This document shows, one piece after another, positions 1 through 64,000 of a DNA stretch of 64,000 bases. Numbering within the stretch: the first letter of the stretch is position 1; each line of letters begins with the position of its first letter. The stretch comes from an uncultured archaeon. Lineage in GTDB: Archaea; Thermoproteota; Bathyarchaeia; Bathyarchaeales; Bathycorpusculaceae. The notes below the pieces were generated by a model. That model ran no database searches, was not told the origin of the DNA, and saw only the letters and a list, made by a program, of their open reading frames with translations. The stretch lies in contig CAWALK010000022.1 of assembly GCA_963782915.1 (NCBI GenBank), forward strand, positions 192,001 through 256,000, in the 5' to 3' direction. The translations under genes were made by a program, and so were the position numbers.

Positions 1-900
1 ATGGCGACGCCTAAAAGAGCACTGCCAAAAAAGGGGCATCAAAATAATCGGTGACATACCCTTCTACGTTGCACATGACAGCGCCGACGTTTGGGTGCAT
101 CCCGAACTCTTCAGCCTGCACGGCAAAGGCAAATCTCGTTATGTCGGCGGCGTTCCACCTGATTATTTTAGCGCAACTGGGCAGCTTTGGGCAACCCCGT
201 CTATAACTGGGCAAAGCACAGAGAAACAGGGTTTGAATGGTGGATGGACGCATACGCCACAACCTTATGCTATGTGATATGCTGCGGCTGGATCACTTCC
301 GCGGTTATGTAGCATACTGGCAACTTTCTGGTATAGCTAAAACGGCTGTTCGGGGCCGCTGGGTCAAGACGCCATCGGATGCTTTTTTTAAGGCGCTCAA
401 GGGTGCGTTTCCTTCGTTGCCTTTTATAGCTGAGGATTTAGGGTACATCGACAAACCAGTCGAAGACGCAATAAAAGAGCTTGGCATTCCAGGGATGCGA
501 GTGATTATCTTCGGATTAGATGGTGCCGAAGATATCCTGCATTTCCCAAGTAACCACATAGAGAACTCAGTGGTTTACACTGGAACCCATGACACCAATA
601 CTGCGAAAGGCTAGTTCACGACTAAGCTCTGAGAAAGAAAAGGCTAATCTCTTCAATCTTGTCGGCAAAAAAGTAACTGAACAAGACGTAAGTCTTGAAG
701 TAATCAAATTGGCATTGTCCTCTGTAGCTGAATTGTCAATTGTTCCGTTTCAGGATGTCCTCGGTTTAGGTGCAGAGGCACGAATGAATAATCCAAGCCA
801 ACCAACTGGTAACTGGCAATGGCGAGTAACAGCAAATCAGTTAGCCAGCAGCAAATTCGTTAAACTGGCTGATTTGACTGCTAACTACCTGAGATGCTGA
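1..900 (+). CDS. malQ: 4-alpha-glucanotransferase (amylomaltase), 5'-truncated by window edge, frameshifted
   Basis: ORF pieces contain GH77 motifs GGVPPDYFSATGQLW, RLDHFRG, IAEDLG, VYTGTHDT, ARMNNP..GNWQWR. Confidence 0.93.
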
Positions 901-953
901 GAGCAAAGATGCTATATAGTAATTCAGCCCTAACTACTCAGAAGATGATTAAA

Positions 954-1707
954 ATGAGAAAAATCCTTTAATCGTATAGTAGCAGTTTTTATTATTGTAA
1001 TCACCGGCGGTTACCTTGCCTGCATATATTTACCAAGCCAAAACGGAAACAGCGACAACCAAAACAATGAGCAACAAACAATCCTCTCAACTGTCGAGCA
1101 AATTCGCGGTGGCGCATTACTCTATTTAGCTGCAAACCACACCCAAGCCCTTCCTATGATGGGTGAATTCTCATGGAGTGGCGGCAAACAAGACACAGGC
1201 GGACTTGGCGCAGAAACCTACGTGTACACCAATGGCAGTTGGTCTGTTGTCATCGATTACCCAGTAGTACCTAACCCATTATACACTATAACCGTTGATT
1301 ACTCATCACAGGATGTCTCAGTGAACTGGATGGGCACCTTCCAGAATCAAACATTTACCGAAACAAGCTGTACAATCAACGCTCCAGTCGTATACATAAC
1401 GCAAGAGCAAATGCGCGACTTAACAATGATGTACCTAAGAATCTACCATAACGAAACTAGCGCATACATGCATGGCATGTCATGGACAGGCGGCAGAATG
1501 GATCAGGGCATGATGGTTGGCTCAGACAAATACAACTACCAAAGCAACGGCTGGAACTTCACCATGCAGAACCCAGTAGTGCCAAACCCAATCTATACAA
1601 TAACCGCAGAATATACTCCAGCGGACATGCATTCAACATTGATGGCTTGGGAAGGAACGCTGCAAAACGGCACAATAACCCAAACAATCTATAAATATAC
1701 CCCATAA
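954..1707 (+). CDS. membrane-anchored/secreted protein with two tandem ~90 aa repeats; start approximate (frameshift near 5' end)
   Basis: Hydrophobic N-terminus upstream of ORF 1156; repeats SWSGG..Y.Y....W..V..PVVPNPLYTIT..W.GT.QN and SWTGG..Y.Y....W.....PVVPNPIYTIT..W.GT.QN. Confidence 0.7.
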
Positions 1708-1932
1708 AATTTTCTTTATTAAAATGTGATAAAAGTATTATTTTTCTGGGGTTAAGAGTTATTTTGTGTGTTTTGTTGATGCTTTCGTATACAGAAAACG
1801 CACGGACGTTTTTCAGGTTGACCTCCCTCCTGTTAGTAGACCCGACATTCTGATCTGTTTGTGTTTGCTCCTCAACCAGCCAGCAACCCAAACCAGACGC
1901 TAAACGCCAAAAGCAATCGCCAGCGTCGCCCA

Positions 1933-1970
1933 TTGGTTGTTGTTGTGTATAGGGGGTTTCCGCCAACAAC
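1933..1970 (+). repeat. intergenic hairpin repeat copy a (TTGGTTGTTGTTG-loop with GGGGT-CAACAAC)
   Basis: Similar to 2371-2412, 40521-40562, 53145-53185, including upstream context. Confidence 0.7.
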
Positions 1971-2176
1971 ACACTGTAGAAAAACAAGCAACAAACAACT
2001 TGATTTACTAATATAATGAAGGGAAAATTGGCAGAGCAACAAGCATCCACTGGTACACCGAATCGCAGAAGTCTCCGGCGCAGATGTATAGCAAACCCGC
2101 AAATCAGCCTGCAACCGCACAAATCCCGCAGCCGCCAAACAACAAACGCCGCCCTTAAACTGGCTCATTCATGCAG

Positions 2177-2272
2177 TTGTTGAGCCTATAAATAAGGGAG
2201 GGGGTCTAGCTCAGAGCAGCAAAAGGGCTCCTTATAGGGGATAGGGGGTCAGTGGCAAAGCAACAAACCCTG
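2177..2272 (+). repeat. two tandem G-string intergenic repeat modules
   Basis: TTGTTGAGCCTATAAATAAGGG exact at 2177-2198, 23921-23942(rc), 57889-57910(rc); 2233-2266 nearly identical to rc of 58829-58863. Confidence 0.8.
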
Positions 2273-2370
2273 TTATAGGCTGTTTCTGGCACTGTTTGCA
2301 GAAGTCTACACAACCAGCAAACTAACTAAACCAAACGCAGAAAACCAAAAGCAATGCACCGCACAGCCCG

Positions 2371-2412
2371 TTGGTTGTTGTTGAAATAATAGGGGTCCAC
2401 AGCAACAACCAA
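2371..2412 (+). repeat. intergenic hairpin repeat copy b
   Basis: TTGGTTGTTGTTG...CAGCAACAACCAA, 13-bp stem with one G-U. Confidence 0.8.
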
Positions 2413-2460
2413 GATAAAAAACCAAGACTAAACAACTTTAGCTCTACTATTCTGCAACGG

Positions 2461-3039
2461 TCAAGGGTTAACCCATTTTTGAGCAGCAACAAGACACTTT
2501 TCAAAGCCACCCAAATATGTGAACAGTTGGTTTGGCGGTGCCTTTTCAACCACCAACAGTTTACTGTTTGCGTTTACACAACCGTCTATCATAAGATTAT
2601 CCACCAAACAATTTTCCTCAATGAACATGCCTTGAGCATCGCGCAGTTTACCATCAAATTCGCGGTTGACTTGCCCCTTAAGCGCTACCACTGTACGCTC
2701 AGTAAATGAAGCCGCAACATTAGTGTAGGCAAACACCGTTTTGCCCAATGCATGAGCAAACCCCATCTCATACACGGTGCCCACATCAGCACTTGGACCC
2801 CTAAACGGAGTAATATTAGCGATAACTATCTCGCAGCTTTTAATCAAACCCTCATTGACATCGCTGATGCATAAGCCGAATTCTCGGGGGCTTTTACCGT
2901 CAGCGTTTATCTCGACATCTATGGGGTAGACGCCTTCGAACCCATACTTTTTACATAGGGCTTTTTTGTGTTCGCCGATTTCTTTGGCGTTGCATAGAAA
3001 GACCTCTGGACCAGCAAGGTAAACACGACTAGGTGGCAC
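2461..3039 (-). CDS. nucleoside 2-deoxyribosyltransferase family protein
   Basis: VYLAGP, IANITPFRG..ADVGTVYEMGFA.ALGK, NLMID motifs. Confidence 0.9.
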   Translation of the reverse strand: MPPSRVYLAGPEVFLCNAKEIGEHKKALCKKYGFEGVYPIDVEINADGKSPREFGLCISDVNEGLIKSCEIVIANITPFRGPSADVGTVYEMGFAHALGKTVFAYTNVAASFTERTVVALKGQVNREFDGKLRDAQGMFIEENCLVDNLMIDGCVNANSKLLVVEKAPPNQLFTYLGGFEKCLVAAQKWVNP

Positions 3040-3283
3040 GATGAATCTCCTAACATAGTACGTTATTCAAGTGCTTATAAAATGAAGCCGTTTTCTATTT
3101 CAGATTACCCCATAAAATGGTTGCCCCTTAAATTTGGCTGAACCAAAACAGACCTAAAATGACACTTTTCTTTTTAGACCAAGCGGTTTGTTTAGTTTGA
3201 AAAGACCTCTCTACAGAATAATGCTTTATGCTCAATCGATAAGCACCTTTAAATCCAATTTATGAATACTTTCCGAGGAATAG

Positions 3284-4003
3284 GTGGATTTGTTGCCCTA
3301 CAACACCCTTACATACAACACTCTTATGGTAATAGGAATCGTAACTATTCCCATAGCCATCGCTCTATCCTACCTATTCTTTAAAGTCTACCGATACCAA
3401 CGCTCCATCACCTTACTCGGCCTACCAGTTGGATTCCTATTCCTAACGATATCCTACGTTTTCCTTGGGGCACATCTTGTATATCCAGCGATGGATCCCA
3501 TCTCAAGCTCTCTTATGTGGCTCCGTGTAGCAACTCAAACTTGGGGATTTACTTTAATTGCAGCTTCCTATTTTATGGCAAACCGAACTCAAAAGATAAC
3601 AAAGCATAGCTACTTGGCACTATCATTGTGGTCGATTGTTGCTGTAGTTTGCATCTTTGCCCTATTGTTAGTCATTAACCCAGTAGGCTTGTCATCGGTT
3701 TACGCTGACAATGGCCTGTTTACTGCCGCTAATCTTGGATTGTTAACTTACATCATGTTCTGCCTAATTAGAAAAATAAAGTTGACCACAGGAAAGGTTT
3801 CCAGTTTAGTAGGTGCACCAATAGCGTTTGGTTTACTTTGGTTAGGCCAATTGTCTTTTCTACTCTGGGATCTCAATAATGGAGGAACCGTTTGCCTATT
3901 TGGATCCGAAGTTACAAGATTGGTAAGTTTGGCGTTATTCATTCTCATCTACTACCAAGCAAGTAAGGAGGTATCAGCCATTGACAAGTACGAAACGAAG
4001 TAA
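3284..4003 (+). CDS. polytopic membrane protein (~7 TM), unknown function
   Basis: About seven hydrophobic segments; overlaps downstream HTH gene. Confidence 0.75.
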   Translation: MDLLPYNTLTYNTLMVIGIVTIPIAIALSYLFFKVYRYQRSITLLGLPVGFLFLTISYVFLGAHLVYPAMDPISSSLMWLRVATQTWGFTLIAASYFMANRTQKITKHSYLALSLWSIVAVVCIFALLLVINPVGLSSVYADNGLFTAANLGLLTYIMFCLIRKIKLTTGKVSSLVGAPIAFGLLWLGQLSFLLWDLNNGGTVCLFGSEVTRLVSLALFILIYYQASKEVSAIDKYETK

Positions 4004-4259
4004 GGTTGATATTTACTCCGCTGTTCTGGAATGTTTAATCCAAGAGGGCGCGAAACTTGGAAAAGCCAGTCCTACTCGCGTTGCTCACCGAGCGAACCTC
4101 CCATATGATAGATTCCAGAAAATTTTAGATCACTTTATCGAGTTAGATATGGTTAGGCGAACAGAGGCAGGTCTTTTAATAACTGAGAAAGGTATCAAAT
4201 GCCTTGAGGAATTCCATAAAGCAAACGAGTTCTTCAGAAGAATGGGCCTCTATACATAA
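3981..4259 (+). CDS. archaeal winged helix-turn-helix protein
   Basis: KRSKVDIY..VL, SPTRVAHRANL.Y, ITEKG pattern. Confidence 0.85.
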   Translation: MTSTKRSKVDIYSAVLECLIQEGAKLGKASPTRVAHRANLPYDRFQKILDHFIELDMVRRTEAGLLITEKGIKCLEEFHKANEFFRRMGLYT

Positions 4260-5071
4260 CTATTTTCTTCTTCGATACTCTCTTTGGATTTGCTCCACCA
4301 TAACCTTTCGAAGTAATCTTGGAATACTTTGGTAAGCATAGGATTATTCGACCATAATATGGGTGCTTGAGAAAAGTCGCCCTCTGTTGAAGTTGCCATC
4401 TGAGCTTCATTGCCATCATAAACAGCTAAGAATGAAACAGGTAACTCCTCGATGTATTTAATTTGACAAGCAGTTTGGCATAATTCTGGCAGAATTTTCG
4501 AAAAAGGCTTATTCATACTTGTCCTATCTAGAATAAACCGAATTTTGACGCCTCTATTTGTTGCTTTTATGATTTCTTCGCTCGCAGTTAAAAGTGTTTG
4601 ATTGAACTTCTTAAATGAAGTTATACAATCTATGCTGTCTTGAGCGCCTGCAATAGCTGTCATTCCCTTATTGAAGCTGGCTTTTCCCTTGGGAACCAAA
4701 ACAAATTCGTCACCAAAAGCATTTGTTTGTTCACCGCCTTTATTCTCGTATTCTTCCAGCAATTTTCCAGTCTTTTCTTTTAAATCCCTTATCTCTTCAT
4801 GTTTCTGCCCAATCAAAATCGATACTGCTTCATGTAATGATAGCGGTTTATACTTCGTGGGTGAGCATAAAATCGTTTCAATTAAACCCGCGCGCTTGAG
4901 TTCAAGCATCGCTCGATAAGTATCTGGGCGGCCTACACCTGAATTTTCGGCTACGGCTCTAATGGTTGAGGTTCCTTTTTCAATGAGGGCAAGATAGATT
5001 TTGGCTTGTGTCCTACTAATCCCTAAATCAACTAGAGTCTTTATGCTTTTTTCTCTGTCCCGCATACCCAT
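4250..5071 (-). CDS. TrmB family transcriptional regulator
   Basis: LGISRTQAKIYLAL..G.ST...VA..SGV.R..TY HTH; C-terminal WSNNP..FQDYFERLW. Confidence 0.9.
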   Translation of the reverse strand: MGMRDREKSIKTLVDLGISRTQAKIYLALIEKGTSTIRAVAENSGVGRPDTYRAMLELKRAGLIETILCSPTKYKPLSLHEAVSILIGQKHEEIRDLKEKTGKLLEEYENKGGEQTNAFGDEFVLVPKGKASFNKGMTAIAGAQDSIDCITSFKKFNQTLLTASEEIIKATNRGVKIRFILDRTSMNKPFSKILPELCQTACQIKYIEELPVSFLAVYDGNEAQMATSTEGDFSQAPILWSNNPMLTKVFQDYFERLWWSKSKESIEEENSYV

Positions 5072-5273
5072 CTTTTCTCTTGTTGATTTTCCAAAAAGTA
5101 CCCTAAGTTAGAATATAAATTGGATGAACTTCTAGTGCATAACCCTTCTACGTTTGTTGGAGCACCAACCAACACCTTCTTAATAATTTGTTAATCCATC
5201 GTCTCGGCTGGGCAGGTGCAAAGTTTTTACTAAACTAGTCCTTGCCCGAAAAAAATTGGAGAAAAGAAAAAAA

Positions 5274-7829
5274 TTGAAAACTCTAAACAACAAAATCATC
5301 GCAACTCTTATCGCAGTAATTCTAGTATCCTCAATGGCTATCGCAATCGGAAACCTGCCAAATGCTAGCGCACACAACCCTGCTTGGGAAATCCCAACAT
5401 GGTGCTACATGCAGGTTTCACCAAACCCTGTCGGTTTAGGACAACCAGTAGCATTCGTCATTTGGAACACTCGTGTTCCTGACGGAGCGTTAGTGACTAA
5501 TGACATCAGATGGAAAAACTACACTATCGTTCTAACAAAACCTGATAACACAACCGAAGTTCTCGGTGGATTCAACTCTGACCCCACTGGTTCAACATAC
5601 ACACAATACACACCAAACCAAATCGGTAACTGGACAGCTAAACTAATCTTCCCCGAACAAATCCTCACAACAACAGGTACACTCGCAAACGACGTATTCA
5701 AAGAAAGCACATACACAACCACCTTTACAGTACAGCAAGATGCAATTTCCACCGTAAGCTACCAATATCCATTACCCACAGAATATTGGACTCGTCCAAT
5801 CGAGGGTCAAAACAATGAATGGTTCACAATAGGCTCAAACTGGCTTCGAGGCTCTCAAGTCCAGATCGCACCAAGCGGAACTGGAACTTCTGGCAGAGTT
5901 CAACTAGACGGTATTGCACCAAACAGTGGACACATCATGTGGACAACACCCCTTGAAGACGGCGGAGTAGTCGGTGGAACCAACACCGCTATCGACGGAA
6001 ACGTCTTCTACTCTGGCACACAATACAACCCACGCTTCAATAACGCAATCATCATGGGCGGAAGAATCTACTATTCTGAACCAAAAGAAAACACTGGCAC
6101 AGGCGGCGACGTTGTATGCCGTGACTTACGAACCGGCGAAGAACTTTGGAGACGCAGCGACATTTCAATGTTCTCATTCGGAATGTACTACGCAATGGAA
6201 TACTACAACCAGCACGGAGTAATTCCACCAGGAGTACTATTCACAACATCAGGCAGCACAATAATCGCATACAACCCCCTCAACGGTCACGAGATGGGCT
6301 GGAACCTAACCAACGTTCCAACCGGCTCAATCGCTAACGAAGCAGTCGGTCCATCAGGCGAAATCCTAAGATACCAACTACAAAGCTACGGCACAGGCGC
6401 AAACCAAGTCTACAAAATACAACAATGGAACCTATCCAGAGCATACATCATAAACACTAACCCAACAAACCCAGCAACACTACAAGCAAACGCATCATCA
6501 TTCTATGACTTTAACCAAACAGTAACATACCAAGGCCAACCATTCAAAGTATCAGGCGCAAGCGCACAAGCAGTCATCTACAATGACTTAGTACTCTTCA
6601 GAAACGGCAGCCTACAAACACAAACAAGCGGCAACGCACAACCATACACTTACTTCGCAGTAGACATCAACGCATCACACGCAACACTTGGCAACGTCAT
6701 ATGGATGAAAAACTATGACCAACCAGCCGGCAACCTAACCCTGCTCTCAACAGCAGCAGGCGACGGCGTTTGGACAATGATGTACAAAGAAACATACCAA
6801 TGGATCGGATTCGACATGCACACCGGAGCAAAACTCTGGGACCACGCAGCAATGGACTTCTCTGAACTAGACTACAACCCATATGGCTACTACAGCTCAA
6901 CCACCGGCAACATGCTAACACACGCAATCTACCAGGGCAAACTATACTCAACAGGCTACAGCGGAATGCTCTTCTGCTACGACCTCTACACTGGAAAACT
7001 CCTCTGGAAATATGAAGCTCCAGCAAACATGGAAGTTTTCAAGTACTACACACTACACATCGGCGCAGTCGCAGACGGAAAAGTCTACCTCGGCTCACAC
7101 GAACACTCTGCAAGCACACCACTACTCAAAGGCAACCTAGTAAGATGCGTCAACGCAACAGACGGAACTGAAATTTGGACTCTACCCGGATGGGCAGCAG
7201 CATACAGTCCAGTAGTTGCAGACGGCTTCCTAGCATACGCCAACCTATACGACAACCAAGTTTACGTCGTCGGTAAAGGTCCAAGCGAAACCACAGTCGA
7301 AATCGAAGACAACGTTATCCAAAGCGGCAGCAGTGTAATGATCACAGGTACAGTAACAGACATCGCTTCAGGCACCACACAGACTGAACAAGCAGCACGT
7401 TTCCCCAACGGCGTCCCAGCAGTTTCAGATGCAAGCATGGGTCAATACATGGCATACGTCTACGAACAAAAACCGCTCCCAACTAACGTAACCGGTGTCC
7501 CAGTGACACTGAGCGTTGTTGACGCAAACGGCAACTACAGAACCATCGGACAAACTACCACTAACGACGGATTCTTCAGCTTAAGCTGGAAACCAGACGT
7601 TGAAGGTGACTTCCAAGTCTACGCTTCATTCGGCGGATCTGAATCATACTGGCCATCACATGCAATAACAGCATTCACCGTTGACTCTGCAGCAGCAACA
7701 CCAGCACCAACACAAACACCAGCAACACCAATATCTGAGCAATACTTCGTCCCAGCAATCGCAGGTCTACTCGTTGCAATCATCGTGGTCGGTCTATTGA
7801 CCATCATGATGCTCAAGAAGCACCCATAA
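5274..7829 (+). CDS. large membrane-anchored PQQ-like beta-propeller surface protein (paralog 1)
   Basis: TTG start after GGAG SD; signal peptide; YPLPTEYWTRPI; DLRTGEELW/YDLYTGKLLW blades; Thr/Pro linker, C-terminal TM + KKHP. Confidence 0.88.
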   Translation: MKTLNNKIIATLIAVILVSSMAIAIGNLPNASAHNPAWEIPTWCYMQVSPNPVGLGQPVAFVIWNTRVPDGALVTNDIRWKNYTIVLTKPDNTTEVLGGFNSDPTGSTYTQYTPNQIGNWTAKLIFPEQILTTTGTLANDVFKESTYTTTFTVQQDAISTVSYQYPLPTEYWTRPIEGQNNEWFTIGSNWLRGSQVQIAPSGTGTSGRVQLDGIAPNSGHIMWTTPLEDGGVVGGTNTAIDGNVFYSGTQYNPRFNNAIIMGGRIYYSEPKENTGTGGDVVCRDLRTGEELWRRSDISMFSFGMYYAMEYYNQHGVIPPGVLFTTSGSTIIAYNPLNGHEMGWNLTNVPTGSIANEAVGPSGEILRYQLQSYGTGANQVYKIQQWNLSRAYIINTNPTNPATLQANASSFYDFNQTVTYQGQPFKVSGASAQAVIYNDLVLFRNGSLQTQTSGNAQPYTYFAVDINASHATLGNVIWMKNYDQPAGNLTLLSTAAGDGVWTMMYKETYQWIGFDMHTGAKLWDHAAMDFSELDYNPYGYYSSTTGNMLTHAIYQGKLYSTGYSGMLFCYDLYTGKLLWKYEAPANMEVFKYYTLHIGAVADGKVYLGSHEHSASTPLLKGNLVRCVNATDGTEIWTLPGWAAAYSPVVADGFLAYANLYDNQVYVVGKGPSETTVEIEDNVIQSGSSVMITGTVTDIASGTTQTEQAARFPNGVPAVSDASMGQYMAYVYEQKPLPTNVTGVPVTLSVVDANGNYRTIGQTTTNDGFFSLSWKPDVEGDFQVYASFGGSESYWPSHAITAFTVDSAAATPAPTQTPATPISEQYFVPAIAGLLVAIIVVGLLTIMMLKKHP

Positions 7830-7884
7830 ATAACAAACATAAAAACAAAACTTTCCCACCCTTTTTTAGTTTAAATGGTACGTC

Positions 7885-8000
7885 AACTGGGGCTGAGAAG
7901 GCGACTGGTTACGATTTACGATGTTTGCAATCATCGTGGATCTAATTTGCAGTTGTGTTCTACTCTCCTTAATGGTCCAGTCGCCTCAGCAAACCCAGTT
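7885..8000 (+). ncRNA. BHB-flanked intron-like sRNA, copy 1 (predicted excised RNA 7898-7992, 95 nt)
   Basis: AACUGGG|GCUG|AGA|AGGCGACUGG pairs with CCAGUCGCCU|CAGC|AAA|CCCAGUU; 11-bp internal hairpin 7913-7942; CUCUCCUU anti-SD. Confidence 0.85.
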
Positions 8001-8065
8001 AACAGTGCCAAATTTTAGTTATGCCAAGCGACGATTTATTTAATTAGCTTTAGATTTGAAGCCGT

Positions 8066-9022
8066 TTAGAAGGTTGAGAGGAATTCTCTACGGAGTGGCC
8101 ATACAGGAAATAATCTGGAAACAGATATCTCCCAATTAGTTAGGTTATTTATTGCCAGAATCTGCTCCTTGAAACCCACAAATTGGTCAATATCTCTAAT
8201 CATCAAGCTCGCTATGCAATCAAATTTGCCGCTAGTTTTATGAATAAAGTTAATGTCAGGAGATTGAGAAATGGCTTCTACACTCCTGCTGAGGTTATCT
8301 TGAGAGAATGATAATTTGAAGAGAGCAAAAGCCCTGTACCCAATTTTTGAGGGGTTGATTTGAATTACTGGTTTTATGTCTTTATTGCGCTTGAGTTTTC
8401 CGTATCTTCTAATAACGGTATCTGTTGAGATGCCGAGTTCTTTACTGATATTGCAAAATGGGGTTCGCCCATTTGTTACCAATTTTTCAATTATGAATTT
8501 GTCAATATCATCAATTTCGATACGATTGATTTCTTTGTCTGTGCTTTGATCATTTTCTCCAGCAACTGCGTTAGCTAGTACAGATAGATTATCTGGGTTA
8601 TTACACATTCCAAGCCAAACTTGAGCTTCTACCTCTAGGACATAGGGTAATTGCTTGATGGATTGTTTAGTTTGCTCTATCTCCTGCATTGTTTTTACGG
8701 TGAATACCGCGCTAAGGTTTGGATTAACTCCTTCAGGATAAACTTCAATCACGTTGGCTGCATCGTTGAGAAGCTTGATAACATAATCTGCCTTGTGTAG
8801 TTGAGTGTAAATGTTGAAGGTTGCGACAAAATTGCTGTTGTAACAGGCGCAACTGTTTTGGATGGTTGCTCCAACGATTATGCCTTGTTTTTTCATTTGT
8901 TTGTATCTGTTAGCGATGACTTCTTTGGATACATTGCTTTGTTGGGCGATGGCTGTGAAGCTTTTCCGTCCATCCTTTAGCAGTTCTTTTAGGATTGTTG
9001 CGTTAATGCGGTCGATCTTCAA
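8066..9022 (-). CDS. Lrp/AsnC family regulator with two tandem HTH-RAM units
   Basis: IDRINATILKELLKDGRKSF and IDDIDKFIIEKLVTNGRTPF..ISKELGIS. Confidence 0.9.
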   Translation of the reverse strand: MKIDRINATILKELLKDGRKSFTAIAQQSNVSKEVIANRYKQMKKQGIIVGATIQNSCACYNSNFVATFNIYTQLHKADYVIKLLNDAANVIEVYPEGVNPNLSAVFTVKTMQEIEQTKQSIKQLPYVLEVEAQVWLGMCNNPDNLSVLANAVAGENDQSTDKEINRIEIDDIDKFIIEKLVTNGRTPFCNISKELGISTDTVIRRYGKLKRNKDIKPVIQINPSKIGYRAFALFKLSFSQDNLSRSVEAISQSPDINFIHKTSGKFDCIASLMIRDIDQFVGFKEQILAINNLTNWEISVSRLFPVWPLRREFLSTF

Positions 9023-9148
9023 TTATGGTTGCTTCCGATTGTTTGCTTTCTGTTAATGATTGGTTTGAATATCATAAATTGCTTTCGGAAATAATGAAAA
9101 TTCGCAACTGAATTCTTTAACTCTTTCCATTTTTATAGGTATGTTAGT

Positions 9149-9164
9149 CGAAAAAACTATATAA
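9149..9164 (+). promoter_or_regulatory. candidate BRE-TATA promoter upstream of BHB sRNA copy 2
   Basis: CGAAAAAA-CTATATAA about 45 nt before the element. Confidence 0.5.
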
Positions 9165-9209
9165 CAAATTAGTAGAAAAATATGGCAAAACGATAGATTA
9201 AGATAAAAC

Positions 9210-9312
9210 GGGCTGAATAGGCGCTGGTAAGTATCACGATATTGCCTGCCCGGTGTTTCGTGGAGAGCTTTTGCATTTAGCTCTTACTCCTTATCCAGAG
9301 CCTCAGCAAACC
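9210..9312 (+). ncRNA. BHB-flanked intron-like sRNA, copy 2, stand-alone (predicted excised RNA 9218-9309, 92 nt)
   Basis: GG|GCUG|AAU|AGGCGCUGG with CCAGAGCCU|CAGC|AAA|CC; CACGA/UCGUG hairpin; UUUUGCAU..CUUACUCCUUA segment. Confidence 0.75.
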
Positions 9313-9485
9313 ACAAAAACGTAGTTACTATTAACCGGCCGCTGATACCACATTATCAATCCTTAGCGGATGCACATGCCTCTGAGGATAGCTTGGTTTT
9401 GCTTAGGTTTTACGAATTACCCGCACAGAGATGCTTAGACAGCAATTAAAATATACCAAGTAAACATTGACTTGCTGGGTAAGCT

Positions 9486-9678
9486 ATGAAGCGAAAGAGC
9501 CTGCGAAAATTCAGCATAAAAAATAACCTAACTGCATTTTTAGGTTTGTCCCTTGTTTCGCTTGTTGTATTCGGGTTCATAGCACTCAACGGGCAAGATT
9601 CAAGAGGCGGTGGCTGCGTTTTCTGGTAGTCAACCCCAACTCGACGGTATCACCTTTATGATTATGAAAATGACTTAG
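9486..9678 (+). pseudogene. internally deleted membrane-bound SpoIIE/RsbU-type PP2C phosphatase remnant
   Basis: N-terminal TM (MKRKSLRKFSIKNNLTAFLGLSLVSLVVFGFIAL) joined out of frame to KIQEAVAAFSGSQPQLDGITFMIMKMT*, resembling the SpoIIE C-terminal PQ.DDIT motif; directly upstream of RsbW/RsbV. Confidence 0.65.
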
Positions 9679-9687
9679 AAGGCTTGA

Positions 9688-10125
9688 ATGATGAAAGACA
9701 GCGATGGATGGTTTGAACTTAAAATAGAAAGTGACCTAAAGAACCTAGAAATTGTAGCGGATTTCATAACTAAAACCATGCGTGAATCAGGCGCACAAAA
9801 TGAAAAAGACATATTCGATGTCCAATTAGCCGTAGACGAAGCCTTAACAAACATAATCGAACACGCTTACGCCGGCATTAAAGGCGGCAAAATCACAGTA
9901 CAATGCCGACTATCAGAATCAAAAAAAGAGTTCATAGTTAAACTTAAAGACTCAGGCAAACCCTTTGATCCCCAAACTGTCGCTTCTCCAGACACCGACG
10001 CCGAATTAGAGGAACGCAAAGTCGGCGGATTGGGAATTTACTTCATGAAACAGCTTATGCAAACCGTTAAATACGCCATCAACGACAAGGAAAACGAATT
10101 AACGATGGCTAAGATTCTTAGCTGA
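9688..10125 (+). CDS. RsbW/SpoIIAB-like Ser/Thr kinase (HATPase_c_2)
   Basis: LAVDEALTNIIEHAY, DSGKPFDP, GGLGIYFMKQLM. Confidence 0.92.
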   Translation: MMKDSDGWFELKIESDLKNLEIVADFITKTMRESGAQNEKDIFDVQLAVDEALTNIIEHAYAGIKGGKITVQCRLSESKKEFIVKLKDSGKPFDPQTVASPDTDAELEERKVGGLGIYFMKQLMQTVKYAINDKENELTMAKILS

Positions 10126-10135
10126 GGGTTTAACG

Positions 10136-10471
10136 ATGAGTGTTGAAGTTAAAACTGTGGGCGACGTAAAAATTATTTGTATCATGAAACGATTTGATGC
10201 TTATACTGCAAACCAGGTTGAGGCAGAATTAACAAGACTTATTGCGGAAGGTTCTCGCAAGATAGTGTGCGATTTCTCACAAACAGAGTACCTTGCCAGT
10301 GCTGGACTTCGCGTGCTCATAACTGCCACCAGAAGCCTCCAGAAAGTAGGCGGCAAAATTGTGCTCTGCTCAGTCAAGCCCTATGTGCTCGAAGTCTTCG
10401 AAATATCTGGCTTAAAGAAGATCTTCAAAATATTCGATTCCACCGACGCCGCCCTACAAGAACTAAAATAA
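10136..10471 (+). CDS. STAS domain anti-anti-sigma factor (RsbV/SpoIIAA-like)
   Basis: DFSQTEYLASAGLRVL, V.EVFEISGL. Confidence 0.92.
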   Translation: MSVEVKTVGDVKIICIMKRFDAYTANQVEAELTRLIAEGSRKIVCDFSQTEYLASAGLRVLITATRSLQKVGGKIVLCSVKPYVLEVFEISGLKKIFKIFDSTDAALQELK

Positions 10472-10483
10472 ACGGTGCTTAAG

Positions 10484-12208
10484 ATGAAATTAACCAGTTC
10501 CGATCTTCTCTTAAAATATCTTGAGAACGAAGGCGTCGAATACATATTCGGTGTCCCCGGACTCAGCTTAATCCCCCTTTTCGAGGCATGCAATCGAAAC
10601 CCAAAGATCAAGCCGATCCTCGCCAAACACGAGGAAGGAGCCGCATTCATGGCAGACGGCTATGCCCGAGTCAAGGGAACCTTAGGCGTATGCTTTGCTA
10701 CCTCAGGTCCAGGCGCAACTAACCTCATAACTGGAGTTGCAACCTCCTATCTCGATAACATCCCAGTTATGGTATTAACTGGTCAAGTTGCAACTTCGTT
10801 ATCAGGCGGCGGCGCTTTTCAGGATTCCACCAAAAACGGTGTCGACTCGGTAGCCATGTTTGACCCAATTACAAAGTACAGCACTATGATTCTTTCTAAG
10901 TATAGAGCTCCTGAAGAGATCCGTGAAGCCCTCAGAATGGCATTAACGGGCAAAAAAGGCCCCGTACATTTGAGTATGCCCAAAGACGTGATGGCTGAAG
11001 AGATAGAATCCGAACTACCAACATCTACCTCGTATAGGCCGCCTGCTGAGTACTTTGATCGCCGCATGGTGATTGAAGCCGCAGAGCAACTCGTAAACGC
11101 ACAAAACCCTGTAATCTTGGTGGGCAGCGGCGCAGTGGCATCTGGGGCTTGTGAAGAAATCCGTGATTTAGCTGAAACTCTGCGCATCCCAGTTGCGACT
11201 TCACCCAAAGCAAAAGGAGCCTTCCCAGAAGATCATCCACTATCCTTGGGTGTGCTTGGTTTCTGCGGTTCTCCTGTTGCGGAAAACTGTCTAACTTCCG
11301 GTCAAACCGATGTGCTATTAGTTATTGGGTCTAGCCTAAACCAGATGACAACTATGTCATGGGACCCACGCTTAGCGCCAACCAAATGTTTAATCCATAT
11401 AAACATTGACGCGACCGAAATCGGCAGAAACTACAAAGTCGATATTCCATTGGTTGGCGATGCCCGAACAATTATTAACGAAATCTCTTTCCGCATCATG
11501 AAATACATTGTGGATGAGCAAAGCCCAAAATGTGACGGAGCGGCAAGGGTTGCAGCTATACGACAGAAGGTCGGGATATGCGTATCACCCGAAAAGATGG
11601 AATCCAATAATATTCCAGTTTTGCCTCAACGCATGGTCAAGGAATTAGAACGTGCCTTGCCAGAAGACGCCATTCTATTCGTTGACACAGGAAATCCCAT
11701 GTGCTGGGCTATTCACCATATGCAAGTCCGAAGACCAGACTCGTTCATCTGTCCCTTCGGTCTTTTAACCATGGGTTACTCTACTGCCGCAGCTATAGGC
11801 GGAAAATTAGCTGCACCAAACCGTCCAGTTGTATCTCTAGTTGGGGATGGTTGCTTCTTGATGAATGGCATGGAAGTAGCTACAGCCGTCAGCTATGATA
11901 TACCAGTCGTCTGGATAGTGCAGAATAACGCAAAACTTGGTTTGGTCCATGAGTTCCAGAGGTTGAACTTTGGCGAAAAAACAGTTGTTACCAGATTCAA
12001 GCCGATTGACGCTGCCAAAGTGGCTGAAGGATTAGGTGCCAAAGGGTACCATATCGAGCGGCCAGGTGAACTTGAAGCATTATTGCCTAAAGTTATTGAA
12101 GAGAATAAGCCGGCTGTTATCGACTGCAGAATTGCTGATGAGGTACCGCCGCTTGCTCCATTTGTTCAGGGCCTCAAGAACTTCTCCAGCCGCCTAGAAA
12201 ATATGTAA
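10484..12208 (+). CDS. thiamine-pyrophosphate enzyme, acetolactate synthase large subunit-like
   Basis: IFGVPG, HEEGAAFMADGYAR, TSGPGATN, GDGCFLMNG..N motif. Confidence 0.92.
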   Translation: MKLTSSDLLLKYLENEGVEYIFGVPGLSLIPLFEACNRNPKIKPILAKHEEGAAFMADGYARVKGTLGVCFATSGPGATNLITGVATSYLDNIPVMVLTGQVATSLSGGGAFQDSTKNGVDSVAMFDPITKYSTMILSKYRAPEEIREALRMALTGKKGPVHLSMPKDVMAEEIESELPTSTSYRPPAEYFDRRMVIEAAEQLVNAQNPVILVGSGAVASGACEEIRDLAETLRIPVATSPKAKGAFPEDHPLSLGVLGFCGSPVAENCLTSGQTDVLLVIGSSLNQMTTMSWDPRLAPTKCLIHINIDATEIGRNYKVDIPLVGDARTIINEISFRIMKYIVDEQSPKCDGAARVAAIRQKVGICVSPEKMESNNIPVLPQRMVKELERALPEDAILFVDTGNPMCWAIHHMQVRRPDSFICPFGLLTMGYSTAAAIGGKLAAPNRPVVSLVGDGCFLMNGMEVATAVSYDIPVVWIVQNNAKLGLVHEFQRLNFGEKTVVTRFKPIDAAKVAEGLGAKGYHIERPGELEALLPKVIEENKPAVIDCRIADEVPPLAPFVQGLKNFSSRLENM

Positions 12209-12491
12209 GCCCTTCCGACTTCCTTGGGCTATTTTTTTTATTTCTCTATTTGATTGAAGGGATCAGAGAAACTTCTGGAGAGAATTGATGATCTCAAAAT
12301 AGTATCGTCACATTGAAATTAGAATAGTTGGCGAAGTTCTTAGGTATTGTTCTAATCATTTAGTTTTGTAAAGTAACCGCCAGTTTTTGGTAATGGATGT
12401 TTTGTAGTGCTGTGGCTGTTGGTAACAAACGCATTGTTTTAAATATCAACCGCTGAAAAGTAAGGAAGCACAAACAAGGAGATAAGAAAAA

Positions 12492-15103
12492 TTGAATAAA
12501 AAAATCTTTGCAATTTTGCTTTTTTTGGCTTTTAGCATTAGGAACATTTGCAGCTATACCAAATGAAGTAAACGTACAAGCAGCAACAGCAGCAACACAA
12601 AAGACCTATTCAATTACTGATGCAATCCCCGACAAAATCGGCCTTGGCGAAACAACACTTCTCAAAACCGGTATTACACAAGCACTAAACGCAGCCGAAG
12701 ATGGTTGGAGCGGCCTCACAATCACAGTCACAAAACCAGACGGCACAAACACAACATTGGGACCATTCAAGTCAGACTCGACAGGTTCAACCTTCACCCA
12801 ATACACACCAGACGCAGTAGGCACCTACACTATAACAAGCAACTTCCCACAACAAGAAATGCCAGTAAACACAGACGACGCAGAAAGAGGCATAACTATT
12901 CCTAAGGGAACCATCATGCTTGCAAGCAGTGCATCATGCACATTAGTCGTAACAAATGAGCCTTCACCAGTATATCCTGGTCATTCCCTTCCAACTGAAT
13001 ACTGGAGTCGCCCAATCGACCCACAGCTTAGAGAATGGTTCAGCATCTCAGGTAACTGGGTTCAACGACCAGACAATTCATTAGCACTCTTCAATGACGA
13101 TGCACCAGACACAGCACACGTACTATGGGCTCAAGATTTAACAACCGGCGGTATGTCAGGCGGTCTCATCAGGCCCTGGTCAAGTTCACTGCAGGAATGA
13201 ACTCAGGCGACGCATACGAAGGCAAATTCTCCAACTCAGTCATACTCAACGGAAAACTCTATCTACAACACTGGACCCGCACCAGGCTTTTACGGTTCAC
13301 TTGGCATCAATGTAACGTCAAAGCAGTTGACCTACACACAGGCGAGGAACTCTGGGTTAAAAAACGACACACTTCCTATCCTTTGGTCAAGAATTCTACT
13401 GGAACAGCTACAACGTAGATGGTGTATACAGTTATCTTTGACAACATCACCACTTATGATCCACCATTCTTCATCCCAAAAACCACTTGGACTGCATACG
13501 ACCCCTTTGAATGGCTTCTATGGTGCTTCACTTTCGAGAATGTTCCCTCAGGAACAGCAAATCTATGGCCCAAGCGGCGAAATCCTGATCTATCAAATTG
13601 ACTACGTAAACAACCGACTGATGCTTTGGAACTCAACCCTCTGCGGATCTACAAAATGCAGCGCCAGATTCACCTGATCTACGGTAGTTGGGCAAGCAAC
13701 GTCATGATGAAAACATTCGATGCATCAAATCCAAAATGCTACTCTTGGAACGTCTCTATCCCAGCGGGCTTGAAACAGAAGCACATACATTCGGGGCATC
13801 AATCGCGAAGATCTACGATGACAGAATATGTCTGCATTATTCTTCAACCAAACAATGGTAAGAGTATGGGCAATAAACACTGAAGACTTAACAAAAACAT
13901 CCACATCAACTCTCAACTGCTATTCGATCAAACCTGGGCTGCACCAACCGAATGGCTTGCATGGCTCAAACACTCTACATTACACAGGCGCAACAAATTA
14001 TGTATCACAGACAGTACATACGGCGACGGTGTCATAGCAGTATGGGACAAAGAATTAAGAACCCACTATGGCTTTAGCATCACAACTGGTAAATACCTCT
14101 GGGCAACTGGCTCTGAAATCTATTCCGATGCTTACGGTTGGGGTAATGCAGAACACACTTGGTACTTTGCTTATGGCAAATTGTACTCAGTGGGTGTCGG
14201 CGGTATCCTCTATGCTTATGACCTTGCAAACAGGATGACACAGCATGGACATACAATCTAACTGACGCCCAACTGGAGAACCCGTCACAGGCAACAACTG
14301 GTGGGGCTGGATTGACCTAATTGCTGATGGCAAAATCTACATCGGCACACTTGAACACTCAGCTGAGAACCCACTACCAAGAGGCGCACCCTACATCGCA
14401 GTTAACGCAACCGACGGCAGCTGAAATCTTGCCGTGTCAACGGTATGTTCCGTGAAACCAGATGGGGCGGTAACGGCATCATCGCTGATAGCATCATCGC
14501 AACCATGGACACATACGACCAACGCGTATATGCAATCGGCAAAGGCCCAACACAACTAACAATTGACGTACCAGGTATCGGCGTAGCATCAGGACAAAGC
14601 ATCATGATACAAGGCACAGTTAACCGACACATCACCAGGCACCTCAGACTTACGCATTAACCTCAAGATTCCCCAACGGTGTCCCTGCAGTATCTGACGA
14701 CAGCCAAAGCCAATGGATGCTCTATGTATACAAACAATTTGAACGCCCAACAAACACTACTGGCGTTGAAGTAATCTTAACTGCTTTGGACCCTAATGGT
14801 AACTATATCACCCTCGGCTCGACTACAACGGATGCAAGCGGCACCTTCGGATACAACTGGGCAACACCTGACATTCCAGGCAAGTACACGATCACTGCCA
14901 TATTCGCTGGCTCCTCGGCATACTATTCTTCAAATGCACAAACATACGCTATCATAGAGTCTGCACCTGAACCCACCGCTGAACCAACAAAAACACCAAC
15001 GGCAATCTCAGAAACCTACTTTGTACCTGCAATTGGGGGTATATTCATTGCAATAGTAGTAGGTTTCGTGTTGATGCTATTAGTACTCAGGAAACGACCA
15101 TAA
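12492..15103 (+). CDS. PQQ-like beta-propeller surface protein (paralog 2), many frameshifts (probable sequencing errors)
   Basis: TTG after AAGGAG; LPTEYWSRPI; YDQRVYAIGKGP; RFPNGVPAVSD; C-terminal YFVPAIGG TM + RKRP. Confidence 0.85.
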
Positions 15104-15163
15104 GGTGAAAACGAAATGAAAAACACCCTTTCCCTTCCTTTTTTTAGTTTCAATTTATGTTTC

Positions 15164-15281
15164 AGGCTGGGGCTGAGTGGGCTTCTGGACTACTGTTTTA
15201 CGCGGTGTTTGCGATCATCGTGTTTGCATTTTTCTTCTCTCCTTAAGAATAAATGTCTAGGCGCCTCAGTAAACCCAGTTT
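15164..15281 (+). ncRNA. BHB-flanked intron-like sRNA, copy 3 (predicted excised RNA 15178-15272, 95 nt)
   Basis: AGGCUGGG|GCUG|AGU|GGGCUUCUGGAC with GUCUAGGCGCCU|CAGU|AAA|CCCAGUUU; multiple G-U pairs. Confidence 0.85.
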
Positions 15282-15317
15282 AAACCTTTTTTCGTTTTCT
15301 TTTTCTTGAAATAATTA

Positions 15318-15392
15318 GGCGCCGGGGTTAAGGACTCGAACCCCTGTGGGCATGAAGCCTCTGGCTATCTTGCCATTTCTGGCTCTTGCCCT
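15318..15392 (-). pseudogene. degenerate 3' fragment of tRNA-Ser(CGA) including part of the intron (att-site remnant)
   Basis: Matches 19121-19195; 25 nt exact (15368-15392 = 19171-19195); T-arm mutated. Confidence 0.85.
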
Positions 15393-15672
15393 TACGATAG
15401 GTTTTTTTTAATGTGGGTTTTTTGCATGCGCTACTTTGGTACTTTATGGCTTAATTTTAGCAACGAGAATTGTAAAAGGCAAAACTGATTTAGCAAAGAA
15501 TGGTTTGTGCCTTATCTTTCGTTTATGAATAAAAATAAGAAAAAATGCTATATTCGTAATCGTTATTCATAATTATACTTAATTTTATGGCAAGTTTTAA
15601 GCATATTTGCAAAACCATAAATACGCAAAGGAAACAAAAAAAGAAGCCATAGACATAGGAGATAAGAAAAAA

Positions 15673-18393
15673 TTGCATGTATTAAAAAAAATTGCAACAA
15701 TAATGTCTGTATTGTTAATTGCTTGTATTGTAACTTCTATATTCGCAGCACCATTGGCAACTGGCCAGGTAACCTTGCCGCCTGGCACACATATTGCGAC
15801 TTATGCAAACATTAACGTGGCACCCAACCCAATCGGCGTTGGACAAACAGTCAACGTAAACTTCTACCTTGCGTCACCATTAATCGACAGTAGCAGGCCA
15901 ACAAACATGACAGTTAAAGTCACTGACCCAAGTGGCAACGTCCAAATGAAAGGTCCATACACCGGCGATACAACTGGCGGAACCTTCTTCAACTTCGTTC
16001 CAGACAAAGTCGGCAACTGGACATTCCAACTGTTCTACGGCGGACAACTCACAGTAGGCAGCTCGGGATTCGGAGGAGGACCACCAACTAACGCCAAACT
16101 CATACAAGACCCCAGCGAAAGTAAAGTCTACACGCTTTTAGTACAAGAAGAACCCATAGTACAAACCGGCTACCCACTGACTCCGCTACCAACAAGCTAC
16201 TGGGAGACACCAGTGTCGGCTCAGAACGTCCAGAACTGGTACAAGATTATGGGCCCCTGGCTAGGACTTGGAACCATCACCTTTGCCTCAACGGGCGCAT
16301 ACAACGTCAGCAGCCTATGTAACCCCTACACGCCATCAGTAACATCCGGACACATCATCTGGACGAAAACATGGGGCGCAGGCGGTGTCGTAGGCGGCAG
16401 CGCAGGCGGAACCGAAGATTCAGGCAGCTACTGGTCAACAAGGCAGTACTGGCCACAGTATGCACCAGTCATCATGAACGGCAAAATGTACTCGACATAC
16501 TACCCAGAAACCACAGGCTACTCAAACGGCATAGTATGCACAGACCTCTACACTGGCGAAACGCTTTGGAAAATCAACACAACCGCTGTCCTTCGATGCG
16601 GAATGACGACACAGTGGAAGACTCCAAACATGTACGGCGTAGTCGGCCCATATATTTGGACTACAGGTAACTTACCCGCTTCAGAAACCGGCGGAAAACT
16701 TATCCAAAGCTCAGGCACTGAAATGGGCATGTTTGGTCCAGCGCAAAAAACAGCATACAACCTGTATTCTGCTGAAACAGGACAATACGTCCTAAGCATC
16801 GTTAACGCTTCGGCCATGACACTTAAAGAAGATTCTCAGGGAGATATAATTGGCTACTATCTTAACAGTACTGTTGGAACAATGAGAATATACGGTAATG
16901 CCCCACAAATGGGCACACAACCTCTGGTTCAAACAGTAAACATCACTGCAGGCAAACCAGTCTTATGCTGCTTCAACTTCACACAGGCACTCGGCAACTC
17001 TTGGGGATGGTCTCCATCACAGAACACCGCAATTGACTTCGGTCTAGGTGTAATGTGGGCGAAGCCAGTACCAACCGAAATCAACGGAAAACCAATCTTC
17101 CCAGCACTCGCTATGGATGCAATCAACCCACTAGGCGGCGACGCAGTAGTACTAACAGGCGGATACACCATCATGCAAGGAGGCGGAGACGAAACATGCG
17201 GTTGGCTAGTAGTAGCTTCCATGGATGACACAACCGGCGATGTCTTGATGTGCAAGAACTTCACATACGCAGACGGCTACCAATCATTACTGCCTTACAC
17301 GAGGACAACCAGCTGCAACGTCGATGGAAACAGAGTGATAGCCAACGTGGTTAACAACAAAATCGACGCCTTCAACATACGCACCGGAGCTAAAGCATGG
17401 TCATCAACCCTCGACACTCCATCAGGCTCTACAAACACCTACGACTCGTTCGGCTTCAAAGCTGCACCAGTAAACGGCAAACTGCTCCTCTTCGGTTTAG
17501 GCGGAGACATCTGGGCATACAACGGTAAAACAGGCGCAGAAGAGTGGTACACCAACACAACCGGCTTAATCGGCGACTCAGGCATCGAAACACCATACGG
17601 TACATGGCCACTATGGGTATTTAGTTCACAAGCCTATACACCAGAAGTCGCATACCTCGCAATCGGTCACGAATACAACCCGCCACTATTCCACGGAGGA
17701 CAACTATTAGCAGTCAACATGACTGACGGCACACTAGTCTGGAGTGAACTAGGCGCCTACATCCGATCAGTAGCAATCGCAAACGGCGTCCTACTATCCC
17801 TAAACGCTTATGACAACCAGATTTACGCATTCAGCAAAGGGCCAACCAAGATAACCATTGACGCACCGAGCATTGGAGTAACAACTGCCACGCCGATACG
17901 CATCACAGGAACCATAACCGACGTTTCAGCAGGCGTTACACAATCAGAAGTAGCTAAGAACTTCCCCAACGGCGTACCCTGCGTATCTGATGCAAGCCAA
18001 AGTAAATTCATGGAACACGTCTACCAAGACCAGCCAGCACCAACCGACACCACAGGCGTTCCAATCACCTTGAGCGTCGTTGACCAAAACGGCAACTACC
18101 GCACAATCGGCGCTACTATGAGTACTCCAACCGGTTCATTTGGTATCACTTGGACACCGGATATTCAAGGGGACTATCAAATCTACGCAAGCTTTGAAGG
18201 CTCCAATTCGTACTGGCCAACATCAGCCGGAACATCCTTCTACGCAGGCGAAGCCCCAACAGCAGCCCCAACCCAAGTAGCAGCACAGACAGTTGACAAC
18301 ACTATGCTCATCGTTGCTATCGGCACTGCAATCATCATTGCTATCGCGATTGTAGGAGCAGTTCTACTGCTCGCTATAAGAAAACGCCCATAA
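15673..18393 (+). CDS. PQQ-like beta-propeller surface protein (paralog 3)
   Basis: TTG after AGGAG; PLPTSYWETPV; DLYTGETLW; YDNQIYAFSKGP; NFPNGVPCVSD; TM + RKRP. Confidence 0.88.
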   Translation: MHVLKKIATIMSVLLIACIVTSIFAAPLATGQVTLPPGTHIATYANINVAPNPIGVGQTVNVNFYLASPLIDSSRPTNMTVKVTDPSGNVQMKGPYTGDTTGGTFFNFVPDKVGNWTFQLFYGGQLTVGSSGFGGGPPTNAKLIQDPSESKVYTLLVQEEPIVQTGYPLTPLPTSYWETPVSAQNVQNWYKIMGPWLGLGTITFASTGAYNVSSLCNPYTPSVTSGHIIWTKTWGAGGVVGGSAGGTEDSGSYWSTRQYWPQYAPVIMNGKMYSTYYPETTGYSNGIVCTDLYTGETLWKINTTAVLRCGMTTQWKTPNMYGVVGPYIWTTGNLPASETGGKLIQSSGTEMGMFGPAQKTAYNLYSAETGQYVLSIVNASAMTLKEDSQGDIIGYYLNSTVGTMRIYGNAPQMGTQPLVQTVNITAGKPVLCCFNFTQALGNSWGWSPSQNTAIDFGLGVMWAKPVPTEINGKPIFPALAMDAINPLGGDAVVLTGGYTIMQGGGDETCGWLVVASMDDTTGDVLMCKNFTYADGYQSLLPYTRTTSCNVDGNRVIANVVNNKIDAFNIRTGAKAWSSTLDTPSGSTNTYDSFGFKAAPVNGKLLLFGLGGDIWAYNGKTGAEEWYTNTTGLIGDSGIETPYGTWPLWVFSSQAYTPEVAYLAIGHEYNPPLFHGGQLLAVNMTDGTLVWSELGAYIRSVAIANGVLLSLNAYDNQIYAFSKGPTKITIDAPSIGVTTATPIRITGTITDVSAGVTQSEVAKNFPNGVPCVSDASQSKFMEHVYQDQPAPTDTTGVPITLSVVDQNGNYRTIGATMSTPTGSFGITWTPDIQGDYQIYASFEGSNSYWPTSAGTSFYAGEAPTAAPTQVAAQTVDNTMLIVAIGTAIIIAIAIVGAVLLLAIRKRP

Positions 18394-18565
18394 GGTAAAG
18401 AGACAAATTCTCTTCCTTCTCTTTTTCCTTTATTTTTTTCTTTTTTAGTGAATTAATTTTTCTGATTTTTAAGTTTCGTTAATCATCAATATTCATTTTT
18501 TTAAAGATGGATTGGGATTCCACAAATTAATTATAATTGGCAATAGTTAGCTATAGTGACCTATA

Positions 18566-18799
18566 ATGTCTGACGAAGATGTAACTACAATACAACTCAA
18601 GAAAGCAGTAGTTAAGGAGCTCAAAAGCATTCGAAAGTATCCAAGAGAGACATACAACGAAACAATTCTAAACTTAATAAAAACAGCAAAAGAGTCAAGG
18701 AAAAAAAGACAATACGACGAATTTCTCCACAAAATCCAGCAAGCGAAGATGAAAGAGCTATGGGATAACGAGGAAGACGAGGCTTGGGAAAATGCCTAA
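18566..18799 (+). CDS. putative antitoxin (small RHH-like DNA-binding protein)
   Basis: TTIQL....KEL...ETYNETI..L; C-terminal ELWDNEEDEAW; overlaps the toxin. Confidence 0.75.
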   Translation: MSDEDVTTIQLKKAVVKELKSIRKYPRETYNETILNLIKTAKESRKKRQYDEFLHKIQQAKMKELWDNEEDEAWENA

Positions 18800-19109
18800 G
18801 CCCGGCGACGTTATACTGGCAACGGTTCAGTTTACAGACACAGATGACGTGAAAGTGCGGCCAGCAGTAGTCTTATTTAAGGAGTTGGGAAACGTCGTGG
18901 TAGCAGGCATAACAAGCAACCTCAAAATGAAGGGGATACCGTTAACCAAAAGTGAAGGCGCCATAAAAGACAGCGTCATAAAACTCAACTACATCTTTAC
19001 TATCTCAAACGAGATGGCAACCAAAGTCCTCTTTCACCTTAGCACAGAAAAGAAACGATTAATTTTTGAAGAGCTAACTAAAAGAATAGCACACCTCAAA
19101 CTCAATTAG
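18792..19109 (+). CDS. PemK/MazF family toxin
   Basis: GDVILA.V.FTD....KVRPAVVL, VAGITSN. Confidence 0.85.
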   Translation: MPKPGDVILATVQFTDTDDVKVRPAVVLFKELGNVVVAGITSNLKMKGIPLTKSEGAIKDSVIKLNYIFTISNEMATKVLFHLSTEKKRLIFEELTKRIAHLKLN

Positions 19110-19119
19110 AAACGAAAGT

Positions 19120-19244
19120 TGGCGCCGGGGAAGGGACTCGAACCCCTGCGAGCACGAAGCCCACCAGCTGTCTTGCCATTTCTGGCTCTTGCCCTCGTTT
19201 GTTTGATCTCGAGGCTGGCGCGATAACCACTCCGCCACCCCGGC
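19120..19244 (-). tRNA. tRNA-Ser(CGA) with 38-nt intron at 37/38 (19170-19207), CCA encoded
   Basis: GCCGGGG/CCCCGGC acceptor, CCAGC/GCTGG anticodon stem, CT-CGA-G loop, long variable arm, GTTCGAGTCC. Confidence 0.93.
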
Positions 19245-19445
19245 TCCGCAGATTACTCTGCGTTTCCCTCTAAAAGAGTTTTCAGTGCAAAAACTATCCA
19301 TTGATTGATTTTCATTGGCTTAGTCTGAGGCTAGCAGATGCTGAGTAGATTTCTGGGTTTTTGCGCATATGCTGACAAAAGTTTTTTCCCAACTCAACGA
19401 ATGGTATTGTTTACGAATTTTGCAATTGGCTTGTTTAGTCTATTT

Positions 19446-19660
19446 TATAGGGGAGGGGGTATATGTTTGAGGTAGGTAGGTCGGGTCGTGGCTTTCGAGC
19501 CCAGAACTGCTTAGCTGCAAAACAGATGCCTGATACTCTAACAATTCAGCGTATAACTGTACAAATCCCACAGCTCCAAACCAGCATACACCCGCTTCCG
19601 CTTTATTTTTGTCTGCATTCATTGAGCCTATAAATAGAGGGGGTAGAGGAAAAAACGCAA
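19446..19660 (+). repeat. G-string intergenic repeat modules
   Basis: TATAGGGGAGGGGGT..GAGGTAGGTAGGTC (cf. 53005-53045) and TTGAGCCTATAAATAGAGGGGG. Confidence 0.7.
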
Positions 19661-19856
19661 CAGACCCATAAGCCATATGTGCTTAAGGATTATACTCAGC
19701 CAACCAGCAAAGCCCAAAACCATAACCCCTCTGCTGCTTTTAGTTTACAAAGCCTCTCAGCGACAAATTAAGAAAACAGAAAAACACCGTTATGGCACAA
19801 CATTAATTAGTTAAAAACCATAATAGCCATACAACACAAAAAGGAATTGAAATCCA

Positions 19857-20027
19857 ATGGGTATGCGAAGAAAAAAGAAAGATTCAGGTCCAATGCCCGC
19901 TGCAAGTGCAGGATTGCTACGCTTCTTCGAAGAAGAAACCGAAGGCATTAAAATCCGCCCAGAAATACTTGTAGCCTTAGCAGTAACATTAATCGTTGTT
20001 TCAGTTGTAGCTCAAATCTTCAAATAA
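19857..20027 (+). CDS. secG: preprotein translocase subunit Sec61beta (missed by ORF track, 56 aa)
   Basis: PAASAGLLRFFEEETEGIKIRPE + single TM. Confidence 0.92.
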   Translation: MGMRRKKKDSGPMPAASAGLLRFFEEETEGIKIRPEILVALAVTLIVVSVVAQIFK

Positions 20028-20053
20028 ACAAAGTATTTTTTATTAATTTATTT

Positions 20054-20350
20054 TTATTTGCTGCTTCTAGGTGGATTAGTATGCAGCACTTCAATTCTCT
20101 GAACACTGTTTAGGTGCAGGAAAAGGTCGTCTCTTTCTTCGCGGCTTGCAACCTGCGGAACTGGCTGAGCAATGGTTGAACGCAGAACAATTGCTTCTGT
20201 CTCGGATAGCCATATGCCTGAGGGTTCATGCGTAACCGCAACTAAGGTACCTTCAAAACCGTAAGCTGGGTCTAGAACTACTCTGACTTTTTTGCCCACA
20301 TTTCGCTCGAGCATAAGGAAGATTGATGGGGGCAATTGTTGGTCTTGCAT
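20054..20350 (-). CDS. Sm/LSm-like protein
   Basis: L.R.VGKKVRVVL....FEGTLVAV, LFLHLNSV.RIEV. Confidence 0.65.
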   Translation of the reverse strand: MQDQQLPPSIFLMLERNVGKKVRVVLDPAYGFEGTLVAVTHEPSGIWLSETEAIVLRSTIAQPVPQVASREERDDLFLHLNSVQRIEVLHTNPPRSSK

Positions 20351-20590
20351 ATTTAGACTTCGCGGAATAGTAAGATACGTCTTCTAGAGATAAAACAGTT
20401 ACCCTCAAAAGGCATGGATTAATCTGCAGCACAAGAGCAAATCCGTCCTTTTCCAGCAACATCCTTTGCTAGGTTTATGCCAAAACAAAACAGCATACCC
20501 TTGGCATTATAGAAAAACCTGTACTATCTGGTAAGCTTTAGCTGGGCTAAATTTTAATAGGGCTATCTAATTCCATAGTGAAGACAAGAA

Positions 20591-22399
20591 ATGCAACCAC
20601 AGAATTCTCTTAACCACTCAATGGATAGCGCCAAAAAACATTACTCTTCACTGTTCTTTTTACCCTCATTCAAACGCGCAATCCTATCCATCACCGCCAT
20701 ATGCGCCATCGGCGTCAGCTTAACCGCATACGCGCTTTATCCAAGCATATACAGCGTAGCCTTAGGCATCTCATTATTCGTCATAACCGTAACCACCGAT
20801 TTGATAGTCAGTAAAGCAGTATTGAGAAACGACCCGATTTTTGTCATGCGCAGAACCTCCGCCATGTCCTTTTACTGCTGGCTACTCTGGCTCGCCTTTA
20901 TGGCATTAGGCGCAGGCTTAGGCTTCCTATTCGGCTCATGGATACTATGGGTTAAACTTACACTCATAGGATTCGCAGCAGTATTAACCCTGCGCATTAT
21001 GGTATTATCCGCAACATCGCTTGTTGCAAAATGGCGCCAAATAACCGCAGCGCTACTTCAACCAATCCTATGCATAGCGCTCCTGCTGGGTTTTTGGGCT
21101 AGCATCTCAACCTCCATAATCCAGCAAATCCTACCATACATAATCCTGTCACCAATAATCAGCTACGTAGCTGTCTACATTTTCCTACTATCCATAGACC
21201 GCTTGGGCAAAACCACCTATGGATTACCCGCTATGTCCCTGTTTCGAGCGTTCATACTAAACTGGGTAACCAACGCCAACGATCCACTAGAAAAACAACT
21301 CGAAGAACTCGGCCAGAACGCCGACATAGAAGTTAGTGTACTCAAGTTCGATGCCCAAAAACCCAAAGCCGCCATCATCATGCCACTCGTACATCCTGGA
21401 CCCTTCAAGAACATCGGCAGCAGCCTATTACCCTCACTTCTCAAGCATGGCTTCGAAAAAGAATACAGCTGCAATGCATGTACACCCTTGGGCATTTTGG
21501 GGCATGAACTCGATTTAGCTTCCCAAGCACAAAACCAAAAAATCCTCTCAGAAGTCCTATCGAAAGCAAAGTTTGACGCATCCTCTGCATTGGCTTCACC
21601 GTTTGTCCGCGCCAAAGACGGATGCGCCACTGCTTCATGCCAAATCTTCGGCGACACCGCATTCCTCTCATTCTCACTTGCACCGAAAACAACCGAGGAT
21701 TTACCCCAAGAATTAGGACGCGTAATAATCGAGGAAGCAAAACGGCTTGGCCTAAAGCATGCAGTTGTCGTTAATGCTCATAATGCATTGGATGATGTGG
21801 TTGATACTGATGAGCACTTAGCTGAGTTGGAGCGTGCTGCGTTTGCTGTTCTCAAAAAAGCGTCTGAGTTGCCAACTAAACCCTTCAAAGTCGGCGCTGC
21901 CTCTGTGTTTCCAGAATTCACTCAAAAGCAAGGCATGGGCACAGGTGGAATAACCGCAATCGTTGTTGAGGTTGAAAAACAGAAAACTGCCTACGTAATC
22001 ATCGACGGAAACAACATGATACCAAACCTTAGAGAGAAAATCCTGTCATCATTATCAGTTGCAGGCTTTGACGAGAGCGAAGTGTGCACCACTGACACTC
22101 ACGCCGTCAGCGCTTTAGTTACCGGAAGCCGTGGATACCATCCGGTCGGCGAAGCCATGAATCACGACCAACTCATCAGCTGCATCGGAGAAGCCACAAA
22201 ACAGGCAACAGGTAATCTTGAAGCTGCAAAAGCTGGCTGTGTCCAATTCGTGGTGTCACAGGTCCGAGTTATTGGTGAAGAACGGTTGAAATCAATTACA
22301 ACTCTGGTCGATAAGGCAATTATTAAAGCAAAAAAGGTTGCCCCCGTTGTTTTCGGTGTTGAGGGGTTGCTGTTTATTTTGATGCTGCTGCTCTTCTAG
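20591..22399 (+). CDS. DUF2070 family membrane protein
   Basis: N-terminal TMs; VHPGPF..IGSS.LP, NAHN, DGNN, TTDTH. Confidence 0.88.
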   Translation: MQPQNSLNHSMDSAKKHYSSLFFLPSFKRAILSITAICAIGVSLTAYALYPSIYSVALGISLFVITVTTDLIVSKAVLRNDPIFVMRRTSAMSFYCWLLWLAFMALGAGLGFLFGSWILWVKLTLIGFAAVLTLRIMVLSATSLVAKWRQITAALLQPILCIALLLGFWASISTSIIQQILPYIILSPIISYVAVYIFLLSIDRLGKTTYGLPAMSLFRAFILNWVTNANDPLEKQLEELGQNADIEVSVLKFDAQKPKAAIIMPLVHPGPFKNIGSSLLPSLLKHGFEKEYSCNACTPLGILGHELDLASQAQNQKILSEVLSKAKFDASSALASPFVRAKDGCATASCQIFGDTAFLSFSLAPKTTEDLPQELGRVIIEEAKRLGLKHAVVVNAHNALDDVVDTDEHLAELERAAFAVLKKASELPTKPFKVGAASVFPEFTQKQGMGTGGITAIVVEVEKQKTAYVIIDGNNMIPNLREKILSSLSVAGFDESEVCTTDTHAVSALVTGSRGYHPVGEAMNHDQLISCIGEATKQATGNLEAAKAGCVQFVVSQVRVIGEERLKSITTLVDKAIIKAKKVAPVVFGVEGLLFILMLLLF

Positions 22400-22935
22400 G
22401 CGCTCGGTTGTCTGCGTGGCTTTCTTTTCAATTCGGTACCGCAGATTTGGCATTCCTTAAACTTACTGTTTGCAGGGTACTGTTTGTGGCATGCGGGGCA
22501 GTAGCGTATCCACTCTAAGAGGCGTTTAATGCCAAAAGTAGCAAGCGCCAAAAACTCTATGCCCAACTGTTTCGCAACGTTTTGAATAGAGTAGTCATCG
22601 GTGACTATTTGGGGCGTGTAACCTTGTTCTTTGAGTTCAAGTGCAAGCGATAATAGTTGCATGTCGGCTTCAGAGAGCTTATGGGAATCGCCGACTTTGC
22701 ATGCTGAAGCTTTAGCGGCAACCGAAAACTCTTGAGTGGGTGATCTGACTTTTACTTTTCCGCTCTCAACAGCTGTTTGGAAACGCATTTTAACCATGCT
22801 GTTTCTAAGAATTTCTTCCTCAACTTTGGGCACAGTAACCTGCTCGGTGCTAGCGGCAAAGGGATCGTATCCTGCCAAAAAAGCGGATGTATCTAAAACG
22901 ACAACTCGGCGACATTGCTCGTTTGGTTCGTTCAT
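22396..22935 (-). CDS. nob1: Nob1-like PIN endonuclease with Zn ribbon
   Basis: VVLDTSAF, LSEAD, TDDYSIQNVA, CPAC..CQICG. Confidence 0.92.
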   Translation of the reverse strand: MNEPNEQCRRVVVLDTSAFLAGYDPFAASTEQVTVPKVEEEILRNSMVKMRFQTAVESGKVKVRSPTQEFSVAAKASACKVGDSHKLSEADMQLLSLALELKEQGYTPQIVTDDYSIQNVAKQLGIEFLALATFGIKRLLEWIRYCPACHKQYPANSKFKECQICGTELKRKPRRQPSA

Positions 22936-23771
22936 TCTGTTCCCTTAAAGAGCAATCTGTTGCGCAAGCGGTCATAGAAGTTGCTTTCAAACCGAATGAA
23001 CGAAGTCACGTTTTTGGAACGTGTTACCGTGACGGCTAGTTTGTCGGTGCTTATCATTTTGCGGTAATTGCCATCTATGAGTACAAGCATTTTTTCTGGG
23101 CGAAGCACATTGAAAGTTAAGGTTGAATCGGTTGGGAATACTAGTGAATGGAATACAGTTAAGGAGCAAATCGGTGTCAACACGAAGGCGTCTACTTCGG
23201 AATCCAGCACTGGACCGCCGGCTGATAGTGAGTAGCCTGTTGAGCCGGTTTGGGTGCCGATGATTAATCCGTCAGCTTGACATTTCAGGATTGGTCTGTT
23301 GTTTTTGCAGATTTCTGCATATAGGATCTTGGATGGTTCCCCGGTAGATATTACTACGTCGTTTAAGGCGTCTGGGAGGGCTTCTTTGCCGGCTGTAACT
23401 GCCATTTTGGTTGATTTTTCTATTTTGTAGTCGCCTTTTAGGGTGCGTTCGATTGCTTCGTAGGCGTATTGTGGTTCTACTTCGGTTAAAAATCCTCTAA
23501 CGCCCATGTTGATTGTTAGAATGGGTGGTTCCGGTTTGGGTACGGATATGGCGGTTCGCAGTATGGTGCCGTCGCCGCCGATGGTTATTATAAAATCGGT
23601 TTTCATTTTGCAGAGTGGAATAAATTCTTCTTTGCAAGAAACGAGGTTAGCGAGGGAGTCTTCTATGTAAACCTTCAAGCCCTTCTTGGTTAGGAACTCC
23701 GCTAGCTCCTCAGTGAGCTTTAATGCCGGTTTTTGGTCAAAGCGGCTGACTAAACCTACGGTTTTAAACAC
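22932..23771 (-). CDS. nadK: NAD kinase
   Basis: GGDGTILR, NMGVRGFL, LND, TQTGSTGYSLSAGGP. Confidence 0.95.
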   Translation of the reverse strand: MFKTVGLVSRFDQKPALKLTEELAEFLTKKGLKVYIEDSLANLVSCKEEFIPLCKMKTDFIITIGGDGTILRTAISVPKPEPPILTINMGVRGFLTEVEPQYAYEAIERTLKGDYKIEKSTKMAVTAGKEALPDALNDVVISTGEPSKILYAEICKNNRPILKCQADGLIIGTQTGSTGYSLSAGGPVLDSEVDAFVLTPICSLTVFHSLVFPTDSTLTFNVLRPEKMLVLIDGNYRKMISTDKLAVTVTRSKNVTSFIRFESNFYDRLRNRLLFKGTE

Positions 23772-23920
23772 TATTCCACCGCTGTGTAATATCCGTGAAG
23801 CTTAGTCTATATTAACGTTCGTTGCAAGTGGGATTGGTTTTTCAGGTTGCTGTAGAGAAGCTTTTGGATTATAATCAAGCCGGTGGGCTTTGGGGTCGCT
23901 TGCGACTTTTTTCTTTATCC

Positions 23921-24121
23921 CCCTTATTTATAGGCTCAACAATTGCAGGGTGGCGGCTTTGGGTGTTGCACGTTTGTTAGCACGCTTTTCTGGCGGCTCA
24001 GAGTTTGTGGAGTTTGGCGTTGGGTTTTTGTGCAGTTGTTTTCGGGTAGGTGTGTCTGGTTGATGCTTTCGTATACAGAAAACGTTTTGTTGCTCTGTGA
24101 GACCTCCCCTCCCCTTATATA
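23921..24121 (-). repeat. G-string intergenic repeat modules (reverse orientation)
   Basis: rc TTGTTGAGCCTATAAATAAGGG; rc TATATAAGGGGAGGGGAGGT..AGAGCAACAAAA; TTGATGCTTTCGTATACAGAAAACG shared with 1776-1800. Confidence 0.75.
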
Positions 24122-24256
24122 AAGAAGCAATTAGGTGCATTTGGCTGTTTTAGCGCTTGTTTTAGTGATGACTGCTTAGTTCGCTTTTTATACAAGCCAG
24201 CGGTAACAACTAAACTGTATAATCGGTGGGTAAAGAGTATCATCAAAAATCAGGGA

Positions 24257-25360
24257 TTGGGCTTCGCAGTTAAAACAGCAATAATTCTGCTAATAGGCTG
24301 TCTAATTCTCGAAGCTTCATCGCTACTTGGCTTCTCAACTGGATTAACCTCAATTTTTCCAGCATACGCCCAAATCGTCCTTATAGGTCTCCTCATCATC
24401 CTCATAGCCTTCAGCCTCATCGGTTTAGCAACAAACAAAAAGATCGCCTCCTATTCAACGCTGGTAACTTCCGTTGCTACCCTCGGGTTAAGCATAGCTT
24501 CCTTTGCCTTCAATTACATTAACAACCAAACCAGTTTCAATTCGATAGTTACCCTCTCAGTTTGGGCACTACTAAGTATAACCTTAATCATCAGCATCTT
24601 AAAATCAGTCCCAGAACCAAAAATCCCCATAGCAACCCAAACCTCAGGCACTGGCTCCTATGCAATTCAAACAATCGACGCCAACAAAAAATATGTCCTA
24701 GGCGGCTCAAACGTAGTGTCAGCCGTAAAAGACCTCAACTTAATTATCAAAAAAGGCGAATTCGTAGCAATAATGGGTCCCTCAGGCAGCGGAAAATCAA
24801 CGCTTCTAAACCTGCTGGGCGCTCTAGACAAACCCTCCTCCGGGCAAATTCTAATCGATGGAGTAAACATTTCAAACCTCAACGAAAACGAACTTGCCAA
24901 ATTGCGAAATGAAAAGTTAGGGTTTGTCTTCCAAGCATACAATTTGATTGCCCGATCAAGCGTAACCCGTAACATGGAATTGCCCGCCTTCGTTAAAGGC
25001 TACTCAAAAGAGGAAAGGGCAGAAAAAATCAGTTATCTCCTAAACATGGTTGGGTTAAATAGCAAAGCCCCCGTTAAACCCAAAACACTTAGCGGCGGTG
25101 AACAACAACGCATCGCCATCTGCCGTGCACTCATTAATGATCCAGAAATAATTCTGGCAGATGAACCGACTGGAAACTTGGATTCCAAGACAGGGCAAGC
25201 AATCATGGAGTTCTTCAGAAACCTTAACTCCGAAAAGAAGACAACAATCGTAATTGTCACCCATGACCCAGAAGTTGCTAAGAAAACCGATAGAATAATT
25301 TATTTCAGAGATGGAACCATTCTAAAAGAAGAAATAACAAGCGCTGGTATACTTGCATGA
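24257..25360 (+). CDS. MacB/LolD-type ABC ATPase with N-terminal ~4-TM extension
   Basis: GPSGSGKST, LSGGEQQR, ILADEPTGNLD, VTHD. Confidence 0.92.
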   Translation: MGFAVKTAIILLIGCLILEASSLLGFSTGLTSIFPAYAQIVLIGLLIILIAFSLIGLATNKKIASYSTLVTSVATLGLSIASFAFNYINNQTSFNSIVTLSVWALLSITLIISILKSVPEPKIPIATQTSGTGSYAIQTIDANKKYVLGGSNVVSAVKDLNLIIKKGEFVAIMGPSGSGKSTLLNLLGALDKPSSGQILIDGVNISNLNENELAKLRNEKLGFVFQAYNLIARSSVTRNMELPAFVKGYSKEERAEKISYLLNMVGLNSKAPVKPKTLSGGEQQRIAICRALINDPEIILADEPTGNLDSKTGQAIMEFFRNLNSEKKTTIVIVTHDPEVAKKTDRIIYFRDGTILKEEITSAGILA

Positions 25361-26970
25361 AAGTACAATATAAAAAATTAATCGTATTAGCAGTTCTACT
25401 GCAACTATTATGTTTTGCATTTATAATTCCCGTTCAAAGCCAAGTAACTGTTCCCATGCAAGTTAACCGGGCAGTTTGGGGTGAGAGCCTTAACTCTCCC
25501 ATAAAAGTTTACCCCGGTGATGAGGGAGTTTCTTTTATGGTGGAAATGCAAAATTTAGGTGAATCCTATACATTAAAAGGCATTTCAGGCATTTTGCAGC
25601 TTGAGAATACATCGTTTACGGACATCTATGGAAACACCAATGCAACCGCAACTGGTGCACCCACAATAGGTGACCTACTAAACCCATCTGACCAAGTAGC
25701 ATCCTTGGGATTCTTCACTATGACTTTCCACTTGAACGTCAAAGAGGATGCCCTGCCAGCGTCGTATATGTTGAATTTGCTGGTTAATTATTCATACAAT
25801 ACATTATTCTCTTATACCAAAGGAGTTACGCAAGCTCTCAACGTAACCTGCGCTGTATCTTCCACAGCAACAACAGTTTCATTATCAGCGTCTCCGGCTA
25901 AACTAGACAATGGCGAACAAGTCAAATTGTCAGGCAGCCTTCAACCCGCCAAGGAAAATGCTAACATAAACTTGGCTTTCCAAGACCCCAACGGAAACAA
26001 ATTTAACCAAACTGCAACAACCAAATTCGACGGTTCCTTCAACTATTCCTATACCCCTAAAACCGCTGGTTACTGGACAGTCAACGCCAGCTGGGCAGGC
26101 GACACTCAAAACAAGGGCAGTTCAGCTACAACATCCTTCGAAGTGCATCTACCCATTTCCTTAGCGCTATCTGTTTCTAATGACCGCATAAAGGCAGGCT
26201 ACGACAACCAACTTAACCTAACACTGAAGAATGATGGCAAAGTCGCTTTCTCTTCACTTAACTTCTCCTATACTGTACCTCCACCGTTAGTATCATCGGG
26301 CAAAAGCCAATGGCTCCTTAACTCTCTTGATGCAGGCAAAAACTTCTCTGTCCCAATCGTGCTCTATGCCCCGTTTGCATCCGTTGGAAACACTTACAGC
26401 AGCAACTTCATAGTAACCTGCAAAGACGATTATGGTCAAATGCAGAGTTACCAATTCACAGTTGGCTTAGTAATTGTTGGCAACGTAGAATTAGGAGTAT
26501 ACGACAGCGTTGTTAAACCACAAATCGCAATCAACGGTTCAGAGGTTGAAATAACCACGACGCTTCTTAATCGAGGCACCGTCCCAGCTATATATGTTAA
26601 CGCATCCATCCTGCCCAACGCCATCTTAGATTTGTCATCTCTAAGCTCAGTATACATCGGCGACGTAGATGAAAACTCACAAGCCCCCTTCACATTAGCT
26701 GCAAACGTTAACAAAGACGCCCAAAACGGCACTTACCCAATCACTATGAGAATCGACTACAGAAACGACCAAAACCTAGACAACTCATTCAACTACACCT
26801 TCAACCTCCAGGTAACAACCAATACCCAATCAGACACAATCAAAAACGATGCAGCTGGATATCCAGAAATCGGTTTAGTAGTAGCCATAATTGCAGTCGC
26901 AGCATGCTTAATCGTGTTAGCTTATCGCAGACAAGTCAATAAAAGCAAAAAAATCAGGGCAAACCGATGA
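25357..26970 (+). CDS. COG1361-like S-layer/Ig-domain protein associated with the ABC transporter
   Basis: Signal peptide, beta-rich domains (L.N.G, GTYPI...IDY), C-terminal TM. Confidence 0.78.
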   Translation: MKVQYKKLIVLAVLLQLLCFAFIIPVQSQVTVPMQVNRAVWGESLNSPIKVYPGDEGVSFMVEMQNLGESYTLKGISGILQLENTSFTDIYGNTNATATGAPTIGDLLNPSDQVASLGFFTMTFHLNVKEDALPASYMLNLLVNYSYNTLFSYTKGVTQALNVTCAVSSTATTVSLSASPAKLDNGEQVKLSGSLQPAKENANINLAFQDPNGNKFNQTATTKFDGSFNYSYTPKTAGYWTVNASWAGDTQNKGSSATTSFEVHLPISLALSVSNDRIKAGYDNQLNLTLKNDGKVAFSSLNFSYTVPPPLVSSGKSQWLLNSLDAGKNFSVPIVLYAPFASVGNTYSSNFIVTCKDDYGQMQSYQFTVGLVIVGNVELGVYDSVVKPQIAINGSEVEITTTLLNRGTVPAIYVNASILPNAILDLSSLSSVYIGDVDENSQAPFTLAANVNKDAQNGTYPITMRIDYRNDQNLDNSFNYTFNLQVTTNTQSDTIKNDAAGYPEIGLVVAIIAVAACLIVLAYRRQVNKSKKIRANR

Positions 26971-28199
26971 ATCCTCTCCAGATTGCACGCCTATCCCTTG
27001 AAGCCCTAAAAGAGCGACGCGTCCGTACAGCACTCACTATCCTCATGGTTATCATGGGTGCAAGCCTACTAGTCGCCATAAACGGTACAGGCAACGGATT
27101 TACCAACTTCGTCGATGACCAGTTTAGCTCGTTGGGCGCAAACGTCCTTATTTTGACTCCTCGAAGCGAAAGCATTACCATCAACGATAACCTTGCCAGC
27201 CGAATTTCCACAATTGAAGGGGTTCAAGAAACCGTCCCCTACGTTCAGCAAATCACCACCTTGCGTTCGCAGGGCACTGACCAGACAACCATAGTGCAGG
27301 GTATCGAGCAGACAAAACTTCCTTTGCTGTTCCCAACTTTAGCCTTCGATTCTGGTTCATTCGTAACAGAAACAGACAATGTCGGCGTAGTTTTAGGCAA
27401 CGAATTATCACGTTTACCGGACAAAAGCGGAGTTTTCGCCAGCCAAGGCGGAACCGTCACAGTTGTCTACCAAGGATACGAAAACCAAAAACCTACCAAA
27501 ATCGAAAAATCTTTCGTCGTGCGAGGGCAACTAAGCTACATTGGCAGCGCCGTTATCCCAGCCGACCAAATGTCTTTTATTTCAACGCCTTCAGCACAAA
27601 AACTATTCAACCGCGCCGACAGCTATGATGGACTCTACGTTATCGCCCAAACCCCAGAAATGAATGAAGCCGTACTCGATAGAATCCGCGAACAATACGG
27701 CAACGACTTAGTTATTATTTCACCCCAAACAGTCTCTAAAACTATCGGACAAATTACCAGTGGGGTTTATCTTTTCATCAGTTTGGTAGCGCTTGTTTCC
27801 TTATTGGTCGCTTCAGTCGGAATCGTGACGACCCTTCAAACCTCCGTGATGGAACGTGTCAAAGAGATTGGTTTGCTTAAGGCTCTGGGCTATGACCAAC
27901 GGTTGATTCTAAGTTTATTCCTCTTCGAAGCACTAATCATAGGCATCATAGGCGGGGTGATAGGTGTATTTCTAGGCATTGGGCTCTCACATGGCATGAG
28001 CGCAATCCTTGGGCAGAACATCAAAATCCAACCAAACAGCGTTGGACCTGGTCTTCAGGTACAGATCATCCCAAGTTTCGATGCTTGGTACATAGTTTTC
28101 ACCTGGGGCTTATGCGTCTGCTTAAGCGTACTATCAGGCTTGTACCCATCTTGGAGAGCATCACGCTTAGACCCTGTAGTAGCACTGAAAACTGAGTAA
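26967..28199 (+). CDS. MacB/FtsX-type ABC permease
   Basis: RTALTILMVIMG, SVMERVKEIGLLKALG, YPSWRASRLDPVVAL. Confidence 0.93.
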   Translation: MNPLQIARLSLEALKERRVRTALTILMVIMGASLLVAINGTGNGFTNFVDDQFSSLGANVLILTPRSESITINDNLASRISTIEGVQETVPYVQQITTLRSQGTDQTTIVQGIEQTKLPLLFPTLAFDSGSFVTETDNVGVVLGNELSRLPDKSGVFASQGGTVTVVYQGYENQKPTKIEKSFVVRGQLSYIGSAVIPADQMSFISTPSAQKLFNRADSYDGLYVIAQTPEMNEAVLDRIREQYGNDLVIISPQTVSKTIGQITSGVYLFISLVALVSLLVASVGIVTTLQTSVMERVKEIGLLKALGYDQRLILSLFLFEALIIGIIGGVIGVFLGIGLSHGMSAILGQNIKIQPNSVGPGLQVQIIPSFDAWYIVFTWGLCVCLSVLSGLYPSWRASRLDPVVALKTE

Positions 28200-28370
28200 T
28201 CAGCAAATTTTCTCTTTTTCTTGACCCAAAACAGGGTTAACCGCCTGATTTTTAGGTGTAAACAAGCGCAGAAGTTGCAGATGTTTACTCATATGCCCAA
28301 AAATTAATGCATATCTATATATGGGTGTTATTCAAAATGCATTGAGTAGAACCAAAAATGTGGTGAATGT

Positions 28371-28763
28371 ATGAGCAGACCAGTAGATGTCGGAGAATTA
28401 CGCGTTGGCGGTTACATGATGATCGATGGCGAACCCTGCCGCATAATGGACATTTCAAAATCCAAACCAGGCAAACACGGTTCAGCCAAAGCCAGAATCG
28501 TAGCCATAGGCGTCTTTGACAATCAAAAAAGACAATTCGTCAAACCAGTTGACCTCGGCGCAGAAATTCCAATCATCGACAAAAGAGCCGGACAAGTCTT
28601 CTCAGTTAACCCGAACGGCGTGCAGATTATGGACCTAGAAACTTACGAGTACATAGACGCTCCATATCCTGAAGAAGAAGAACTTAAAGCCAAATTGCTC
28701 GCCGGCACTGAAATCGAGTACTGGAAGATTCTTGGTAAAGTAAAAATCGTAAGAGCAAAATAG
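28371..28763 (+). CDS. eif5a: translation factor aIF-5A
   Basis: SKPGKHGSAK hypusine motif. Confidence 0.97.
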   Translation: MSRPVDVGELRVGGYMMIDGEPCRIMDISKSKPGKHGSAKARIVAIGVFDNQKRQFVKPVDLGAEIPIIDKRAGQVFSVNPNGVQIMDLETYEYIDAPYPEEEELKAKLLAGTEIEYWKILGKVKIVRAK

Positions 28764-28986
28764 TTTAAGTTAACTTTTTTGTTTTTTCTTCAATTCTTTT
28801 TACTACTATTATTCATATACCCCTGATCTTTCTTTAAATCGGAAAATATTTGGAAAAGTACTCACGATAGGTGAGTGCATCTTATTAGCTGATTGAGATA
28901 GTTTCCCTACTGATTGATGTAGAAAACTTCGATCTTTGGACTGAGGCAGGGAAAGCGGCATTATTACAGACCAAATAATTGACACT

Positions 28987-29760
28987 ATGGCGGACCTAGG
29001 TCTTACTTTAGTGCAGGCTAGAATATACACGGTATTGGCAAAATCAGGAATTCTAACCGCTAGAGCTACAGCAAAAAATGCAAAAGTAGCCCCCCAAGAC
29101 ATCTATCGTATATTAAATGAACTATCGGAAAAAGGCTTAGTAGAAAGAATCATTGACAAACCAACCCGATATATGGCTATGCCCTTAGAAGAAGGCCTTA
29201 ACTTACTATTAAAACGCAGAAAAGAAAAAATCGTAGACTTGGAAAAAACAGTAGTACAATTATCGGAATTATCGAAAGCTTTCCCCGGCATATCTGAAGA
29301 AAAGATAGGGGGCTTTATCATCATTCCGGAAAAAGAGTCTATAGAAAAAATGGTTAACAAAATTTTTAACACCGCAAAAGTTAGCATCGACATGATCAAT
29401 GACATGCCCGAGGTTCTAATTGCCCACGACAAGCATCTAGAACCCAAACGTAGAGCCCTCAAAAACGGTGTTAAAATCCGAGATATACTGTGTCTTCAAA
29501 GAGGCGAATCGCCCTTGCCCAAAGGCTTTATAGATTTTTTGAAAGAAAACCAAAACATCTTTATTAAAAGCACAAAAATAACAGCACCTATAAAATTAAT
29601 AATCAAAGACAAATCAGAATTGTTCATGTCTACTATCATTAAGTCCGATACTTTGTCTCAGCCTTTCTTATGGTCGAACAATGAGGTATTACTGCATATG
29701 GCTCAACAATGGTATGACCGTATGTGGCTGGAAGCAAACGGTGATATAACAGCTTTGTAG
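28987..29760 (+). CDS. TrmB family transcriptional regulator
   Basis: LGLTLVQARIY, DIYRILNELSEKGLVE, WSNNEV..WYDRMW. Confidence 0.9.
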   Translation: MADLGLTLVQARIYTVLAKSGILTARATAKNAKVAPQDIYRILNELSEKGLVERIIDKPTRYMAMPLEEGLNLLLKRRKEKIVDLEKTVVQLSELSKAFPGISEEKIGGFIIIPEKESIEKMVNKIFNTAKVSIDMINDMPEVLIAHDKHLEPKRRALKNGVKIRDILCLQRGESPLPKGFIDFLKENQNIFIKSTKITAPIKLIIKDKSELFMSTIIKSDTLSQPFLWSNNEVLLHMAQQWYDRMWLEANGDITAL

Positions 29761-30006
29761 GTTGGATTCGGGTTGACTGCATTACTAATTAATGCGAGAT
29801 TTTATGATTTTTTCATAGATTGCGAATATTATTAATGTAAAAGAATTTACCTAATTTAGCCAAAAATTTGGTTTTTAGTGGTTTTTTAGGAACTAATATT
29901 GGATAACCGTTTGGCGTTTGGCTGGTAGTCGGAACCTACTACAGTGCTACCTTAAAAACAGATTGAACTAAAAAGAGTAGTTTATAAAATTAGGAAGAGA
30001 AAAAAA

Positions 30007-32778
30007 ATGGACTTTATCAATAAAAAAACAGTATCTATTCTATTCGCAGCTCTATTAGCAATTTCAATGATAACTACAATGGTACAAATTCAAAGCAGCA
30101 CTGCACATACACCTCCCTATCAGATTACAACTTACGCCAAAGTTACAATTCAACCCGATATTATCGGCGTAGGCCAAGCAGCATTAGGCTACGCTTTCCT
30201 TGGAAATGCACCCCTCCCCGGTTCAACAATGAACAATGCCTACAGATTCCACGACTACACCGTTACAATTACGGACCCTAATGGCGAAGTCAAAACACTT
30301 CACTGGGACACCGTTGATGACACAACCGGATGCCAGATGTTCAAATATACCCCTTCAGTAGTAGGCCAATACAACGTTACCTTCACCTTCGGCGGAATGA
30401 CACTAACATCAGCTGACACAGGCACAGCCGCGAGCATTGGCGACGTTTACCTGCCAAGCACCTCAACATGCACCTTCTACGCACAAGAAGAATCACTATC
30501 GAACTTCCCTGACAGTTATCCACTGCCAACTGAATACTGGACTAGACCAATCTATGGCGAAAACCCAGGTTGGTACACAATCTCATCCAACTGGCTAGGA
30601 ACTGGCTCACCTGTCATTTCAGCAACAGGCTCAGGCCTAATTACTGGCACAGGAACACAATCAGGAATTCAGAGATATCCCGGTGACGCCGTCGGTTCTA
30701 TGACTAGCCACGTCATGTGGACTAAACCAGTACAATCAGGCGGTGTTGTCGGTGGCGACACATACGAAATAAAAGGCGATACCTACTTTGAAGGCTCAGC
30801 ATACATCAATAGATTCCAGAACCCAATCATCGTAGCTGGGATGCTAGTTTACAAAGAACCCCTTTCCTTCTCAAGTGCAGGCGGCGGAGACACAGTCTGC
30901 GTCGATTTACGCACTAGTGAAGAGTTATGGCGAAGCCCAACAATGCCTGCAATCTCATTTGCCTACGTTCCTGATTTTCAGAACCCCAACCAACACGGTG
31001 TCTTCCCACCACTACTAGTCACATCCAACTGGGCACAAGTCTACGACGCTTACACAGGCTATCCAATGTTCAATGTTACTGGCTACAGCGCAGTCGGTGG
31101 TACCATAGTAATGGGCTCAAACGGTGAACATATAAAATACACATTCTTCAACAACGGCACCGCATCAAAACCAGACTGGTACTTATGCAAATGGAACGCA
31201 ACACTGATGTGGGGCGGAATCGGATACCACCCTAACGAAATTGGCAGCACACCCGCAATTCAAACCGAAACAACCACAACATATGCATTGGCTAACACAA
31301 CAACTTACGTCAACAACATAAAAACAATAACAAGCCAAAATGTCTCCACCTCAACAACTGCAGTTATCGCAAACCAGGGACGCCGCTACAACTGGTTAGA
31401 CTCTACAACACAGAACGAATCAATATCCTGGAAGAACCAAGCACAATACAACAACCTGCAATTTACAGTGGTAGCAGCCTACTACAACAACATCATGATT
31501 TGCAGAAACGGCTCATATCCAACTCTAACAGGTGTAACACAGAACGTGTCTGGTACCGTATCATTGACTAGTGCAAACTGGACATACTTCGCTATCGACC
31601 TTAACGAAAGCCACGGTACATTCGGCCAAATTCTTTGGACAAGCCCAACATTCACCTCTCTGCAAGACAAGACGATCACATTTGCTGGATCAGACCCAAC
31701 AGTCAACGTTTTCGTAGAAGGAAACAAAGAAACAACCACTTTCACAGGTTACAGTATGACAACAGGCCAAAAGCTCTGGACAAGTGTTGGCGAAACAACT
31801 TTAGACTACTTCGGTAATCCCGCATTCCCATACGCAAGTGCCCAAGAAGCATACGGCAAACTCTACAGCCTCAACTACGGTGGTGTACTATTCTGCTATG
31901 ACCTAACGAACGGTGACTTGCTTTGGACCTACGGAAACGGAGGCGCAGGTAACAGCACCTCAAGTGGTCTACAAACACACGGCTACTATCCAGGATTCAT
32001 AATGGCTGTAGGCAACGACGCAGTATACATAGGCGCAACACAGCACACCATCACTACACCAATTCCAAAAGGCAACTATATGCGAGCAGTTAACGCAACA
32101 ACAGGCGAAGAAATCTGGACAATCTCAGACTACACTGGCAACTTCTTCACCCTCTCCTTCGCTATGGCTGATGGTTACTGCACGTACTTCAATGGCTACG
32201 ACAACCTAATCTACTCAGTAGGCAAAGGACCAACATCATTAACCGTCACAGCACCAGACCTATCTGCAGCATCAGGCCAACCAGTGGTAATACGTGGAAC
32301 AGTCTATGATGTCTCAGCAGGTACAACACAAGATGAGCTAGTGGCACGCTTCGCAAACGGCGTTCCAGTCAGCTCTGACGCAAGCATGCCTGAATGGATG
32401 GGTTACCTCTACCAAGACAAACCACTACCGACTAACTTCACAGGTGTTGAAGTAGCACTCAACGTGCTCGACTCTAATGGCAACTACCGCACAATCGGCG
32501 CAACAACAACCGACGCTACAGGCGCATACAGCTACGTATGGCAACCAGACATTTCAGGTGAATACACAGTCGTTGCAACATTCGCAGGTACAGCTGGCTA
32601 CTGGCCATCAACAGCTACAACAGCATTCAACGTCATGAACGCAGAAACAACAGTAACACCAACCCAGACACCAGTATCTATGTCTGATGCCTACTTTGTA
32701 CCAGCAGTCATTGGCATTATCTTTGCAATCGTTATAGTCGGGGTCGCAATAGTATTCGTCCTAAAGAAACACCCATAA
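30007..32778 (+). CDS. PQQ-like beta-propeller surface protein (paralog 4)
   Basis: Signal peptide; YPLPTEYWTRPI; DLRTSEELW; YDNLIYSVGKGP; YFVPAVIG TM + KKHP. Confidence 0.88.
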   Translation: MDFINKKTVSILFAALLAISMITTMVQIQSSTAHTPPYQITTYAKVTIQPDIIGVGQAALGYAFLGNAPLPGSTMNNAYRFHDYTVTITDPNGEVKTLHWDTVDDTTGCQMFKYTPSVVGQYNVTFTFGGMTLTSADTGTAASIGDVYLPSTSTCTFYAQEESLSNFPDSYPLPTEYWTRPIYGENPGWYTISSNWLGTGSPVISATGSGLITGTGTQSGIQRYPGDAVGSMTSHVMWTKPVQSGGVVGGDTYEIKGDTYFEGSAYINRFQNPIIVAGMLVYKEPLSFSSAGGGDTVCVDLRTSEELWRSPTMPAISFAYVPDFQNPNQHGVFPPLLVTSNWAQVYDAYTGYPMFNVTGYSAVGGTIVMGSNGEHIKYTFFNNGTASKPDWYLCKWNATLMWGGIGYHPNEIGSTPAIQTETTTTYALANTTTYVNNIKTITSQNVSTSTTAVIANQGRRYNWLDSTTQNESISWKNQAQYNNLQFTVVAAYYNNIMICRNGSYPTLTGVTQNVSGTVSLTSANWTYFAIDLNESHGTFGQILWTSPTFTSLQDKTITFAGSDPTVNVFVEGNKETTTFTGYSMTTGQKLWTSVGETTLDYFGNPAFPYASAQEAYGKLYSLNYGGVLFCYDLTNGDLLWTYGNGGAGNSTSSGLQTHGYYPGFIMAVGNDAVYIGATQHTITTPIPKGNYMRAVNATTGEEIWTISDYTGNFFTLSFAMADGYCTYFNGYDNLIYSVGKGPTSLTVTAPDLSAASGQPVVIRGTVYDVSAGTTQDELVARFANGVPVSSDASMPEWMGYLYQDKPLPTNFTGVEVALNVLDSNGNYRTIGATTTDATGAYSYVWQPDISGEYTVVATFAGTAGYWPSTATTAFNVMNAETTVTPTQTPVSMSDAYFVPAVIGIIFAIVIVGVAIVFVLKKHP

Positions 32779-32836
32779 GGTGGAAGACTTGAAATCAAAT
32801 CTTTCCCTCCCTTTTTTAGTTTCAACGGTAAGTCAA

Positions 32837-32949
32837 CTGGGGCTGAGCAGGCTTCTGGACTGCTGTTTACGCGGTGTTTGCAATCATCGTGTTTTGCATT
32901 TTTCTTACCTCCTTAAGGAATAAATGTCTAGACGCCTCAGCAAACCCAG
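32837..32949 (+). ncRNA. BHB-flanked intron-like sRNA, copy 4 (predicted excised RNA 32848-32943, 96 nt)
   Basis: CUGGG|GCUG|AGC|AGGCUUCUGGAC with GUCUAGACGCCU|CAGC|AAA|CCCAG; ACCUCCUUA anti-SD. Confidence 0.85.
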
Positions 32950-33252
32950 CTAGCAACTTGCCTTATAGCTGGCGATAAAAAATGTTGTTTTAATAATTTG
33001 TATTAACAAACTGTACAAGCACCCCCTAGAGAGGATTACCTTTGGTTGCGTAGCAACATGCGCCCGCATCTACAACCAACAAAACCAACATAGAAGTGCA
33101 CAAAAATACCACCCACCCACAAACCAACAGCCAAACAGAAAAGCCCCAAACCCAAAACACAAACCCCACCACCCCAAACATGCAAACACCCATAACACAC
33201 AAAACAAAAAACACAGCCGTAAGTTTATTTTCTAGGTTGAAGCCTTCTTTGC

Positions 33253-33327
33253 TGAAGCCGATGATGCATGAAGAGCCGTCTGAATTGTGAAGAATAGTTT
33301 AATGGGGAATTATAAACTGAGGCTTCA
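33253..33327 (+). ncRNA. box C/D guide sRNA
   Basis: Terminal stem TGAAGCC/GGCTTCA; C ATGATGC 33261; D' CTGA 33280; C' GTGAAGA 33287; D CTGA 33317; D' guide GAAGAGCCG. Confidence 0.78.
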
Positions 33328-33431
33328 AGAAAATACACAGAAAGCCGCTTAAACTTCAGGCGTATAGCAGGCTTTACTTGTGTAATCTTTATTTAAAGCG
33401 ACAATAGAATGATAAGACTGGAGACCCCCCG

Positions 33432-34784
33432 ATGGCACTAGATAAACTAAGTTCCTCCCTAACTGACGCCATAAAGAAACTATTCAAAGCCGGCGTAGTC
33501 GATGAAGCAGCAGTGAAGGAACTAGTCCGCGACATCCAACGTGCACTACTTCAATCAGACGTTAACGTGCAGCTTGTTTTGCAAATCTCCAAGAGCATTG
33601 AAGAACGAGCCCTAAAAGAGAAGGTGCCTCCTGGCGTTTCCAGACGTGAACACGTCATCAAAGTTGTCTATGAAGAATTAACTAAATTCGTAGGCGACAA
33701 ACCAGTCGCACTTAAAGTTGAGCCGGGCAAAAAGAAAATCATTATGCTCGTAGGTATTCAGGGTTCAGGCAAAACCACCCATGCCGCTAAATTGGCAAGG
33801 TACTTCCAGAAACGCGGCTTAAAGGTCGGCTTAGTCGCCGCAGACACATACCGCCCAGGCGCATATGCCCAGCTTCAACAGTTAGCAACCAGAATCAACG
33901 TTCCAATTTACGGTGACGCCAAAGCCAAAGACCCAGTCAAAGTCGCAAGGGAAGGCTTAAAAGAATTTAACGACCGCGACTTAATCATCATTGACACTGC
34001 AGGCCGCCACAAAGAAGAAAAAGACCTCATTAAAGAAATGAAAGACCTCGAAAAACACCTGCACCCAGACGAAGTCATCATGGTTATCGACGGCACCATC
34101 GGCCAACAGGCGTTGCTTCAAGCAAAAACTTTCCATGAAGCCACCCCAATCGGCGCCATCATCGTCACTAAACTCGACGGTTCCTCACGTGGAGGAGGAG
34201 CCCTCTCAGCAGTAGCCGCAACAGGTGCCCCCATCAAATTCATCGGCACAGGAGAAAAAATCGAGGACATCGAATCATTCATACCCTCACGATTCGTCGG
34301 CCGCCTCTTAGGCATGGGCGACTTAGAAACACTGCTCGAAAAAGTTCATGAAGCCGAAATCAAGGTGCCTCCAAAGAAAGCTAAAGAGATACTCAGCGGC
34401 AACTTCACCCTAACAGACATGTACGAGCAATTCGCAGCAGTCAAAAACATGGGTCCATTCAGCAAAGTTATGAAGATGCTACCAGGTATGTCAGGCTCAA
34501 ACATCCCCGACGACATGCTAAACACTGCCGAAGGACGCCTTGACACCTGGCAAGTCATCATTCAATCCATGACGCCTGAAGAAAAAGAGAACCCTAAACT
34601 GCTAAACTCATGCCGTGCAAGACGCATCGCCCGCGGATCAGGAACCTCTGAGAAAGAAGTCAAAGAACTCCTCAAACAGTACCTCATGATGAAAAAGATG
34701 CTAAAAATGTTCAAACGCAAAAAGAAGCTGCCCTTCGGTTTAGGCGGCGGCAAAGGTATGCCCCCAATGGGTTTCGGACAGTAG
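33432..34784 (+). CDS. srp54: signal recognition particle protein SRP54
   Basis: GIQGSGKTT, DTAGR, TKLD, M domain RIARGSG. Confidence 0.97.
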   Translation: MALDKLSSSLTDAIKKLFKAGVVDEAAVKELVRDIQRALLQSDVNVQLVLQISKSIEERALKEKVPPGVSRREHVIKVVYEELTKFVGDKPVALKVEPGKKKIIMLVGIQGSGKTTHAAKLARYFQKRGLKVGLVAADTYRPGAYAQLQQLATRINVPIYGDAKAKDPVKVAREGLKEFNDRDLIIIDTAGRHKEEKDLIKEMKDLEKHLHPDEVIMVIDGTIGQQALLQAKTFHEATPIGAIIVTKLDGSSRGGGALSAVAATGAPIKFIGTGEKIEDIESFIPSRFVGRLLGMGDLETLLEKVHEAEIKVPPKKAKEILSGNFTLTDMYEQFAAVKNMGPFSKVMKMLPGMSGSNIPDDMLNTAEGRLDTWQVIIQSMTPEEKENPKLLNSCRARRIARGSGTSEKEVKELLKQYLMMKKMLKMFKRKKKLPFGLGGGKGMPPMGFGQ

Positions 34785-34794
34785 GTTAAACTTC

Positions 34795-36127
34795 ATGGAT
34801 GTACTAGAGAAAGCTTACGAGTTAATTAGTAAATACCCGCTTTGTGACCACTGCCTCGGCAGACAATTCGCCCTATTAGGCTATGCCATGGAAAATAACG
34901 TGCGTGGCCAAGCTCTCAAAGTCAGCTTAACACTGCAAGCCAACGACTTAGCAACCGACGAGAAAGATACCGAGGGTATTAAGCAACTAAAAGTTTTAGC
35001 TACTAACGGTTTTTCAGCGACTGCACAGGAAACACTCAAACACCTAAAAAAGCGTGCTATCTAAAGAGGAAACAGAAGTAAAATGCCATCTCTGTGAAGG
35101 CAAATTCGAGTTAATCAACAGCATAGTAGCGAAATCGCAGGCTGCCCTTGAAGGCTATGAATATTCAACTTTTCTAGTCGGCATCGAATTGCCCATATCG
35201 GTTGAGGAGCGGGAAGACGAATTCAAAGCATCCCAAAACATCCAACACGGCGAAAGCATCCGCCACGAATTCGGCAGAGTCTTCGGCAAAGCCATAGCCA
35301 AAGCCACCGCTAAAGAAGCAGAATACCTCAAACCCGACGTCGTCATAGTAATCGACCCCTTCCAAGAAACAATTCGACTCCAAATTAACCCATTATTCGT
35401 CGGCGGCAGATACCGCAAACTAGTCCGTGATTTACCCCAATCAGAATGGTTCTGCTCATGCCGCGGTAGAGGCTGCAATAAATGTGGAGGAACAGGTAAA
35501 CTCTACCCTGATAGCGTTGAAGCTCACACATCAAAACCTCTTCTAGAAGCCAGTGGCGGTTCAGAATCGTTTTTCCATGCTTCGGGCAGAGAAGATATAG
35601 ATGCCCGTATGCTAGGTACAGGCAGACCCTTCGTAGTTGAAGCCTCCAATCCCAAGAAACGCTCTGTAGACTTAAAGCAAATCGAGGAAGCAATTAACGC
35701 TGGCGGCGTAGGTAAGGTCGAGGTTTCAGAACTCCATTTTGCCTCCAAAGATGACGTACGGCACCTCAAGAAAGGCGAAAACTCCCAGAAAGAGTACCGT
35801 TTGCTAGCTGAGTTTGAGAAAGACCTCACCGACGAAGGCTTGCGATTGGTAGAAGAAAAACTCACTGGTGCAATGATTAAGCAGCAGACTCCATTGCGGG
35901 TTGTGCATCGCCGCGCAGACATTGTCCGAGAAAGGTACATATATAAGCTCGAAGTTAAGAAGGTGACGCTTAAGAAAGCTCTGCTCTATATTAGATGTCA
36001 GGGTGGGCTTTACGTTAAAGAATTGGTGTCTGGAGATGAAGGACGTACAGTACCCAATGTGTCGGCTTTGCTCGATAACCCAGCGAAGACGCTTAAGCTT
36101 GACGTTCTCAATGTAATAATGGAATAA
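34795..36127 (+). CDS. pus10: tRNA pseudouridine synthase Pus10 (frameshift near 35055)
   Basis: LCDHCLGRQF, SGREDIDARMLG.GRPF, QQTPLRV, GGLYVKELVSGD. Confidence 0.95.
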
Positions 36128-36141
36128 AAGGTGAAATTTAA

Positions 36142-36438
36142 ATGAGAGGTTCAAAAGGCTACTACACAGGCACTCGCAGTCTCTTGCGCAAGCCAGTTCG
36201 TGAAAAAGGAAAACCAAAAATCAGCAAGATACTTCACGAATACATAATTGGTAACCAAGTCATTATAAAGATGGATTCTAGCGTACAGAAGAGTATGCCT
36301 CACAAACGTTTCCATGGCAAAATCGGTTTAATCATCGAGAAACGCGGCAGAGGATACGTCGTTAGTGTTCCACAAGGCGACGCTACAAAAACCATAATTG
36401 TCCGAACAGAACATCTAGAACCTTACACAGGAACTTAG
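36142..36438 (+). CDS. rpl21e: 50S ribosomal protein L21e
   Basis: SKGY..GTR.LLRK, MPHKRFHGKIG. Confidence 0.96.
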   Translation: MRGSKGYYTGTRSLLRKPVREKGKPKISKILHEYIIGNQVIIKMDSSVQKSMPHKRFHGKIGLIIEKRGRGYVVSVPQGDATKTIIVRTEHLEPYTGT

Positions 36439-36449
36439 GTGGCTACAAG

Positions 36450-36788
36450 ATGAGCAAGAGAGAAGTAAGCGAAAGCCGCCTAACATTGCCACAAGTCAAA
36501 AAAGTACTGGAAACCATCGGCGAAGAAAACCTTGACCAATTCCAACGCCGCACACTTGACTACGCAAGCAAATTCTCTAAAGTTGCTCCAGAAAAAGCTG
36601 AAGAACTCTTGCAAACACTTGTCAAAGAATACGAACTCGAAGAAGCAGAAGCCGTTCAAATAATCAACTGCTGCCCAGAAACCGTAGATGAACTACGCGT
36701 CTTTCTTGCGGGCGGCAAAAAGATTATTGAAACCCAAAAACTCAGCCAAATCGTCGAACTTTTGAACGAGAACAGACTGCTCAAATAG
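36450..36788 (+). CDS. rpoF: RNA polymerase subunit Rpo4 (F)
   Basis: QRRTLDYASKFSK, AVQIIN.CPETVDELR; synteny. Confidence 0.92.
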   Translation: MSKREVSESRLTLPQVKKVLETIGEENLDQFQRRTLDYASKFSKVAPEKAEELLQTLVKEYELEEAEAVQIINCCPETVDELRVFLAGGKKIIETQKLSQIVELLNENRLLK

Positions 36789-36846
36789 CCCTAAGTGGCT
36801 AAGTTTTTTTAAGCAGTAAGCGAGAATACACTAGAGGACACAAGAG

Positions 36847-37422
36847 TTGGCAGTTATGGAAAAACGGTATGAAGAGAACGCTTACGTACTAGACTTTCTT
36901 TCGCATGGCAAACCAGGGTTCCGTCCAACTGGACGCGCAGGATACCGCGCAGGCGCCTTGATTCAATGCGTCGGAGAAGAATTCTTCACAATACTTGAGG
37001 CTCTAGTAAGAGAAGAGTTAGTGCTCAAACCAGGCGACCGCGTCTACGTCGGCAAAGACAGCCGCTCAGAAGTAACCTATATCATCGGCCGCATTGGCTT
37101 TGAAGAACTTACTGCATCAGCAAAATCTGAGCTTCCGAGCGTAATTGGCAAGATTGTTGAGGTCCGCGAGAAATGGTTCGTTAACTTCTTCAACACTGCA
37201 CGTGCCATAACTCCACGTATGCATGCTCTCGAGCTTGTGCCTGGCATAGGCAAAAAGTACATGTGGCAAGTCATCAACGAACGCCAACGCAAACCTTTTG
37301 AGAGCTTTGCGGATTTGCAGAAGCGTACAGAATTGCCTAACCCCGTTAAATTGATCACCAAGCGTGTCATGGAAGAGCTTGAGGGCGACAGCAAATATCG
37401 ACTGTTCACTAGGGCACAGTAA
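36847..37422 (+). CDS. DUF655 putative RNA-binding protein
   Basis: YEENAYVLDFL, ITPRMHALELVPGIGKK. Confidence 0.92.
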   Translation: MAVMEKRYEENAYVLDFLSHGKPGFRPTGRAGYRAGALIQCVGEEFFTILEALVREELVLKPGDRVYVGKDSRSEVTYIIGRIGFEELTASAKSELPSVIGKIVEVREKWFVNFFNTARAITPRMHALELVPGIGKKYMWQVINERQRKPFESFADLQKRTELPNPVKLITKRVMEELEGDSKYRLFTRAQ

Positions 37423-37431
37423 GGATACGCG

Positions 37432-38250
37432 ATGAGTCTAGAGCAAATTCAGCAGCTGCTTTTTACTCATCATATCAGCCCAAACAAGCTGCTGGGCCAA
37501 AATTTTATGGTTGAACCAGCATTCTATTCTAAACTCTGCAGCTACGCTGACTTGCGTGGTTCGGATGTTGTTTTGGATGCTGGCGCAGGCTTCGGTTTGC
37601 TAACCCGTTTTCTCTCTGACAAATGCAAGGGCGTGGTTGCGGTCGAGAAAGACCCGCAACTAGCCGCTGTTCTGCATGAAGAATTCAAAGACACAACCAA
37701 TGTCACTGTTGTTGAGGGCGACGTTTTGAAGGCGCAGTTGCCACCGTTCAATAAAGCAATTTCTGCGCCACCATACTATCTATCCTCTCAACTAGTATTA
37801 TGGCTGCTTGAACGAAGGGTAGATTGTGCTGTTTTGATTGTGCAAAAAGAATTCGCACAGCGCCTTATCGCGCCTGTTGGCAGCGAAGAATATGGTTGGT
37901 TAACGGTGGTCGTGGGGCAGCAGGCAGAAGTCAAGCTTTTGGATGATGTGCCCAAAGATATGTTCTATCCGCAGCCCGAAGTTGACTCAGTAATCCTCAG
38001 CCTGAAACCATGGGTGACTAAACCCTTTGAAGTTAAGGATGAAGCGATGTTTGTTCGGTTAGCTAAGTGGCTATTTACCCAGCGCAACAAAAAACTCGCC
38101 AAAGCACTCGCACCCTTCATACGCGACAACTTTAAACTAAGCAAACAAGACGCAGCACAAATTGCGGCCACCCTGCCATTCCATGACAAACGCCCCCGAG
38201 AATTGTCACCGAAAGATTTTGGAGCAATCGCAAATGCCTTACCCAACTAA
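37432..38250 (+). CDS. rsmA: 16S rRNA dimethyladenosine transferase
   Basis: LGQNFM, DAGAGFG.LT, PPY.LSS, FYPQPEVDS. Confidence 0.95.
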   Translation: MSLEQIQQLLFTHHISPNKLLGQNFMVEPAFYSKLCSYADLRGSDVVLDAGAGFGLLTRFLSDKCKGVVAVEKDPQLAAVLHEEFKDTTNVTVVEGDVLKAQLPPFNKAISAPPYYLSSQLVLWLLERRVDCAVLIVQKEFAQRLIAPVGSEEYGWLTVVVGQQAEVKLLDDVPKDMFYPQPEVDSVILSLKPWVTKPFEVKDEAMFVRLAKWLFTQRNKKLAKALAPFIRDNFKLSKQDAAQIAATLPFHDKRPRELSPKDFGAIANALPN

Positions 38251-38855
38251 ACGCATCCACTTCGGCGACTTCTCGTTTGATGTTAACGATGATGTGTATG
38301 AGCCTGCGGAGGATTCTTTTTTGTTCGCGGAAAACCTCAATGTAGCCTCGGGCGAGTTGGTGCTGGATTTAGGGACTGGCTCTGGCATTTTAGCTAATGT
38401 GGCTGCTAAGAATGCTGGGGGTGTGGTTGCGGTTGATTTGAATCCTTTTGCTGTCCGTTGTGCCAAAGATAACGCTAAACTAAACGGTGTGCGGGATAGA
38501 ATTGATTTTATCCAGGGCGACCTATTCAGCGCTTTCTGTGATGGCTTGCGGTTTGATTTGGTGCTTGTTTAATGCGCCGTATTTGCCCTCTGAAGCGGGC
38601 GAGGAAGCGACGTGGATTGGCAAAGCTTGGGCTGGCGGCTCTAACGGTAGATTGGTAGTTGATAAGTTCATTGCTGAGGTTCCCGCTTACCTTACGCCTC
38701 ATGGCCGGGTTCTGCTTATGCAGTCAACACTTACAGGCGTGGAAGAAACCATCCAAATGTTCACCAAACAAAACCTCAAAGCCTCCGTCATCGCAGAGCA
38801 GAAACTACCATTCTTTGAAACCCTAACCCTAATCGAAGCCAAAACCGCCGCTTAA
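38234..38855 (+). CDS. HemK2/Mtq2-like protein methyltransferase (frameshift near 38565)
   Basis: VYEPAEDSFL, LDLGTGSG, FNAPYLP, WAGG..GR.V. Confidence 0.9.
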
Positions 38856-38903
38856 AAGAAACATATAAGGGCATAAACGGCTAGATTAGTATTGGCGTTT
38901 TTT

Positions 38904-39362
38904 ATGACACTCTGGTTCTACGTTAAAACTATTGAGGATCCTAAATTAGTCGGCGAAACTGTTTGCGCCGCCAATTCTATACAGGGTCAGCATCCGGGCG
39001 ATCAGTATTCGTGGGTTATGCAGGTTGGCCGTGATGAGCCGGGCTACTGGGAAATCCGCGGGAAATATGCTGGGTTAAAAGACCTCACTGAGGTAGCTAT
39101 TGTTTACCGCATCGGCGACACTGTTGTGCTCTCGGAGATTGATGATGCGTTGGCTCCGAATTTTGCTGATCCCTTGATTACGAAGTATGGGTTTGATAAT
39201 GTTAAGTGGATTTCTGTGTTAACGCCTAGTATAGTTGGGCTGCTTTACGGTTTACTTTGTGGTGTAATCGAGGGGTTAATTGTTGTTACTGTAAGGGCAC
39301 AGTCACTAGCTTTCATAAATTACTACGTAAATATAGCAAGCAAGGACAAGGAGTTTCTATAA
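38904..39362 (+). CDS. hypothetical protein (3' end uncertain)
   Basis: Long ORF with protein-like N-terminal ~110 aa. Confidence 0.6.
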   Translation: MTLWFYVKTIEDPKLVGETVCAANSIQGQHPGDQYSWVMQVGRDEPGYWEIRGKYAGLKDLTEVAIVYRIGDTVVLSEIDDALAPNFADPLITKYGFDNVKWISVLTPSIVGLLYGLLCGVIEGLIVVTVRAQSLAFINYYVNIASKDKEFL

Positions 39363-39363
39363 G

Positions 39364-40158
39364 ATGGTAAACAAAATAAAACCCTCAGTTTTTGCTCTAT
39401 TTTTTGTTCTAGTTTTAACTGCTGCAATTAGCTTTGCAGCGGTAAATGCACAAAGCACCGCAACCGTCACAGTAATCGACCAGACAGGTGGCACAACCGA
39501 CATCACAGGAACCACAACTTATCCAGATGGAACATCAGTAACAATAACAGCTACACCCGACTGCAGCCTATGTTTTCTCAAAATTGGGTAATCTCACCAA
39601 GCGACCAATCAGGCGATCAGCATAATAACTGATAATCCACTGACCTTCACCGTTTCAGGCGGAATAACCTACACCATCACACCAGTATTTGCACAACCAC
39701 AAGCATTCCCAGGACGTACCTTGCCAACTGACCTGACACAAGCAGCCATCATAATCATCTATCCATCAGCAGGAGGAACCACAAATCCAGCGCCAGGAAC
39801 ATATGCAATGGCAGATGCAACCTCATTTAACCTCCAAGCCACAGCACAAAGCGGCTGGCAATTCTCACACTGGACAATCTGCGGAACAAACACCAGCCAC
39901 GGCAGCGCACCAGTCAACTGGACCCCAACAGACAACCCATACAACGTCAACCACGGATACGGAGACACATACCGCTACCAAGCAGTCTTTACCCCAATAG
40001 GCAGCACTGAACCAACACCGGCACCCACTGCAACACCAGTTTCAGGCGGAACAATCGGCGGCATGAGTACCGAGACATTGATTATCATTGGCTTAGTTGT
40101 CGTAATCGTTGTTATACTGATAGCGTTCGGGGTATTCGCAAGTAGACGCAGAAAATAA
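39364..40158 (+). CDS. membrane-anchored surface protein with two InlB B-repeat-like domains (frameshifted)
   Basis: Signal peptide; GGTT...GT..Y..G.SVTITATP and GGTTNPAPGTY...LQATAQSGWQFSHW; TM + RRRK. Confidence 0.72.
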
Positions 40159-40520
40159 AGAATTAAGAGACCGTCAAACCGCAAGTACCAGAAATTGGTA
40201 AACAAACTTATTCTTTCTTTTTCTTTCATTTTAGAATGGTTATTGGAATTTCCTACTTTTTGTCCTCGCTGGCCGATGTCGATGAGGAAGAGGGTTGCTC
40301 AAAATCAGCTATGAAATTTATTTGCTTGTGTGTGAGATTCCTATCCATCGTTGTTTACGCTAAAGTAAAAATTGAGATCGAGTGACCTCCTTTGCAGATA
40401 CCTCCCCTCCCTTATAGTAGTAGATTAAAATCTTCGCTGTTCTGGTTGGGGTTTATTGCACAATCAACTTGCAACGCAAACCCGACGCTGAAGCTGGAAA
40501 GTAATCGCTATCATACTTCT

Positions 40521-40562
40521 TTGGTTGTTGTTGACACTAAGAGGGGTCCATAGCAACAACCA
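40521..40562 (+). repeat. intergenic hairpin repeat copy c
   Basis: TTGGTTGTTGTTGACACTAAGAGGGGTCCATAGCAACAACCA. Confidence 0.8.
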
Positions 40563-40872
40563 GTATAGAAAAAATAAACAAACCGCAAATTTGAATTAAT
40601 GACATAAAGCACCGATTTTTTTAGTTGTCAGACTCTCTAAGCATGGCAAGCAATGCTACCATATCTCTTTGGCAGTTGTTGACATAAGTTGTTGATAGTA
40701 TCAACCCGCTTAGAGAAACATAGACAAAGCGAAATTTGAACCAATGACACAAACACCATTTTTTTACTTGTCAATAACGGCAGAAAACGCTAAATGGTGT
40801 TCCAAAGCGGATGTATTAGTAATAGAAATGAAAGCGGTTGACTGCCTTGAAGCAATCAAAAAATCTAACAAG

Positions 40873-41367
40873 TTATTGCTTGTCGTATTTCATGACTTCA
40901 TTATTCATTATAGTAAGCTCAATGCCCGCTTGCTTGAACATCTCAATCGTATCCACGTCAGCATGGTAACGTTTCTCGCAGACCACCCGTTTAATGCCAG
41001 CGTTAATTATCATCATAGCGCATGTGCGGCATGGCGTCATCTTACAGAATAATGTTGCACCCTCAAGCGGAATCCCAAATCTCGCCGCCTGAAGAATCGC
41101 GTTCTGCTCCGCATGCAAAGTCCGCACACAATGCTGGCTAATTTCGCCGTTACCGTTGGTTACTTGGCGAATATCATGTCCCGCTTCGTCACAATGGGGC
41201 AACCCAGCCGGGGAACCCACATAGCCCGTGGTCATGATGCGTTTGTCTTTCACGATGACTGCGCCGCATTTTCCTCGGTCACAGGTTGCACGTGCAGCTA
41301 CAGCTTCACACATGTCCAAGAAGTATCGGTCCCAGTTGGGTCTTTGTTTGTTATTGTTAGTTGCCAT
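40873..41367 (-). CDS. dCMP deaminase family protein
   Basis: RPNWDRYF, RATC, HAEQNAI, PCRTC. Confidence 0.94.
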   Translation of the reverse strand: MATNNNKQRPNWDRYFLDMCEAVAARATCDRGKCGAVIVKDKRIMTTGYVGSPAGLPHCDEAGHDIRQVTNGNGEISQHCVRTLHAEQNAILQAARFGIPLEGATLFCKMTPCRTCAMMIINAGIKRVVCEKRYHADVDTIEMFKQAGIELTIMNNEVMKYDKQ

Positions 41368-41435
41368 TCGGATGCCTCGATGAATTAGAAAACAGTTTGC
41401 CAAACCGATTAATAAATTGTATCGGCTAGGCGCCG

Positions 41436-42734
41436 CTACTTTTGGAGTATGTGGATTTCTCTGCCGATTTTGTGTCGTTCATCCATCTCGACTAATGACG
41501 GTGCTCCCATGAGGCGTCCATGTTCTGGCGCATCTTGGTTGAACATGTCGTCGGTGAAGACGTAGACTCGTTTGAATCCGACTTCCTTGAGTTTTTCTTC
41601 GATTGGCATTGTTACGGCGTCTCGTGAGCGGGTGCGTATGTAGGGTGTCACCAGTACTAATCTGCCGTTGGGGCGTAGTACTTGGTAGGCTTCTTCGATG
41701 AAGCCGAAGAATAGTGGTTCAAGTTTGGTGATGATTTTCTGTGCGTATGGGCCAGTGGGTGTTTCTCTTAATGCGGGGCCTAAGTCTGGTTCGGATACCA
41801 TGCAATCGACGCTTTCAAGTCCAACTTTCTCAGCTAACTTGCTAACGTCGCCCTGCAAAACACGGAAATCGGCGCCTGAAAGATTGTATTCCTGCGCTAC
41901 CCAATCAAGATTTTCAGTGGCTGCTTTAACACACCATGGATTAACATCTACTCCTACAACCATTGCGTGTTCTAGGAGGGCTTCTTGGAGGATTGTGCCG
42001 ACGCCGCAGAATGAATCCAGCAGGGTCTTTTCGGATGTGCATGCGGAGAGGTTAACCATCATTCTTGCAAGGCGTGGTGGCATGCCAAAGATGGCGCGTT
42101 GATTGGGTTTGTAAATGTCTCGTTTTTGGAATTCAAACGGATTATGTACTGCTATTGTGATGCCGATCCAAGTTTCTGTTTTGCCCACGCATAGAAGTAC
42201 TTCAGCTTGGTTTTCAACTAACTCTTTCTTTAGGACTTCTACGTGGCTTAGTTGGGCTTCGCTTCTATCCATTCCCATGCCCATGAAGCTGGATTTTTTG
42301 CCAACCGCAGATAGTTCTTCTTTGATGGCGCTGCCGATGTAGCGTTGTATGCCTCCTCCGACCGTTTTTATGGAGTTGTCAGAGGTGTAGACGCTTATGC
42401 CAAAAAGCAGCTTATCCGTAGCTTTTGCCATGCCTTGTAATGCGCCGCTTGAAGTTAGGGCTTCTATTACTTGTTTTTGGGCTGGCTTCTTTTTCTTCAG
42501 GAAGGCTTCTTTTACTGTTTCTGTGGATACTTTGGTTTTTAATTCGGCGATTTTTATGGTTCCGCCCAAATCGTCGATTACTGCTGAGGTTAGGTCTTTT
42601 TCGAATGTTAGGGTGAAGAATTCGGTTGAGAAATAATCGATTTTAAAGTCTATAGCTCTTGCTTTGAAGTATGATGTGAGCTCCGCTAGTGAGAGCATCC
42701 AGTTTTTGCCGGAAACAAACAGATAGGTTTTCAT
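41436..42734 (-). CDS. Trm11-like tRNA methyltransferase
   Basis: MPPRLARMMVNL, LDSFCGVGTIL.EA, SEPDLG. Confidence 0.85.
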   Translation of the reverse strand: MKTYLFVSGKNWMLSLAELTSYFKARAIDFKIDYFSTEFFTLTFEKDLTSAVIDDLGGTIKIAELKTKVSTETVKEAFLKKKKPAQKQVIEALTSSGALQGMAKATDKLLFGISVYTSDNSIKTVGGGIQRYIGSAIKEELSAVGKKSSFMGMGMDRSEAQLSHVEVLKKELVENQAEVLLCVGKTETWIGITIAVHNPFEFQKRDIYKPNQRAIFGMPPRLARMMVNLSACTSEKTLLDSFCGVGTILQEALLEHAMVVGVDVNPWCVKAATENLDWVAQEYNLSGADFRVLQGDVSKLAEKVGLESVDCMVSEPDLGPALRETPTGPYAQKIITKLEPLFFGFIEEAYQVLRPNGRLVLVTPYIRTRSRDAVTMPIEEKLKEVGFKRVYVFTDDMFNQDAPEHGRLMGAPSLVEMDERHKIGREIHILQK

Positions 42735-42907
42735 TTGCGGAATCAAAAGTAAACTACCTATATAAGTAGATGAGCGGCAAATGCTACATTTAACCACTTT
42801 AAGTAAATAGTTAGAAACCTAGAAACGCACGGTAGCATCATCGAATATTTACAAATCGTTTAAATATAGCTGAACGTGAGAGTATGCTACCGAAAAAGTG
42901 ACGTCGC

Positions 42908-43450
42908 ATGCATGCAAAAAATTATAGACACGTAAAGAACCGGGCATACACCAGAAAAGAGTACGCTAGAGGTTTTCCACCACCAAAAATTGTTAAATTC
43001 ACCATGGGCGACACTAAGGGTGAATTTCAGATTGAAGGACAACTTCTTGCTGGTGAGCGAGCTCAAATTCGCCATTGTGCCTTAGAAGCAGCACGTGTAG
43101 CTACTAACCGTATCTTAATGGACAAAGTAATCAACGATTACCTAATGGTTGTTCATCCATATCCGCACGTTATCCTAAGAGAAAACAAGATGATCTTCGG
43201 TGCGCACGCAGACCGACTTCAACAGGGAATGAGACGCTCCTTTGGAGCAGCAGTCGGTACAGCAGCAAAAGTTGAAGTCAACCAACCAATCATGACTGTC
43301 AAAGTAAAAGCTGGTCAAGAAGCATTAGCCAGAGAATCATTGAAACGTGGCAGCGCAAAACTCCCAATACCTTGCAAGATAGTTATCTCCAAGATACAAG
43401 CTTCCCCAGTAGAACCTGAGCAAGCTGAACCGGAGACGGAGACTGCTTGA
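42908..43450 (+). CDS. rpl10e: 50S ribosomal protein L10e (uL16)
   Basis: YTRKEY, ALEAAR, LRENKM..GAHADRLQQGMR. Confidence 0.97.
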   Translation: MHAKNYRHVKNRAYTRKEYARGFPPPKIVKFTMGDTKGEFQIEGQLLAGERAQIRHCALEAARVATNRILMDKVINDYLMVVHPYPHVILRENKMIFGAHADRLQQGMRRSFGAAVGTAAKVEVNQPIMTVKVKAGQEALARESLKRGSAKLPIPCKIVISKIQASPVEPEQAEPETETA

Positions 43451-45875
43451 GCGCCAGAAACAACGAGCTTGTTTTATGGTTTGATGTTTTAAGAAATACT
43501 GATGTATCCATTGTCGGCGGCAAAAACGCCAGCCTCGGCGAAATGATTCACGCTGGGCTCCCAGTTCCTTTTGGTTTTGCAGTATCCGCCCATTCCTATG
43601 AACGCTACATTGTAGAGAAGAAACTAAGCGAACAAATCTACAAGATTATTTCTGAAACAGTCACTAACCCAAACGATCCTAAACAGTACGATACCGCATC
43701 GAAGCTTATCCGTGAAGTCATGGAAAAAACTCCGATGCCCCAAGACATCGAAACTGCCATAAGGAAAGCTTATGCTGAATTAAACAAACGATTTGCATTA
43801 AAAGACACCTTTGTCGCTGTACGCTCAAGCGCCACAGCCGAAGACCTCCCAGATGCATCGTTTGCAGGACAACAAGAAACTTATCTAAACGTAAAAGGCG
43901 CAGATGACTTAATCAATAAAGTTATCAAATGCTGGAGCAGCCTCTTCACACCAAGAGCCATCTTCTACAGAAACGAAAAAGGCTTCCCACACGAAAAAGT
44001 CTTCATCAGCGTCGGCGTACAAAAAATGGTTAACAGCCGAGCCGCAGGTGTAATGTTCACCATTAACCCAGTCACCGGAAACCGCGATGAAATAGTCATC
44101 GAAGGTAACTTTGGCTTAGGCGAAACCGTTGTTTCAGGCGCAGTGAACCCTGACGACTTCGTCGTTGACAAACTCAACAATACCATCAAAGAAAGACGCA
44201 TCTCCCGCAAAACAGTCAAGTACATCCGCGACCCCAAAACAGGCAAAACCATCCACCTCGACATCCCAGAAGCCGAACAAAAACTCATCTGTGTAACAGA
44301 TACAGAAATAATGAAACTAACCGAACTAGCCAAACGCATCGAAAAACACTACGGCAAACCCATGGACATCGAATGGGCAATCGACCAAGATCTTGCTTTC
44401 CCAGAAAACATGATGCTAGTTCAAGCTCGCCCAGAAACGATCTTCGGAACCAAAAACCTGGAAGGAACAAAAATGGATGAAACAAAAGGTCAAGAAGCAC
44501 TCAAAATCGTTGTTAGAGGAATCTCCGCAGGTAGAAGAGGATACGGTGTAGGCAAAGCAGTTATTGTCCTAAACCCTGATGATGCCCACAAAGGCATGCA
44601 TAAAGGCGACATCCTTGTCACACCAATGACTGACCCTGACTTCGTTCCATTCATGAAGATGGCATCTGCCATAGTCACTGACAAAGGCGGAATCACCAGC
44701 CACGCAGCCATCGTCAGCCGAGAACTAAACATCCCATGCGTCGTCGGCACAGAAACCGCAACACAAACAATGCAAACAGGCACAGAATACACCGTTGACT
44801 CAAGAAACGGCATAATCTACGAAGGCGTCATGGCAGAAGCAGTAAAACCAATCGCAAGCAACGACGGCGGCAAAGTCATCCAAGCAGAATCCGCGCCAGT
44901 TACAGCTACAAAAATTTACATGAACCTCGGAACACCCGAGATGATCGAGCAATACAAGAACCTACCCTTCGAAGGCATAGGCTTGATGCGCACCGAATTC
45001 ATTTTGGCAAGCGCAATCGGTCAACACCCAATGCTATTCATCGAGAATGGTGAAGGCCAAAAATTCGTTGACAAACTTGCAGACGGCGTCGCAACCGTTG
45101 CACGGGCAATCCAGCCAAAACCAGTCGTAGTCCGCTTAAGCGACTTCAAAACCAACGAATACCGCGGACTCAAAGGCGGCGAAAAATTCGAAATCAACGA
45201 AGAAAACCCAATGCTGGGCTGGAGAGGATGCAGCCGCTACATAAGCAAATGGTACATCCAAGCCTTCCGACTCGAATGCCAAGCAATCAAAAAATGCCGC
45301 AGTGAATGGGGCCTCAAAAACGTCTACGTCATGCTACCCATGGTCAGAACACTCTGGGAAGCAAAACAAGTCCTTAGCCAATCATGAAAGAAGAAGGCTT
45401 AGAACGCAGCAAAGACTTCAAAGTCTGGTTCATGGCAGAAACACCCTCAATCGCAATCATGGCAGACGAATTCAGCAAACTCGTCGACGGATTCAGCATC
45501 GGCTCAAACGACATGACCCAAGGAGTACTCATGATCGACCGCGACAGCGAACGCCTCGGCCAAATGGGCTACTTCGACGAACGCGACCCAGCAGTCAAAC
45601 GCATCATCGCACACCTAATCAAAATCGCACACGAAAACGGCGTCACAGTAAGCATCTGCGGTGAAGGACCAAGCAACCTACCTGACTTCGCAGAATTCCT
45701 CGTCAGAGCAGGCATCGACAGCATCTCAGTCAACAACGACGCAGTCAGCACTACACGAAGAAACGTTGCCCAAGTAGAACAAAAAATCATACTCGAACGC
45801 CTCGCAGAACAAGCAGCCATCGCACGCGGACAACCACTCAAAAAGCCAACCCAAGATTGGGAATGGCCACACTAA
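43447..45875 (+). CDS. ppsA: phosphoenolpyruvate synthase (frameshift near 45380)
   Basis: [48 protein letters not shown]. Confidence 0.96.
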
Positions 45876-45938
45876 ACATCCCTAACTTTTAATTTTATCT
45901 TTTTGTCTTTCATTTCTTTGTGTGTTAGTGGATACCCC

Positions 45939-46944
45939 ATGTTAGGCTTCGATTTTGAGGAACAAAGAATCAAAGACGAAATCGCAAGGCTGGGCGCTAA
46001 GCGTGTGCTGCTCCAGATGCCCCAAGGACTAAAACCTGAAGCTACAAAAATCGCTCAAACCGTGGAGGCGTCGGGTGCAGTAGCGATTATCTCAGCGGAT
46101 CCCTGCTACGGCGCATGCGACATAGCCATAACTGAAGCGGAAGGGCTTGGATGTGGATTTGATTGTGCATTTCGGCCACGCAAAAATGGTTAAGCAAAGC
46201 AAAATTCCCGCGATCTACGTGGAAACCCACGCTAAAATAGAAATCGAGACGGCGATTCAGCAAGCCCTCCCACTCCTCGCTAACTTACAATAAAATCGGT
46301 TTAACAACCTCAATCCAGCACATAGAAGCACTAAACCAAGCAAAACAGCTCCTAGCCGACGCAGGCAAAACAGTCGAAATCGGCAACGCTGGCCAACTGC
46401 CCTATGCTGGGCAGGTTATTGGCTGCAACTATAGCAACGCCAAAACCATAGCCGACCAAGTTGACGCATTCCTATTCATCGGCGGCGGCATATTCCACGC
46501 GTTGGGCATCGCTTTGGGCACAGGCTAAACCAACTATCATCGCCGACCCTTATGACAATCGTGCCTACTCAATCACTGATGAAGCCCAAAAACTATTGAA
46601 ACAGCGTTATGCAAGCATAACAGAAGCAAAGCCCGCCAAAACCGTCGGGATCCTCGTCGGTTTAAAGCCAGGACAGAAACATCTGGACGATGCACTAAAA
46701 ACTAAAGCATTAGCAGAAAAAACGGGTCGATCCGCTTTTTTGTTGGCTGGCAGAGAAATCACCCCCGACGCCCTAATGGAGTTCCCCAATATCGGCGCTT
46801 ACGTCAACACAGCTTGCCCACGCATCTCACTTGGATGCGCCTGGAAAATTCCAAAAACCAATATTGACGGTTAACGAGTTTATGGTTGTCTGCGGAGAAA
46901 TCTCATGGACGGACATGCTCAAAAAAGGCTTATTCGAAAATTAG
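45939..46944 (+). CDS. dph2: diphthamide biosynthesis protein Dph2 (several frameshifts)
   Basis: LLQMPQGLK, DPCYGACD, GQVIGCN, KPGQ, NTACPRI. Confidence 0.92.
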
Positions 46945-47606
46945 ACCTCGAACTCTTCTTAGGTACGCTTGCTAAGCAGCCTAACCCGCAGGCTCAGCTT
47001 GAGCAGTACACGACTCCTGAAGGGATAGCCGCCAACATGCTCTACATAGCCGCTTACACACACGGCGACATTGTTGGGAAGTCTGTGCTGGATTTGGGTT
47101 GCGGCACAGGCAGGTTGGGTTTGGGCGCGGCTTGTCTGGGTGCAAAAGAGGTTGTGGGCATTGACATTGACCCAATCGCTATCAAGACAGCCCGCCAAAA
47201 TGCGGATAAAGCCGATTTGGCTGACAAGGTGCAGTGGGTTAACGGTGACATCGCAGCCATCACTGGGCATTTTGATACGGTTCTGCAGAATCCGCCCTTT
47301 GGGGTCCAAACACGCGAAGCCGACCGAGCTTTTTTGGTAAAAGCCCTCGAAGCAGCAGACTCAATTTATTCGCTGCATAATCACCCCGAAGTAGACGAAC
47401 GCCTCATAAAAATGCTCAAATCCAGCCAGGATTTCATGCAGGTGCAGCCTTCACCGTTCCTTGAACGCTTCATCAACAAACACGGCGGCACAGTCACAGC
47501 CGTTTATGCAATGCTTATGACTATACCCAAAATGTTCGATTTCCACACCAAACTAAAACATGACTTCGTCATCGACTTATACGTCATCCAAAAGCAGCCC
47601 CAATGA
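46905..47606 (+). CDS. METTL5-like (COG2263) RNA methyltransferase
   Basis: LEQYTTP, DLGCGTGRL, QNPPFG, ADRAFL. Confidence 0.92.
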   Translation: MDGHAQKRLIRKLDLELFLGTLAKQPNPQAQLEQYTTPEGIAANMLYIAAYTHGDIVGKSVLDLGCGTGRLGLGAACLGAKEVVGIDIDPIAIKTARQNADKADLADKVQWVNGDIAAITGHFDTVLQNPPFGVQTREADRAFLVKALEAADSIYSLHNHPEVDERLIKMLKSSQDFMQVQPSPFLERFINKHGGTVTAVYAMLMTIPKMFDFHTKLKHDFVIDLYVIQKQPQ

Positions 47607-47740
47607 ACCTAAACCTTGGTTGTTGGATGCAGGTCTATTTTTGTTTATTTAACAAAAGGTTTATTGAGCAGAATGGAAACTAAGCATATGCGCTTATCTA
47701 ATTCACGCTTATAATTTACATAACAAAAAGATGAAAATAT

Positions 47741-48322
47741 ATGACTCTAAAAGCTCCTGAACAAAAAAGCGGTCACTTAGTAATGCCCGGCGAACGCCTC
47801 GGCGTTATCGAAGAGTTCATTCCTGACTCAGGAACATACGTTAAAGACGGCGTTATCTTCTCAAAAATAATCGGACGCTCACTTGTTGACTTGCAGAATC
47901 GGCGCGTATCAGTTTATCCAGTAATCGAAGGCGCAGTCTACCCAAAAGTCGGCACCGTAGTCATCGGCCAAATCGGCAACGCCCAATCCGACAACGTACT
48001 GGTAAAAATCTTTAGAGTCGGCAAAAAGAAGCTATCCGGCAGCTTCGGCGGCATATTACATGTCTCTGATGTTTCCGACCGCTACGTCGACCAAATGAGT
48101 GACGTATGCAAACCCGGCGATATCGTCCGCGCAAAAGTCATCAGCGAAAAGAACAAAGTCTTCCACCTATCAACTAACGATAAAAACTTGGGCATCATGT
48201 ATGCTTTCTGCTCAAGAGACGGCACCCTGCTAAATCAAGAGGGTTACGACTTAAAATGCCCCAAATGCGGAAACCTTGAACACCGCAAGACATCTCCAGA
48301 TTACGGCAAAGACCCATTATAG
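47741..48322 (+). CDS. csl4: exosome subunit Csl4
   Basis: V.PGERLGVIEEF, S1 PGDIVRAKV, Zn ribbon CPKCG..E.RK. Confidence 0.94.
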   Translation: MTLKAPEQKSGHLVMPGERLGVIEEFIPDSGTYVKDGVIFSKIIGRSLVDLQNRRVSVYPVIEGAVYPKVGTVVIGQIGNAQSDNVLVKIFRVGKKKLSGSFGGILHVSDVSDRYVDQMSDVCKPGDIVRAKVISEKNKVFHLSTNDKNLGIMYAFCSRDGTLLNQEGYDLKCPKCGNLEHRKTSPDYGKDPL

Positions 48323-48337
48323 AGAGAGGAATAAGCA

Positions 48338-48619
48338 ATGAAAGTTAAAGTACTAAAAAGACAAGATAACGAGCTTAAAATCGAAATCGAAGGCTCCAGC
48401 CATGGCCTCTGCAACTTGCTGGCAAAACGTCTCTTAGAAGATAAAACCGTTGATTTCGCAGGCTACGATTTGCCACATCCACTAGCAGCTAGCCCAGTCA
48501 TCTACATTAAGATGAAGGGAAAAGCCAAGGCTGAGGATGCTTTAATTGAAGCGGTTTCGAAGATTCGTGAAGCTAACGATGCTTTCGGTAAAGAGCTCGA
48601 AAACGTTCTAAAAGTCTAA
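48338..48619 (+). CDS. rpoL: RNA polymerase subunit Rpo11 (L)
   Basis: EIEG.SH.LCNLL, FAGY..PHPL. Confidence 0.94.
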   Translation: MKVKVLKRQDNELKIEIEGSSHGLCNLLAKRLLEDKTVDFAGYDLPHPLAASPVIYIKMKGKAKAEDALIEAVSKIREANDAFGKELENVLKV

Positions 48620-48696
48620 ATTTTTTATTTTTATTTCTTCTTTGTTGTATAATCATTTTAACATAATTCCGCTTATTACTTCTGTGAGTTGACTCT

Positions 48697-49279
48697 TTGA
48701 GCAACGCAAAGGCTTTCCGAATTATAAAACAAGAAATCAGAGTTCTAGGCATAGACGACGGCAAATTCATCCCCCACACAAAAGGCGACGCATTGATTGT
48801 AGGCGTTGTTTTCAGGGGAGGCTGCTCCATAGACGGCGTTATGCACACAAAAGTATCCATTGACGGTTTAGATGCCACCCAGAAACTGGCTGACATGATT
48901 AATGGTTCGCCGCATCGCCATCAACTGCGCTTAGTAATGCTCAACGGCGTTACCCTTGCCGGCTTCAACATAGTTGACATAAACAAATTATCCTGCCCTC
49001 ACGGGATTGCCCGTTCTAGCCTTAACCAATGTGAAGCCCGATTTAGATTCAATCCATGAAGCCCTCAAACATTTACCTGATACAGAAGAGCGGTGGCAAC
49101 TCATCCTAAACGCCGGCGAAATCCATGAAGTAACAAACAAGGGCGTTAAGCTCTACATGGGGTTAGCCGGAATCACTTTGGCTGATGCAAAAACTGTATT
49201 GGATTTAACTTCTACAAGGGGCAGCTATCCTGAGCCGCTACGGGTTGCTCATCTTATCGCTTCAGGAATAACACCTTGA
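48697..49279 (+). CDS. DUF99 / endonuclease V-like protein (frameshift)
   Basis: RVLGIDDG, DGLDAT, GVTLAGFNIVD, PEPLRVAHLIAS. Confidence 0.9.
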
Positions 49280-49352
49280 TAGTTTGGAAATTAGAAAAAG
49301 TATAAAAGTGACAACGCTAAGGAAATCCCCCAAAGGGACAGTGTGACGACAT

Positions 49353-49706
49353 ATGGAATTTTGCCCTAAATGCGGTTCCCGTCTTGAACCAAAGAAATCC
49401 AAGAGCGGTAAAGAAGCAACTTTAGTTTTAGCCTGCCCCAAATGCGGCTACAAAAAACCTGAAGCAGGCGACGTTGAGCAGAAGGTAGCTCCTAAAGTTA
49501 TTCAGCACAGCCCCCAACAATTCGTAGCGGTAATCGGCAAAGAAGAACAGAAACTAAACACATTGCCAACAGCACGAGTTGAATGCCCAAAATGCGGCAA
49601 CAACCAAGCTTACGTGTGGCAAGTGCAAACCCGCGGTGCTGATGAATCTTCAACGCAGTTTATGCGTTGCACCAAATGCAGTTACACGTTTAGAGAATAC
49701 AGCTAA
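49353..49706 (+). CDS. tfs: transcription elongation factor TFS
   Basis: Two Zn ribbons; QTRGADE acidic hairpin. Confidence 0.94.
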   Translation: MEFCPKCGSRLEPKKSKSGKEATLVLACPKCGYKKPEAGDVEQKVAPKVIQHSPQQFVAVIGKEEQKLNTLPTARVECPKCGNNQAYVWQVQTRGADESSTQFMRCTKCSYTFREYS

Positions 49707-49791
49707 ACACCCAATTCTTCTTTATACTTTTATTTTTCATTGAAGTCGGCGTTTTAGGCGCATGGTTTTTTAAATCGCCACAACTTGTGTT

Positions 49792-50850
49792 ATGACTGTG
49801 TTCGGTACAAAAAACGAGGCTGCCCCTGAGAAAACCACTCGGTACACAGGTTTTTTACTTAAGGTTCTGCCGCTTGTTGCATTTGCTATTCCATTGGCAC
49901 TGCTCTATCTATTCAACCCGATGGATACTTACCTGAATGTTTCGGCACAGCAATCTTTCGAACTCATGTGGAAGGGCCGAACATTCCAGCTATTCTTTAT
50001 TTGGCTTATAGCGTTGGAATTTATTCTTGGCTGGGAAACAATCACATCAAAAATTAACCTCCAAAACAAACCAAGACTCGCCGCCTATGCCGTTGCTCTG
50101 CTGCTTCCGGCGTTGTATTTACTTCTGGAATTTTCAGGTTTAAACGGTGCCATCGCCGGTTGGTCACAGCAGAGTGGAGTTGCCTTTGCTGCTTCTATGC
50201 CCCTTGCCATCGAATACCTCATCTTTTCCGCAATCTTCCTCTTAACAGCGTTTGTCTCATTTGGCAAAAAGGGATTAACAGATTTCATTTTGCCAGCCCT
50301 ATTCCTAGCCATAGTGGGTTTACTCTATACCATCGATAACGTGTTCCCATACGGTGAGTTCACGCCGTTTCAGCTGCTTGTTCCCACAACAGCTTCATTA
50401 GCTGCTGGCGTGCTAAACTTGATGGGTTACACAACAATCCCCGGTGTCGAGGCTGCAACAGGGATGCCTACACTTGACGTTTCAGGCCACTTAGGAACCG
50501 CAACCTTTGCCATCGCATGGCCCTGCGCCGGCATAGAAAGCTTACTCATTTTTACAGCGGTTGCACTGCTGTTTCTAAAACGGATGAATATTTCTTGGAA
50601 AGCAAAATTGGGTTTCTTCGCCATCGGAGCCGGAGTCACCTACTTCATAAATGTCCTGCGAATAGCAACCATATTCACAATCGGCGTCCAATACGGCGCA
50701 TACTCAGAACAAGTTAACCAATTCCACTACTACTATGGACCCCTCTATGCGATGGCTTGGATAGTTTTCTATCCACTACTCATTATGGTCAGCATGTTTG
50801 CGTGGCGAAAAATCAGGAAACCTCAATCAGCACCGCTAAACCCTGCTTAA
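49792..50850 (+). CDS. archaeosortase/exosortase family protein
   Basis: Multi-TM; catalytic PCAGIES, INVLRI, FH motifs. Confidence 0.88.
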   Translation: MTVFGTKNEAAPEKTTRYTGFLLKVLPLVAFAIPLALLYLFNPMDTYLNVSAQQSFELMWKGRTFQLFFIWLIALEFILGWETITSKINLQNKPRLAAYAVALLLPALYLLLEFSGLNGAIAGWSQQSGVAFAASMPLAIEYLIFSAIFLLTAFVSFGKKGLTDFILPALFLAIVGLLYTIDNVFPYGEFTPFQLLVPTTASLAAGVLNLMGYTTIPGVEAATGMPTLDVSGHLGTATFAIAWPCAGIESLLIFTAVALLFLKRMNISWKAKLGFFAIGAGVTYFINVLRIATIFTIGVQYGAYSEQVNQFHYYYGPLYAMAWIVFYPLLIMVSMFAWRKIRKPQSAPLNPA

Positions 50851-51431
50851 CCAAAATCTGTGCATTCAACGCAGGCAGCGATGCCACATCGTCAGCGGCG
50901 AAGGGACCATACGATTTCATGTCTGCACCCATTATGGCTGGAATGTTCTTTGTGAACCGCAGCGTCAATCGTTTATGTGTTACGTGGACTTGGGGTTTGA
51001 TTTCTGTTTTTGGCACTTCATTTGTTTGAGTTGGGGTGACTGATTGGATTATAGTTACTGTGATTGGTGTCTGTTGTCCTTCCATGAGGTTACTTGGCAA
51101 ACTGTTCGTAAGCATGCTCAAAACCAACAAAGCTCTCCGCCATCTTGGATTCTTCAGTGGTTAACAATTCGATGGGTGCCTTGTGAAGTCGAGTGATTGT
51201 TTTGAGGATTTTTCTGTAGCGCATATCGAGCAGTTCTTTTAGCATCCGCTCGACATTGCGGGCTTCATGCTCAAGCAAGTTGATTTTAACCGATTTTTTA
51301 TCGATTGCCCCTTTGTCTTCTTTTATGTGGGCAAGGTACTCTGCGATTTTAATGTAGAAATCAGGCGCTAAACCGCCTAATGTGGGGTCATCTATTTCTC
51401 GGCGCCAAGCGGCATAAAGCTGGTCATACAT
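50813..51431 (-). CDS. GINS complex protein (Gins51-like), frameshifted
   Basis: L..L.PDFY, R.RKI, LT.EE; B domain IMGADMKSYGPF..DDVASLP..NA.IL. Confidence 0.9.
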
Positions 51432-52666
51432 TAAGGTGCCACCTCAGCTCTACGTTTGCAGATAAGCAAAACCGCTGCAGCAACTGGCAACTCTAGGGTT
51501 TGATTCTTGTATGGACCCAATGTTTCCCCACTCATCCGAAACTCAGGAGCGTCGGATACCAACACTCTCACTGTACCCTTTTTAAAAGCTACCGCTCCAG
51601 TGAAGGGATCGAAATCTTGCAGTTCCTTTGGTTTGAACTCCACTTTTTTGAGCCCTGTTTTACCATGCAGACTGCCATTCATGCGGATTAAACGGTGAAT
51701 GTCGGTGGTGACGACAGTGTCGATTTTAGCGGCTTGAGTTTCATGGATGTATTCGGCTAATTTAAGCCAGGTTTGGATGCTGACGCCTTTTATGCTCTCC
51801 CATTTTCCCTCTGCGATGGCACGTTTGATGATGGTGTCCTTGTTTTCGAAGAGTGCTTTATTATTTAAACCGACGGCTTTGAGGTCTTCTTTGCTGGCGT
51901 TTAACAGAAAATTCTGCATGCCCAATTTTAAGCGTCGGTTCCAGCCGTAATTATGTAAATTAAACTTCGATGCCCCGCCCTTGCGTTTTGCTTTCTTTTC
52001 TCGTTCTTCCTTATCCAACACTGCCAAGCCTAAGCCAGTAACGTAATCTACAATTTCTTTCCTAGCCATCGCATCAAGCGACCGCACAGCCTCATTTTCA
52101 ATATGCAAATGGTAGCCGCGGTGCCCAGAAAAGAATACTCGCAACTCGTTTTGGGAGAAACCAAAATCGTTTTCAAGCATATCTAATAGTTTGAAGACTT
52201 CTTGGCGGGTTGAATCGATGCATAAGTCGCAAGCCCAAATTTTGGTTTGGAACTTGGTGGTTTCACAGCAGGGGCATATTTCGGGGGTGATTCCTCTTCC
52301 TTCGAACCCGCATTTGACGCATCGGAATTCATCGTGTATTTTGTTGCATGTTGTGGGGATGTGGTCGGCGTCTATATCGAATACTATGTCGGAGCCGATC
52401 CAGCCTTTTTTGTCCATGTCTAAATCTGGGTTTTCGTAGTAGGCGCAGCTGTGGTAAACGTCTGAGGGTACGGTTTTGGCGAGTAATTCTCTGAAGTTGG
52501 CGATCTGTTCGAAGCGGCGGTGTCTGACCATAAATTTTTCTCTGAACGTGAGGTAGCCGAATTCTCTTTGGTGGGGCATGGGCGGCGCGGGGACAGCGTT
52601 GGCGGGGTCTTTGTAGAACTCGCTAAATTTTTGGTAAACGAATTCTCTAGAACCATCTGCACCCAT
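51431..52666 (-). CDS. priS: DNA primase small subunit
   Basis: REFG, VFDIDAD, FSGHRGYH, IDTVVTTDIHRLIR. Confidence 0.96.
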   Translation of the reverse strand: MGADGSREFVYQKFSEFYKDPANAVPAPPMPHQREFGYLTFREKFMVRHRRFEQIANFRELLAKTVPSDVYHSCAYYENPDLDMDKKGWIGSDIVFDIDADHIPTTCNKIHDEFRCVKCGFEGRGITPEICPCCETTKFQTKIWACDLCIDSTRQEVFKLLDMLENDFGFSQNELRVFFSGHRGYHLHIENEAVRSLDAMARKEIVDYVTGLGLAVLDKEEREKKAKRKGGASKFNLHNYGWNRRLKLGMQNFLLNASKEDLKAVGLNNKALFENKDTIIKRAIAEGKWESIKGVSIQTWLKLAEYIHETQAAKIDTVVTTDIHRLIRMNGSLHGKTGLKKVEFKPKELQDFDPFTGAVAFKKGTVRVLVSDAPEFRMSGETLGPYKNQTLELPVAAAVLLICKRRAEVAP

Positions 52667-52776
52667 CTGCGCTCTCTCTTAATCTGTGTTATTTGTGGCT
52701 TCCTTAATTTAACTATAACCGACAGCAAAACAATAACCGAATATGCAATTTTGACTCTATCTGCAAATCCCCAGTT

Positions 52777-53045
52777 TATATAAGGGGAGGGGAGGTAGTG
52801 GCAAAGCAACAAACCCCTGTAAACTCCAGTCTGGATGCTCGGCACAGATGCTTAGTAACCGCAGACGTTCGCCAGCAGTCGCATAGAAACAGCCGCCGAA
52901 AACCAACACACGCTCAAATCCGTTTTGTTCCTGTCTGCAGTTGTGGTGTCTATAAATAGAGAGGGGGTAGGTCGGCAGAGCAACAAAGATACCCTATTTA
53001 TTCTTTAAATAAGGGAGGGGGTAGGTGCGCCGAGGTAGGTAGGTC
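52777..53045 (+). repeat. three G-string intergenic repeat modules
   Basis: 52777-52819, 52951-52987, 53005-53045 match modules at 2233, 24086(rc), 19446. Confidence 0.75.
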
Positions 53046-53144
53046 CTTCCAATAATGTTTCAGTTCTGCTTGCAGAAACCGCCACAACCAACCAGCAACC
53101 CAAACCAAACCCAGAACCCAAAAAACAATCGGCAACATCAGCCC

Positions 53145-53185
53145 TTGGTTGTTGTTGAAATAAGAGGGGTCACAGCAACAACTAA
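53145..53185 (+). repeat. intergenic hairpin repeat copy d
   Basis: TTGGTTGTTGTTGAAATAAGAGGGGTCACAGCAACAACTAA. Confidence 0.8.
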
Positions 53186-53186
53186 A

Positions 53187-55013
53187 CTAGAAACCTATAC
53201 CCAGCATACTCATCTTAATCATCGTTCGAAAATGCTCAGCAAGAATTCTGGGATCAAATGCGCTGCCGCCAAACGAAAGCACAATCATCATGAAGATAAG
53301 CCAAATTATAGTGGCTTCCAACTCATTTTTCTTCTGTGGAATCAAGGCGTAAACAAACATGTAGGGTAGATACCAGTTCTGGAAGTAGGGCAACGTGAAA
53401 GTAGGCAACAAGAGGAAGACAGCGGATATTGAGAGGAGCTTGTTTTTGTTAAGCATGTAAACGGCATAAACGATTGTAGCGCCAAGCACTAGAAGTACTG
53501 CGCTTGCTTGCAGTGGCCACTGGATTTGAGCGTGAGGCGAAAAAGCGTTAACGCCATTCATAACCAGTTCTGGTCTAGTCGCCATCAAATAGGGTGCACT
53601 CAAATAAGCAGTAAAACCACTAGCCGCAGCAAACAACACCGCTAAGATAACTGCTTTATTCTTGACTATGCCCGATGAGGTTGCTGTTTTCTAAGAGTTT
53701 AACAATCGCCACAATTATGAGTGGAAACATAAAGATGCCTGATTGATACTTAAAAAGAATCGAAACTCCAACAAGCAAGAGGAATTTGTCATAGCGGTCA
53801 GTCAAAAACATCGCCACCGCTAATATGGAGAAGAAGAAGGCGACTGCATCAAACATGCCATCAGCCGCAAACGTGACTAACGATGTATAGATTATGTAGA
53901 CGCCTACAAGTTTAAGCCCCAAATCAAAATATTCCCTGATCAGTGGCGCTTTCTGTTTCCAATTATTCTGATTGAGAATCTGTAGGTTCTGTTTTGCATT
54001 CTTCAAAGTCATGCGGGGTAAATTTGTTCGCGTCCAAAAGATGCTGAGAACAAAATAGAGGCAGGCATGCGCAAAAACCAAAAACAGTGCAATCTCAAGT
54101 TTATACACCAAAACCGCGTTGACGCCACTTTGCAGCAGGGCACCAAACGGCAAGAACAATAGGATGCTGCCTATTGGGTAGAGATGTGGCATTTCAGGCC
54201 AAGTTACAAACATAAAGGCTGAGTTATCATGGCTTGCAAGATATCGAATGGTTGATTAAAAACGGCTAAGCCATCTTTGAGGAACAGGCTTGCAGTATAA
54301 GAATGCCGTACATGATCCGTATACCAGTTCTCGTAGGTTCCAAATGGATTATTATTTACCGCTAAAACCACAAACCACAATGCCAAAGAAAGCACAAGAA
54401 GCGCAATTAACAGACGACGATCATTTCTACTCAATGAAGGCAAGGCTGCTTTAGGCTGCTCTGACTTGGAGGTTTTTTTCAGGATTCCCTCTGTTAAGAG
54501 CACAAGTATGAATGCCGATAAACTGACCAGAAACAGGATTTTTGCTGGAGCACTAAGCCACGCAAGCGAGTAGACCATTTGGGGCCGTGTGATGTCCACT
54601 TGGAAATGAACCGTGCCCGTGTGGGTTTGGTTTGAGGTGATTATAGCTTCATAGTAGTCGGCGCCAGCGACAAAAGTATACGTTATGTTTTTGCTTGTAG
54701 ACACATTGAATTGGGTGCCGCTGTAGGTTACTATTGAGAAGTTCTTTACAAAAACATCCGAACCCTCAACTGTTACCTTGAGGGTTTCGTTGCCGCCGAT
54801 GGTTTGGTTACCATGAAAGTTTCCTATGCCCTGCCTGCGAACCTCATTGGGGCTTAAATGGAAAGTATCGTTGATCAAAACTTTTGATTCATTCTTATCG
54901 GTGCCAACAGAATACATGCTGGCAACACCCAAAGTGACGCTTAGGACTAAAAAGATAATTGCGACCGCAACAAAAATTTTAGTCCAACTCAGCCTCACCA
55001 TTAACTGCCCCAT
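53187..55013 (-). CDS. polytopic membrane protein, probable GT-C glycosyltransferase, split by frameshifts
   Basis: YTDH, YP.G, G.FD, KY, WY motifs across three adjacent hydrophobic ORFs; next to a GT2 gene. Confidence 0.6.
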
Positions 55014-55071
55014 GAAATGGAATCTGCTATATCGACTCTGGCATAATAAAACTTAGGGTAACCCTAACAAA

Positions 55072-55816
55072 TTATGAACGCCAAACCGCTCTAATAGTGT
55101 AGGCGAGAAAACTTTTAATTTCGTTCCAAGCCAACTTCGATTTCCCTTGCTTGCGATTAACAAACAGCACTGGTGTCTCTTTAACGGGGAAATCTCTTAG
55201 TGAGGCTTGTCGGACTGTTTCTATTTGAATCTCGTAGGTGGTGCTGTGGAGGCTGCTGATGGCTTCTTTTAGAAATGTTGTTGAGTAGCAGCGGAAACCA
55301 GCGGTGCAGTCTTGAAGTTTTAAGCCTAAGGAGACTCGGGCGATGGTGTTAGCGGTTTTGCTGATTATTTTTCTGGAAAGCGGCCAACCTTCGATTTTTC
55401 CGCCTTTACTGTATCTACTGCCGATAACGATGCCGCATTGGCATTCCCTCATTTTCTCTAAAAGTTTAGGTATATCTTGGGGGTTATGCGAGTAATCCGC
55501 GTCCATGGTGAAGACATATTTCGGTGGGGTTTGAGCTTCGAGGAAAATTTTGAAGCCGTCAGTGATTGCCGTGCCTAAACCCGATTTTTTGGGTCCGATT
55601 AAGAAGCATTAGGTTTGGATATTTTTTTTGTTTTTCTACCACTATGTCGGCTGTTCCGTCGGGGCTGGAGTCATCGATTACCAGAATAGAAGCGTCAAGG
55701 TTGAGGTTCTCTATATCCTCGATTAAGTTAGCGATGTTTTCCGATTCGCCATAAGTCGGCAAAATGACTCCTATCTCTGCATGTAGCTGTGAATTTCCAA
55801 TTATCGGATAGCCCAT
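55072..55816 (-). CDS. polyprenol-phosphate mannosyltransferase-like GT2 (frameshifted)
   Basis: ILPTY.E..NI, IDDSSPDGT, MDADYSH.P, GSRY, D.TAGFR. Confidence 0.92.
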
Positions 55817-55872
55817 TTTAGTTAATCATCCAAATAGCAGTGTCTATAAATTAATAAACTTTAAGCGAGCGC

Positions 55873-56902
55873 TCAGGCTGAATTTTGTGTTTTTTGTTTC
55901 CTGAGGTAGTATTTTAGTGGGTGGTAGATGCGTTGGCAGAGTTCATCGCGGTTTTTGCAGACGCCATGGGTTTTGAGTACTGAGCATTGGGGTGGGATGT
56001 AGCGTGTTGCTGAACCGCGTTCTCCTGCGATGTGTTCGATTTGGTAGCGGGTTAAGCGTTCGTTATAGTCGCTAAAGGTCTTGTACATTTCGTTGACTGC
56101 TTCAGGTGACATGCCAATGTTAAGTAGGAATGAAGTTAAGTGTGAAGCGGCCGATGTGGGAGAGGTGATGGGCTTGGGCTGCTTCAGCATAGAGGGCGTT
56201 GATGCATGGTGGGAAAGCGCTTTGGGAGACGGTTTTGGGCATTTCTTCTGTTTCTTGCCCCATAATTTCCTGTGCTAATTCGGCGAGTTTGTTGGAGATT
56301 ATGTTGATGTCTTCTGGCAGGTTTTTTAGGTCTGGGATGTCGAGGCGTTTTTCGATTCGGTTCTTGATCTCTTCCTGGAGTAATCGGGCTGTTTTGTCTT
56401 TGTTTAAGTAAACTCTGCCGTTGCCAAAAATTTGGTTAACCAGTTTCCATTCGCTGCCATGCATATGCGCAGCGTTTTTTAAATAAAACGTGAAGCCGAT
56501 GGCGAAGTCTTTGTAAGCGTCTTTGCCGTCGGTGATGTCCCAGTCGAAGTCTTTTGCTATGGCGGCGATTTTTGCTTTCGAAGTTTGTGGGCCGAGCAGG
56601 TGACTGTAAGCAGTTTTCGCAACTGCTAGCGCATAGCGTTTTTTTATCCAAGGCTTCTTGGTGGCAATGGCGAGAATTAGTGAGGCTGCGAAGGAGGAGA
56701 TTTCCTTTTTTTTGTCAATTTCTAATTCGCCGATTGTAAGGTCTAAAATTGCGGATTCCACGCGTTTTTCCGCGCGTTCCAATACAAATCGGTCTTCAAC
56801 CAGGTTTTGGATAGTTAAATCCAGTTGTTGGATTTGGGTTGATGCTTGTTTTAGAAAAGGGTATTTGGCGTAATCCTCAATGGTGATTGTCGCCAATTCC
56901 AT
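55873..56902 (-). CDS. priL: DNA primase large subunit (frameshift near 56125)
   Basis: KYPFL, WKLVN, FPPCI, H..RF, TRYQIEHI, Y.PPQC..C..C..HPL.YY. Confidence 0.95.
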
Positions 56903-56912
56903 GTTGAGGCGC

Positions 56913-57670
56913 CTATTCTGTTTCGATTCTCGGGGCTAAGAAGAAGGTCAGTTTTCCTTCTTTGGTTTGTTGGAAGTCGATTTTGACCGGCATGTCAGTT
57001 GAGAACTCGAGTGTTGCGATGTCGCTGGTTGCGGAGGCTGCTTTGATGATTTCTGATAGGTAGCTGAGGCTGAATGTTGCTTTGGCGTTTTCTTTGACGT
57101 CGAGTTCGAGGAGTGCGTCGTTGCCTTTTTGGAGGATGATGGTTGCGCCCATTAAGTCGCCGCTGGCAGATAGGGTGAGTTTTTCCGGTTCTGCTTCGAT
57201 GCGTACGTGGTCGCTTACGAGTTGTGCGTCTTCGATGGCTTGGCTTAGGCCTGATGGTGGTGGTTTTGGCTTTTACGTTGAAGCTGATTTTTGGTGTTGG
57301 AACTTCTTCGTCTGATGGCTTCGAGTGTGGGCATGGTGAAGTTTCGGGCGTATTTGCCCATGATTGTTACGAGGAGTTTGCCGGTTTTGTCGTCGAGGGC
57401 TAGTTCGACGGATTCTTCTTTTCCTGCGCGTTTGAGGAGTTTGAGCAGTTCAGATATGTTGAGGCACATTTTGCTTGGTTCGGCTGCTTGGTATTCTTGG
57501 AATATGGTTTTGGGCCATTCGAAATCGATCATGGCTACGCGTGATGGGTCCATGGCGCGTAGTTTTAATCCGTCGGGTTCGATTTTGAATGTTGCTTCAT
57601 CCACTAGAATCGAGATGGCGGTGCACATATCCCGCAGGAGTTTGGCGTCAGACACTTTAAGCTTGAACAT
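56913..57670 (-). CDS. pcn: DNA sliding clamp PCNA (frameshifted)
   Basis: LRAMDPSRVAM, FSLSYL, FFLAPRIE. Confidence 0.96.
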
Positions 57671-58359
57671 GCTATAACCTCTCTCTCACTCAAGTTAATT
57701 GTATAATAGCTTATCATTACACTCAGACTTTATAAATTTAGTCCAGTGATAGGGCAAAAGATGCGCTGAAAGGGTGCAAACTGGTTTGCGGCTGCGGATT
57801 TGGCGGTTTTGAGTGGTGTGGCGTGCGGTGGGAGGGGAAAACTTGGGTGTTTGGCGGTTTGGTTTAGCTTGCGTTTTTTTCTCTATCCCCCTTATTTATA
57901 GGCTCAACAAATGTTGGGTTTTGCGTTTTGTTTGTCAGCATTCATTGGTTAACAGGTAGGGGGAAGCTGTGTTTGTTAGGGAATTTGTTGGGTTTATAGG
58001 CGGCTGTTTTGGGCTCAGTTGGTTTAGTGTGTTTGAAGTTCTGTTGCTTCTGCGGAGCTGCCCCATCCGCCTATAGGTGGGTATACAATGAACCGGAAGT
58101 GCTGAGTGCGCGCATTTGTGTGGGTAGCTGATTGTTGGCAAAGGAATTTTGCGGTTCATATAGGTTTGTTGGGAAATCGCTGGTAATGTCTACAAACTGT
58201 TTTGGGCTGGATGGCGACTATACCCAAAACAGCCCAAAAACCGATTTGCCCTCCACTGGTTTATGTAAAGAATCGCCCGAAAAAACAGCCGTAGTCACCG
58301 AACATTTTATCAACCCCAAAGATTGCGTCAAAGGAAATAACGGAAGGGAGAGAAACAAA

Positions 58360-58822
58360 GTGATTAACCAGATAACAGACCAACTTTTTTTGAGCCAAGT
58401 AATCGATTTACTCGGCCCGGAACCAAACCAGGCACTCGCCAGTCTCAGCCGAACTAGGCATAACCCATGTGGTAAGCGTTTGCCCCGAACCAGAACTCAT
58501 AGAAAAAGAAGCCGCGCTTTTGGCATTATCCAACAACATCTTCTGCTTCCACAGCCAACCAGTCCCCACAGCCACCACAAACCCAAACGAAGACCCATGG
58601 GTAAAAGGCCTCTACCAAGCCATCGACACAGTCAACGGCATCCTACAACAAACCCCAACAGCCAAAATCCTAGTCCACTGCATAGAAGGAGTAGACAGAA
58701 GCCCCTTCATAGTCGCGTCAATAATCGCCCAGCAATACAACATGCAACTCAACCAAGCCTACCAAATCGTAAAACAAGCCCGACCAATAATACATGAACA
58801 CTACGAATGGTTAAACGCCTAA
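58360..58822 (+). CDS. dual-specificity protein phosphatase (frameshift near 58450)
   Basis: INQITDQLFL; GITHVVSVC; catalytic VHCIEGVDRS; IVKQARP. Confidence 0.88.
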
Positions 58823-59066
58823 AACGACTTGTTGCTTTGCCAATGACCCCCCTATCCCCTATAAAAAGCTGGTAATTAGAGGTCTGCCTGCCTCAGAGCC
58901 AAAACCCCATAAGGTTTCTGCTAATATGGTCGTAAATTGGTGCACAAGTAAATTGTTAGTAGTGCCGCCAACCTAATGGGCATCTGCATCTTGGATGTAG
59001 TTTCAAGAGGATAAATAACCGCAAAAAATATAACTCTTGTAACATTAAATATAATAATGATAATAT

Positions 59067-59267
59067 ATGACTGAATGTCTCGCAAAAACACGAAAAGTCG
59101 GAGACTCACTAGTCGTAACTTTGCCCAAAGAGGTAGTTGAAAGCAAAAAAATCAAAGAAGGCGAAATAATCGAAATCAGCATCAAGAAAGTACGCAAAGA
59201 CGGCTTCGGAATCCTAAAAGGCGTAGGCCCCTTTACCGCTGAAGATGAGCTGACAACTCATGACTAA
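59067..59267 (+). CDS. AbrB/MazE-type antitoxin
   Basis: RKVGDSLVVTLPKEVV....IKEG. Confidence 0.88.
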   Translation: MTECLAKTRKVGDSLVVTLPKEVVESKKIKEGEIIEISIKKVRKDGFGILKGVGPFTAEDELTTHD

Positions 59268-59646
59268 ACACGTCATCGATTCATACGCTTGGATCGAATA
59301 CCTAAACGGCACAACCAAAGGCAAAAAAGTAGCCCAAATACTTGAGACCAGCGATGAAATCTACTCCTGCGCAATAACAATAGGCGAAGTAGTAAGCAAA
59401 ATCGCACGCATGGGCCAAGACCCAAACCAGCCTACTGACGTTCTCTTAAGCAACTCCCAAATAATCACAGCCGACGAGGAACTCTCCTACCAAGCGGGCC
59501 TAGTGCACTGCGAAATGAGAAAAACCCAGAAAGATTTCGGGGCTAGCCTGACGCCTACATTTTTAGCAACCGCCCGAAAACTAAAAACAAAAATTCTAAC
59601 AGGCGACCCCCATTTCCAAGATGTCAAAGAAGCAACACTGATCTAA
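59260..59646 (+). CDS. vapC: VapC PIN-domain toxin
   Basis: VIDSYAWIEY, TIGEV, LATAR, ILTGDPHF. Confidence 0.9.
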   Translation: MTKHVIDSYAWIEYLNGTTKGKKVAQILETSDEIYSCAITIGEVVSKIARMGQDPNQPTDVLLSNSQIITADEELSYQAGLVHCEMRKTQKDFGASLTPTFLATARKLKTKILTGDPHFQDVKEATLI

Positions 59647-59656
59647 AGTTGACTAA

Positions 59657-59798
59657 ATAGAAGGTGTACTACAGAAGCCCATTCATAGTCGCCACAATAA
59701 TCGCCCAGCAATACAACATGCAACTAAACCACGCCTACCAAATCGTAAACCACGCACGCCCAATAATACACGAACACTACGAATGGTTAAACGCCTAA
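59657..59798 (+). repeat. diverged direct repeat of the phosphatase 3' end (58682-58822)
   Basis: ~140 bp collinear match ending GAATGGTTAAACGCCTAA. Confidence 0.9.
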
Positions 59799-60159
59799 TC
59801 GAGGACTACCTACCTCATGCGAGGTACCCCTCCCCTCTATAGGTCCTGTAACGAGTTCCCAATAGACTTTCATAAATGAATTATTTACATAATATTTGTA
59901 AGCTATGAGGTACTGGATAACGTCTTTAAAGTGCTTCATATAAGTTAACTTAAATTGACCAATAATGTAATTATAATTAAAAGGGCGGTTTAGTGTCGGC
60001 GACCCCAACCCCACCAGTTGATTACAGCCTATACGTGTTCCCAATCCTATCTGGAGTTATAATCGCTATAGTGACCGCTGTACTGAGACAGGTAATTGCT
60101 TACCATTTTCAAAAAAGAATTTAGCCCTCCAATGTGAAAACAACCTAAAACTAACTAAA

Positions 60160-60579
60160 ATGCAAAATGAAAATAGTCAACATCTAATGGAAATGCAAAA
60201 TATAAATAGTCAAAATCTGACCAAAATGCAGAATGAAAATAGTCTAAAGCTAACAGCACTCGAATTATATCACGAAGACAGAAAAGAAGCCATTTTAAAA
60301 ATAGACGAAATTTTAAAGAAGGGATTCAAGAACTTTCCAGATTTTGAAAAGGAATTAAAAGAATTTCTTGATAGTGGTTCTGGCTTGTTTCTTCCGCAAG
60401 CATTAAGGCAATCACTTAAGCAAGAAGCTGATGAAGTCCATAAACTGGTTACTGAGTTTGACGTTGAACTAAATGGTCCTCAACCTGAATGCGATGACGA
60501 ATGGTTTGAGGAACTTCCACCTTGGGAGGAAATGGCCAATGAAATCAAAGATACTTACGTTCAATTCGACCAACACTAG
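60160..60579 (+). CDS. hypothetical protein with 11-aa MQNENS repeats; true start probably upstream
   Basis: MQNENSQHLME-MQNINSQNLTK-MQNENSLKLTA. Confidence 0.6.
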   Translation: MQNENSQHLMEMQNINSQNLTKMQNENSLKLTALELYHEDRKEAILKIDEILKKGFKNFPDFEKELKEFLDSGSGLFLPQALRQSLKQEADEVHKLVTEFDVELNGPQPECDDEWFEELPPWEEMANEIKDTYVQFDQH

Positions 60580-60812
60580 AGAAAAATTCAGGCAATATAT
60601 TCCTGGAGAATGAGAAAAGGAGTCATGAAAAGCCAAGAAGTATCAGCGGCAGAATCTTTGCTGAGTCATTCATACATTGCTAATCGAGATGTTTTTCCAT
60701 AAAAGATTTTCGCAGACGCCTTACTATCCCAAGTTAGCTAAATTCAGGATTTATGCGAAAATTCTTGATTATTCTTTGTTAGGGCTAAGAAGTTTGGGGG
60801 AAAAGACTTAAG

Positions 60813-62256
60813 TTGCATGGCCAATTAGCGCTTTAAACGAAACAAATTGGCATAATAATGGGCAAACTAATCCGCTAACTTTACAGTTCCTCAGTATACT
60901 AAAAGAAAACAGCGGATCTATAAATTCTCGGTTGAAGAAGAGTACCCCTTGGTAAAAGGTGTTTTTGATGCCGATATAGTATACAAACTCCCAAGCTATA
61001 GCCAACCGATAATAACCTTTGAAGTCGAGAGCTCACCGGTACCATATGGTAAAAAATGCGGTAAAATATTTTTCAACTAAGTCGATTGATGTCCCAAAGC
61101 CATGGAATCATTTTATTATAATCTTGAATGGCAAGTTAAGACCTAGCGATAAAATTTCGATTCAATGCGTCACAGAGAGACACTCTGTCCACATTTTTGA
61201 GAATATACTGGGAGATGCTAAAGAACTAGGTAGGTTTAACAAGAAACTTGAGGAGATGTCAAAAGCATTCAAAATAGTTCAAGAAACAAAAAACAAATCC
61301 AAGCAATTCAGAGCTGATTTTTCGAACAGAATTGAAACATTGTCTTTTCTCGATTGAGCAAAAAGAAGATGTTGAGGATTCAATTGATGATTTGATAATG
61401 CTCGTAAAAGAAGTCATCGAGAAATGGGATGTCCCCTCAACAAGGTTTGCAGCAGCAGAGATTTTTAAGGGTCTTTACAAATTGAGTGGCAAGAAAGGCA
61501 TTTGCGAGCTTTACACAATTTTTGAGGATTTATTCAGATACGCCTATTCTCAAAGAAAGCGATTACTTGGCTCAATGATAGAGCCATTTAACTCCATAAT
61601 GCTTGAGGCATGGATAGAAGGTTATGATATTGAGAAAGGAGAGCAGGCTTGCAAACTTCTATTGAGATTGGGCGCTTCTTTTATAGAAACTGATTTGTTA
61701 GTAAGTGAGGATTGTATCCGTGCAATAGATAACTTAGCGGGAGATATGTTTGAACCGCAGATTCTTTAGCAAAGAAATATTATTCTGTGCTATTGCATAC
61801 GAAAAGTCATTCGACAATCCACAAATTAGAAAATTGGTTGAGTCATGTTCTGATTGGGTCAAAATTAATGAAGAATATTCTTGGGATGACGATAAAAAAG
61901 GGTATTTACTCGAATCGATCAAGCTAGCAGAAAGAGAGCAACAGGCTTACGGAATAAAAATCGAGGCGTATAAAGAAAATATTTTATTACCAATTCTTAA
62001 AGTTATAATCGATTCAGAGATCGAAGACTACATGCGATTTTTAGGGGAGAAAGTTGAAGAAGAGGATAACGACGACACTTCCTTTGCTTGTGAAGATTTA
62101 TCGAAAATGATACGGGTATATAGCGAAATTAGACCTGAGTTTGCTATTGAAGTGAAAAACAAGATACTTACAACAAACAACAAACCGATAATAGAATTGT
62201 TTTATCTAATAGTGAATAGCAATAAATTCCTTACAAGTATTTATGAAACCAAATGA
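60813..62256 (+). CDS. AT-rich frameshifted gene with N-terminal PD-(D/E)xK-like nuclease motif; boundaries approximate
   Basis: Manual translation near 60930-61030 gives VEEEYPLVKGVFDADIV...IITFEVES, followed by three overlapping ORFs. Confidence 0.5.
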
Positions 62257-62419
62257 GCATTTTTGATATAGATTTGCAAGTCCAAAATTAAATTTAATTA
62301 GGGCTTTATTAGCACTCTTGATTTGCTTTATCAGAGTATAAAGGTTAGCCTTTATGGTTTATAAGTCATAAAGTATAAGAATAAGCGTGTTCCCTTATTG
62401 GGAAGCTGGTAGTGAGAAC

Positions 62420-62695
62420 GTGAACGTTCCGAAAGAAATCAATACATACTGTCCTAAATGTAAACATCACACAATTCATACTGTAAGCCTCTATAAAGCT
62501 GGCAAACGCCGAGCACTAGCCCATGGCGAACGCCACCACGCACGCGAAAAAGAGGGTTACGGCGGACAAAAATATGCGTTGCAACATGAATTTGCTAAAA
62601 CCACAAAGAAGCAAACTCAACGCTTAAAATGCAAAGTCTGCAACTTTATGTACCATAAAGACGGCATCAGACTAAGAAAACTCGCGCTAGTATAA
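62420..62695 (+). CDS. rpl44e: 50S ribosomal protein L44e
   Basis: [26 protein letters not shown]. Confidence 0.96.
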
Positions 62696-62720
62696 TATAA
62701 TTAACCGGAGAAAAAAGAAA

Positions 62721-62918
62721 ATGTCAGAATGGAATAAACTCATCCCAAAACCCCGCAGCGTATTCCTCAGGGTTAAATGCCAAAAATGCGGCAACGAACA
62801 ACTGATCTTCAGCAACACAGTTAACAAAATCACCTGTAACGTATGCGGCGAAACCTTAGCAGAACCAACTGGCGGCAGAGCAAAAATCAACGGCGAAGTC
62901 CTAACCGTTTTAGAGTAA
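62721..62918 (+). CDS. rps27e: 30S ribosomal protein S27e
   Basis: PRS.FLRVKC..CGNEQ, C.VCG..LAEPTGG. Confidence 0.96.
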
Positions 62919-62937
62919 ACGGAAAGTGACTTGCCAG

Positions 62938-63138
62938 ATGGCACAGCGTAAGCCGCAGTGGCCAGAAACCCTTGACTATGTCATGGATTATGGCGCTTAC
63001 GCCCAACATGAAACCCAACGTGGTTTTCTCCACGTCAACAAAAATATTTCTTGGATACACGATTTTACAATCCGGAAAACAGGCAACACCTTAAACGCCA
63101 AAATAGGCGGGCAAGGCAGTTTTAGAAGGGAACAATAA
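62938..63138 (+). pseudogene. eif2a: collapsed aIF-2 alpha sequence (probably an assembly artefact)
   Basis: RKPQWPE, DYGAY, GFLHV, SWI and C-terminal GGQGSFRR in only 66 aa, at the conserved rps27e-nop10 position. Confidence 0.75.
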
Positions 63139-63139
63139 C

Positions 63140-63316
63140 TTGGTTTGGCAACTACGTAAATGCACTAAATGCGAAGCATATACATTAAACAAGGAAACTT
63201 GCCCAGTATGCGGTGGACCTGTGAGGATTCCTCATCCGGCCAAGTTTTCTCCTGACGATAAATACTTCAAGTATCGTATGCAAATGAAAAGAGGTCAAGA
63301 GGTTCAAGAACAATGA
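63140..63316 (+). CDS. nop10: Nop10 (missed by ORF track, 58 aa)
   Basis: RKC..C..YTL...CPVCGG....PHPAKFSPDDKY.KYR. Confidence 0.95.
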   Translation: MVWQLRKCTKCEAYTLNKETCPVCGGPVRIPHPAKFSPDDKYFKYRMQMKRGQEVQEQ

Positions 63317-64000
63317 AGGAAACCTACATTAAAGAATTCGCTCAAATCACACCCGCACCCAACAATCCAGTGCTCATCGAAGGCTTACCCGGACTTGGGC
63401 TTAGTTGGCAAAATCGCATTACGCTACCTCATCAAAGAACTCAAAGCCAAAAAAATCGCTTACCTCTACATCCCACACTTCCCATACTTCGTTCTCGTCA
63501 ACAAAAAAGGCAACGTACGCCTACTCAGAGGCGCATTCTACTACTACCAAAACCCCAAAGGCTCAGACATCATCCTATTCACAGGCGACAGCCAATCTCA
63601 AACCATTGAAGGCCAATACGAAATCGCCGACCGCATGCTAGACTTCAGCTGAGAAGCATGGCGTGAAAACCATCGCAACCATCGGCGGCTACCGCATGGA
63701 ACCCAAAGAAAAACCCAAAGTCTACCTCGCCGCAACCAACCACGACATCCTAAACAAAGCCATCGAAGGCGGCGCAACCTTGTCCACAGCAGGAAGCCCC
63801 ATCGTCGGCACCGCAGGACTCATCTTAGGCTTAGCAAAATTCAAAAAAATCGAAGCAATCTGCCTACTGGGCGAAACCCGCGGTTACCTACCGGACCCAC
63901 TCGCAGCCAAAAGCGTCCTAGAAGTCCTCAAATCAACATTCAACTTTGACTTGGACCTCAAAGGCTTAGACGACGAAATCGCAAAAGCAGAAACCATGGT
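63313..64000 (+). CDS. PAC2 proteasome assembly chaperone family protein, frameshifted, runs off window
   Basis: LIEGLPGLGLVGKIA, TGDSQ, TIGGY, IVGTAGLILG, CLLGETRGY.PDP.AA. Confidence 0.93.

Follow-up and report, generated by a model that had tools for sequence, protein, structure and literature searches.

In archaea, tRNA introns and the processing stems of 16S and 23S rRNA carry a motif known as the bulge-helix-bulge (BHB), which is cut by the splicing endonuclease EndA and joined by RtcB. Outside the stable RNAs, BHB introns are described in the cbf5 pre-mRNA of Crenarchaeota and, with a length of 46 nt, in the 5' UTR of Haloferax HVO_1309, whose excised piece was detected as a circle; that report names cbf5 as the sole additional BHB intron reported until then (PMC7714728). 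Both are single-gene cases associated with a protein-coding gene and located in its coding region or 5' UTR. Animal tRNA-intron circular RNAs (tricRNAs) and BHB-based expression systems for circular RNA likewise use the motif to release and circularise an RNA, possibly acting alone, and are derived from tRNA genes or engineered. Functional circular non-coding RNAs of archaea include the circularly permuted SRP RNA of Thermoproteus, which uses a BHB, and the circular C/D box sRNAs, which are formed by a different ligase. Antisense sRNAs that mask ribosome-binding sites, among them Methanosarcina sRNA162, bacterial C-rich-loop sRNAs and 3'-UTR-derived sRNAs, present pyrimidine-rich loops against the Shine-Dalgarno (SD) sequence on hairpins, and map to the 3' end of a related gene or close beside it.

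Here we describe four elements, c1 to c4, on the + strand of a 64,000-nucleotide stretch of Bathyarchaeia DNA (the window). A coordinate check confirmed all four with exact BHB geometry, and their positions and anatomy, re-read from the sequence, agree with the first-pass annotation. In c1 (7885..8000) an outer helix (AACUGGG 7885-7891 / CCCAGUU 7994-8000) leads to the central helix (GCUG 7892-7895 / CAGC 7987-7990), the bulges AGA (7896-7898) and AAA (7991-7993) and the inner helix (7899-7908 / 7977-7986), predicting an excised RNA of 95 nt (7898-7992). The same parts are found in c2 (9210..9312; central helix 9212-9215 / 9304-9307, bulges 9216-9218 and 9308-9310, inner helix 9219-9227 / 9295-9303, outer helix of merely about 2 bp), in c3 (15164..15281; 15172-15175 / 15267-15270 with CAGU, bulges 15176-15178 and 15271-15273, inner helix 15179-15190 / 15255-15266) and in c4 (32835..32951; 32842-32845 / 32938-32941, bulges 32846-32848 and 32942-32944, inner helix 32849-32860 / 32926-32937). 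Their predicted excised RNAs measure 92 nt (9218-9309), 95 nt (15178-15272) and 96 nt (32848-32943). These lengths hold for the window; the near-constancy that they had suggested does not extend to the family, where 45 copies range from 75 to 112 nt with a median of 93.

As had been proposed, the elements have the geometry of EndA substrates: helices, bulges and orientation are identical to those of the 23S rRNA flanks of the same genome and of the tRNA-Ser 37/38 intron within the window. In the source genome EndA is encoded by two genes and RtcB by one, and in a cell that contains EndA an exact BHB is expected to be cut. Unlike in the tRNA and rRNA cases, the flanks of the elements are neither tRNA nor rRNA and form nothing recognisable when joined, the conserved sequence lies in the excised piece and not in the 'exons', and the family is multi-copy with a sequence-conserved BHB core.

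Far from having four members, as first thought, the family numbers in the hundreds. When 13 copies from the source genome were used to build a covariance model, a search of 61 related genomes gave 303 matches, spread over 31 of them, and the pattern of c1 to c4 far exceeds chance. Elements occur at 17 distinct places in the source genome, in 28 of 36 genomes of the host genus and in up to 24 copies per genome; the same search gave zero matches in 22 genomes from 19 other genera of the order, and among the genomes searched the elements are restricted to a single order of Bathyarchaeia and, within it, to two families. No Rfam family matched even at E<=10, box C was found in 0 of 69 copies and the literature searched contained no earlier description, so that the initial impressions of an undescribed family without C/D boxes stand. 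Set against the circular RNAs introduced above, the elements have no SRP, C/D or H/ACA feature, would form a natural dedicated locus, and differ from cbf5 and HVO_1309 in comprising hundreds of copies downstream of genes, past a T-run and with a conserved interior.

All 56 aligned copies, from 31 genomes, keep both bulges at 3 nt and the central helix at 4 bp, with one compensatory change in the helix (ACUG/CAGU), and RNAalifold independently predicts the same helix-bulge motif. The covariation of the BHB noted earlier was recovered in the flanking helices: in 13 copies of the source genome 85.3% of cells were paired, against 24-51% in slid controls, with double changes at 11 of 21 pairs, and in one copy from each of 29 other genomes 89.1% (slid controls 27-51%) with double changes at 15 of 21 pairs, the covariation score being reached by 0 of 500 shuffles in each set, though fitting to the covariance model biases alignments A4 and A5 toward its structure. 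Because the central helix and the GGG/CCC pairs hardly vary, their support is complementarity and not covariation; in the distal outer helix 75-78% of cells are paired. GGGCUGAG...CUCAGCAAACCC is conserved in sequence more strictly than EndA is known to require, which hints at a further constraint, for instance a junction loop, a protein site or an element close to the promoter.

Of the 56 copies, 48 lie downstream of an ORF of 150 or more aa in the same orientation, at a median gap of 58 nt, and these ORFs end with a hydrophobic anchor and an RKRP-like tail and encode membrane-anchored propeller surface proteins; in the source genome 9 of 18 copies lie 52-60 nt past ORFs of this family. Matches to Pfam PQQ_2 and Ig-like domains bear out the 'beta-propeller' label, and the gaps reported behind the three propeller genes of the window are indeed 55, 60 and 56 nt. 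Paralog 1 (5256..7829, +; PQQ_2, C-terminal membrane anchor ...MLKKHP) has the start region GGAGAAAAGAAAAAAAUUG (~5258-5276) and precedes c1. Paralog 2 (12476..15103, +) is decayed into the ORF fragments 12508-13200, 13327-13677 and 14717-15103, and retains its start region AAGGAGAUAAGAAAAAU (12476-12492) together with its 3' element c3. Paralog 3 (15607..18393, +; start region UAGGAGAUAAGAAAAAAUUG, ~15656-15675) ends in an 'empty' site, with a T-run past its stop (~18413-18450) and no element, and paralog 4 (30007..32778, +; PQQ_2 and an Ig-like domain) is followed by c4.

Overlooked in the earlier reading was the complementarity of the interior to translation start regions: a conserved UUUGCAU is followed there by a U/C tract and CUCCUUAA, and the reverse complement of this motif is a ribosome-binding site with its start codon. 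Start regions of the surface family read UAGGAGAAAAGAAAAA-AUG-(C/A)AA, and they are the top genome-wide complementary matches of the interiors (17/17, 24/26, 19/19 and 17/17 nt). In c3 the motif (15223-15246) reads UUUGCAU...CUCUCCUUAA, and the minimum-energy fold puts CUCUCCUU in a hairpin loop; in c4 (32893-32916) CCUCCU lies in such a loop. The orphan c2 places UUUUGCAU (9269-9276) within a hairpin loop and carries ACUCCUUA at 9286-9293, and in c1 (7946-7972) the motif is degenerate, the anti-AUG being mutated with CAG in place of CAU. The mean duplex energy is -14.1 kcal/mol, compared with -8.8 +/- 0.4 for shuffled interiors. Seven of 12 elements pair better with family starts than with 700 random gene starts, and against 500 sampled SD-bearing gene starts p<0.001 was obtained in 5 and p<0.05 in 8 of the 12, values that are overstated because the family start regions are mutually homologous and purine-rich, which makes the signal partly compositional, and that refer to background start codons picked by a crude rule. 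In these gene-start comparisons 4-5 of the 12 source-genome elements, including c1 and c2, showed no preference for family start regions. The motif tracks the lineage-specific starts of the surface-protein family: in genus g16 the interior is UUUUUUCAUUUUUUCAUUCCUUCAA and the surface genes start with GAAGG(A/U/G)..AAAAA-AUG-AAAAAA, and duplex energies are -14.1 and -18.2 within lineages and -9.5 and -12.6 across them.

The reading that we favour, to which we assign about an even chance, is that the elements encode a family of small non-coding RNAs which EndA excises, which RtcB probably circularises and which mask translation starts. Each would be transcribed as a precursor of ~115-150 nt whose two ends fold into the canonical hBHBh' motif; heteromeric EndA would cleave both bulges, RtcB would circularise the freed piece of 75-112 nt by ligating its ends, and the short flanks would be joined together or decay. 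The freed RNA is predicted to be a long basal stem bearing two or three small hairpins that expose the conserved pyrimidine-rich stretch of 20-25 nt. As an exact antisense of the SD sequence, A-rich spacer, AUG and first codon, this stretch would pair with the start regions of mRNAs for membrane-anchored PQQ-propeller surface proteins, a large family whose genes adjoin most copies, and reduce their translation. Compared with the RBS-masking sRNAs, maturation would use a splicing endonuclease and not RNase E-type cleavage, and the complementarity reaches from the SD to the first codon and is linked to a paralogous surface-protein family.

An RNA processed and circularised in the same way might have another job than repressing propeller genes: it could serve as a guide, bind proteins or act generally as an anti-SD sponge or competitor. 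All structural evidence for the BHB applies equally to such an RNA, and the elements without family preference, the orphan copies unlinked to the surface family and the generic nature of the complementary region (SD, A-rich spacer, AUG) would suit it. We nevertheless regard it as unlikely, given the co-variation with lineage-specific surface-gene starts, first codons included, the repeated recovery of family starts as top matches and the linkage to the family in most copies.

In a further alternative the elements stay uncut as 3'-end structures of the mRNA and act in cis through protection from 3' exonucleases, termination, protein binding or pairing with the 5' start of their own or the next gene. 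The constant co-oriented position behind the stop codon fits this idea, as do the T5 runs that 23 of 56 copies have no more than 45 nt downstream and the best match of one element, 17/17 nt to the start region of the next same-strand gene. Yet a stabilising hairpin leaves two 3-nt bulges 4 bp apart in every aligned copy unexplained, orphan copies such as c2 lack an upstream gene, and the exact BHB should be cut wherever EndA is present. A T5-8 run of the archaeal terminator type, moreover, sits between stop codon and element, and also behind paralogs that have no element. Such runs lie upstream of c3 (15128..15145, +) and c4 (32801..32817, +), and the pyrimidine/T-run CUUUCCCACCCUUUUUU (7851..7867, +) between the paralog 1 stop and c1 is likely the terminator of paralog 1 and possibly the TATA region of c1; an AT-rich, TATA-like CTATATAA lies near c2 (~9156-9163). 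The spacing from T-run to BHB is constrained, 38 of 54 copies having 24-34 nt. The first-pass term '3'-UTR-derived' is doubtful: the intervening run makes read-through and a true 3'-UTR origin uncertain, and together with the constrained spacing and the orphan copies it renders an own promoter at least as likely as read-through. We judge an uncut cis-acting structure to be quite improbable.

A selfish intron-like BHB element, spread via RNA or DNA without host function, would account for the high copy number and patchy distribution, and BHB introns have transposed on a large scale in Thermoproteales. The copies of the source genome are, however, only 56% identical at the median (interior 48%), which makes them old and under constraint, and they retain the structure and two interior motifs. 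Orientation and spacing to one gene family are fixed, although the proteins upstream are merely 30-46% identical, and inspection of the copies by eye revealed no target-site duplications. Such an origin thus appears very unlikely.

Even less credence is due to a functional minus strand, on which most copies read AAGGAG, 7-10 nt and ATG, as a true ribosome-binding site for a small protein, the palindromic ends acting as DNA or as a hairpin. The downstream ORFs have 4, 10, 14, 35, 36, 48 and 77 codons without a conserved frame, the ATG is missing from c1 and several other copies, and in genus g16 the nucleotide motif GUGAUAGUAGC persists despite indels that shift the frame. On that strand the bulge geometry is mirrored into a non-substrate, and three of the four elements fold worse (z-scores for c1 to c4 of -6.45, -1.21, -0.22 and -1.22, compared with -5.25, -2.65, -3.62 and -3.58 on the + strand, where RNAfold gives helix-bulge-helix-bulge-helix as the minimum-energy fold of c1, c2 and c4, and almost that fold in c3). 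The constant orientation to the upstream gene also points to the + strand, as does the earlier argument from G-U over A-C cells, at a strength of only about 2:1 (57 vs 30 in 56 copies, 22 vs 10 in the 13 own copies). A MITE or other DNA-level repeat, suggested by inverted-repeat ends and multiple copies, is extremely improbable in view of the compensatory changes in these 'inverted repeats', the G-U excess on one strand, the low copy identity, the fixed orientation to genes and, again, the lack of visible target-site duplications.

For the surface proteins of these archaea, the favoured reading of an excised antisense RNA would mean feedback control, or cross-control between paralogs. The family suggests that an excised and probably circular RNA of a new kind controls translation.

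Re-inspection of the sequence places the four elements, c1 (7885–8000), c2 (9210–9312), c3 (15164–15281) and c4 (32835–32951), all on the plus strand, where the first-pass annotation had put them. From 5' to 3' each consists of an outer helix (AACUGGG in c1, weak in c2), GCUG, a 3-nt bulge (AGA, AAU, AGU or AGC), an inner helix of 9–12 bp and an interior of 60–70 nt, and then returns through the inner-helix strand, CAG(C/U), AAA and the outer-helix strand. This bulge-helix-bulge (BHB) fold is the RNAfold minimum-energy structure of c1, c2 and c4 and nearly so of c3, with z-scores of -2.65 to -5.25, and for three elements the opposite strand folds more poorly. Hairpin loops of the c3 and c4 minimum-energy folds contain CUCUCCUU and CCUCCU, respectively. 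The predicted excised lengths (95, 92, 95 and 96 nt, for 7898–7992, 9218–9309, 15178–15272 and 32848–32943) follow from the coordinates, as do, together with domain matches, the gaps of 55–60 nt that separate c1, c3 and c4 from the propeller genes in front of them (5256–7829, 12476–15103 and 30007–32778). The near-constant excised length that had been remarked on is a local feature; over 45 copies it ranges from 75 to 112 nt.

The proposed geometry of a substrate for the splicing endonuclease EndA was borne out in all 56 aligned copies as well as in the window: two 3-nt bulges on opposite strands enclose a 4-bp central helix throughout, the 3' bulge being AAA in 54 of the 56. Both bulges are positioned 3' of the central helix, each on its own side of the stem, as in known substrates, and the minus strand would have the mirrored form. 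In archaeal intron-bearing tRNAs the intron sits at 37/38, which fixes the order of the BHB: the 5' strand runs anticodon stem, 4-bp helix, bulge, and the 3' strand 4-bp helix, bulge, stem. In the window, the tRNA-Ser(CGA) gene (19123–19244, minus strand), an Rfam match with a 38-nt intron at 37/38, can be parsed by eye into the same arrangement, a relaxed BHB (bulges AGA and ACA; one central-helix mismatch); ARAGORN in its bacterial setting reported no tRNA in the window. Likewise, the flanks of the 23S rRNA in the same genome (G000:C12:366985–370056) contain one like-oriented BHB, cuaaa-CGCC-aaa-CAGACACUAC and GUAGUGUCUG-AGCG-aua-uuuag, whose two halves lie 22 nt upstream and 13 nt downstream of the Rfam match and whose central helix has a C-A mismatch. 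The scan returned no site with four perfect central pairs and this one site with one mismatch allowed, and alone it is not decisive because mirrored-geometry matches also occur in that long stem. Since the tRNA-Ser intron and the 23S BHB share their orientation, it is the plus strand of the elements that has the substrate geometry. The 23S site also fits the circular 23S rRNA published for Bathyarchaeia (PMC12918454).

The enzymes are encoded as well. Two separate EndA-family genes on the minus strand (C3:14491–14736 and C3:35259–35510; ORFs of 189 and 184 aa, 21 kb apart) suggest a heteromeric endonuclease, a heterotetramer of the broad-specificity type, and the genome has one gene for the ligase RtcB. 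Cleavage by EndA at the bulges and joining by RtcB would be the predicted fate of the transcript, and the released product would then probably be circular. A search for sequencing runs containing window positions 6500–16000 listed four DNA runs, with shares of 0.10 or less, and no RNA run.

The covariation noted for the inner stem also stood up to a larger sample. Among 13 copies of the own genome, 85.3% of cells are paired and double changes occur in 11 of 21 pairs, a covariation score reached by none of 500 shuffles; sliding the partner by 1–3 columns lowers pairing to 24–51%. For 29 copies taken one each from 29 other genomes the values are 89.1%, 15 of 21 and 0/500, with slid controls at 27–51%, in an alignment that was fitted to the covariance model and is thus biased towards its structure; RNAalifold independently predicts the same helices. 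The signal is located in the inner helix (87–93% of cells paired; double changes in 6/10 pairs in the own genome and 9/10 in the others) and in the distal outer helix (75–78% paired). GCUG/CAGC and GGG/CCC are almost invariant, apart from a single compensatory change to ACUG/CAGU. The 56 copies contain 57 G-U against 30 A-C cells. Own-genome copies share a median identity of 56% (48% in the interior), and such low identity together with a kept, covarying structure marks the family, as judged from its sequences, as old and constrained and not as a recent repeat.

A family thus exists as first annotated, and it is far larger than four. Further copies were collected by nhmmer, a motif scan and a covariance model, R1, trained on the 13 own-genome copies. 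The own genome yields 20 R1 matches at 17 distinct places, as contig C5 repeats part of C22, the contig that holds the window; one additional decayed copy was detected by nhmmer only. Across 61 genomes, the own and its relatives, R1 finds 303 matches at E<=0.01, distributed over 31 genomes with a maximum of 24 per genome. The element is present in 28 of 36 genomes of the own genus and in both genomes of g16, a genus of a different family, and R1 matched none of the 22 genomes searched from 19 other genera of the order. A class-wide draw of 151 genomes gave matches in 12, multi-copy only in family f1 (6/15 genomes; four genera) and family f7 (3/5; genus g16), and two further families have single weak matches. 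These absences hold for the genomes searched, with stricter filters in the larger runs.

The elements occupy a recurrent position. Of the 56 copies, drawn from 31 genomes, 48 are preceded by a co-oriented ORF (minimum 150 aa) whose stop lies 39–110 nt before the element, with a median of 58 nt. Most such ORFs run past the 1.5-kb flank examined. Their C-termini consist of a hydrophobic segment and a basic tail, (L)RKRP or similar. Nine of 18 own-genome copies lie 52–60 nt behind members of one paralogous family, and a tenth follows an apparent decayed family tail. These proteins combine a PQQ-like propeller with Ig-like domains at a mutual identity of only 30–46%; the own genome contains 39 BLAST hits to the family, 22 with an intact N-terminus. 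Between stop codon and element, 54 of 56 copies have a C-rich stretch followed by T5-8, and the same T-run also stands behind paralogs without an element, such as the one ending at window position 18393. Because of these element-less cases the T-run is most simply the terminator of the propeller gene. From its end to the central helix there are 24–34 nt in 38 of 54 copies, the intervening sequence varying by lineage, and orphan copies such as c2 are preceded by AT-rich boxes and no gene. Given the T-run behind element-less paralogs, its constrained spacing and the boxes of the orphans, we infer a promoter of the element's own, overlapping the T-run, to be at least as likely as read-through. 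Downstream, 23 of the 56 copies have a T5 run at a distance of up to 45 nt.

Several loci show peculiarities of their own. The orphan c2 lies between a gene for a double-HTH Lrp/AsnC-type regulator (8066–9022, minus strand) and an operon (9688–10471, plus strand) starting with an HATPase_c_2 protein of anti-sigma-factor-like kinase fold, and is not linked to the surface-protein family. At the g16 loci (L045–L070) and those of genome G007 (L033–L069), the T-run just 5' of the element makes up a hairpin loop (CUCCC-U7-GGGAG or UUCCC-U7-GGGAA), and genus g1 has a GGAGAA(A/G)A box immediately 5' of the BHB that could pair with interior UUCUCC. A tandem array at G000:C24:136947–142933 (minus strand) comprises a propeller gene, an element, about 300 nt with a 70-codon ORF, a c2-type element and, about 200 nt further on, another propeller gene and a decayed element. 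Contig C5 (32 kb) almost exactly repeats C22:199000–207300 (window ~7000–15300) with ~3.9 kb extra between c2 and c3; this extra DNA holds another propeller gene in two ORFs and a decayed element (C5:27717–27820), and the window has only paralog-2 fragments there. The difference reflects either strain copy-number variation of the gene-element array or an assembly duplicate. Finally, 37 nt past the end of c3, a partial tRNA-Ser copy (~15318–15395, minus strand) extends from mid-intron (GGCAAGAGCCAGAAAUGGCAAGA) to the acceptor end without the 5' half; Rfam at E<=1 over 15270–15620 gave no match. Propeller paralog 3 (15607–18393) separates it from the intact gene, 3.8 kb away. The partial copy could be an attachment-site duplicate left behind when an element integrated, or else a tRNA gene that is split or has decayed.

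The interiors suggest a possible target. They share two conserved motifs, UUUGCAU and (U/C)-rich-CUCCUUAA, whose opposite strand reads UUAAGGAG, 7–10 nt, AUG and CAAA, that is, a ribosome-binding site plus start codon, and the start regions of the propeller family read UAGGAGAAAAGAAAAA-AUG/UUG-(C/A)AA. Genome-wide, element interiors find their best complementary partners in propeller-family start regions: 17/17 nt for the propeller gene that comes next on contig C15, 24/26 for a 928-aa paralog on C11, and 19/19 and 17/17 for paralogs on C20 and C12. Window paralogs 1, 2 and 3 reach 15/15, 16/17 and 17/18 nt; the start regions of paralogs 1, 3 and 4 lie at about 5258–5276, 15656–15675 and 29990–30009. 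Duplex energies are lower for 22 family start regions than for 700 random gene starts in seven of 12 elements; compared with 500 sampled GGAG-bearing gene starts, p is below 0.001 for five of the 12 and below 0.05 for eight, values that are overstated because the family's start regions are mutually homologous. Real interiors average -14.1 kcal/mol, shuffled ones -8.8 +/- 0.4. The complementarity spans the SD sequence to the start codon and is kept across lineages. About a third of copies do not have it, and five of the 12 elements, c1 and c2 among them, have no preference for family start regions in duplex energy, observations that would accommodate another job for the excised RNA.

In many copies UUUGCAU falls within the loop of a hairpin with varying arms (AGAGCA/UGCUCU, AGAGAG/CUCUCU, GAUGG/CCAUU), and matched arms give a mean stem of 4.35 bp versus 3.86 bp for mismatched ones (0/2000 permutations, with relatedness uncontrolled and some anchors misplaced), which hints that a hairpin may display the motif. 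Applied to 34 excised parts, one per copy, RNAalifold returns the basal stem only, since indels disrupt the interior alignment.

Element interiors of genus g16 carry UUUUUUCAUUUUUUCA(U/C)(U/C)CCUUCAA, and a 23-nt pattern from the complement of this sequence, with up to three mismatches, has seven matches in one complete g16 genome. The elements themselves account for four; another two fall at the starts of ORFs that encode a signal peptide, are at least 503 aa long and lie 2.6 kb upstream of a same-strand element, and the last is a 16-codon ORF. The reversed control pattern has no match in that genome. Thirteen of its 17 elements lie 45–59 nt behind ORFs of 803–858 aa, and g16 surface-gene starts, where correctly picked, read GAAGG(A/U/G)..AAAAA-AUG-AAAAAA. 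In a reciprocal duplex test, energies were -14.1 and -18.2 kcal/mol within and -9.5 and -12.6 kcal/mol across lineages. Because of the pattern matches, the g16 starts and these energies, the antisense motif tracks the start-region dialect of its own lineage, down to the first codons. Outside about -15 to +10, element and start region are no longer similar.

These data also bear on the other rivals. An uncut structure at the 3' end of the upstream mRNA would suit the position behind stop codons; against it stand the orphan copies and bulges of EndA-substrate form in every aligned copy. A selfish BHB element would account for multiple copies per genome, and against it can be set the divergence of copies that keep their structure and interior motifs and the steady co-orientation with the gene in front. 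The SD-and-AUG on the minus strand might belong to a small gene, yet the ORFs after this start run for 4–77 codons with no conserved frame, the ATG is missing in some copies, and g16 indels shift the frame and keep the nucleotide motif. A MITE, suggested by the inverted-repeat ends and multiple copies, is rejected on compensatory changes in the arms, 56% median identity and co-orientation of 48/56 copies with the upstream gene, and no target-site duplications were seen by eye at the elements.

Known RNA classes were rejected too. Box C (RUGAUGA) occurs in none of 69 copies, and the CUGA present, the box D sequence, belongs to the central helix and bulge, which dismisses a C/D box sRNA; an H/ACA RNA is rejected because an ACA does not consistently follow the basal stem. 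By eye, the second box of a hammerhead-like CUGANGA...GAAA is CAAA, again without an Rfam match, and neither bulge is followed by the GA of a kink-turn. Rfam at gathering score over the whole window gave no family matching the elements, nor did E<=10 over 7700–9500 (c1 and c2), including ribozymes, H/ACA, SRP and tRNA.

The best-supported account is a family of small-RNA genes whose precursor ends form an EndA site and whose released, probably circular product carries sequence antisense to start regions of the neighbouring surface-protein family; its steps from transcription onward we infer. Taken further, the elements would be self-contained circular-RNA genes in which the T-run serves as both the terminator of the surface gene and the TATA element of a ~120-nt transcript, whose only 'exons' are the two BHB arms. 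EndA and RtcB would convert it into a stable ~95-nt circle displaying the antisense of a ribosome-loading site, and each expressed member of the 25–40-member surface-protein family would make a circle that shuts off its paralogs at the level of translation. These archaea would then use the tRNA-splicing machinery for their own version of mutually exclusive surface-antigen expression; we put this extension forward as speculation and consider it rather unlikely.

The enzymes and the antisense logic are known; their combination and scale were not found described in the literature searched. Known EndA substrates are tRNA introns, rRNA stems, the cbf5 mRNA intron and the 46-nt HVO_1309 5' UTR intron (PMC7714728), circular RNAs from rRNA operons and IS-associated RNAs are reported, and Bathyarchaeia 16S rRNA is described without a BHB (PMC12558985, PMC12918454). 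Outside subscription journals and bioRxiv supplements, full-text searches found no BHB-bounded small-RNA family and no Bathyarchaeia small RNAs, and such a report may be in print. Unlike the two isolated mRNA cases, the copies here are stand-alone and number in the hundreds. If the account is true, a conserved family of this kind would be a whole new class of EndA substrate and the first case of tRNA-splicing machinery maturing a regulatory RNA, and the element offers a natural template for circular-RNA expression cassettes. To our knowledge, almost nothing is known about RNA regulation in the uncultured, globally abundant Bathyarchaeia, and such target models are rare; the complementarity that tracks lineages provides a concrete and testable one.

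Follow-up and report, generated by a model that had tools for sequence, protein, structure and literature searches.

The locus of element D

An RNA element of about 100 nt, termed D, lies on the + strand at positions 9210-9312 of the window (the whole 64,000-nucleotide stretch analysed), where it was recognized by its sequence, its fold and its match to a covariance model. D is a member of a family of RNAs closed by a bulge-helix-bulge (BHB), three further copies of which (A, B and C) are found in the window. No same-strand ORF was found upstream of D and no surface-protein gene stands in front of it, which agrees with an earlier note on this DNA that had described D as a stand-alone copy. The same note had reported a BRE/TATA-like box in front of D, divergent from a double Lrp/AsnC gene, and this arrangement is readily seen: the box, cgaaaaaactatataa (= cgaaaaaaCTATATAA), lies at 9149-9164, 46-61 nt upstream of the element. 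The candidate TATA box is flanked by the direct repeats TTAGTCGAAAAA (9144-9155) and TTAGTAGAAAAA (9169-9180), the putative promoter region of D thus extending over 9144-9180 on the + strand, as judged from the sequence only. With the usual archaeal TATA-to-start distance, the transcript of D is expected to start near 9187. A T5 run is absent within 100 nt 3' of D, the next one being near 9536.

The double Lrp/AsnC-type regulator gene is located at 8066-9022 on the minus strand, divergent from D, and its 318-aa ORF comprises two AsnC-type HTH stretches and an AsnC ligand domain. A TATA-like CCTATAAAAATGG on the minus strand at 9126-9138, about 20 nt from the TATA box of D, is likely the promoter of the Lrp gene. 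From the adjacency of the two genes one may guess that D is under Lrp control, a guess to which the direct repeats around the TATA box of D are the one addition. Among 40 other genomes of the family the Lrp protein has only distant matches (34-38% identity in 2 of the 40, 38% being the best), no relatives of it were found in the metagenome contigs searched, and the neighbouring HATPase_c_2 protein has no match in 3 relatives. A repeated TTAGTMGAAAAA box brackets the promoter of D, back to back with the double Lrp regulator; this is the observation behind the master-copy reading mentioned below.

Predicted fold of element D

The MFE of the + strand of D is -36.2 kcal/mol (z -2.76), a value equalled by 2 of 200 shuffles, and that of the minus strand is -33.2 kcal/mol (z -1.90). 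The + strand is taken as the RNA strand because G-U pairs occur in the helices of the family. All parts of the element described here are therefore given for the + strand, on which GGGCTGA occupies 9210-9216 and GCCTCAGCAAACC occupies 9300-9312.

The outer helix h is formed by GG (9210-9211) and CC (9311-9312), i.e. by the pairs G9210-C9312 and G9211-C9311. It has only 2 bp, in accordance with the earlier note, because the next position (C9209/A9313) is unpaired. The 5' strand of the central 4-bp helix H, GCUG (9212-9215), pairs with CAGC (9304-9307). The 5' three-nucleotide bulge is AAU (9216-9218), its register being given by the covariation within the family: nucleotide 10 of D (A9219) pairs with U9303, so that nucleotides 7-9 form the bulge. 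The 3' three-nucleotide bulge is AAA (9308-9310). The 5' strand of the inner helix h' (9219-9227) pairs with 9295-9303, with one G/A mismatch (9223/9299).

Inside h', the MFE structure contains two hairpins. Hairpin 1 (9235-9262; CACGA...UCGUG with an inner GCC/GGU) is also present, with UGCCUGCCC, in the own-genome copies C24:139986-140094 and C12:250511-250646. Hairpin 2 (9263-9285; GAGAGCU/AGCUCUU) has a 9-nt loop, UUUGCAUUU (9270-9278), which contains CAU (9274-9276), the complement of the start codon; hairpin 2 with this loop is the common form among the copies of relatives. CUCCU at 9287-9291 is the complement of the Shine-Dalgarno GGAG. In the MFE structure 9287-9289 are unpaired and 9290-9293 are paired with 9228-9231, so part of CUCCUUA is not free. 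The BHB, both hairpins and the exposed CUCC of the anti-Shine-Dalgarno segment are retained in D, as had been stated before. A spacer different from that of the other copies had been stated as well. The segment 9269-9293 is indeed the reverse complement of the start-region-like string quoted in support; the spacer is simply the 3' strand of hairpin 2, in the form usual among relatives.

The cut positions, after the second nucleotide of each bulge, were taken from the geometry of the tRNA 37/38 intron and are predictions. If the rule for tRNA introns applies, the part excised from D would be 9218-9309, 92 nt in length.

A strict bulge-helix-bulge and the enzymes that could cut it

Covariation fixes the predicted structure of the family ends as a strict 3-4-3 BHB. 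According to RNAalifold and pair counts, 95.2% of the helix cells are paired, and 78 double-sided changes were observed compared to 20.5 ± 3.6 in shuffles, none of the 500 shuffles reaching the observed number. The inner helix h' of the family has 8-9 bp, with both-sided changes at 5 of its 9 pairs. The register is settled by nucleotide 10, which covaries with position 4': where 4' is U, nucleotide 10 is A in 93 copies and G in 22, with no other nucleotide (n = 115), and where 4' is C, as in metagenome variants at this position, it is A in 12, G in 96 and another nucleotide in 3 (n = 111; Fisher p = 2e-27, a value that overstates independence, the sequences being related). This covariation implies the order bulge 3, helix 4, bulge 3, and an alternative register with a 5-bp central helix is ruled out by it.

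The family motif consists of GG(N):(N)CC, the 4-bp GCUG:CAGY, a 5' bulge A-R-N, a 3' bulge AAA and an inner helix that starts with R:Y. Most core positions, including the invariant GG:CC, were fixed by the search patterns, so that no independent support can be drawn from their lack of variation; conservation of the core GGGCUGA / GCCYCAGYAAACC goes beyond what a BHB requires. On each strand the bulge is 3' of the central helix, giving the order helix, H, bulge, helix. The intron-bearing tRNA at 19123-19244 served as an internal comparison within the window and agrees on the orientation of the bulges, which for the 37/38 tRNA intron follows from tRNA numbering. In the literature on these motifs the strict hBHBh' is defined by two opposite-strand 3-nt bulges with a 4-bp helix between them (PMC3239211).

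The outer helix is short throughout the family. Its third pair is formed in 85% of 127 copies and it is rarely longer; further pairs average 2.0, compared to 1.19 ± 0.09 with swapped partners. In 19 of the 127 copies no outer pair is formed beyond GG:CC, and D is likewise built. Whether a copy is orphan or gene-linked makes no difference to the length of its outer helix (2.1 vs 1.7, p 0.89). So short an outer helix would be rejected by a strict α4/α2-type enzyme. The genome encodes two ORFs with the tRNA_int_endo (EndA) domain, of 189 and 184 aa, as well as RtcB; the EndA-type ORFs lie at C3:14491-14736 and C3:35259-35510 and RtcB lies at C24:160224-161537. The presence of two EndA-type subunits suggests that the endonuclease is probably of the αβ form, the one with broad specificity; αβ endonucleases are described as tolerating relaxed motifs (PMC3239211). 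With the 2-bp outer helix of D, cleavage would require an enzyme accepting relaxed (HBh'-like) motifs.

A patchy RNA family of the Bathyarchaeia

D belongs to a real, multi-copy and previously undescribed small-RNA family of the Bathyarchaeia. A covariance model trained on 115 copies from other genomes only gives D 61.2 bits (E 3.6e-12), and gives A, C and B 65.0, 57.0 and 55.9 bits, respectively. In the own genome the model finds 19 matches at E<=0.01, of which D ranks 10th (9th-10th, an identical copy on contig C5 being tied with it), above C and B. The proposal that D is a divergent copy holds in comparison to the three neighbouring copies but not in comparison to the whole family; D is an ordinary family member at an unusual place.

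Of the 13 own-genome copies detected by a first pattern, built from the invariant ends of the copies, 3 lie on contig C5, a contig that duplicates this part of C22; the same pattern detected at least 117 stretches in public genome contigs. Among the 80 match titles listed, 74 carry the name Bathyarchaeota, Bathyarchaeia or Bathyarchaeum, 2 read "uncultured archaeon" and the other 4 belong to short contigs that are binned with other taxa. A variant pattern added 122 stretches in metagenome contigs, so that the pattern matches total more than 230 across public Bathyarchaeia contigs and metagenomes. In the viral contigs of IMG/VR there were zero pattern matches. Copies occur in tandem in places. 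When 121 genomes sampled across the phylum were searched at E<=1e-4, matches were obtained in the own genome and in 2 of the 3 others of the same GTDB family, and none in the other 117. In a sample of the family itself, searched at E<=1e-12, 3 of 30 other genomes have matches, a cut-off so strict that it would nearly drop D itself. As far as searched, the RNA family is patchy inside one family-level clade.

Rfam 15 has no match over any copy, either in the window at the gathering threshold or in five copy-bearing loci at E<=1, the tRNA at 19123-19244 being the window's sole match at gathering score. The RNA family was not found in literature on Bathyarchaeia BHBs, on BHB small RNAs with Shine-Dalgarno sequences or on Bathyarchaeia non-coding RNA.

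Several known kinds of RNA or gene were considered and rejected. The element does not resemble the sequences that flank the 16S and 23S genes, which speaks against an rRNA-derived origin. ARAGORN finds no tRNA-like gene in the window, and the flanks of the element, inspected by eye, are without D- and T-arms. K-turn, C/D, H/ACA and hammerhead cores lack, again by eye, the required GA pairs or boxes. A small protein gene on the minus strand was rejected since the ORFs that start from the matching ATG are 1-59 aa long and share no peptide among 126 copies; the Shine-Dalgarno sequence with ATG on the minus strand of the element is there by construction.

Most copies follow a surface-protein gene

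The genes in front of copies A, B and C each encode a PQQ-propeller/Big_3_5 protein that has a C-terminal anchor. Copy A (7888-7998, + strand) begins 58 nt past the stop codon of an 857-aa surface-protein gene (5256-7829), copy B (15168-15278, + strand) follows fragmented surface-protein frames (12508-15103) and copy C (32838-32949, + strand) begins 59 nt past the stop codon of a 923-aa surface-protein gene (30007-32778). The upstream context was counted at those 73 foreign loci for which 1500 nt or more of upstream DNA were available. At 58 of these a frame of at least 400 codons ends 47-97 nt (median 65) before the element; the linked genes encode PQQ-propeller/Ig surface proteins of about 850-950 aa, and homology to the 857-aa protein of the window was found for 58 of 66 upstream frames. 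The remaining 15 of the 73 loci have no long upstream frame. As there is no upstream gene for a stand-alone copy to act on in cis, the isolated position of D fits the action in trans that had been suggested for it, and so do the 15 foreign copies. In the own genome there are about 30 loci of surface-protein paralogues, with an element within 260 nt at about 8 only.

A C-rich T-run is conserved between the stop codon and the element in 102 of 121 copies. This T-run is also present behind own-genome paralogues that have no element, which implies that it is part of the gene, probably its terminator; its position between the gene and the element means that co-transcription of the gene-linked copies needs read-through. 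On the other side of the element, a T5+ run occurs within 60 nt 3' in 55 of 121 copies.

The interior is complementary to surface-protein start regions

The interior of the element carries CAU-N~10-CUCC, which is complementary to a purine-rich start region from Shine-Dalgarno to AUG. The surface-protein genes share a stereotyped start region, AAGGAGAAAAGAAAA-AUG-(AAA/CAA), and GGAG separated from the start codon by purines only is found in 6 of 21 surface genes compared to 1 of 1121 other predicted starts. CUCC is present in 101 of 128 elements and in 73 of these 101 the nearest CAU is 5-13 nt upstream, with a peak at 10; GGAG and the start codon are 8-12 nt apart in 32 of 38 start regions. 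CUCC is also predicted to be accessible, its mean probability of being unpaired being 0.79 compared to 0.51 for the interior, and above 0.5 in 89 of the 101. One subfamily is built differently, in that its UUUUUCAUUUU pairs with an internal AAAAUGAAAAA and the anti-start segment is masked.

By local alignment, all 10 own-genome elements fit the surface-protein start regions better than the 1121 others. The scores are 13.3 vs 6.9 for C24a (p 1e-10) and 8.2 vs 6.1 for D (p 6.6e-5), which is the weakest of the 10. The start regions that score best with D are those of surface paralogues beginning with AUGCAAA; the top match has 11 contiguous complementary nucleotides over AAAUGCAAAAG, involving the loop of D and its flanks, plus CUCCU:AGGAG. 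Duplex energies give a more uneven result. Surface starts outdo the background with B (p 0.003) and C (p 0.018) and marginally so with C24b (0.057), they do no better than it with A (0.76) and C20 (0.71), and with D they do worse (-12.9 vs -15.5 kcal/mol).

The suggestion that each copy has a target of its own was not supported, as the interior fits the start region common to the whole gene family and cognate pairs of element and start region do not differ from non-cognate ones in energy (-16.33 vs -16.31 kcal/mol, n = 48). Likewise, the genome search proposed for start regions resembling the D string came out empty, no site with 5 or fewer mismatches to the 28-nt string being present besides D itself. 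Pairing between the GGAGAAGAGAU motif of the 5' flank and the interior is not locus-specific either (p ~0.12). The lack of locus-specific co-variation implies that the complementarity could reflect shared composition and two short motifs. Taken over the sequences compared, the predicted anti-start complementarity holds at the level of the family and is weaker for D, where it is bipartite (CUCCU and the 11-nt loop match).

A proposed antisense function in trans and its alternatives

We propose that the element is an RNA excised by EndA and probably circularised, which masks the start regions of surface-protein mRNAs in trans. Transcription, cleavage and pairing are all steps that we infer, and we give this reading about an even chance of being right. 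Its grounds are membership of the family, the covarying structure with its register, the linkage to surface-protein genes, the complementarity at family level, the match in spacing, the predicted accessibility and the presence of the enzymes in the genome.

According to this reading, D would be transcribed on the + strand from its own TATA box, and transcripts of most other copies would arise when the T-run terminator of the preceding surface-protein gene is read through. The RNA ends would fold into the strict 3-4-3 BHB, and the tRNA-splicing endonuclease (two EndA-type subunits, probably αβ) would cut both bulges, after which RtcB would probably ligate the ends into a circle of about 90 nt. 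The predicted circle junction joins 9309 to 9218 in D and ...CCUCAGCAA to N9-R10-GGC... in the other copies. The interior would then expose CAU (in D, in the hairpin loop) and, about 10 nt downstream, CUCC, which could pair with the start codon and the Shine-Dalgarno sequence, respectively. The targets would be the purine-rich start regions common to the roughly 30 PQQ-propeller/Ig surface-protein paralogues, and masked start regions would be translated less; this direction of the effect, like circularisation, is something that we infer. A gene-linked copy would couple the transcription of one paralogue to repression of the family, by feedback or cross-repression, and D would supply the same activity without dependence on any surface gene. 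As a mechanism this is plausible on the sequence evidence, and, with the junction sequence known, the prediction is sharp enough for a test in existing metatranscriptomes or with recombinant enzymes.

An extension of the proposal, in which circular antisense RNAs cross-repress about 30 paralogues, so that the coat would be chosen or dosed at translation, with D as a gene-free master copy tied to a metabolic signal, is speculative and we hold it to be rather unlikely. If the proposal itself is true, the family would be the first large class of splicing-endonuclease substrates outside tRNA and rRNA, with hundreds of members, and it would give a plausible regulatory job to an excised, probably circular piece. 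It would also connect an RNA with the expanded surface-protein family of an archaeal group that is uncultured and abundant worldwide, and suggest a way for such cells to control which surface proteins get made.

The element could instead be a 3'-UTR element acting in cis, its interior pairing with the start region of its own mRNA and the closed loop controlling translation or stability; we consider this improbable. In the continuation of this idea, to which we give just as little credence, cutting of the BHB would end the loop and D would be a relic left after gene loss. A fixed place behind the gene (median 65 nt, 58 of 73 loci), complementarity to the start region of exactly the linked gene family and a T5+ run within 60 nt in 55 of 121 copies, expected of a long 3'-UTR isoform, are all what such an element would show, and 9120-9139, in front of D, weakly resembles the post-gene T-run motif (by reading, with no statistics). 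A cis role, however, is at odds with the fact that structure and motifs are complete in D and at the 15 of 73 foreign loci that have no long frame in front, as well as with the TATA-like box that D owns, the existence of tandem copies and the cognate pairs being no better than non-cognate ones.

The BHB could also be a module for structure or processing without any antisense function, at which the endonuclease trims or discards read-through RNA or whose core is bound by a protein. This too we regard as unlikely, and we think no better of its corollary that the pyrimidine-rich interior merely resembles an anti-start region. The core GGGCUGA / GCCYCAGYAAACC, being more conserved than a BHB needs, the energy-based target test, not significant for A, C20 and D, the internal masking helix of one subfamily and the absence of a locus-specific target are all consistent with such a module. 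It leaves aside, however, that the spacing of CAU and CUCC mirrors that of Shine-Dalgarno and start, that 10 of 10 own-genome copies align better to surface starts than to 1121 others, that CUCC is preferentially unpaired and that start regions with a spacer of purines only are nearly confined to the linked genes (6/21 vs 1/1121).

From the many copies per genome (19 matches), the tandem and orphan copies and the patchy occurrence (2 of 3 family genomes in the phylum sample, 3 of 30 at E<=1e-12) one might suppose that the element is a selfish repeat, intron-like or MITE-like, which moves from locus to locus with no cellular role. This is very improbable given the almost exclusive position behind one gene family, at a fixed distance, the interior motifs and covarying helices conserved across hundreds of copies, the G-U pairs that betray selection on RNA and not on DNA, and the lack of matches in the IMG/VR viral contigs, and in an unsystematic look no insertion polymorphism or target duplication was noticed. 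None of these alternatives explains the matching spacing and the orphan copies together as well as antisense action in trans does.

Comparison with known systems

In archaeal pre-tRNA introns and pre-rRNA processing stems a BHB is cut by EndA, the ends are joined by RtcB and the excised part is often circular. These BHBs have the same 3-nt bulge, 4-bp helix and 3-nt bulge in the same strand orientation as the element. In contrast to them, the element lies outside tRNA and rRNA genes, its "exons" are without known function, its outer helix is mostly 3 bp long and it is the excised piece that is conserved and apparently functional.

In Euryarchaeota the tRNA-Trp intron holds a box C/D sRNA, a functional RNA that is freed by BHB cleavage. 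The likeness is that a small RNA, which can be circular, is liberated by the tRNA-splicing endonuclease, as is proposed for the element. The element, however, has no C/D boxes (weak, unrelated C/D matches occur elsewhere in the loci) and no tRNA host, and its proposed targets are mRNA start regions whereas the C/D sRNA is directed to methylation sites of rRNA and tRNA.

Apart from tRNA and rRNA, the known BHB substrates are few and single, namely cbf5 and HVO_1309 (PMC7714728). These are the BHB intron of the cbf5 pre-mRNA of Crenarchaeota and a 46-nt 5' UTR intron in HVO_1309 of Haloferax, for which a circular excised product was shown (PMC7714728). The element resembles them in having a BHB beyond tRNA and rRNA, in an untranslated part of the transcript of a protein gene. 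They are single loci, in the 5' UTR or the coding region, whereas the element has about 16 distinct copies per genome, located behind the stop codon and a terminator-like T-run; by the same comparison, the element is further set apart by its conserved interior motifs and by its orphan copies.

The element is also like known antisense RNAs in design: it has a short exposed pyrimidine-rich seed against Shine-Dalgarno and AUG and its gene-linked copies are in the position of a 3' UTR. Antisense sRNAs that mask the Shine-Dalgarno sequence and the start codon, and sRNAs derived from 3' UTRs, are exemplified by bacterial cases and by the sRNAs of Methanosarcina. The element would differ from these in its biogenesis, which would proceed via a BHB and not via RNase E-type processing or a simple terminator, and in its proposed targets, which are paralogues of its own host gene family.

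Surroundings of the stand-alone copy and its second version

The TATA-like box of copy D, the stand-alone bulge-helix-bulge (BHB) element, has on either side a direct repeat, TTAGTCGAAAAA / TTAGTAGAAAAA (window 9144-9155 and 9169-9180), a possible binding site for a regulator. At 9486-9629 (+ strand) there is an ORF of 47 codons that includes a hydrophobic stretch and is too short for the cutoff of the ORF list. This ORF is situated between D on one side and the HATPase_c_2, STAS and TPP-enzyme genes on the other, and is preceded by a TATA-like TTAAAATATA at a distance of about 35 nt.

The region of C22 at 197-207 kb (window ~5000-15300) is repeated with approximately 99% identity on another contig of the same genome, C5. 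The repeat includes element copies A, D and B as well as the Lrp gene; D and B are 9862 nt apart on C5 compared to 5960 nt on C22. The second version is either a segmental duplication or derives from a second strain in the bin.

Start-region mimics and tandem elements

Of the 116 foreign copies (loci L022-L137), 42, or about a third, have GGAGAAGAGAU(A/G) directly upstream of the element, at a distance of 11-13 nt from the GGGCTGA of the core. This motif resembles a start region but is followed by no ORF at these foreign elements. The motif could mask the element interior until the BHB is cut; locus-specific pairing of the upstream motif with the interior was not found. In a subfamily (loci L021, L027, L038, L065, L082, L084, L108 and L112), AAAAUGAAAAA is paired to UUUUUCAUUUU inside the element, a single hairpin thus holding both the start-region mimic and the anti-start stretch.

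Two elements stand in tandem, ~330 nt apart, in the genome of the window itself (G000:C24:139986-140532, - strand), and directly adjacent in two relatives (G077:C3:48589-48827 and G061:C8:5017-5290).

RNA genes and other repeats

An intron-bearing tRNA (window 19123-19244, - strand) has a 42-nt insert in the anticodon loop, a long variable arm and the loop CUCGAGA. Its intron and 3' half recur 3.8 kb away as a partial copy (~15305-15400, - strand; 29-nt repeat, 97% identical). The two flank a surface-protein paralogue (15607-18393), an arrangement that looks like an old duplication or an integration scar.

The 16S and 23S rRNA genes of G000 are unlinked, being located on separate contigs (C20:380444-381932 and C12:367007-370037, respectively). 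A weak covariance-model match (E 5e-5) lies 1.6 kb beyond the 16S gene (C20:383525-383648, - strand).

Besides the element, the window has two further repeat families: a CA-rich repeat of 76-106 nt with TTGGTTGTTGTTGA at its end (1854-2420, 40459-40571 and 53066-53193), and a promoter-like TGAGCCTATAAATAGAGGGGG box (2172, 19614 and 52936; inverted at 23907 and 57875).

Follow-up and report, generated by a model that had tools for sequence, protein, structure and literature searches.

The element at 15167-15278 on the + strand, like three others in the window, is by its sequence and predicted fold a member of an undescribed structured-RNA family in Bathyarchaeia. Its ends form a predicted canonical BHB motif, the type of substrate cut by the archaeal splicing endonuclease, and its interior carries a segment that is the reverse complement of the SD, A-rich spacer, start codon and next codon common to a family of surface-protein paralogs. 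We give about an even chance to the reading in which the element is excised at its BHB as an RNA, perhaps circular, that masks the translation starts of these paralogs in trans. The window is the whole stretch of 64,000 nt that was analyzed, positions 192001-256000 of contig C22 in assembly G000 (3.28 Mb, 25 contigs). The SRP54 protein from this DNA shares 91–94% identity with the SRP54 proteins of 'Candidatus Bathycorpusculum' and further Bathyarchaeia MAGs.

The element family and its BHB ends

Searching the window for TTTGCA-N(8-16)-CTCCTTA returned four matches, all on the + strand, against 0.04 expected and with none of 100 shuffles reaching four, in agreement with the claim of the earlier note that UUUGCA-N-CUCCUUA is present in all four copies. 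Each match sits within an element of ~105–115 nt. Copy 1 (7887-7998, +; type A, covariance model score 105.6 bits) lies 58 nt past the stop of paralog 1 (5274-7829, 851 aa). Copy 3 (15167-15278, +; type A), which spans 15221-15246, lies 3′ of the broken paralog 2 (12492-15103), a gene split into many frames in the assembly, and copy 4 (32837-32949, +; type A) lies 3′ of the paralog at 30007-32778. These three copies begin ~55–60 nt beyond the stop of a large ORF. Copy 2 (9209-9312, +; type B) is stand-alone, with no upstream paralog and with a TATA-like CTATATAA ~50 nt upstream. Paralog 3 (15673-18393) has no element 3′ of the gene. The paralogs belong to a family of 20–30 membrane-anchored PQQ-like beta-propeller surface proteins, laid out as a signal peptide, the beta-propeller, an Ig-like domain and a C-terminal membrane anchor ending in KKHP/RKRP; no NCBIfam model of a C-terminal sorting signal was found in them.

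The ends of the element pair as CUGGG-GCUG-[A(G/A)N]-AGGC... with ...GCCU-CAGC-[AAA]-CCCAG, that is, in the order helix, 3-nt bulge, 4-bp helix, 3-nt bulge on the opposite strand and helix. In the predicted fold of copy 1, an outer helix (CUGGG/CCCAG) and a central helix (GCUG/CAGC) are combined with the bulges AGA and AAA and an inner stem, and the hairpin reads ACGAUG-UUUGCAAU-CAUCGU. When the ten own-genome copies were aligned (61% mean column identity), GGGCUGA...GCCUCAG(C)AAACC was invariant and four stem pairs stayed paired despite two-sided changes. The strict hBHBh' geometry was found in 32 of the 39 elements of the genus g1 set (~30 genomes), with the central helix GCUG/CAGC in 37 and the 3′ bulge AAA also in 37, and 23 of 31 elements from genus g16 satisfied a looser BHB test. 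Element size ranges over ~105–125 nt, with variable hairpins inside the closing stem and a conserved interior tract, UUUGCAU...CUUUUCUCCUAA. In copy 2 the UUUGCAUUU motif is the loop of a GAGAGCU/AGCUCUU hairpin, and in many relatives, read directly, a covarying hairpin (GAGCA/UGCUC, GCGCA/UGCGU, GAGAG/CUCUC) presents UUUGCAUU as its loop, with the CU tract after it. The genome also encodes the enzymes that such a substrate would need, namely two splicing-endonuclease genes with PF01974 (C3:14491-14736 and C3:35259-35510) and one RtcB gene with PF01139 (C24:160224-161537).

Neither ARAGORN nor Rfam placed a tRNA at the element sites. No Rfam family matched the window elements at the gathering threshold, and at E<=10 none overlapped copies 1, 2 or 4. 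C/D-like Rfam matches were seen at 33253-33327, outside the element. A small protein gene was considered for the ORF at 15116-15283, which covers copy 3, and was rejected on inspection by eye, the conserved nucleotides falling in different frames in copies 1, 3 and C15.

A covariance model built from the ten own-genome copies gave 22 own-genome matches, a total that includes the copies on contig C5, where part of C22 is repeated; 15 are distinct. The own-genome elements are spread across at least eight contigs without arrays. The model was positive in 29 of 36 congeneric genomes, with at most 22 copies each, and in both g16 genomes; copy number reached 24 per genome. In an order-wide sample of 150 genomes, positives were concentrated in family f1 (19/35) and family f7 (18/35), with one in family f6 (1/25), and elements occurred in 8 of the 63 sampled genera of the order (Bathycorpusculum and kin). 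A description of this family was not found in the literature on BHB, on archaeal circular RNA and sRNA, on the splicing endonuclease or on Bathyarchaeota; the circular-RNA lists that supplement PMC7714728 and the 23S-circularization study PMC12918454 could hold related circles.

Many of the elements are tied to the surface-protein genes. For eight of the 15 distinct own-genome elements, a paralog defined by BLAST ends no more than 200 nt upstream; a ninth lies behind a C-terminal tail that resembles those of the paralogs, and six have no upstream paralog. The closed genome G052 has the element 41–59 nt past the stop at 14 of 15 paralog loci fetched. In genus g23, all five readable elements (from 8 loci fetched) are without an upstream paralog. 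A regular expression run over 20 loci (12 from genus g26 and 8 from g23) found no element in one g26 and three g23 loci. Two congeners (G027 and G025) had no covariance-model match, yet they carry many paralogs with purine/A-rich start regions. Thus, the style of the start region is independent of the element.

Complementarity to paralog start regions

The start region shared by the paralogs reads UA(A)GGAGA(A/U)AAGAAAAA-AUG/UUG-(C/A)A and is kept among paralogs at ~33% amino-acid identity. It differs from the generic SD-led start region of the own genome (n=1158), which is not A-rich and has an A frequency of 0.35–0.43 per spacer position. In the window, it is represented by GGAGAAAAGAAAAAAA-UUG in paralog 1 (5258-5279, +), AAGGAGAUAAGAAAAA-UUG in paralog 2 (12476-12497, +), UAGGAGAUAAGAAAAAA-UUG-CAU in paralog 3 (15656-15678, +) and UUAGGAAGAGAAAAAAA-AUG in the paralog at 30007-32778 (29986-30012, +). 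The antisense segments lie at 7946-7971 in copy 1 (UUUGCAGUUGUGUUCUACUCUCCUUA), 9270-9293 in copy 2 (the motif match), 15223-15245 in copy 3 (UUUGCAUUUUUCUUCUCUCCUUA) and 32893-32915 in copy 4, all on the + strand. The copy 4 segment includes ACCUCCU, and the earlier note's remark that it mimics the 16S 3′ end was borne out: the 16S rRNA of this genome ends in the same seven bases (...GGAUCACCUCCU).

The base-pair counts given in the earlier note were reproduced exactly. Copy 3 (15228-15244) and copy 4 (32898-32914) each pair at 16 of 17 positions with the paralog 2 start at 12476-12492, copy 4 pairs at 14 of 15 with paralog 3 at 15657-15671, and copy 1 forms 14 Watson-Crick pairs over 19 positions with paralog 1 at 5258-5276. 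Against a background of 4120 start regions from crude gene calls, from which the mis-called start of paralog 2 is absent, no start region reached 15/17 with copy 4; none reached 16/17 with copy 3 and three reached 15/17. At 13/17 or better, copy 3 matched 38 start regions, ten of which come from the 21 N-terminally intact paralogs. Copy 1 reached 14/19 with only two start regions, one of them that of its own paralog. It had also been suggested that the best targets, starting MQ(N/K/I/T), may lie outside the window, and targets starting MQ(I/T/K) do exist at C11:48375-51161, C12:199036-201657 and C24:57386-58897.

A genome scan with the 21–23 nt consensus (up to four mismatches, both strands, duplicate contig dropped) returned 17 sites. 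Elements in antisense account for five of them and paralog start regions for another five; the remaining seven comprise one probable N-terminus of a broken paralog, two other gene starts, both with hydrophobic, signal-peptide-like N-termini, and four sites without a called start. Two loci carry exact 21–23-mers, the paralog start C11:51155-51175 and, in antisense, the element C24:140452-140474. In the g16 genome G052, a pattern scan gave nine matches, made up of five antisense elements, three paralog starts and one other, against two for a control pattern.

The co-variation of segment and target across genomes that the earlier note had asked about is present between two families of the order. 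The paralog starts of g16 read UUGAAGGAAUGAAAAA-AUG-AAAAA (variants GAAGGUGAAAAA, AUUGAGGAAUGAAC) and the g16 elements carry their complement, GGUUUUUUCAUUUUUUUCAUUCCUUCAA (variants UUCACCUUCAA, UUAUCCUCAAUA), so that both partners are altered together, GAAGGAAUGAAAAAAUGAAAA against its own complement. Duplex energies follow the same pattern. For g1 elements the cognate mean was -14.2 kcal/mol (per-element best -24.0) versus -9.3 (-12.9) for cross-genus pairs, and for g16 elements it was -17.8 (-25.7) versus -13.1 (-18.6), an advantage of ~5 kcal/mol on average and of 7–11 for the best pair per element. This appears to be essentially one evolutionary contrast, f1 versus f7. The starts and elements of g26, a genus of the same family as g1, resemble those of g1 and therefore add no independent contrast, and the g23 elements have no clear anti-start part. 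The rarity of the shared start region, the outcome of the 17-site scan and the matched change in g16 together argue that the complementarity to paralog starts is more than a low-complexity accident.

In line with the expectation of the earlier note, homologues retain the segment, and folding predictions leave its anti-SD core unpaired. The mean probability of being unpaired was 0.85 in g1 (above 0.5 in 97% of 34 elements scored) and 0.91 in g16 (above 0.5 in 93% of 28 elements scored). The anti-start part is predicted to be open in g1 (0.60) and mostly paired in g16 (0.21), where its partner would be an internal AAAAAUGAAAAA mimic.

Pairing energies give a more uneven picture. We ran RNAduplex for each segment against the 4120 crudely called start regions (-25 to +13), 21 of which belong to the N-terminally intact paralogs, and recorded the AUC against other SD-led genes and the number of paralogs in the top 20. 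Two elements outside the window ranked the paralogs highest by AUC (C15, AUC 0.87 with 4 paralogs in the top 20; C24a, 0.86 with 6), followed by copy 3 (0.80, 4), C23 (0.79, 1), C24b (0.71, 2) and copy 4 (0.69, 2). Little or no enrichment by energy (AUC 0.48–0.64) was obtained for C2 (0.64, 1), C20 (0.58, 1), copy 1 (0.56, 0) and copy 2 (0.48, 1). The idea that paralog leaders outrank other SD-led genes therefore holds in part, with enrichment for five of the ten elements and failure by energy for copies 1 and 2. With ten dinucleotide shuffles each, copy 3 gave a shuffled AUC of 0.56 (max 0.75) with a mean of 0.4 paralogs in the top 20 (max 2), and copy 4 gave 0.37 (max 0.53) with none. The best energies of copies 3 and 4 (-24.9 and -24.4 kcal/mol) barely exceeded those of the best shuffles (-23.4 and -22.5), and several high-ranking targets belong to unrelated genes; one of them, C20:389950, proved to be another element read on its opposite strand. 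The family-level signal is strong and the four window copies are individually modest.

Transcription, strand and alternative readings

A C-rich tract with a T-run (CUUUCCCACCCUUUUUUAGUUU; 7855-7876, +) lies between the stop of paralog 1 and copy 1, and a block of the same type is also found 5′ of copies 3 and 4. A terminator-like tract thus separates the paralog from a co-oriented element 50–60 nt past the stop. The same tract ends paralog genes in G027 and G025, the congeners with no covariance-model match. Since an equivalent tract ends paralogs where the element is not detected, the T-run is most likely the terminator of the paralog. Production of the element from the paralog transcript is consequently uncertain and would require read-through. 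Stand-alone copies carry promoter-like boxes of their own. In four g23 species, an invariant promoter-like block with TTTAAAAA (...TTGTCAGAAGA(T/G)GCACTTATTCCATATGTTTAAAAAT...) lies on the + strand ~57 nt upstream of the element, and the leader downstream of it contains AAAGGAG, complementary to the element's UUCUCCUUU.

This layout bears on the possibility, also raised in the earlier note, that the segment pairs in cis. In such a model, a 3′ UTR segment would pair with the SD and start of the mRNA that carries it, as a closed loop or self-masking arrangement, until the BHB is excised. The element is co-oriented and tightly linked with its paralog, copy 3 pairs with the start of its own gene at 16/17, the leader of copy 1's own paralog is one of the only two of 4120 at 14/19 or better, and within one molecule energies as modest as -10 to -17 kcal/mol could matter. 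The g23 leader has, outside the BHB, an SD-like AAAGGAGAA that is complementary to the element's UUCUCCUUU. However, the terminator-like T-run stands between gene and element, and own-gene ranks among the 4120 start regions are unremarkable (469, 62, 1351, 1252 and 1628), so that pairing with the own leader is not favored. The own gene ranks anywhere from 2 to 15 of 15 in G052 (permutation p 0.77), and no upstream paralog exists for six of the 15 own-genome elements and the five readable g23 elements. Pairing was equally good for the starts of the six paralogs that have an element and the 15 that lack one (Mann-Whitney p 0.68). We therefore think cis action unlikely; the own-gene ranks, the equal pairing and the paralog-less elements favor an action that would be in trans, or at least non-gene-specific. 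A split of the paralogs into producers and targets was also considered and was rejected on the same equal pairing.

We regard as similarly unlikely a functional minus strand, on which the RNA would copy the paralog start region and act as a decoy for the 30S or for a start-region-binding regulator, or would carry a tiny translated ORF. Read directly, the minus strand does present a textbook SD, an 8–9 nt spacer and AUG, the BHB is symmetric and would form on either strand, and A/T-rich boxes seen by eye ~20 nt past the 3′ end of several copies are possible minus-strand TATA boxes. Minus-strand coding was nonetheless rejected, the ORFs having only 3–15 codons with a frame broken by indels between copies (by eye, in copies 3 and 4, relatives L008 and L010, and G052 elements L145 and L150). 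Stem composition separates the two genera. In g1, G-U pairs outnumber A-C (24 vs 9) and the + strand folds better in 29 of 39 elements by MFE, whereas in g16 A-C outnumbers G-U (25 vs 16) and the + strand folds better in just 9 of 31, the minus strand in 22. The counts and folding energies favor the + strand in g1 and are ambiguous in g16, and the strand may be considered partly settled. Further points against the minus strand are the two G-U pairs that the inner hairpin of copies 3 and 4 has on the + strand, which would become A-C mismatches, the + strand location of the conserved g23 promoter block, and the separate convergent promoter that would be required behind every paralog.

A DNA-level or selfish element, such as a REP/MITE-like palindrome, an attC-like site or repeats for gene inversion, would give the resemblance to a BHB and to start regions without any RNA function. 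Multi-copy intergenic imperfect palindromes with conserved ends just 3′ of genes could be described in this way, and some congeners have paralogs but no detected element, as expected for dispensable or mobile sequence. We find this reading unlikely as well. The copies appear old, with their 61% mean column identity and compensatory stem changes, and a recent burst of transposition would look different; exact BHB geometry is maintained across two families of the order. The elements are tied to one gene family, repeats around a given gene are too mismatched to be recombination partners, and the copies are dispersed over at least eight contigs instead of being arrayed. A by-product does not explain the co-variation with start regions.

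Chance, by which any U-rich tract with CUCC would match an SD plus A-rich spacer, is very improbable as an explanation. In its favor are the low complexity of the sequences, duplex energies for copies 3 and 4 whose best values lie close to the shuffled ones, and the lack of enrichment for copies 1 and 2. Against it, the four motif matches compare with 0.04 expected, sites for the 21–23-mer consensus in two genera fall almost entirely in elements and paralog starts, the own genome's generic start region is not A-rich and cross-genus pairings are 5–11 kcal/mol weaker than cognate ones.

Proposed mechanism and known systems

The preferred reading, masking of paralog starts in trans by a BHB-excised RNA, could operate as follows. 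The + strand would be transcribed by read-through of the paralog terminator or, in stand-alone copies, from the element's own promoter. The tRNA-splicing endonuclease would cleave both bulges, and the excised ~95-nt piece would probably be circularized by RtcB. The exposed anti-SD core could then seed pairing in trans with paralog start regions and block 30S binding, and the outcome would be a family-wide damping or a cross-repression of surface-protein synthesis. We infer transcription, cleavage, circularization, in vivo pairing, the sign of the translational effect and, in part, the strand. Mutual exclusion or dosage control of the paralogs, as proposed in the earlier note, is pure speculation. 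In the most far-reaching form, a circular antisense network, each expressed paralog would shed a BHB circle that occludes the ribosome-landing sites of 20–30 sister genes; we consider this rather unlikely. If it were true, it would amount to exclusive or rationed expression in the style of variant surface proteins, the first such system in archaea, and to the first regulatory job for BHB circles.

BHB processing is known from tRNA introns, rRNA precursors and a couple of mRNAs, and to our knowledge no regulatory role is known for excised BHB circles. A BHB-framed anti-RBS family would add the production of regulatory RNAs to the tasks of the splicing endonuclease and would reveal post-transcriptional control of a large surface-protein family in an uncultivated, globally abundant archaeal lineage. 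The covariance model, the list of loci and the two-genus co-variation stand whatever the mechanism, and they make the idea directly testable with existing metatranscriptomes and in vitro.

Several known systems share parts of this proposal. In archaeal tRNA-intron circles and metazoan tricRNAs, an endonuclease cuts a BHB and RtcB-type ligation yields a stable circle. The same biogenesis is proposed for the elements here, which lie outside tRNAs, whereas tRNA-intron circles come from within tRNA genes and, for the most part, lack a known target. Bacterial 3′-UTR-derived, C/U-rich anti-SD sRNAs depend on RNase E or on terminators for their release and work together with Hfq or ProQ. They resemble the elements in their origin at the 3′ end of a gene and in a pyrimidine-rich, single-stranded SD-pairing seed (predicted here), and differ in that the proposed release here is by the tRNA-splicing endonuclease, in an archaeon.

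Among archaeal sRNAs, sRNA41 of Methanosarcina mazei was proposed to repress several related mRNAs by RBS masking (Buddeweg et al., 2017, as described in PMC5867862). The elements, as predicted from sequence, would likewise be archaeal trans-acting RNAs that mask RBSs. In that account, sRNA41 is a single intergenic sRNA for which no BHB or circular form is reported, and its targets are ACDS operon genes rather than surface-protein paralogs. Nearer in processing is the BHB intron in the 5′ UTR of Haloferax volcanii HVO_1309, which is cut by the splicing endonuclease, the excised piece being recovered as a circular RNA (Schwarz et al., 2020; PMC7714728). It shares with the elements a BHB outside tRNA and rRNA, which lies in an mRNA untranslated region in HVO_1309 and whose cleavage is predicted here. 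HVO_1309 is, as described there, a single 5′ UTR locus with no function reported for the excised RNA; the elements described here, in contrast, form a family of 10–24 copies, placed mostly 3′ of one gene family and carrying a conserved antisense segment.

Paralog 2 and the duplicate contig

The start region (SD, A-rich spacer and start codon) of paralog 2, one of the PQQ-like beta-propeller surface-protein genes, is the best match of element copies 3 and 4, despite the gene being split. In this assembly paralog 2 (window 12492-15103) is broken into many frames, and on contig C5 of the same genome it lies in two pieces. It is either a pseudogene or the product of assembly frameshifts in series.

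Part of the window's contig is duplicated on C5 (e.g. C5:20463-31764 vs window 7884-15283). The C5 stretch carries the same three elements as that part of the window, together with a paralog of 98.7% protein identity. Either the assembly is redundant here or the bin holds a second strain. Contig C5 was left out of all counts.

Other repeats and RNA-like features of the window

Next to the third element, at window 15325-15359 and directly 3′ of it, lies a 35-nt piece with 83% identity to the 3′ part of a tRNA encoded on the minus strand at window 19123-19244. This tRNA, identified by an Rfam match and missed by ARAGORN, has 42 nt inserted into its anticodon loop, and its variable arm is long. 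No tRNA model matched the 35-nt piece itself, which may be an integration-site remnant. A weak match of the C/D-box sRNA type (snoR38/sR2; window 33253-33327, plus strand), with element copy 4 on one side and the SRP54 gene on the other, had an E-value of 0.02 and fell under the gathering score.

Two further kinds of repeat, one C/A-rich (CACAACCAACCAGCAACCCAAACC..., ~76-106 nt) and the other a block containing TATAAATA followed by GGGAGG-like runs and present in both orientations, jointly occupy window 1854-1959, 2292-2397, 40459-40534 and 53066-53171, and also 2172-2201, 19614-19643, 52936-52965, 23907-23951 and 57875-57919. A 33-nt unit (AAAUGCAAAAUGAAAAUAGUCAA...) is repeated in tandem, in three to four copies, at window 60138-60253.

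Sequences flanking the element

Immediately 3′ of several paralog stops, an SD-like AAGGUGA is followed by AUG and a stretch reading MK..LSLPF(F/L), which spans the C-rich/T-run tract and reaches into the element. It forms a 55-aa ORF at element copy 3 (window 15116-15283, plus strand) and recurs 3′ of paralog stops at C24:140597 and C23:32366, on two other contigs of this genome. A small gene at this position was rejected because the frames vary from copy to copy.

In a closed genome of g16, another genus of the order, paralog stop and element are 41-59 nt apart (loci L145-L158). In g16 and in the genus g26 a hairpin, CUCCC-U7-GGGAG, stands between them with the T-run in its loop; its 3′ arm, GGGAGUAAAAGUAUG, is an SD-plus-AUG look-alike shortly 5′ of the element. 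At two loci of a third genus, g23 (L175 and L177), the motif TTGTCAGAAG(A/T)(T/G)GCACTTA(T/C)TCCA...TTTAAA is found upstream of the element and again ~60 nt downstream, ahead of the next transcription unit, and looks like a common operator plus promoter.
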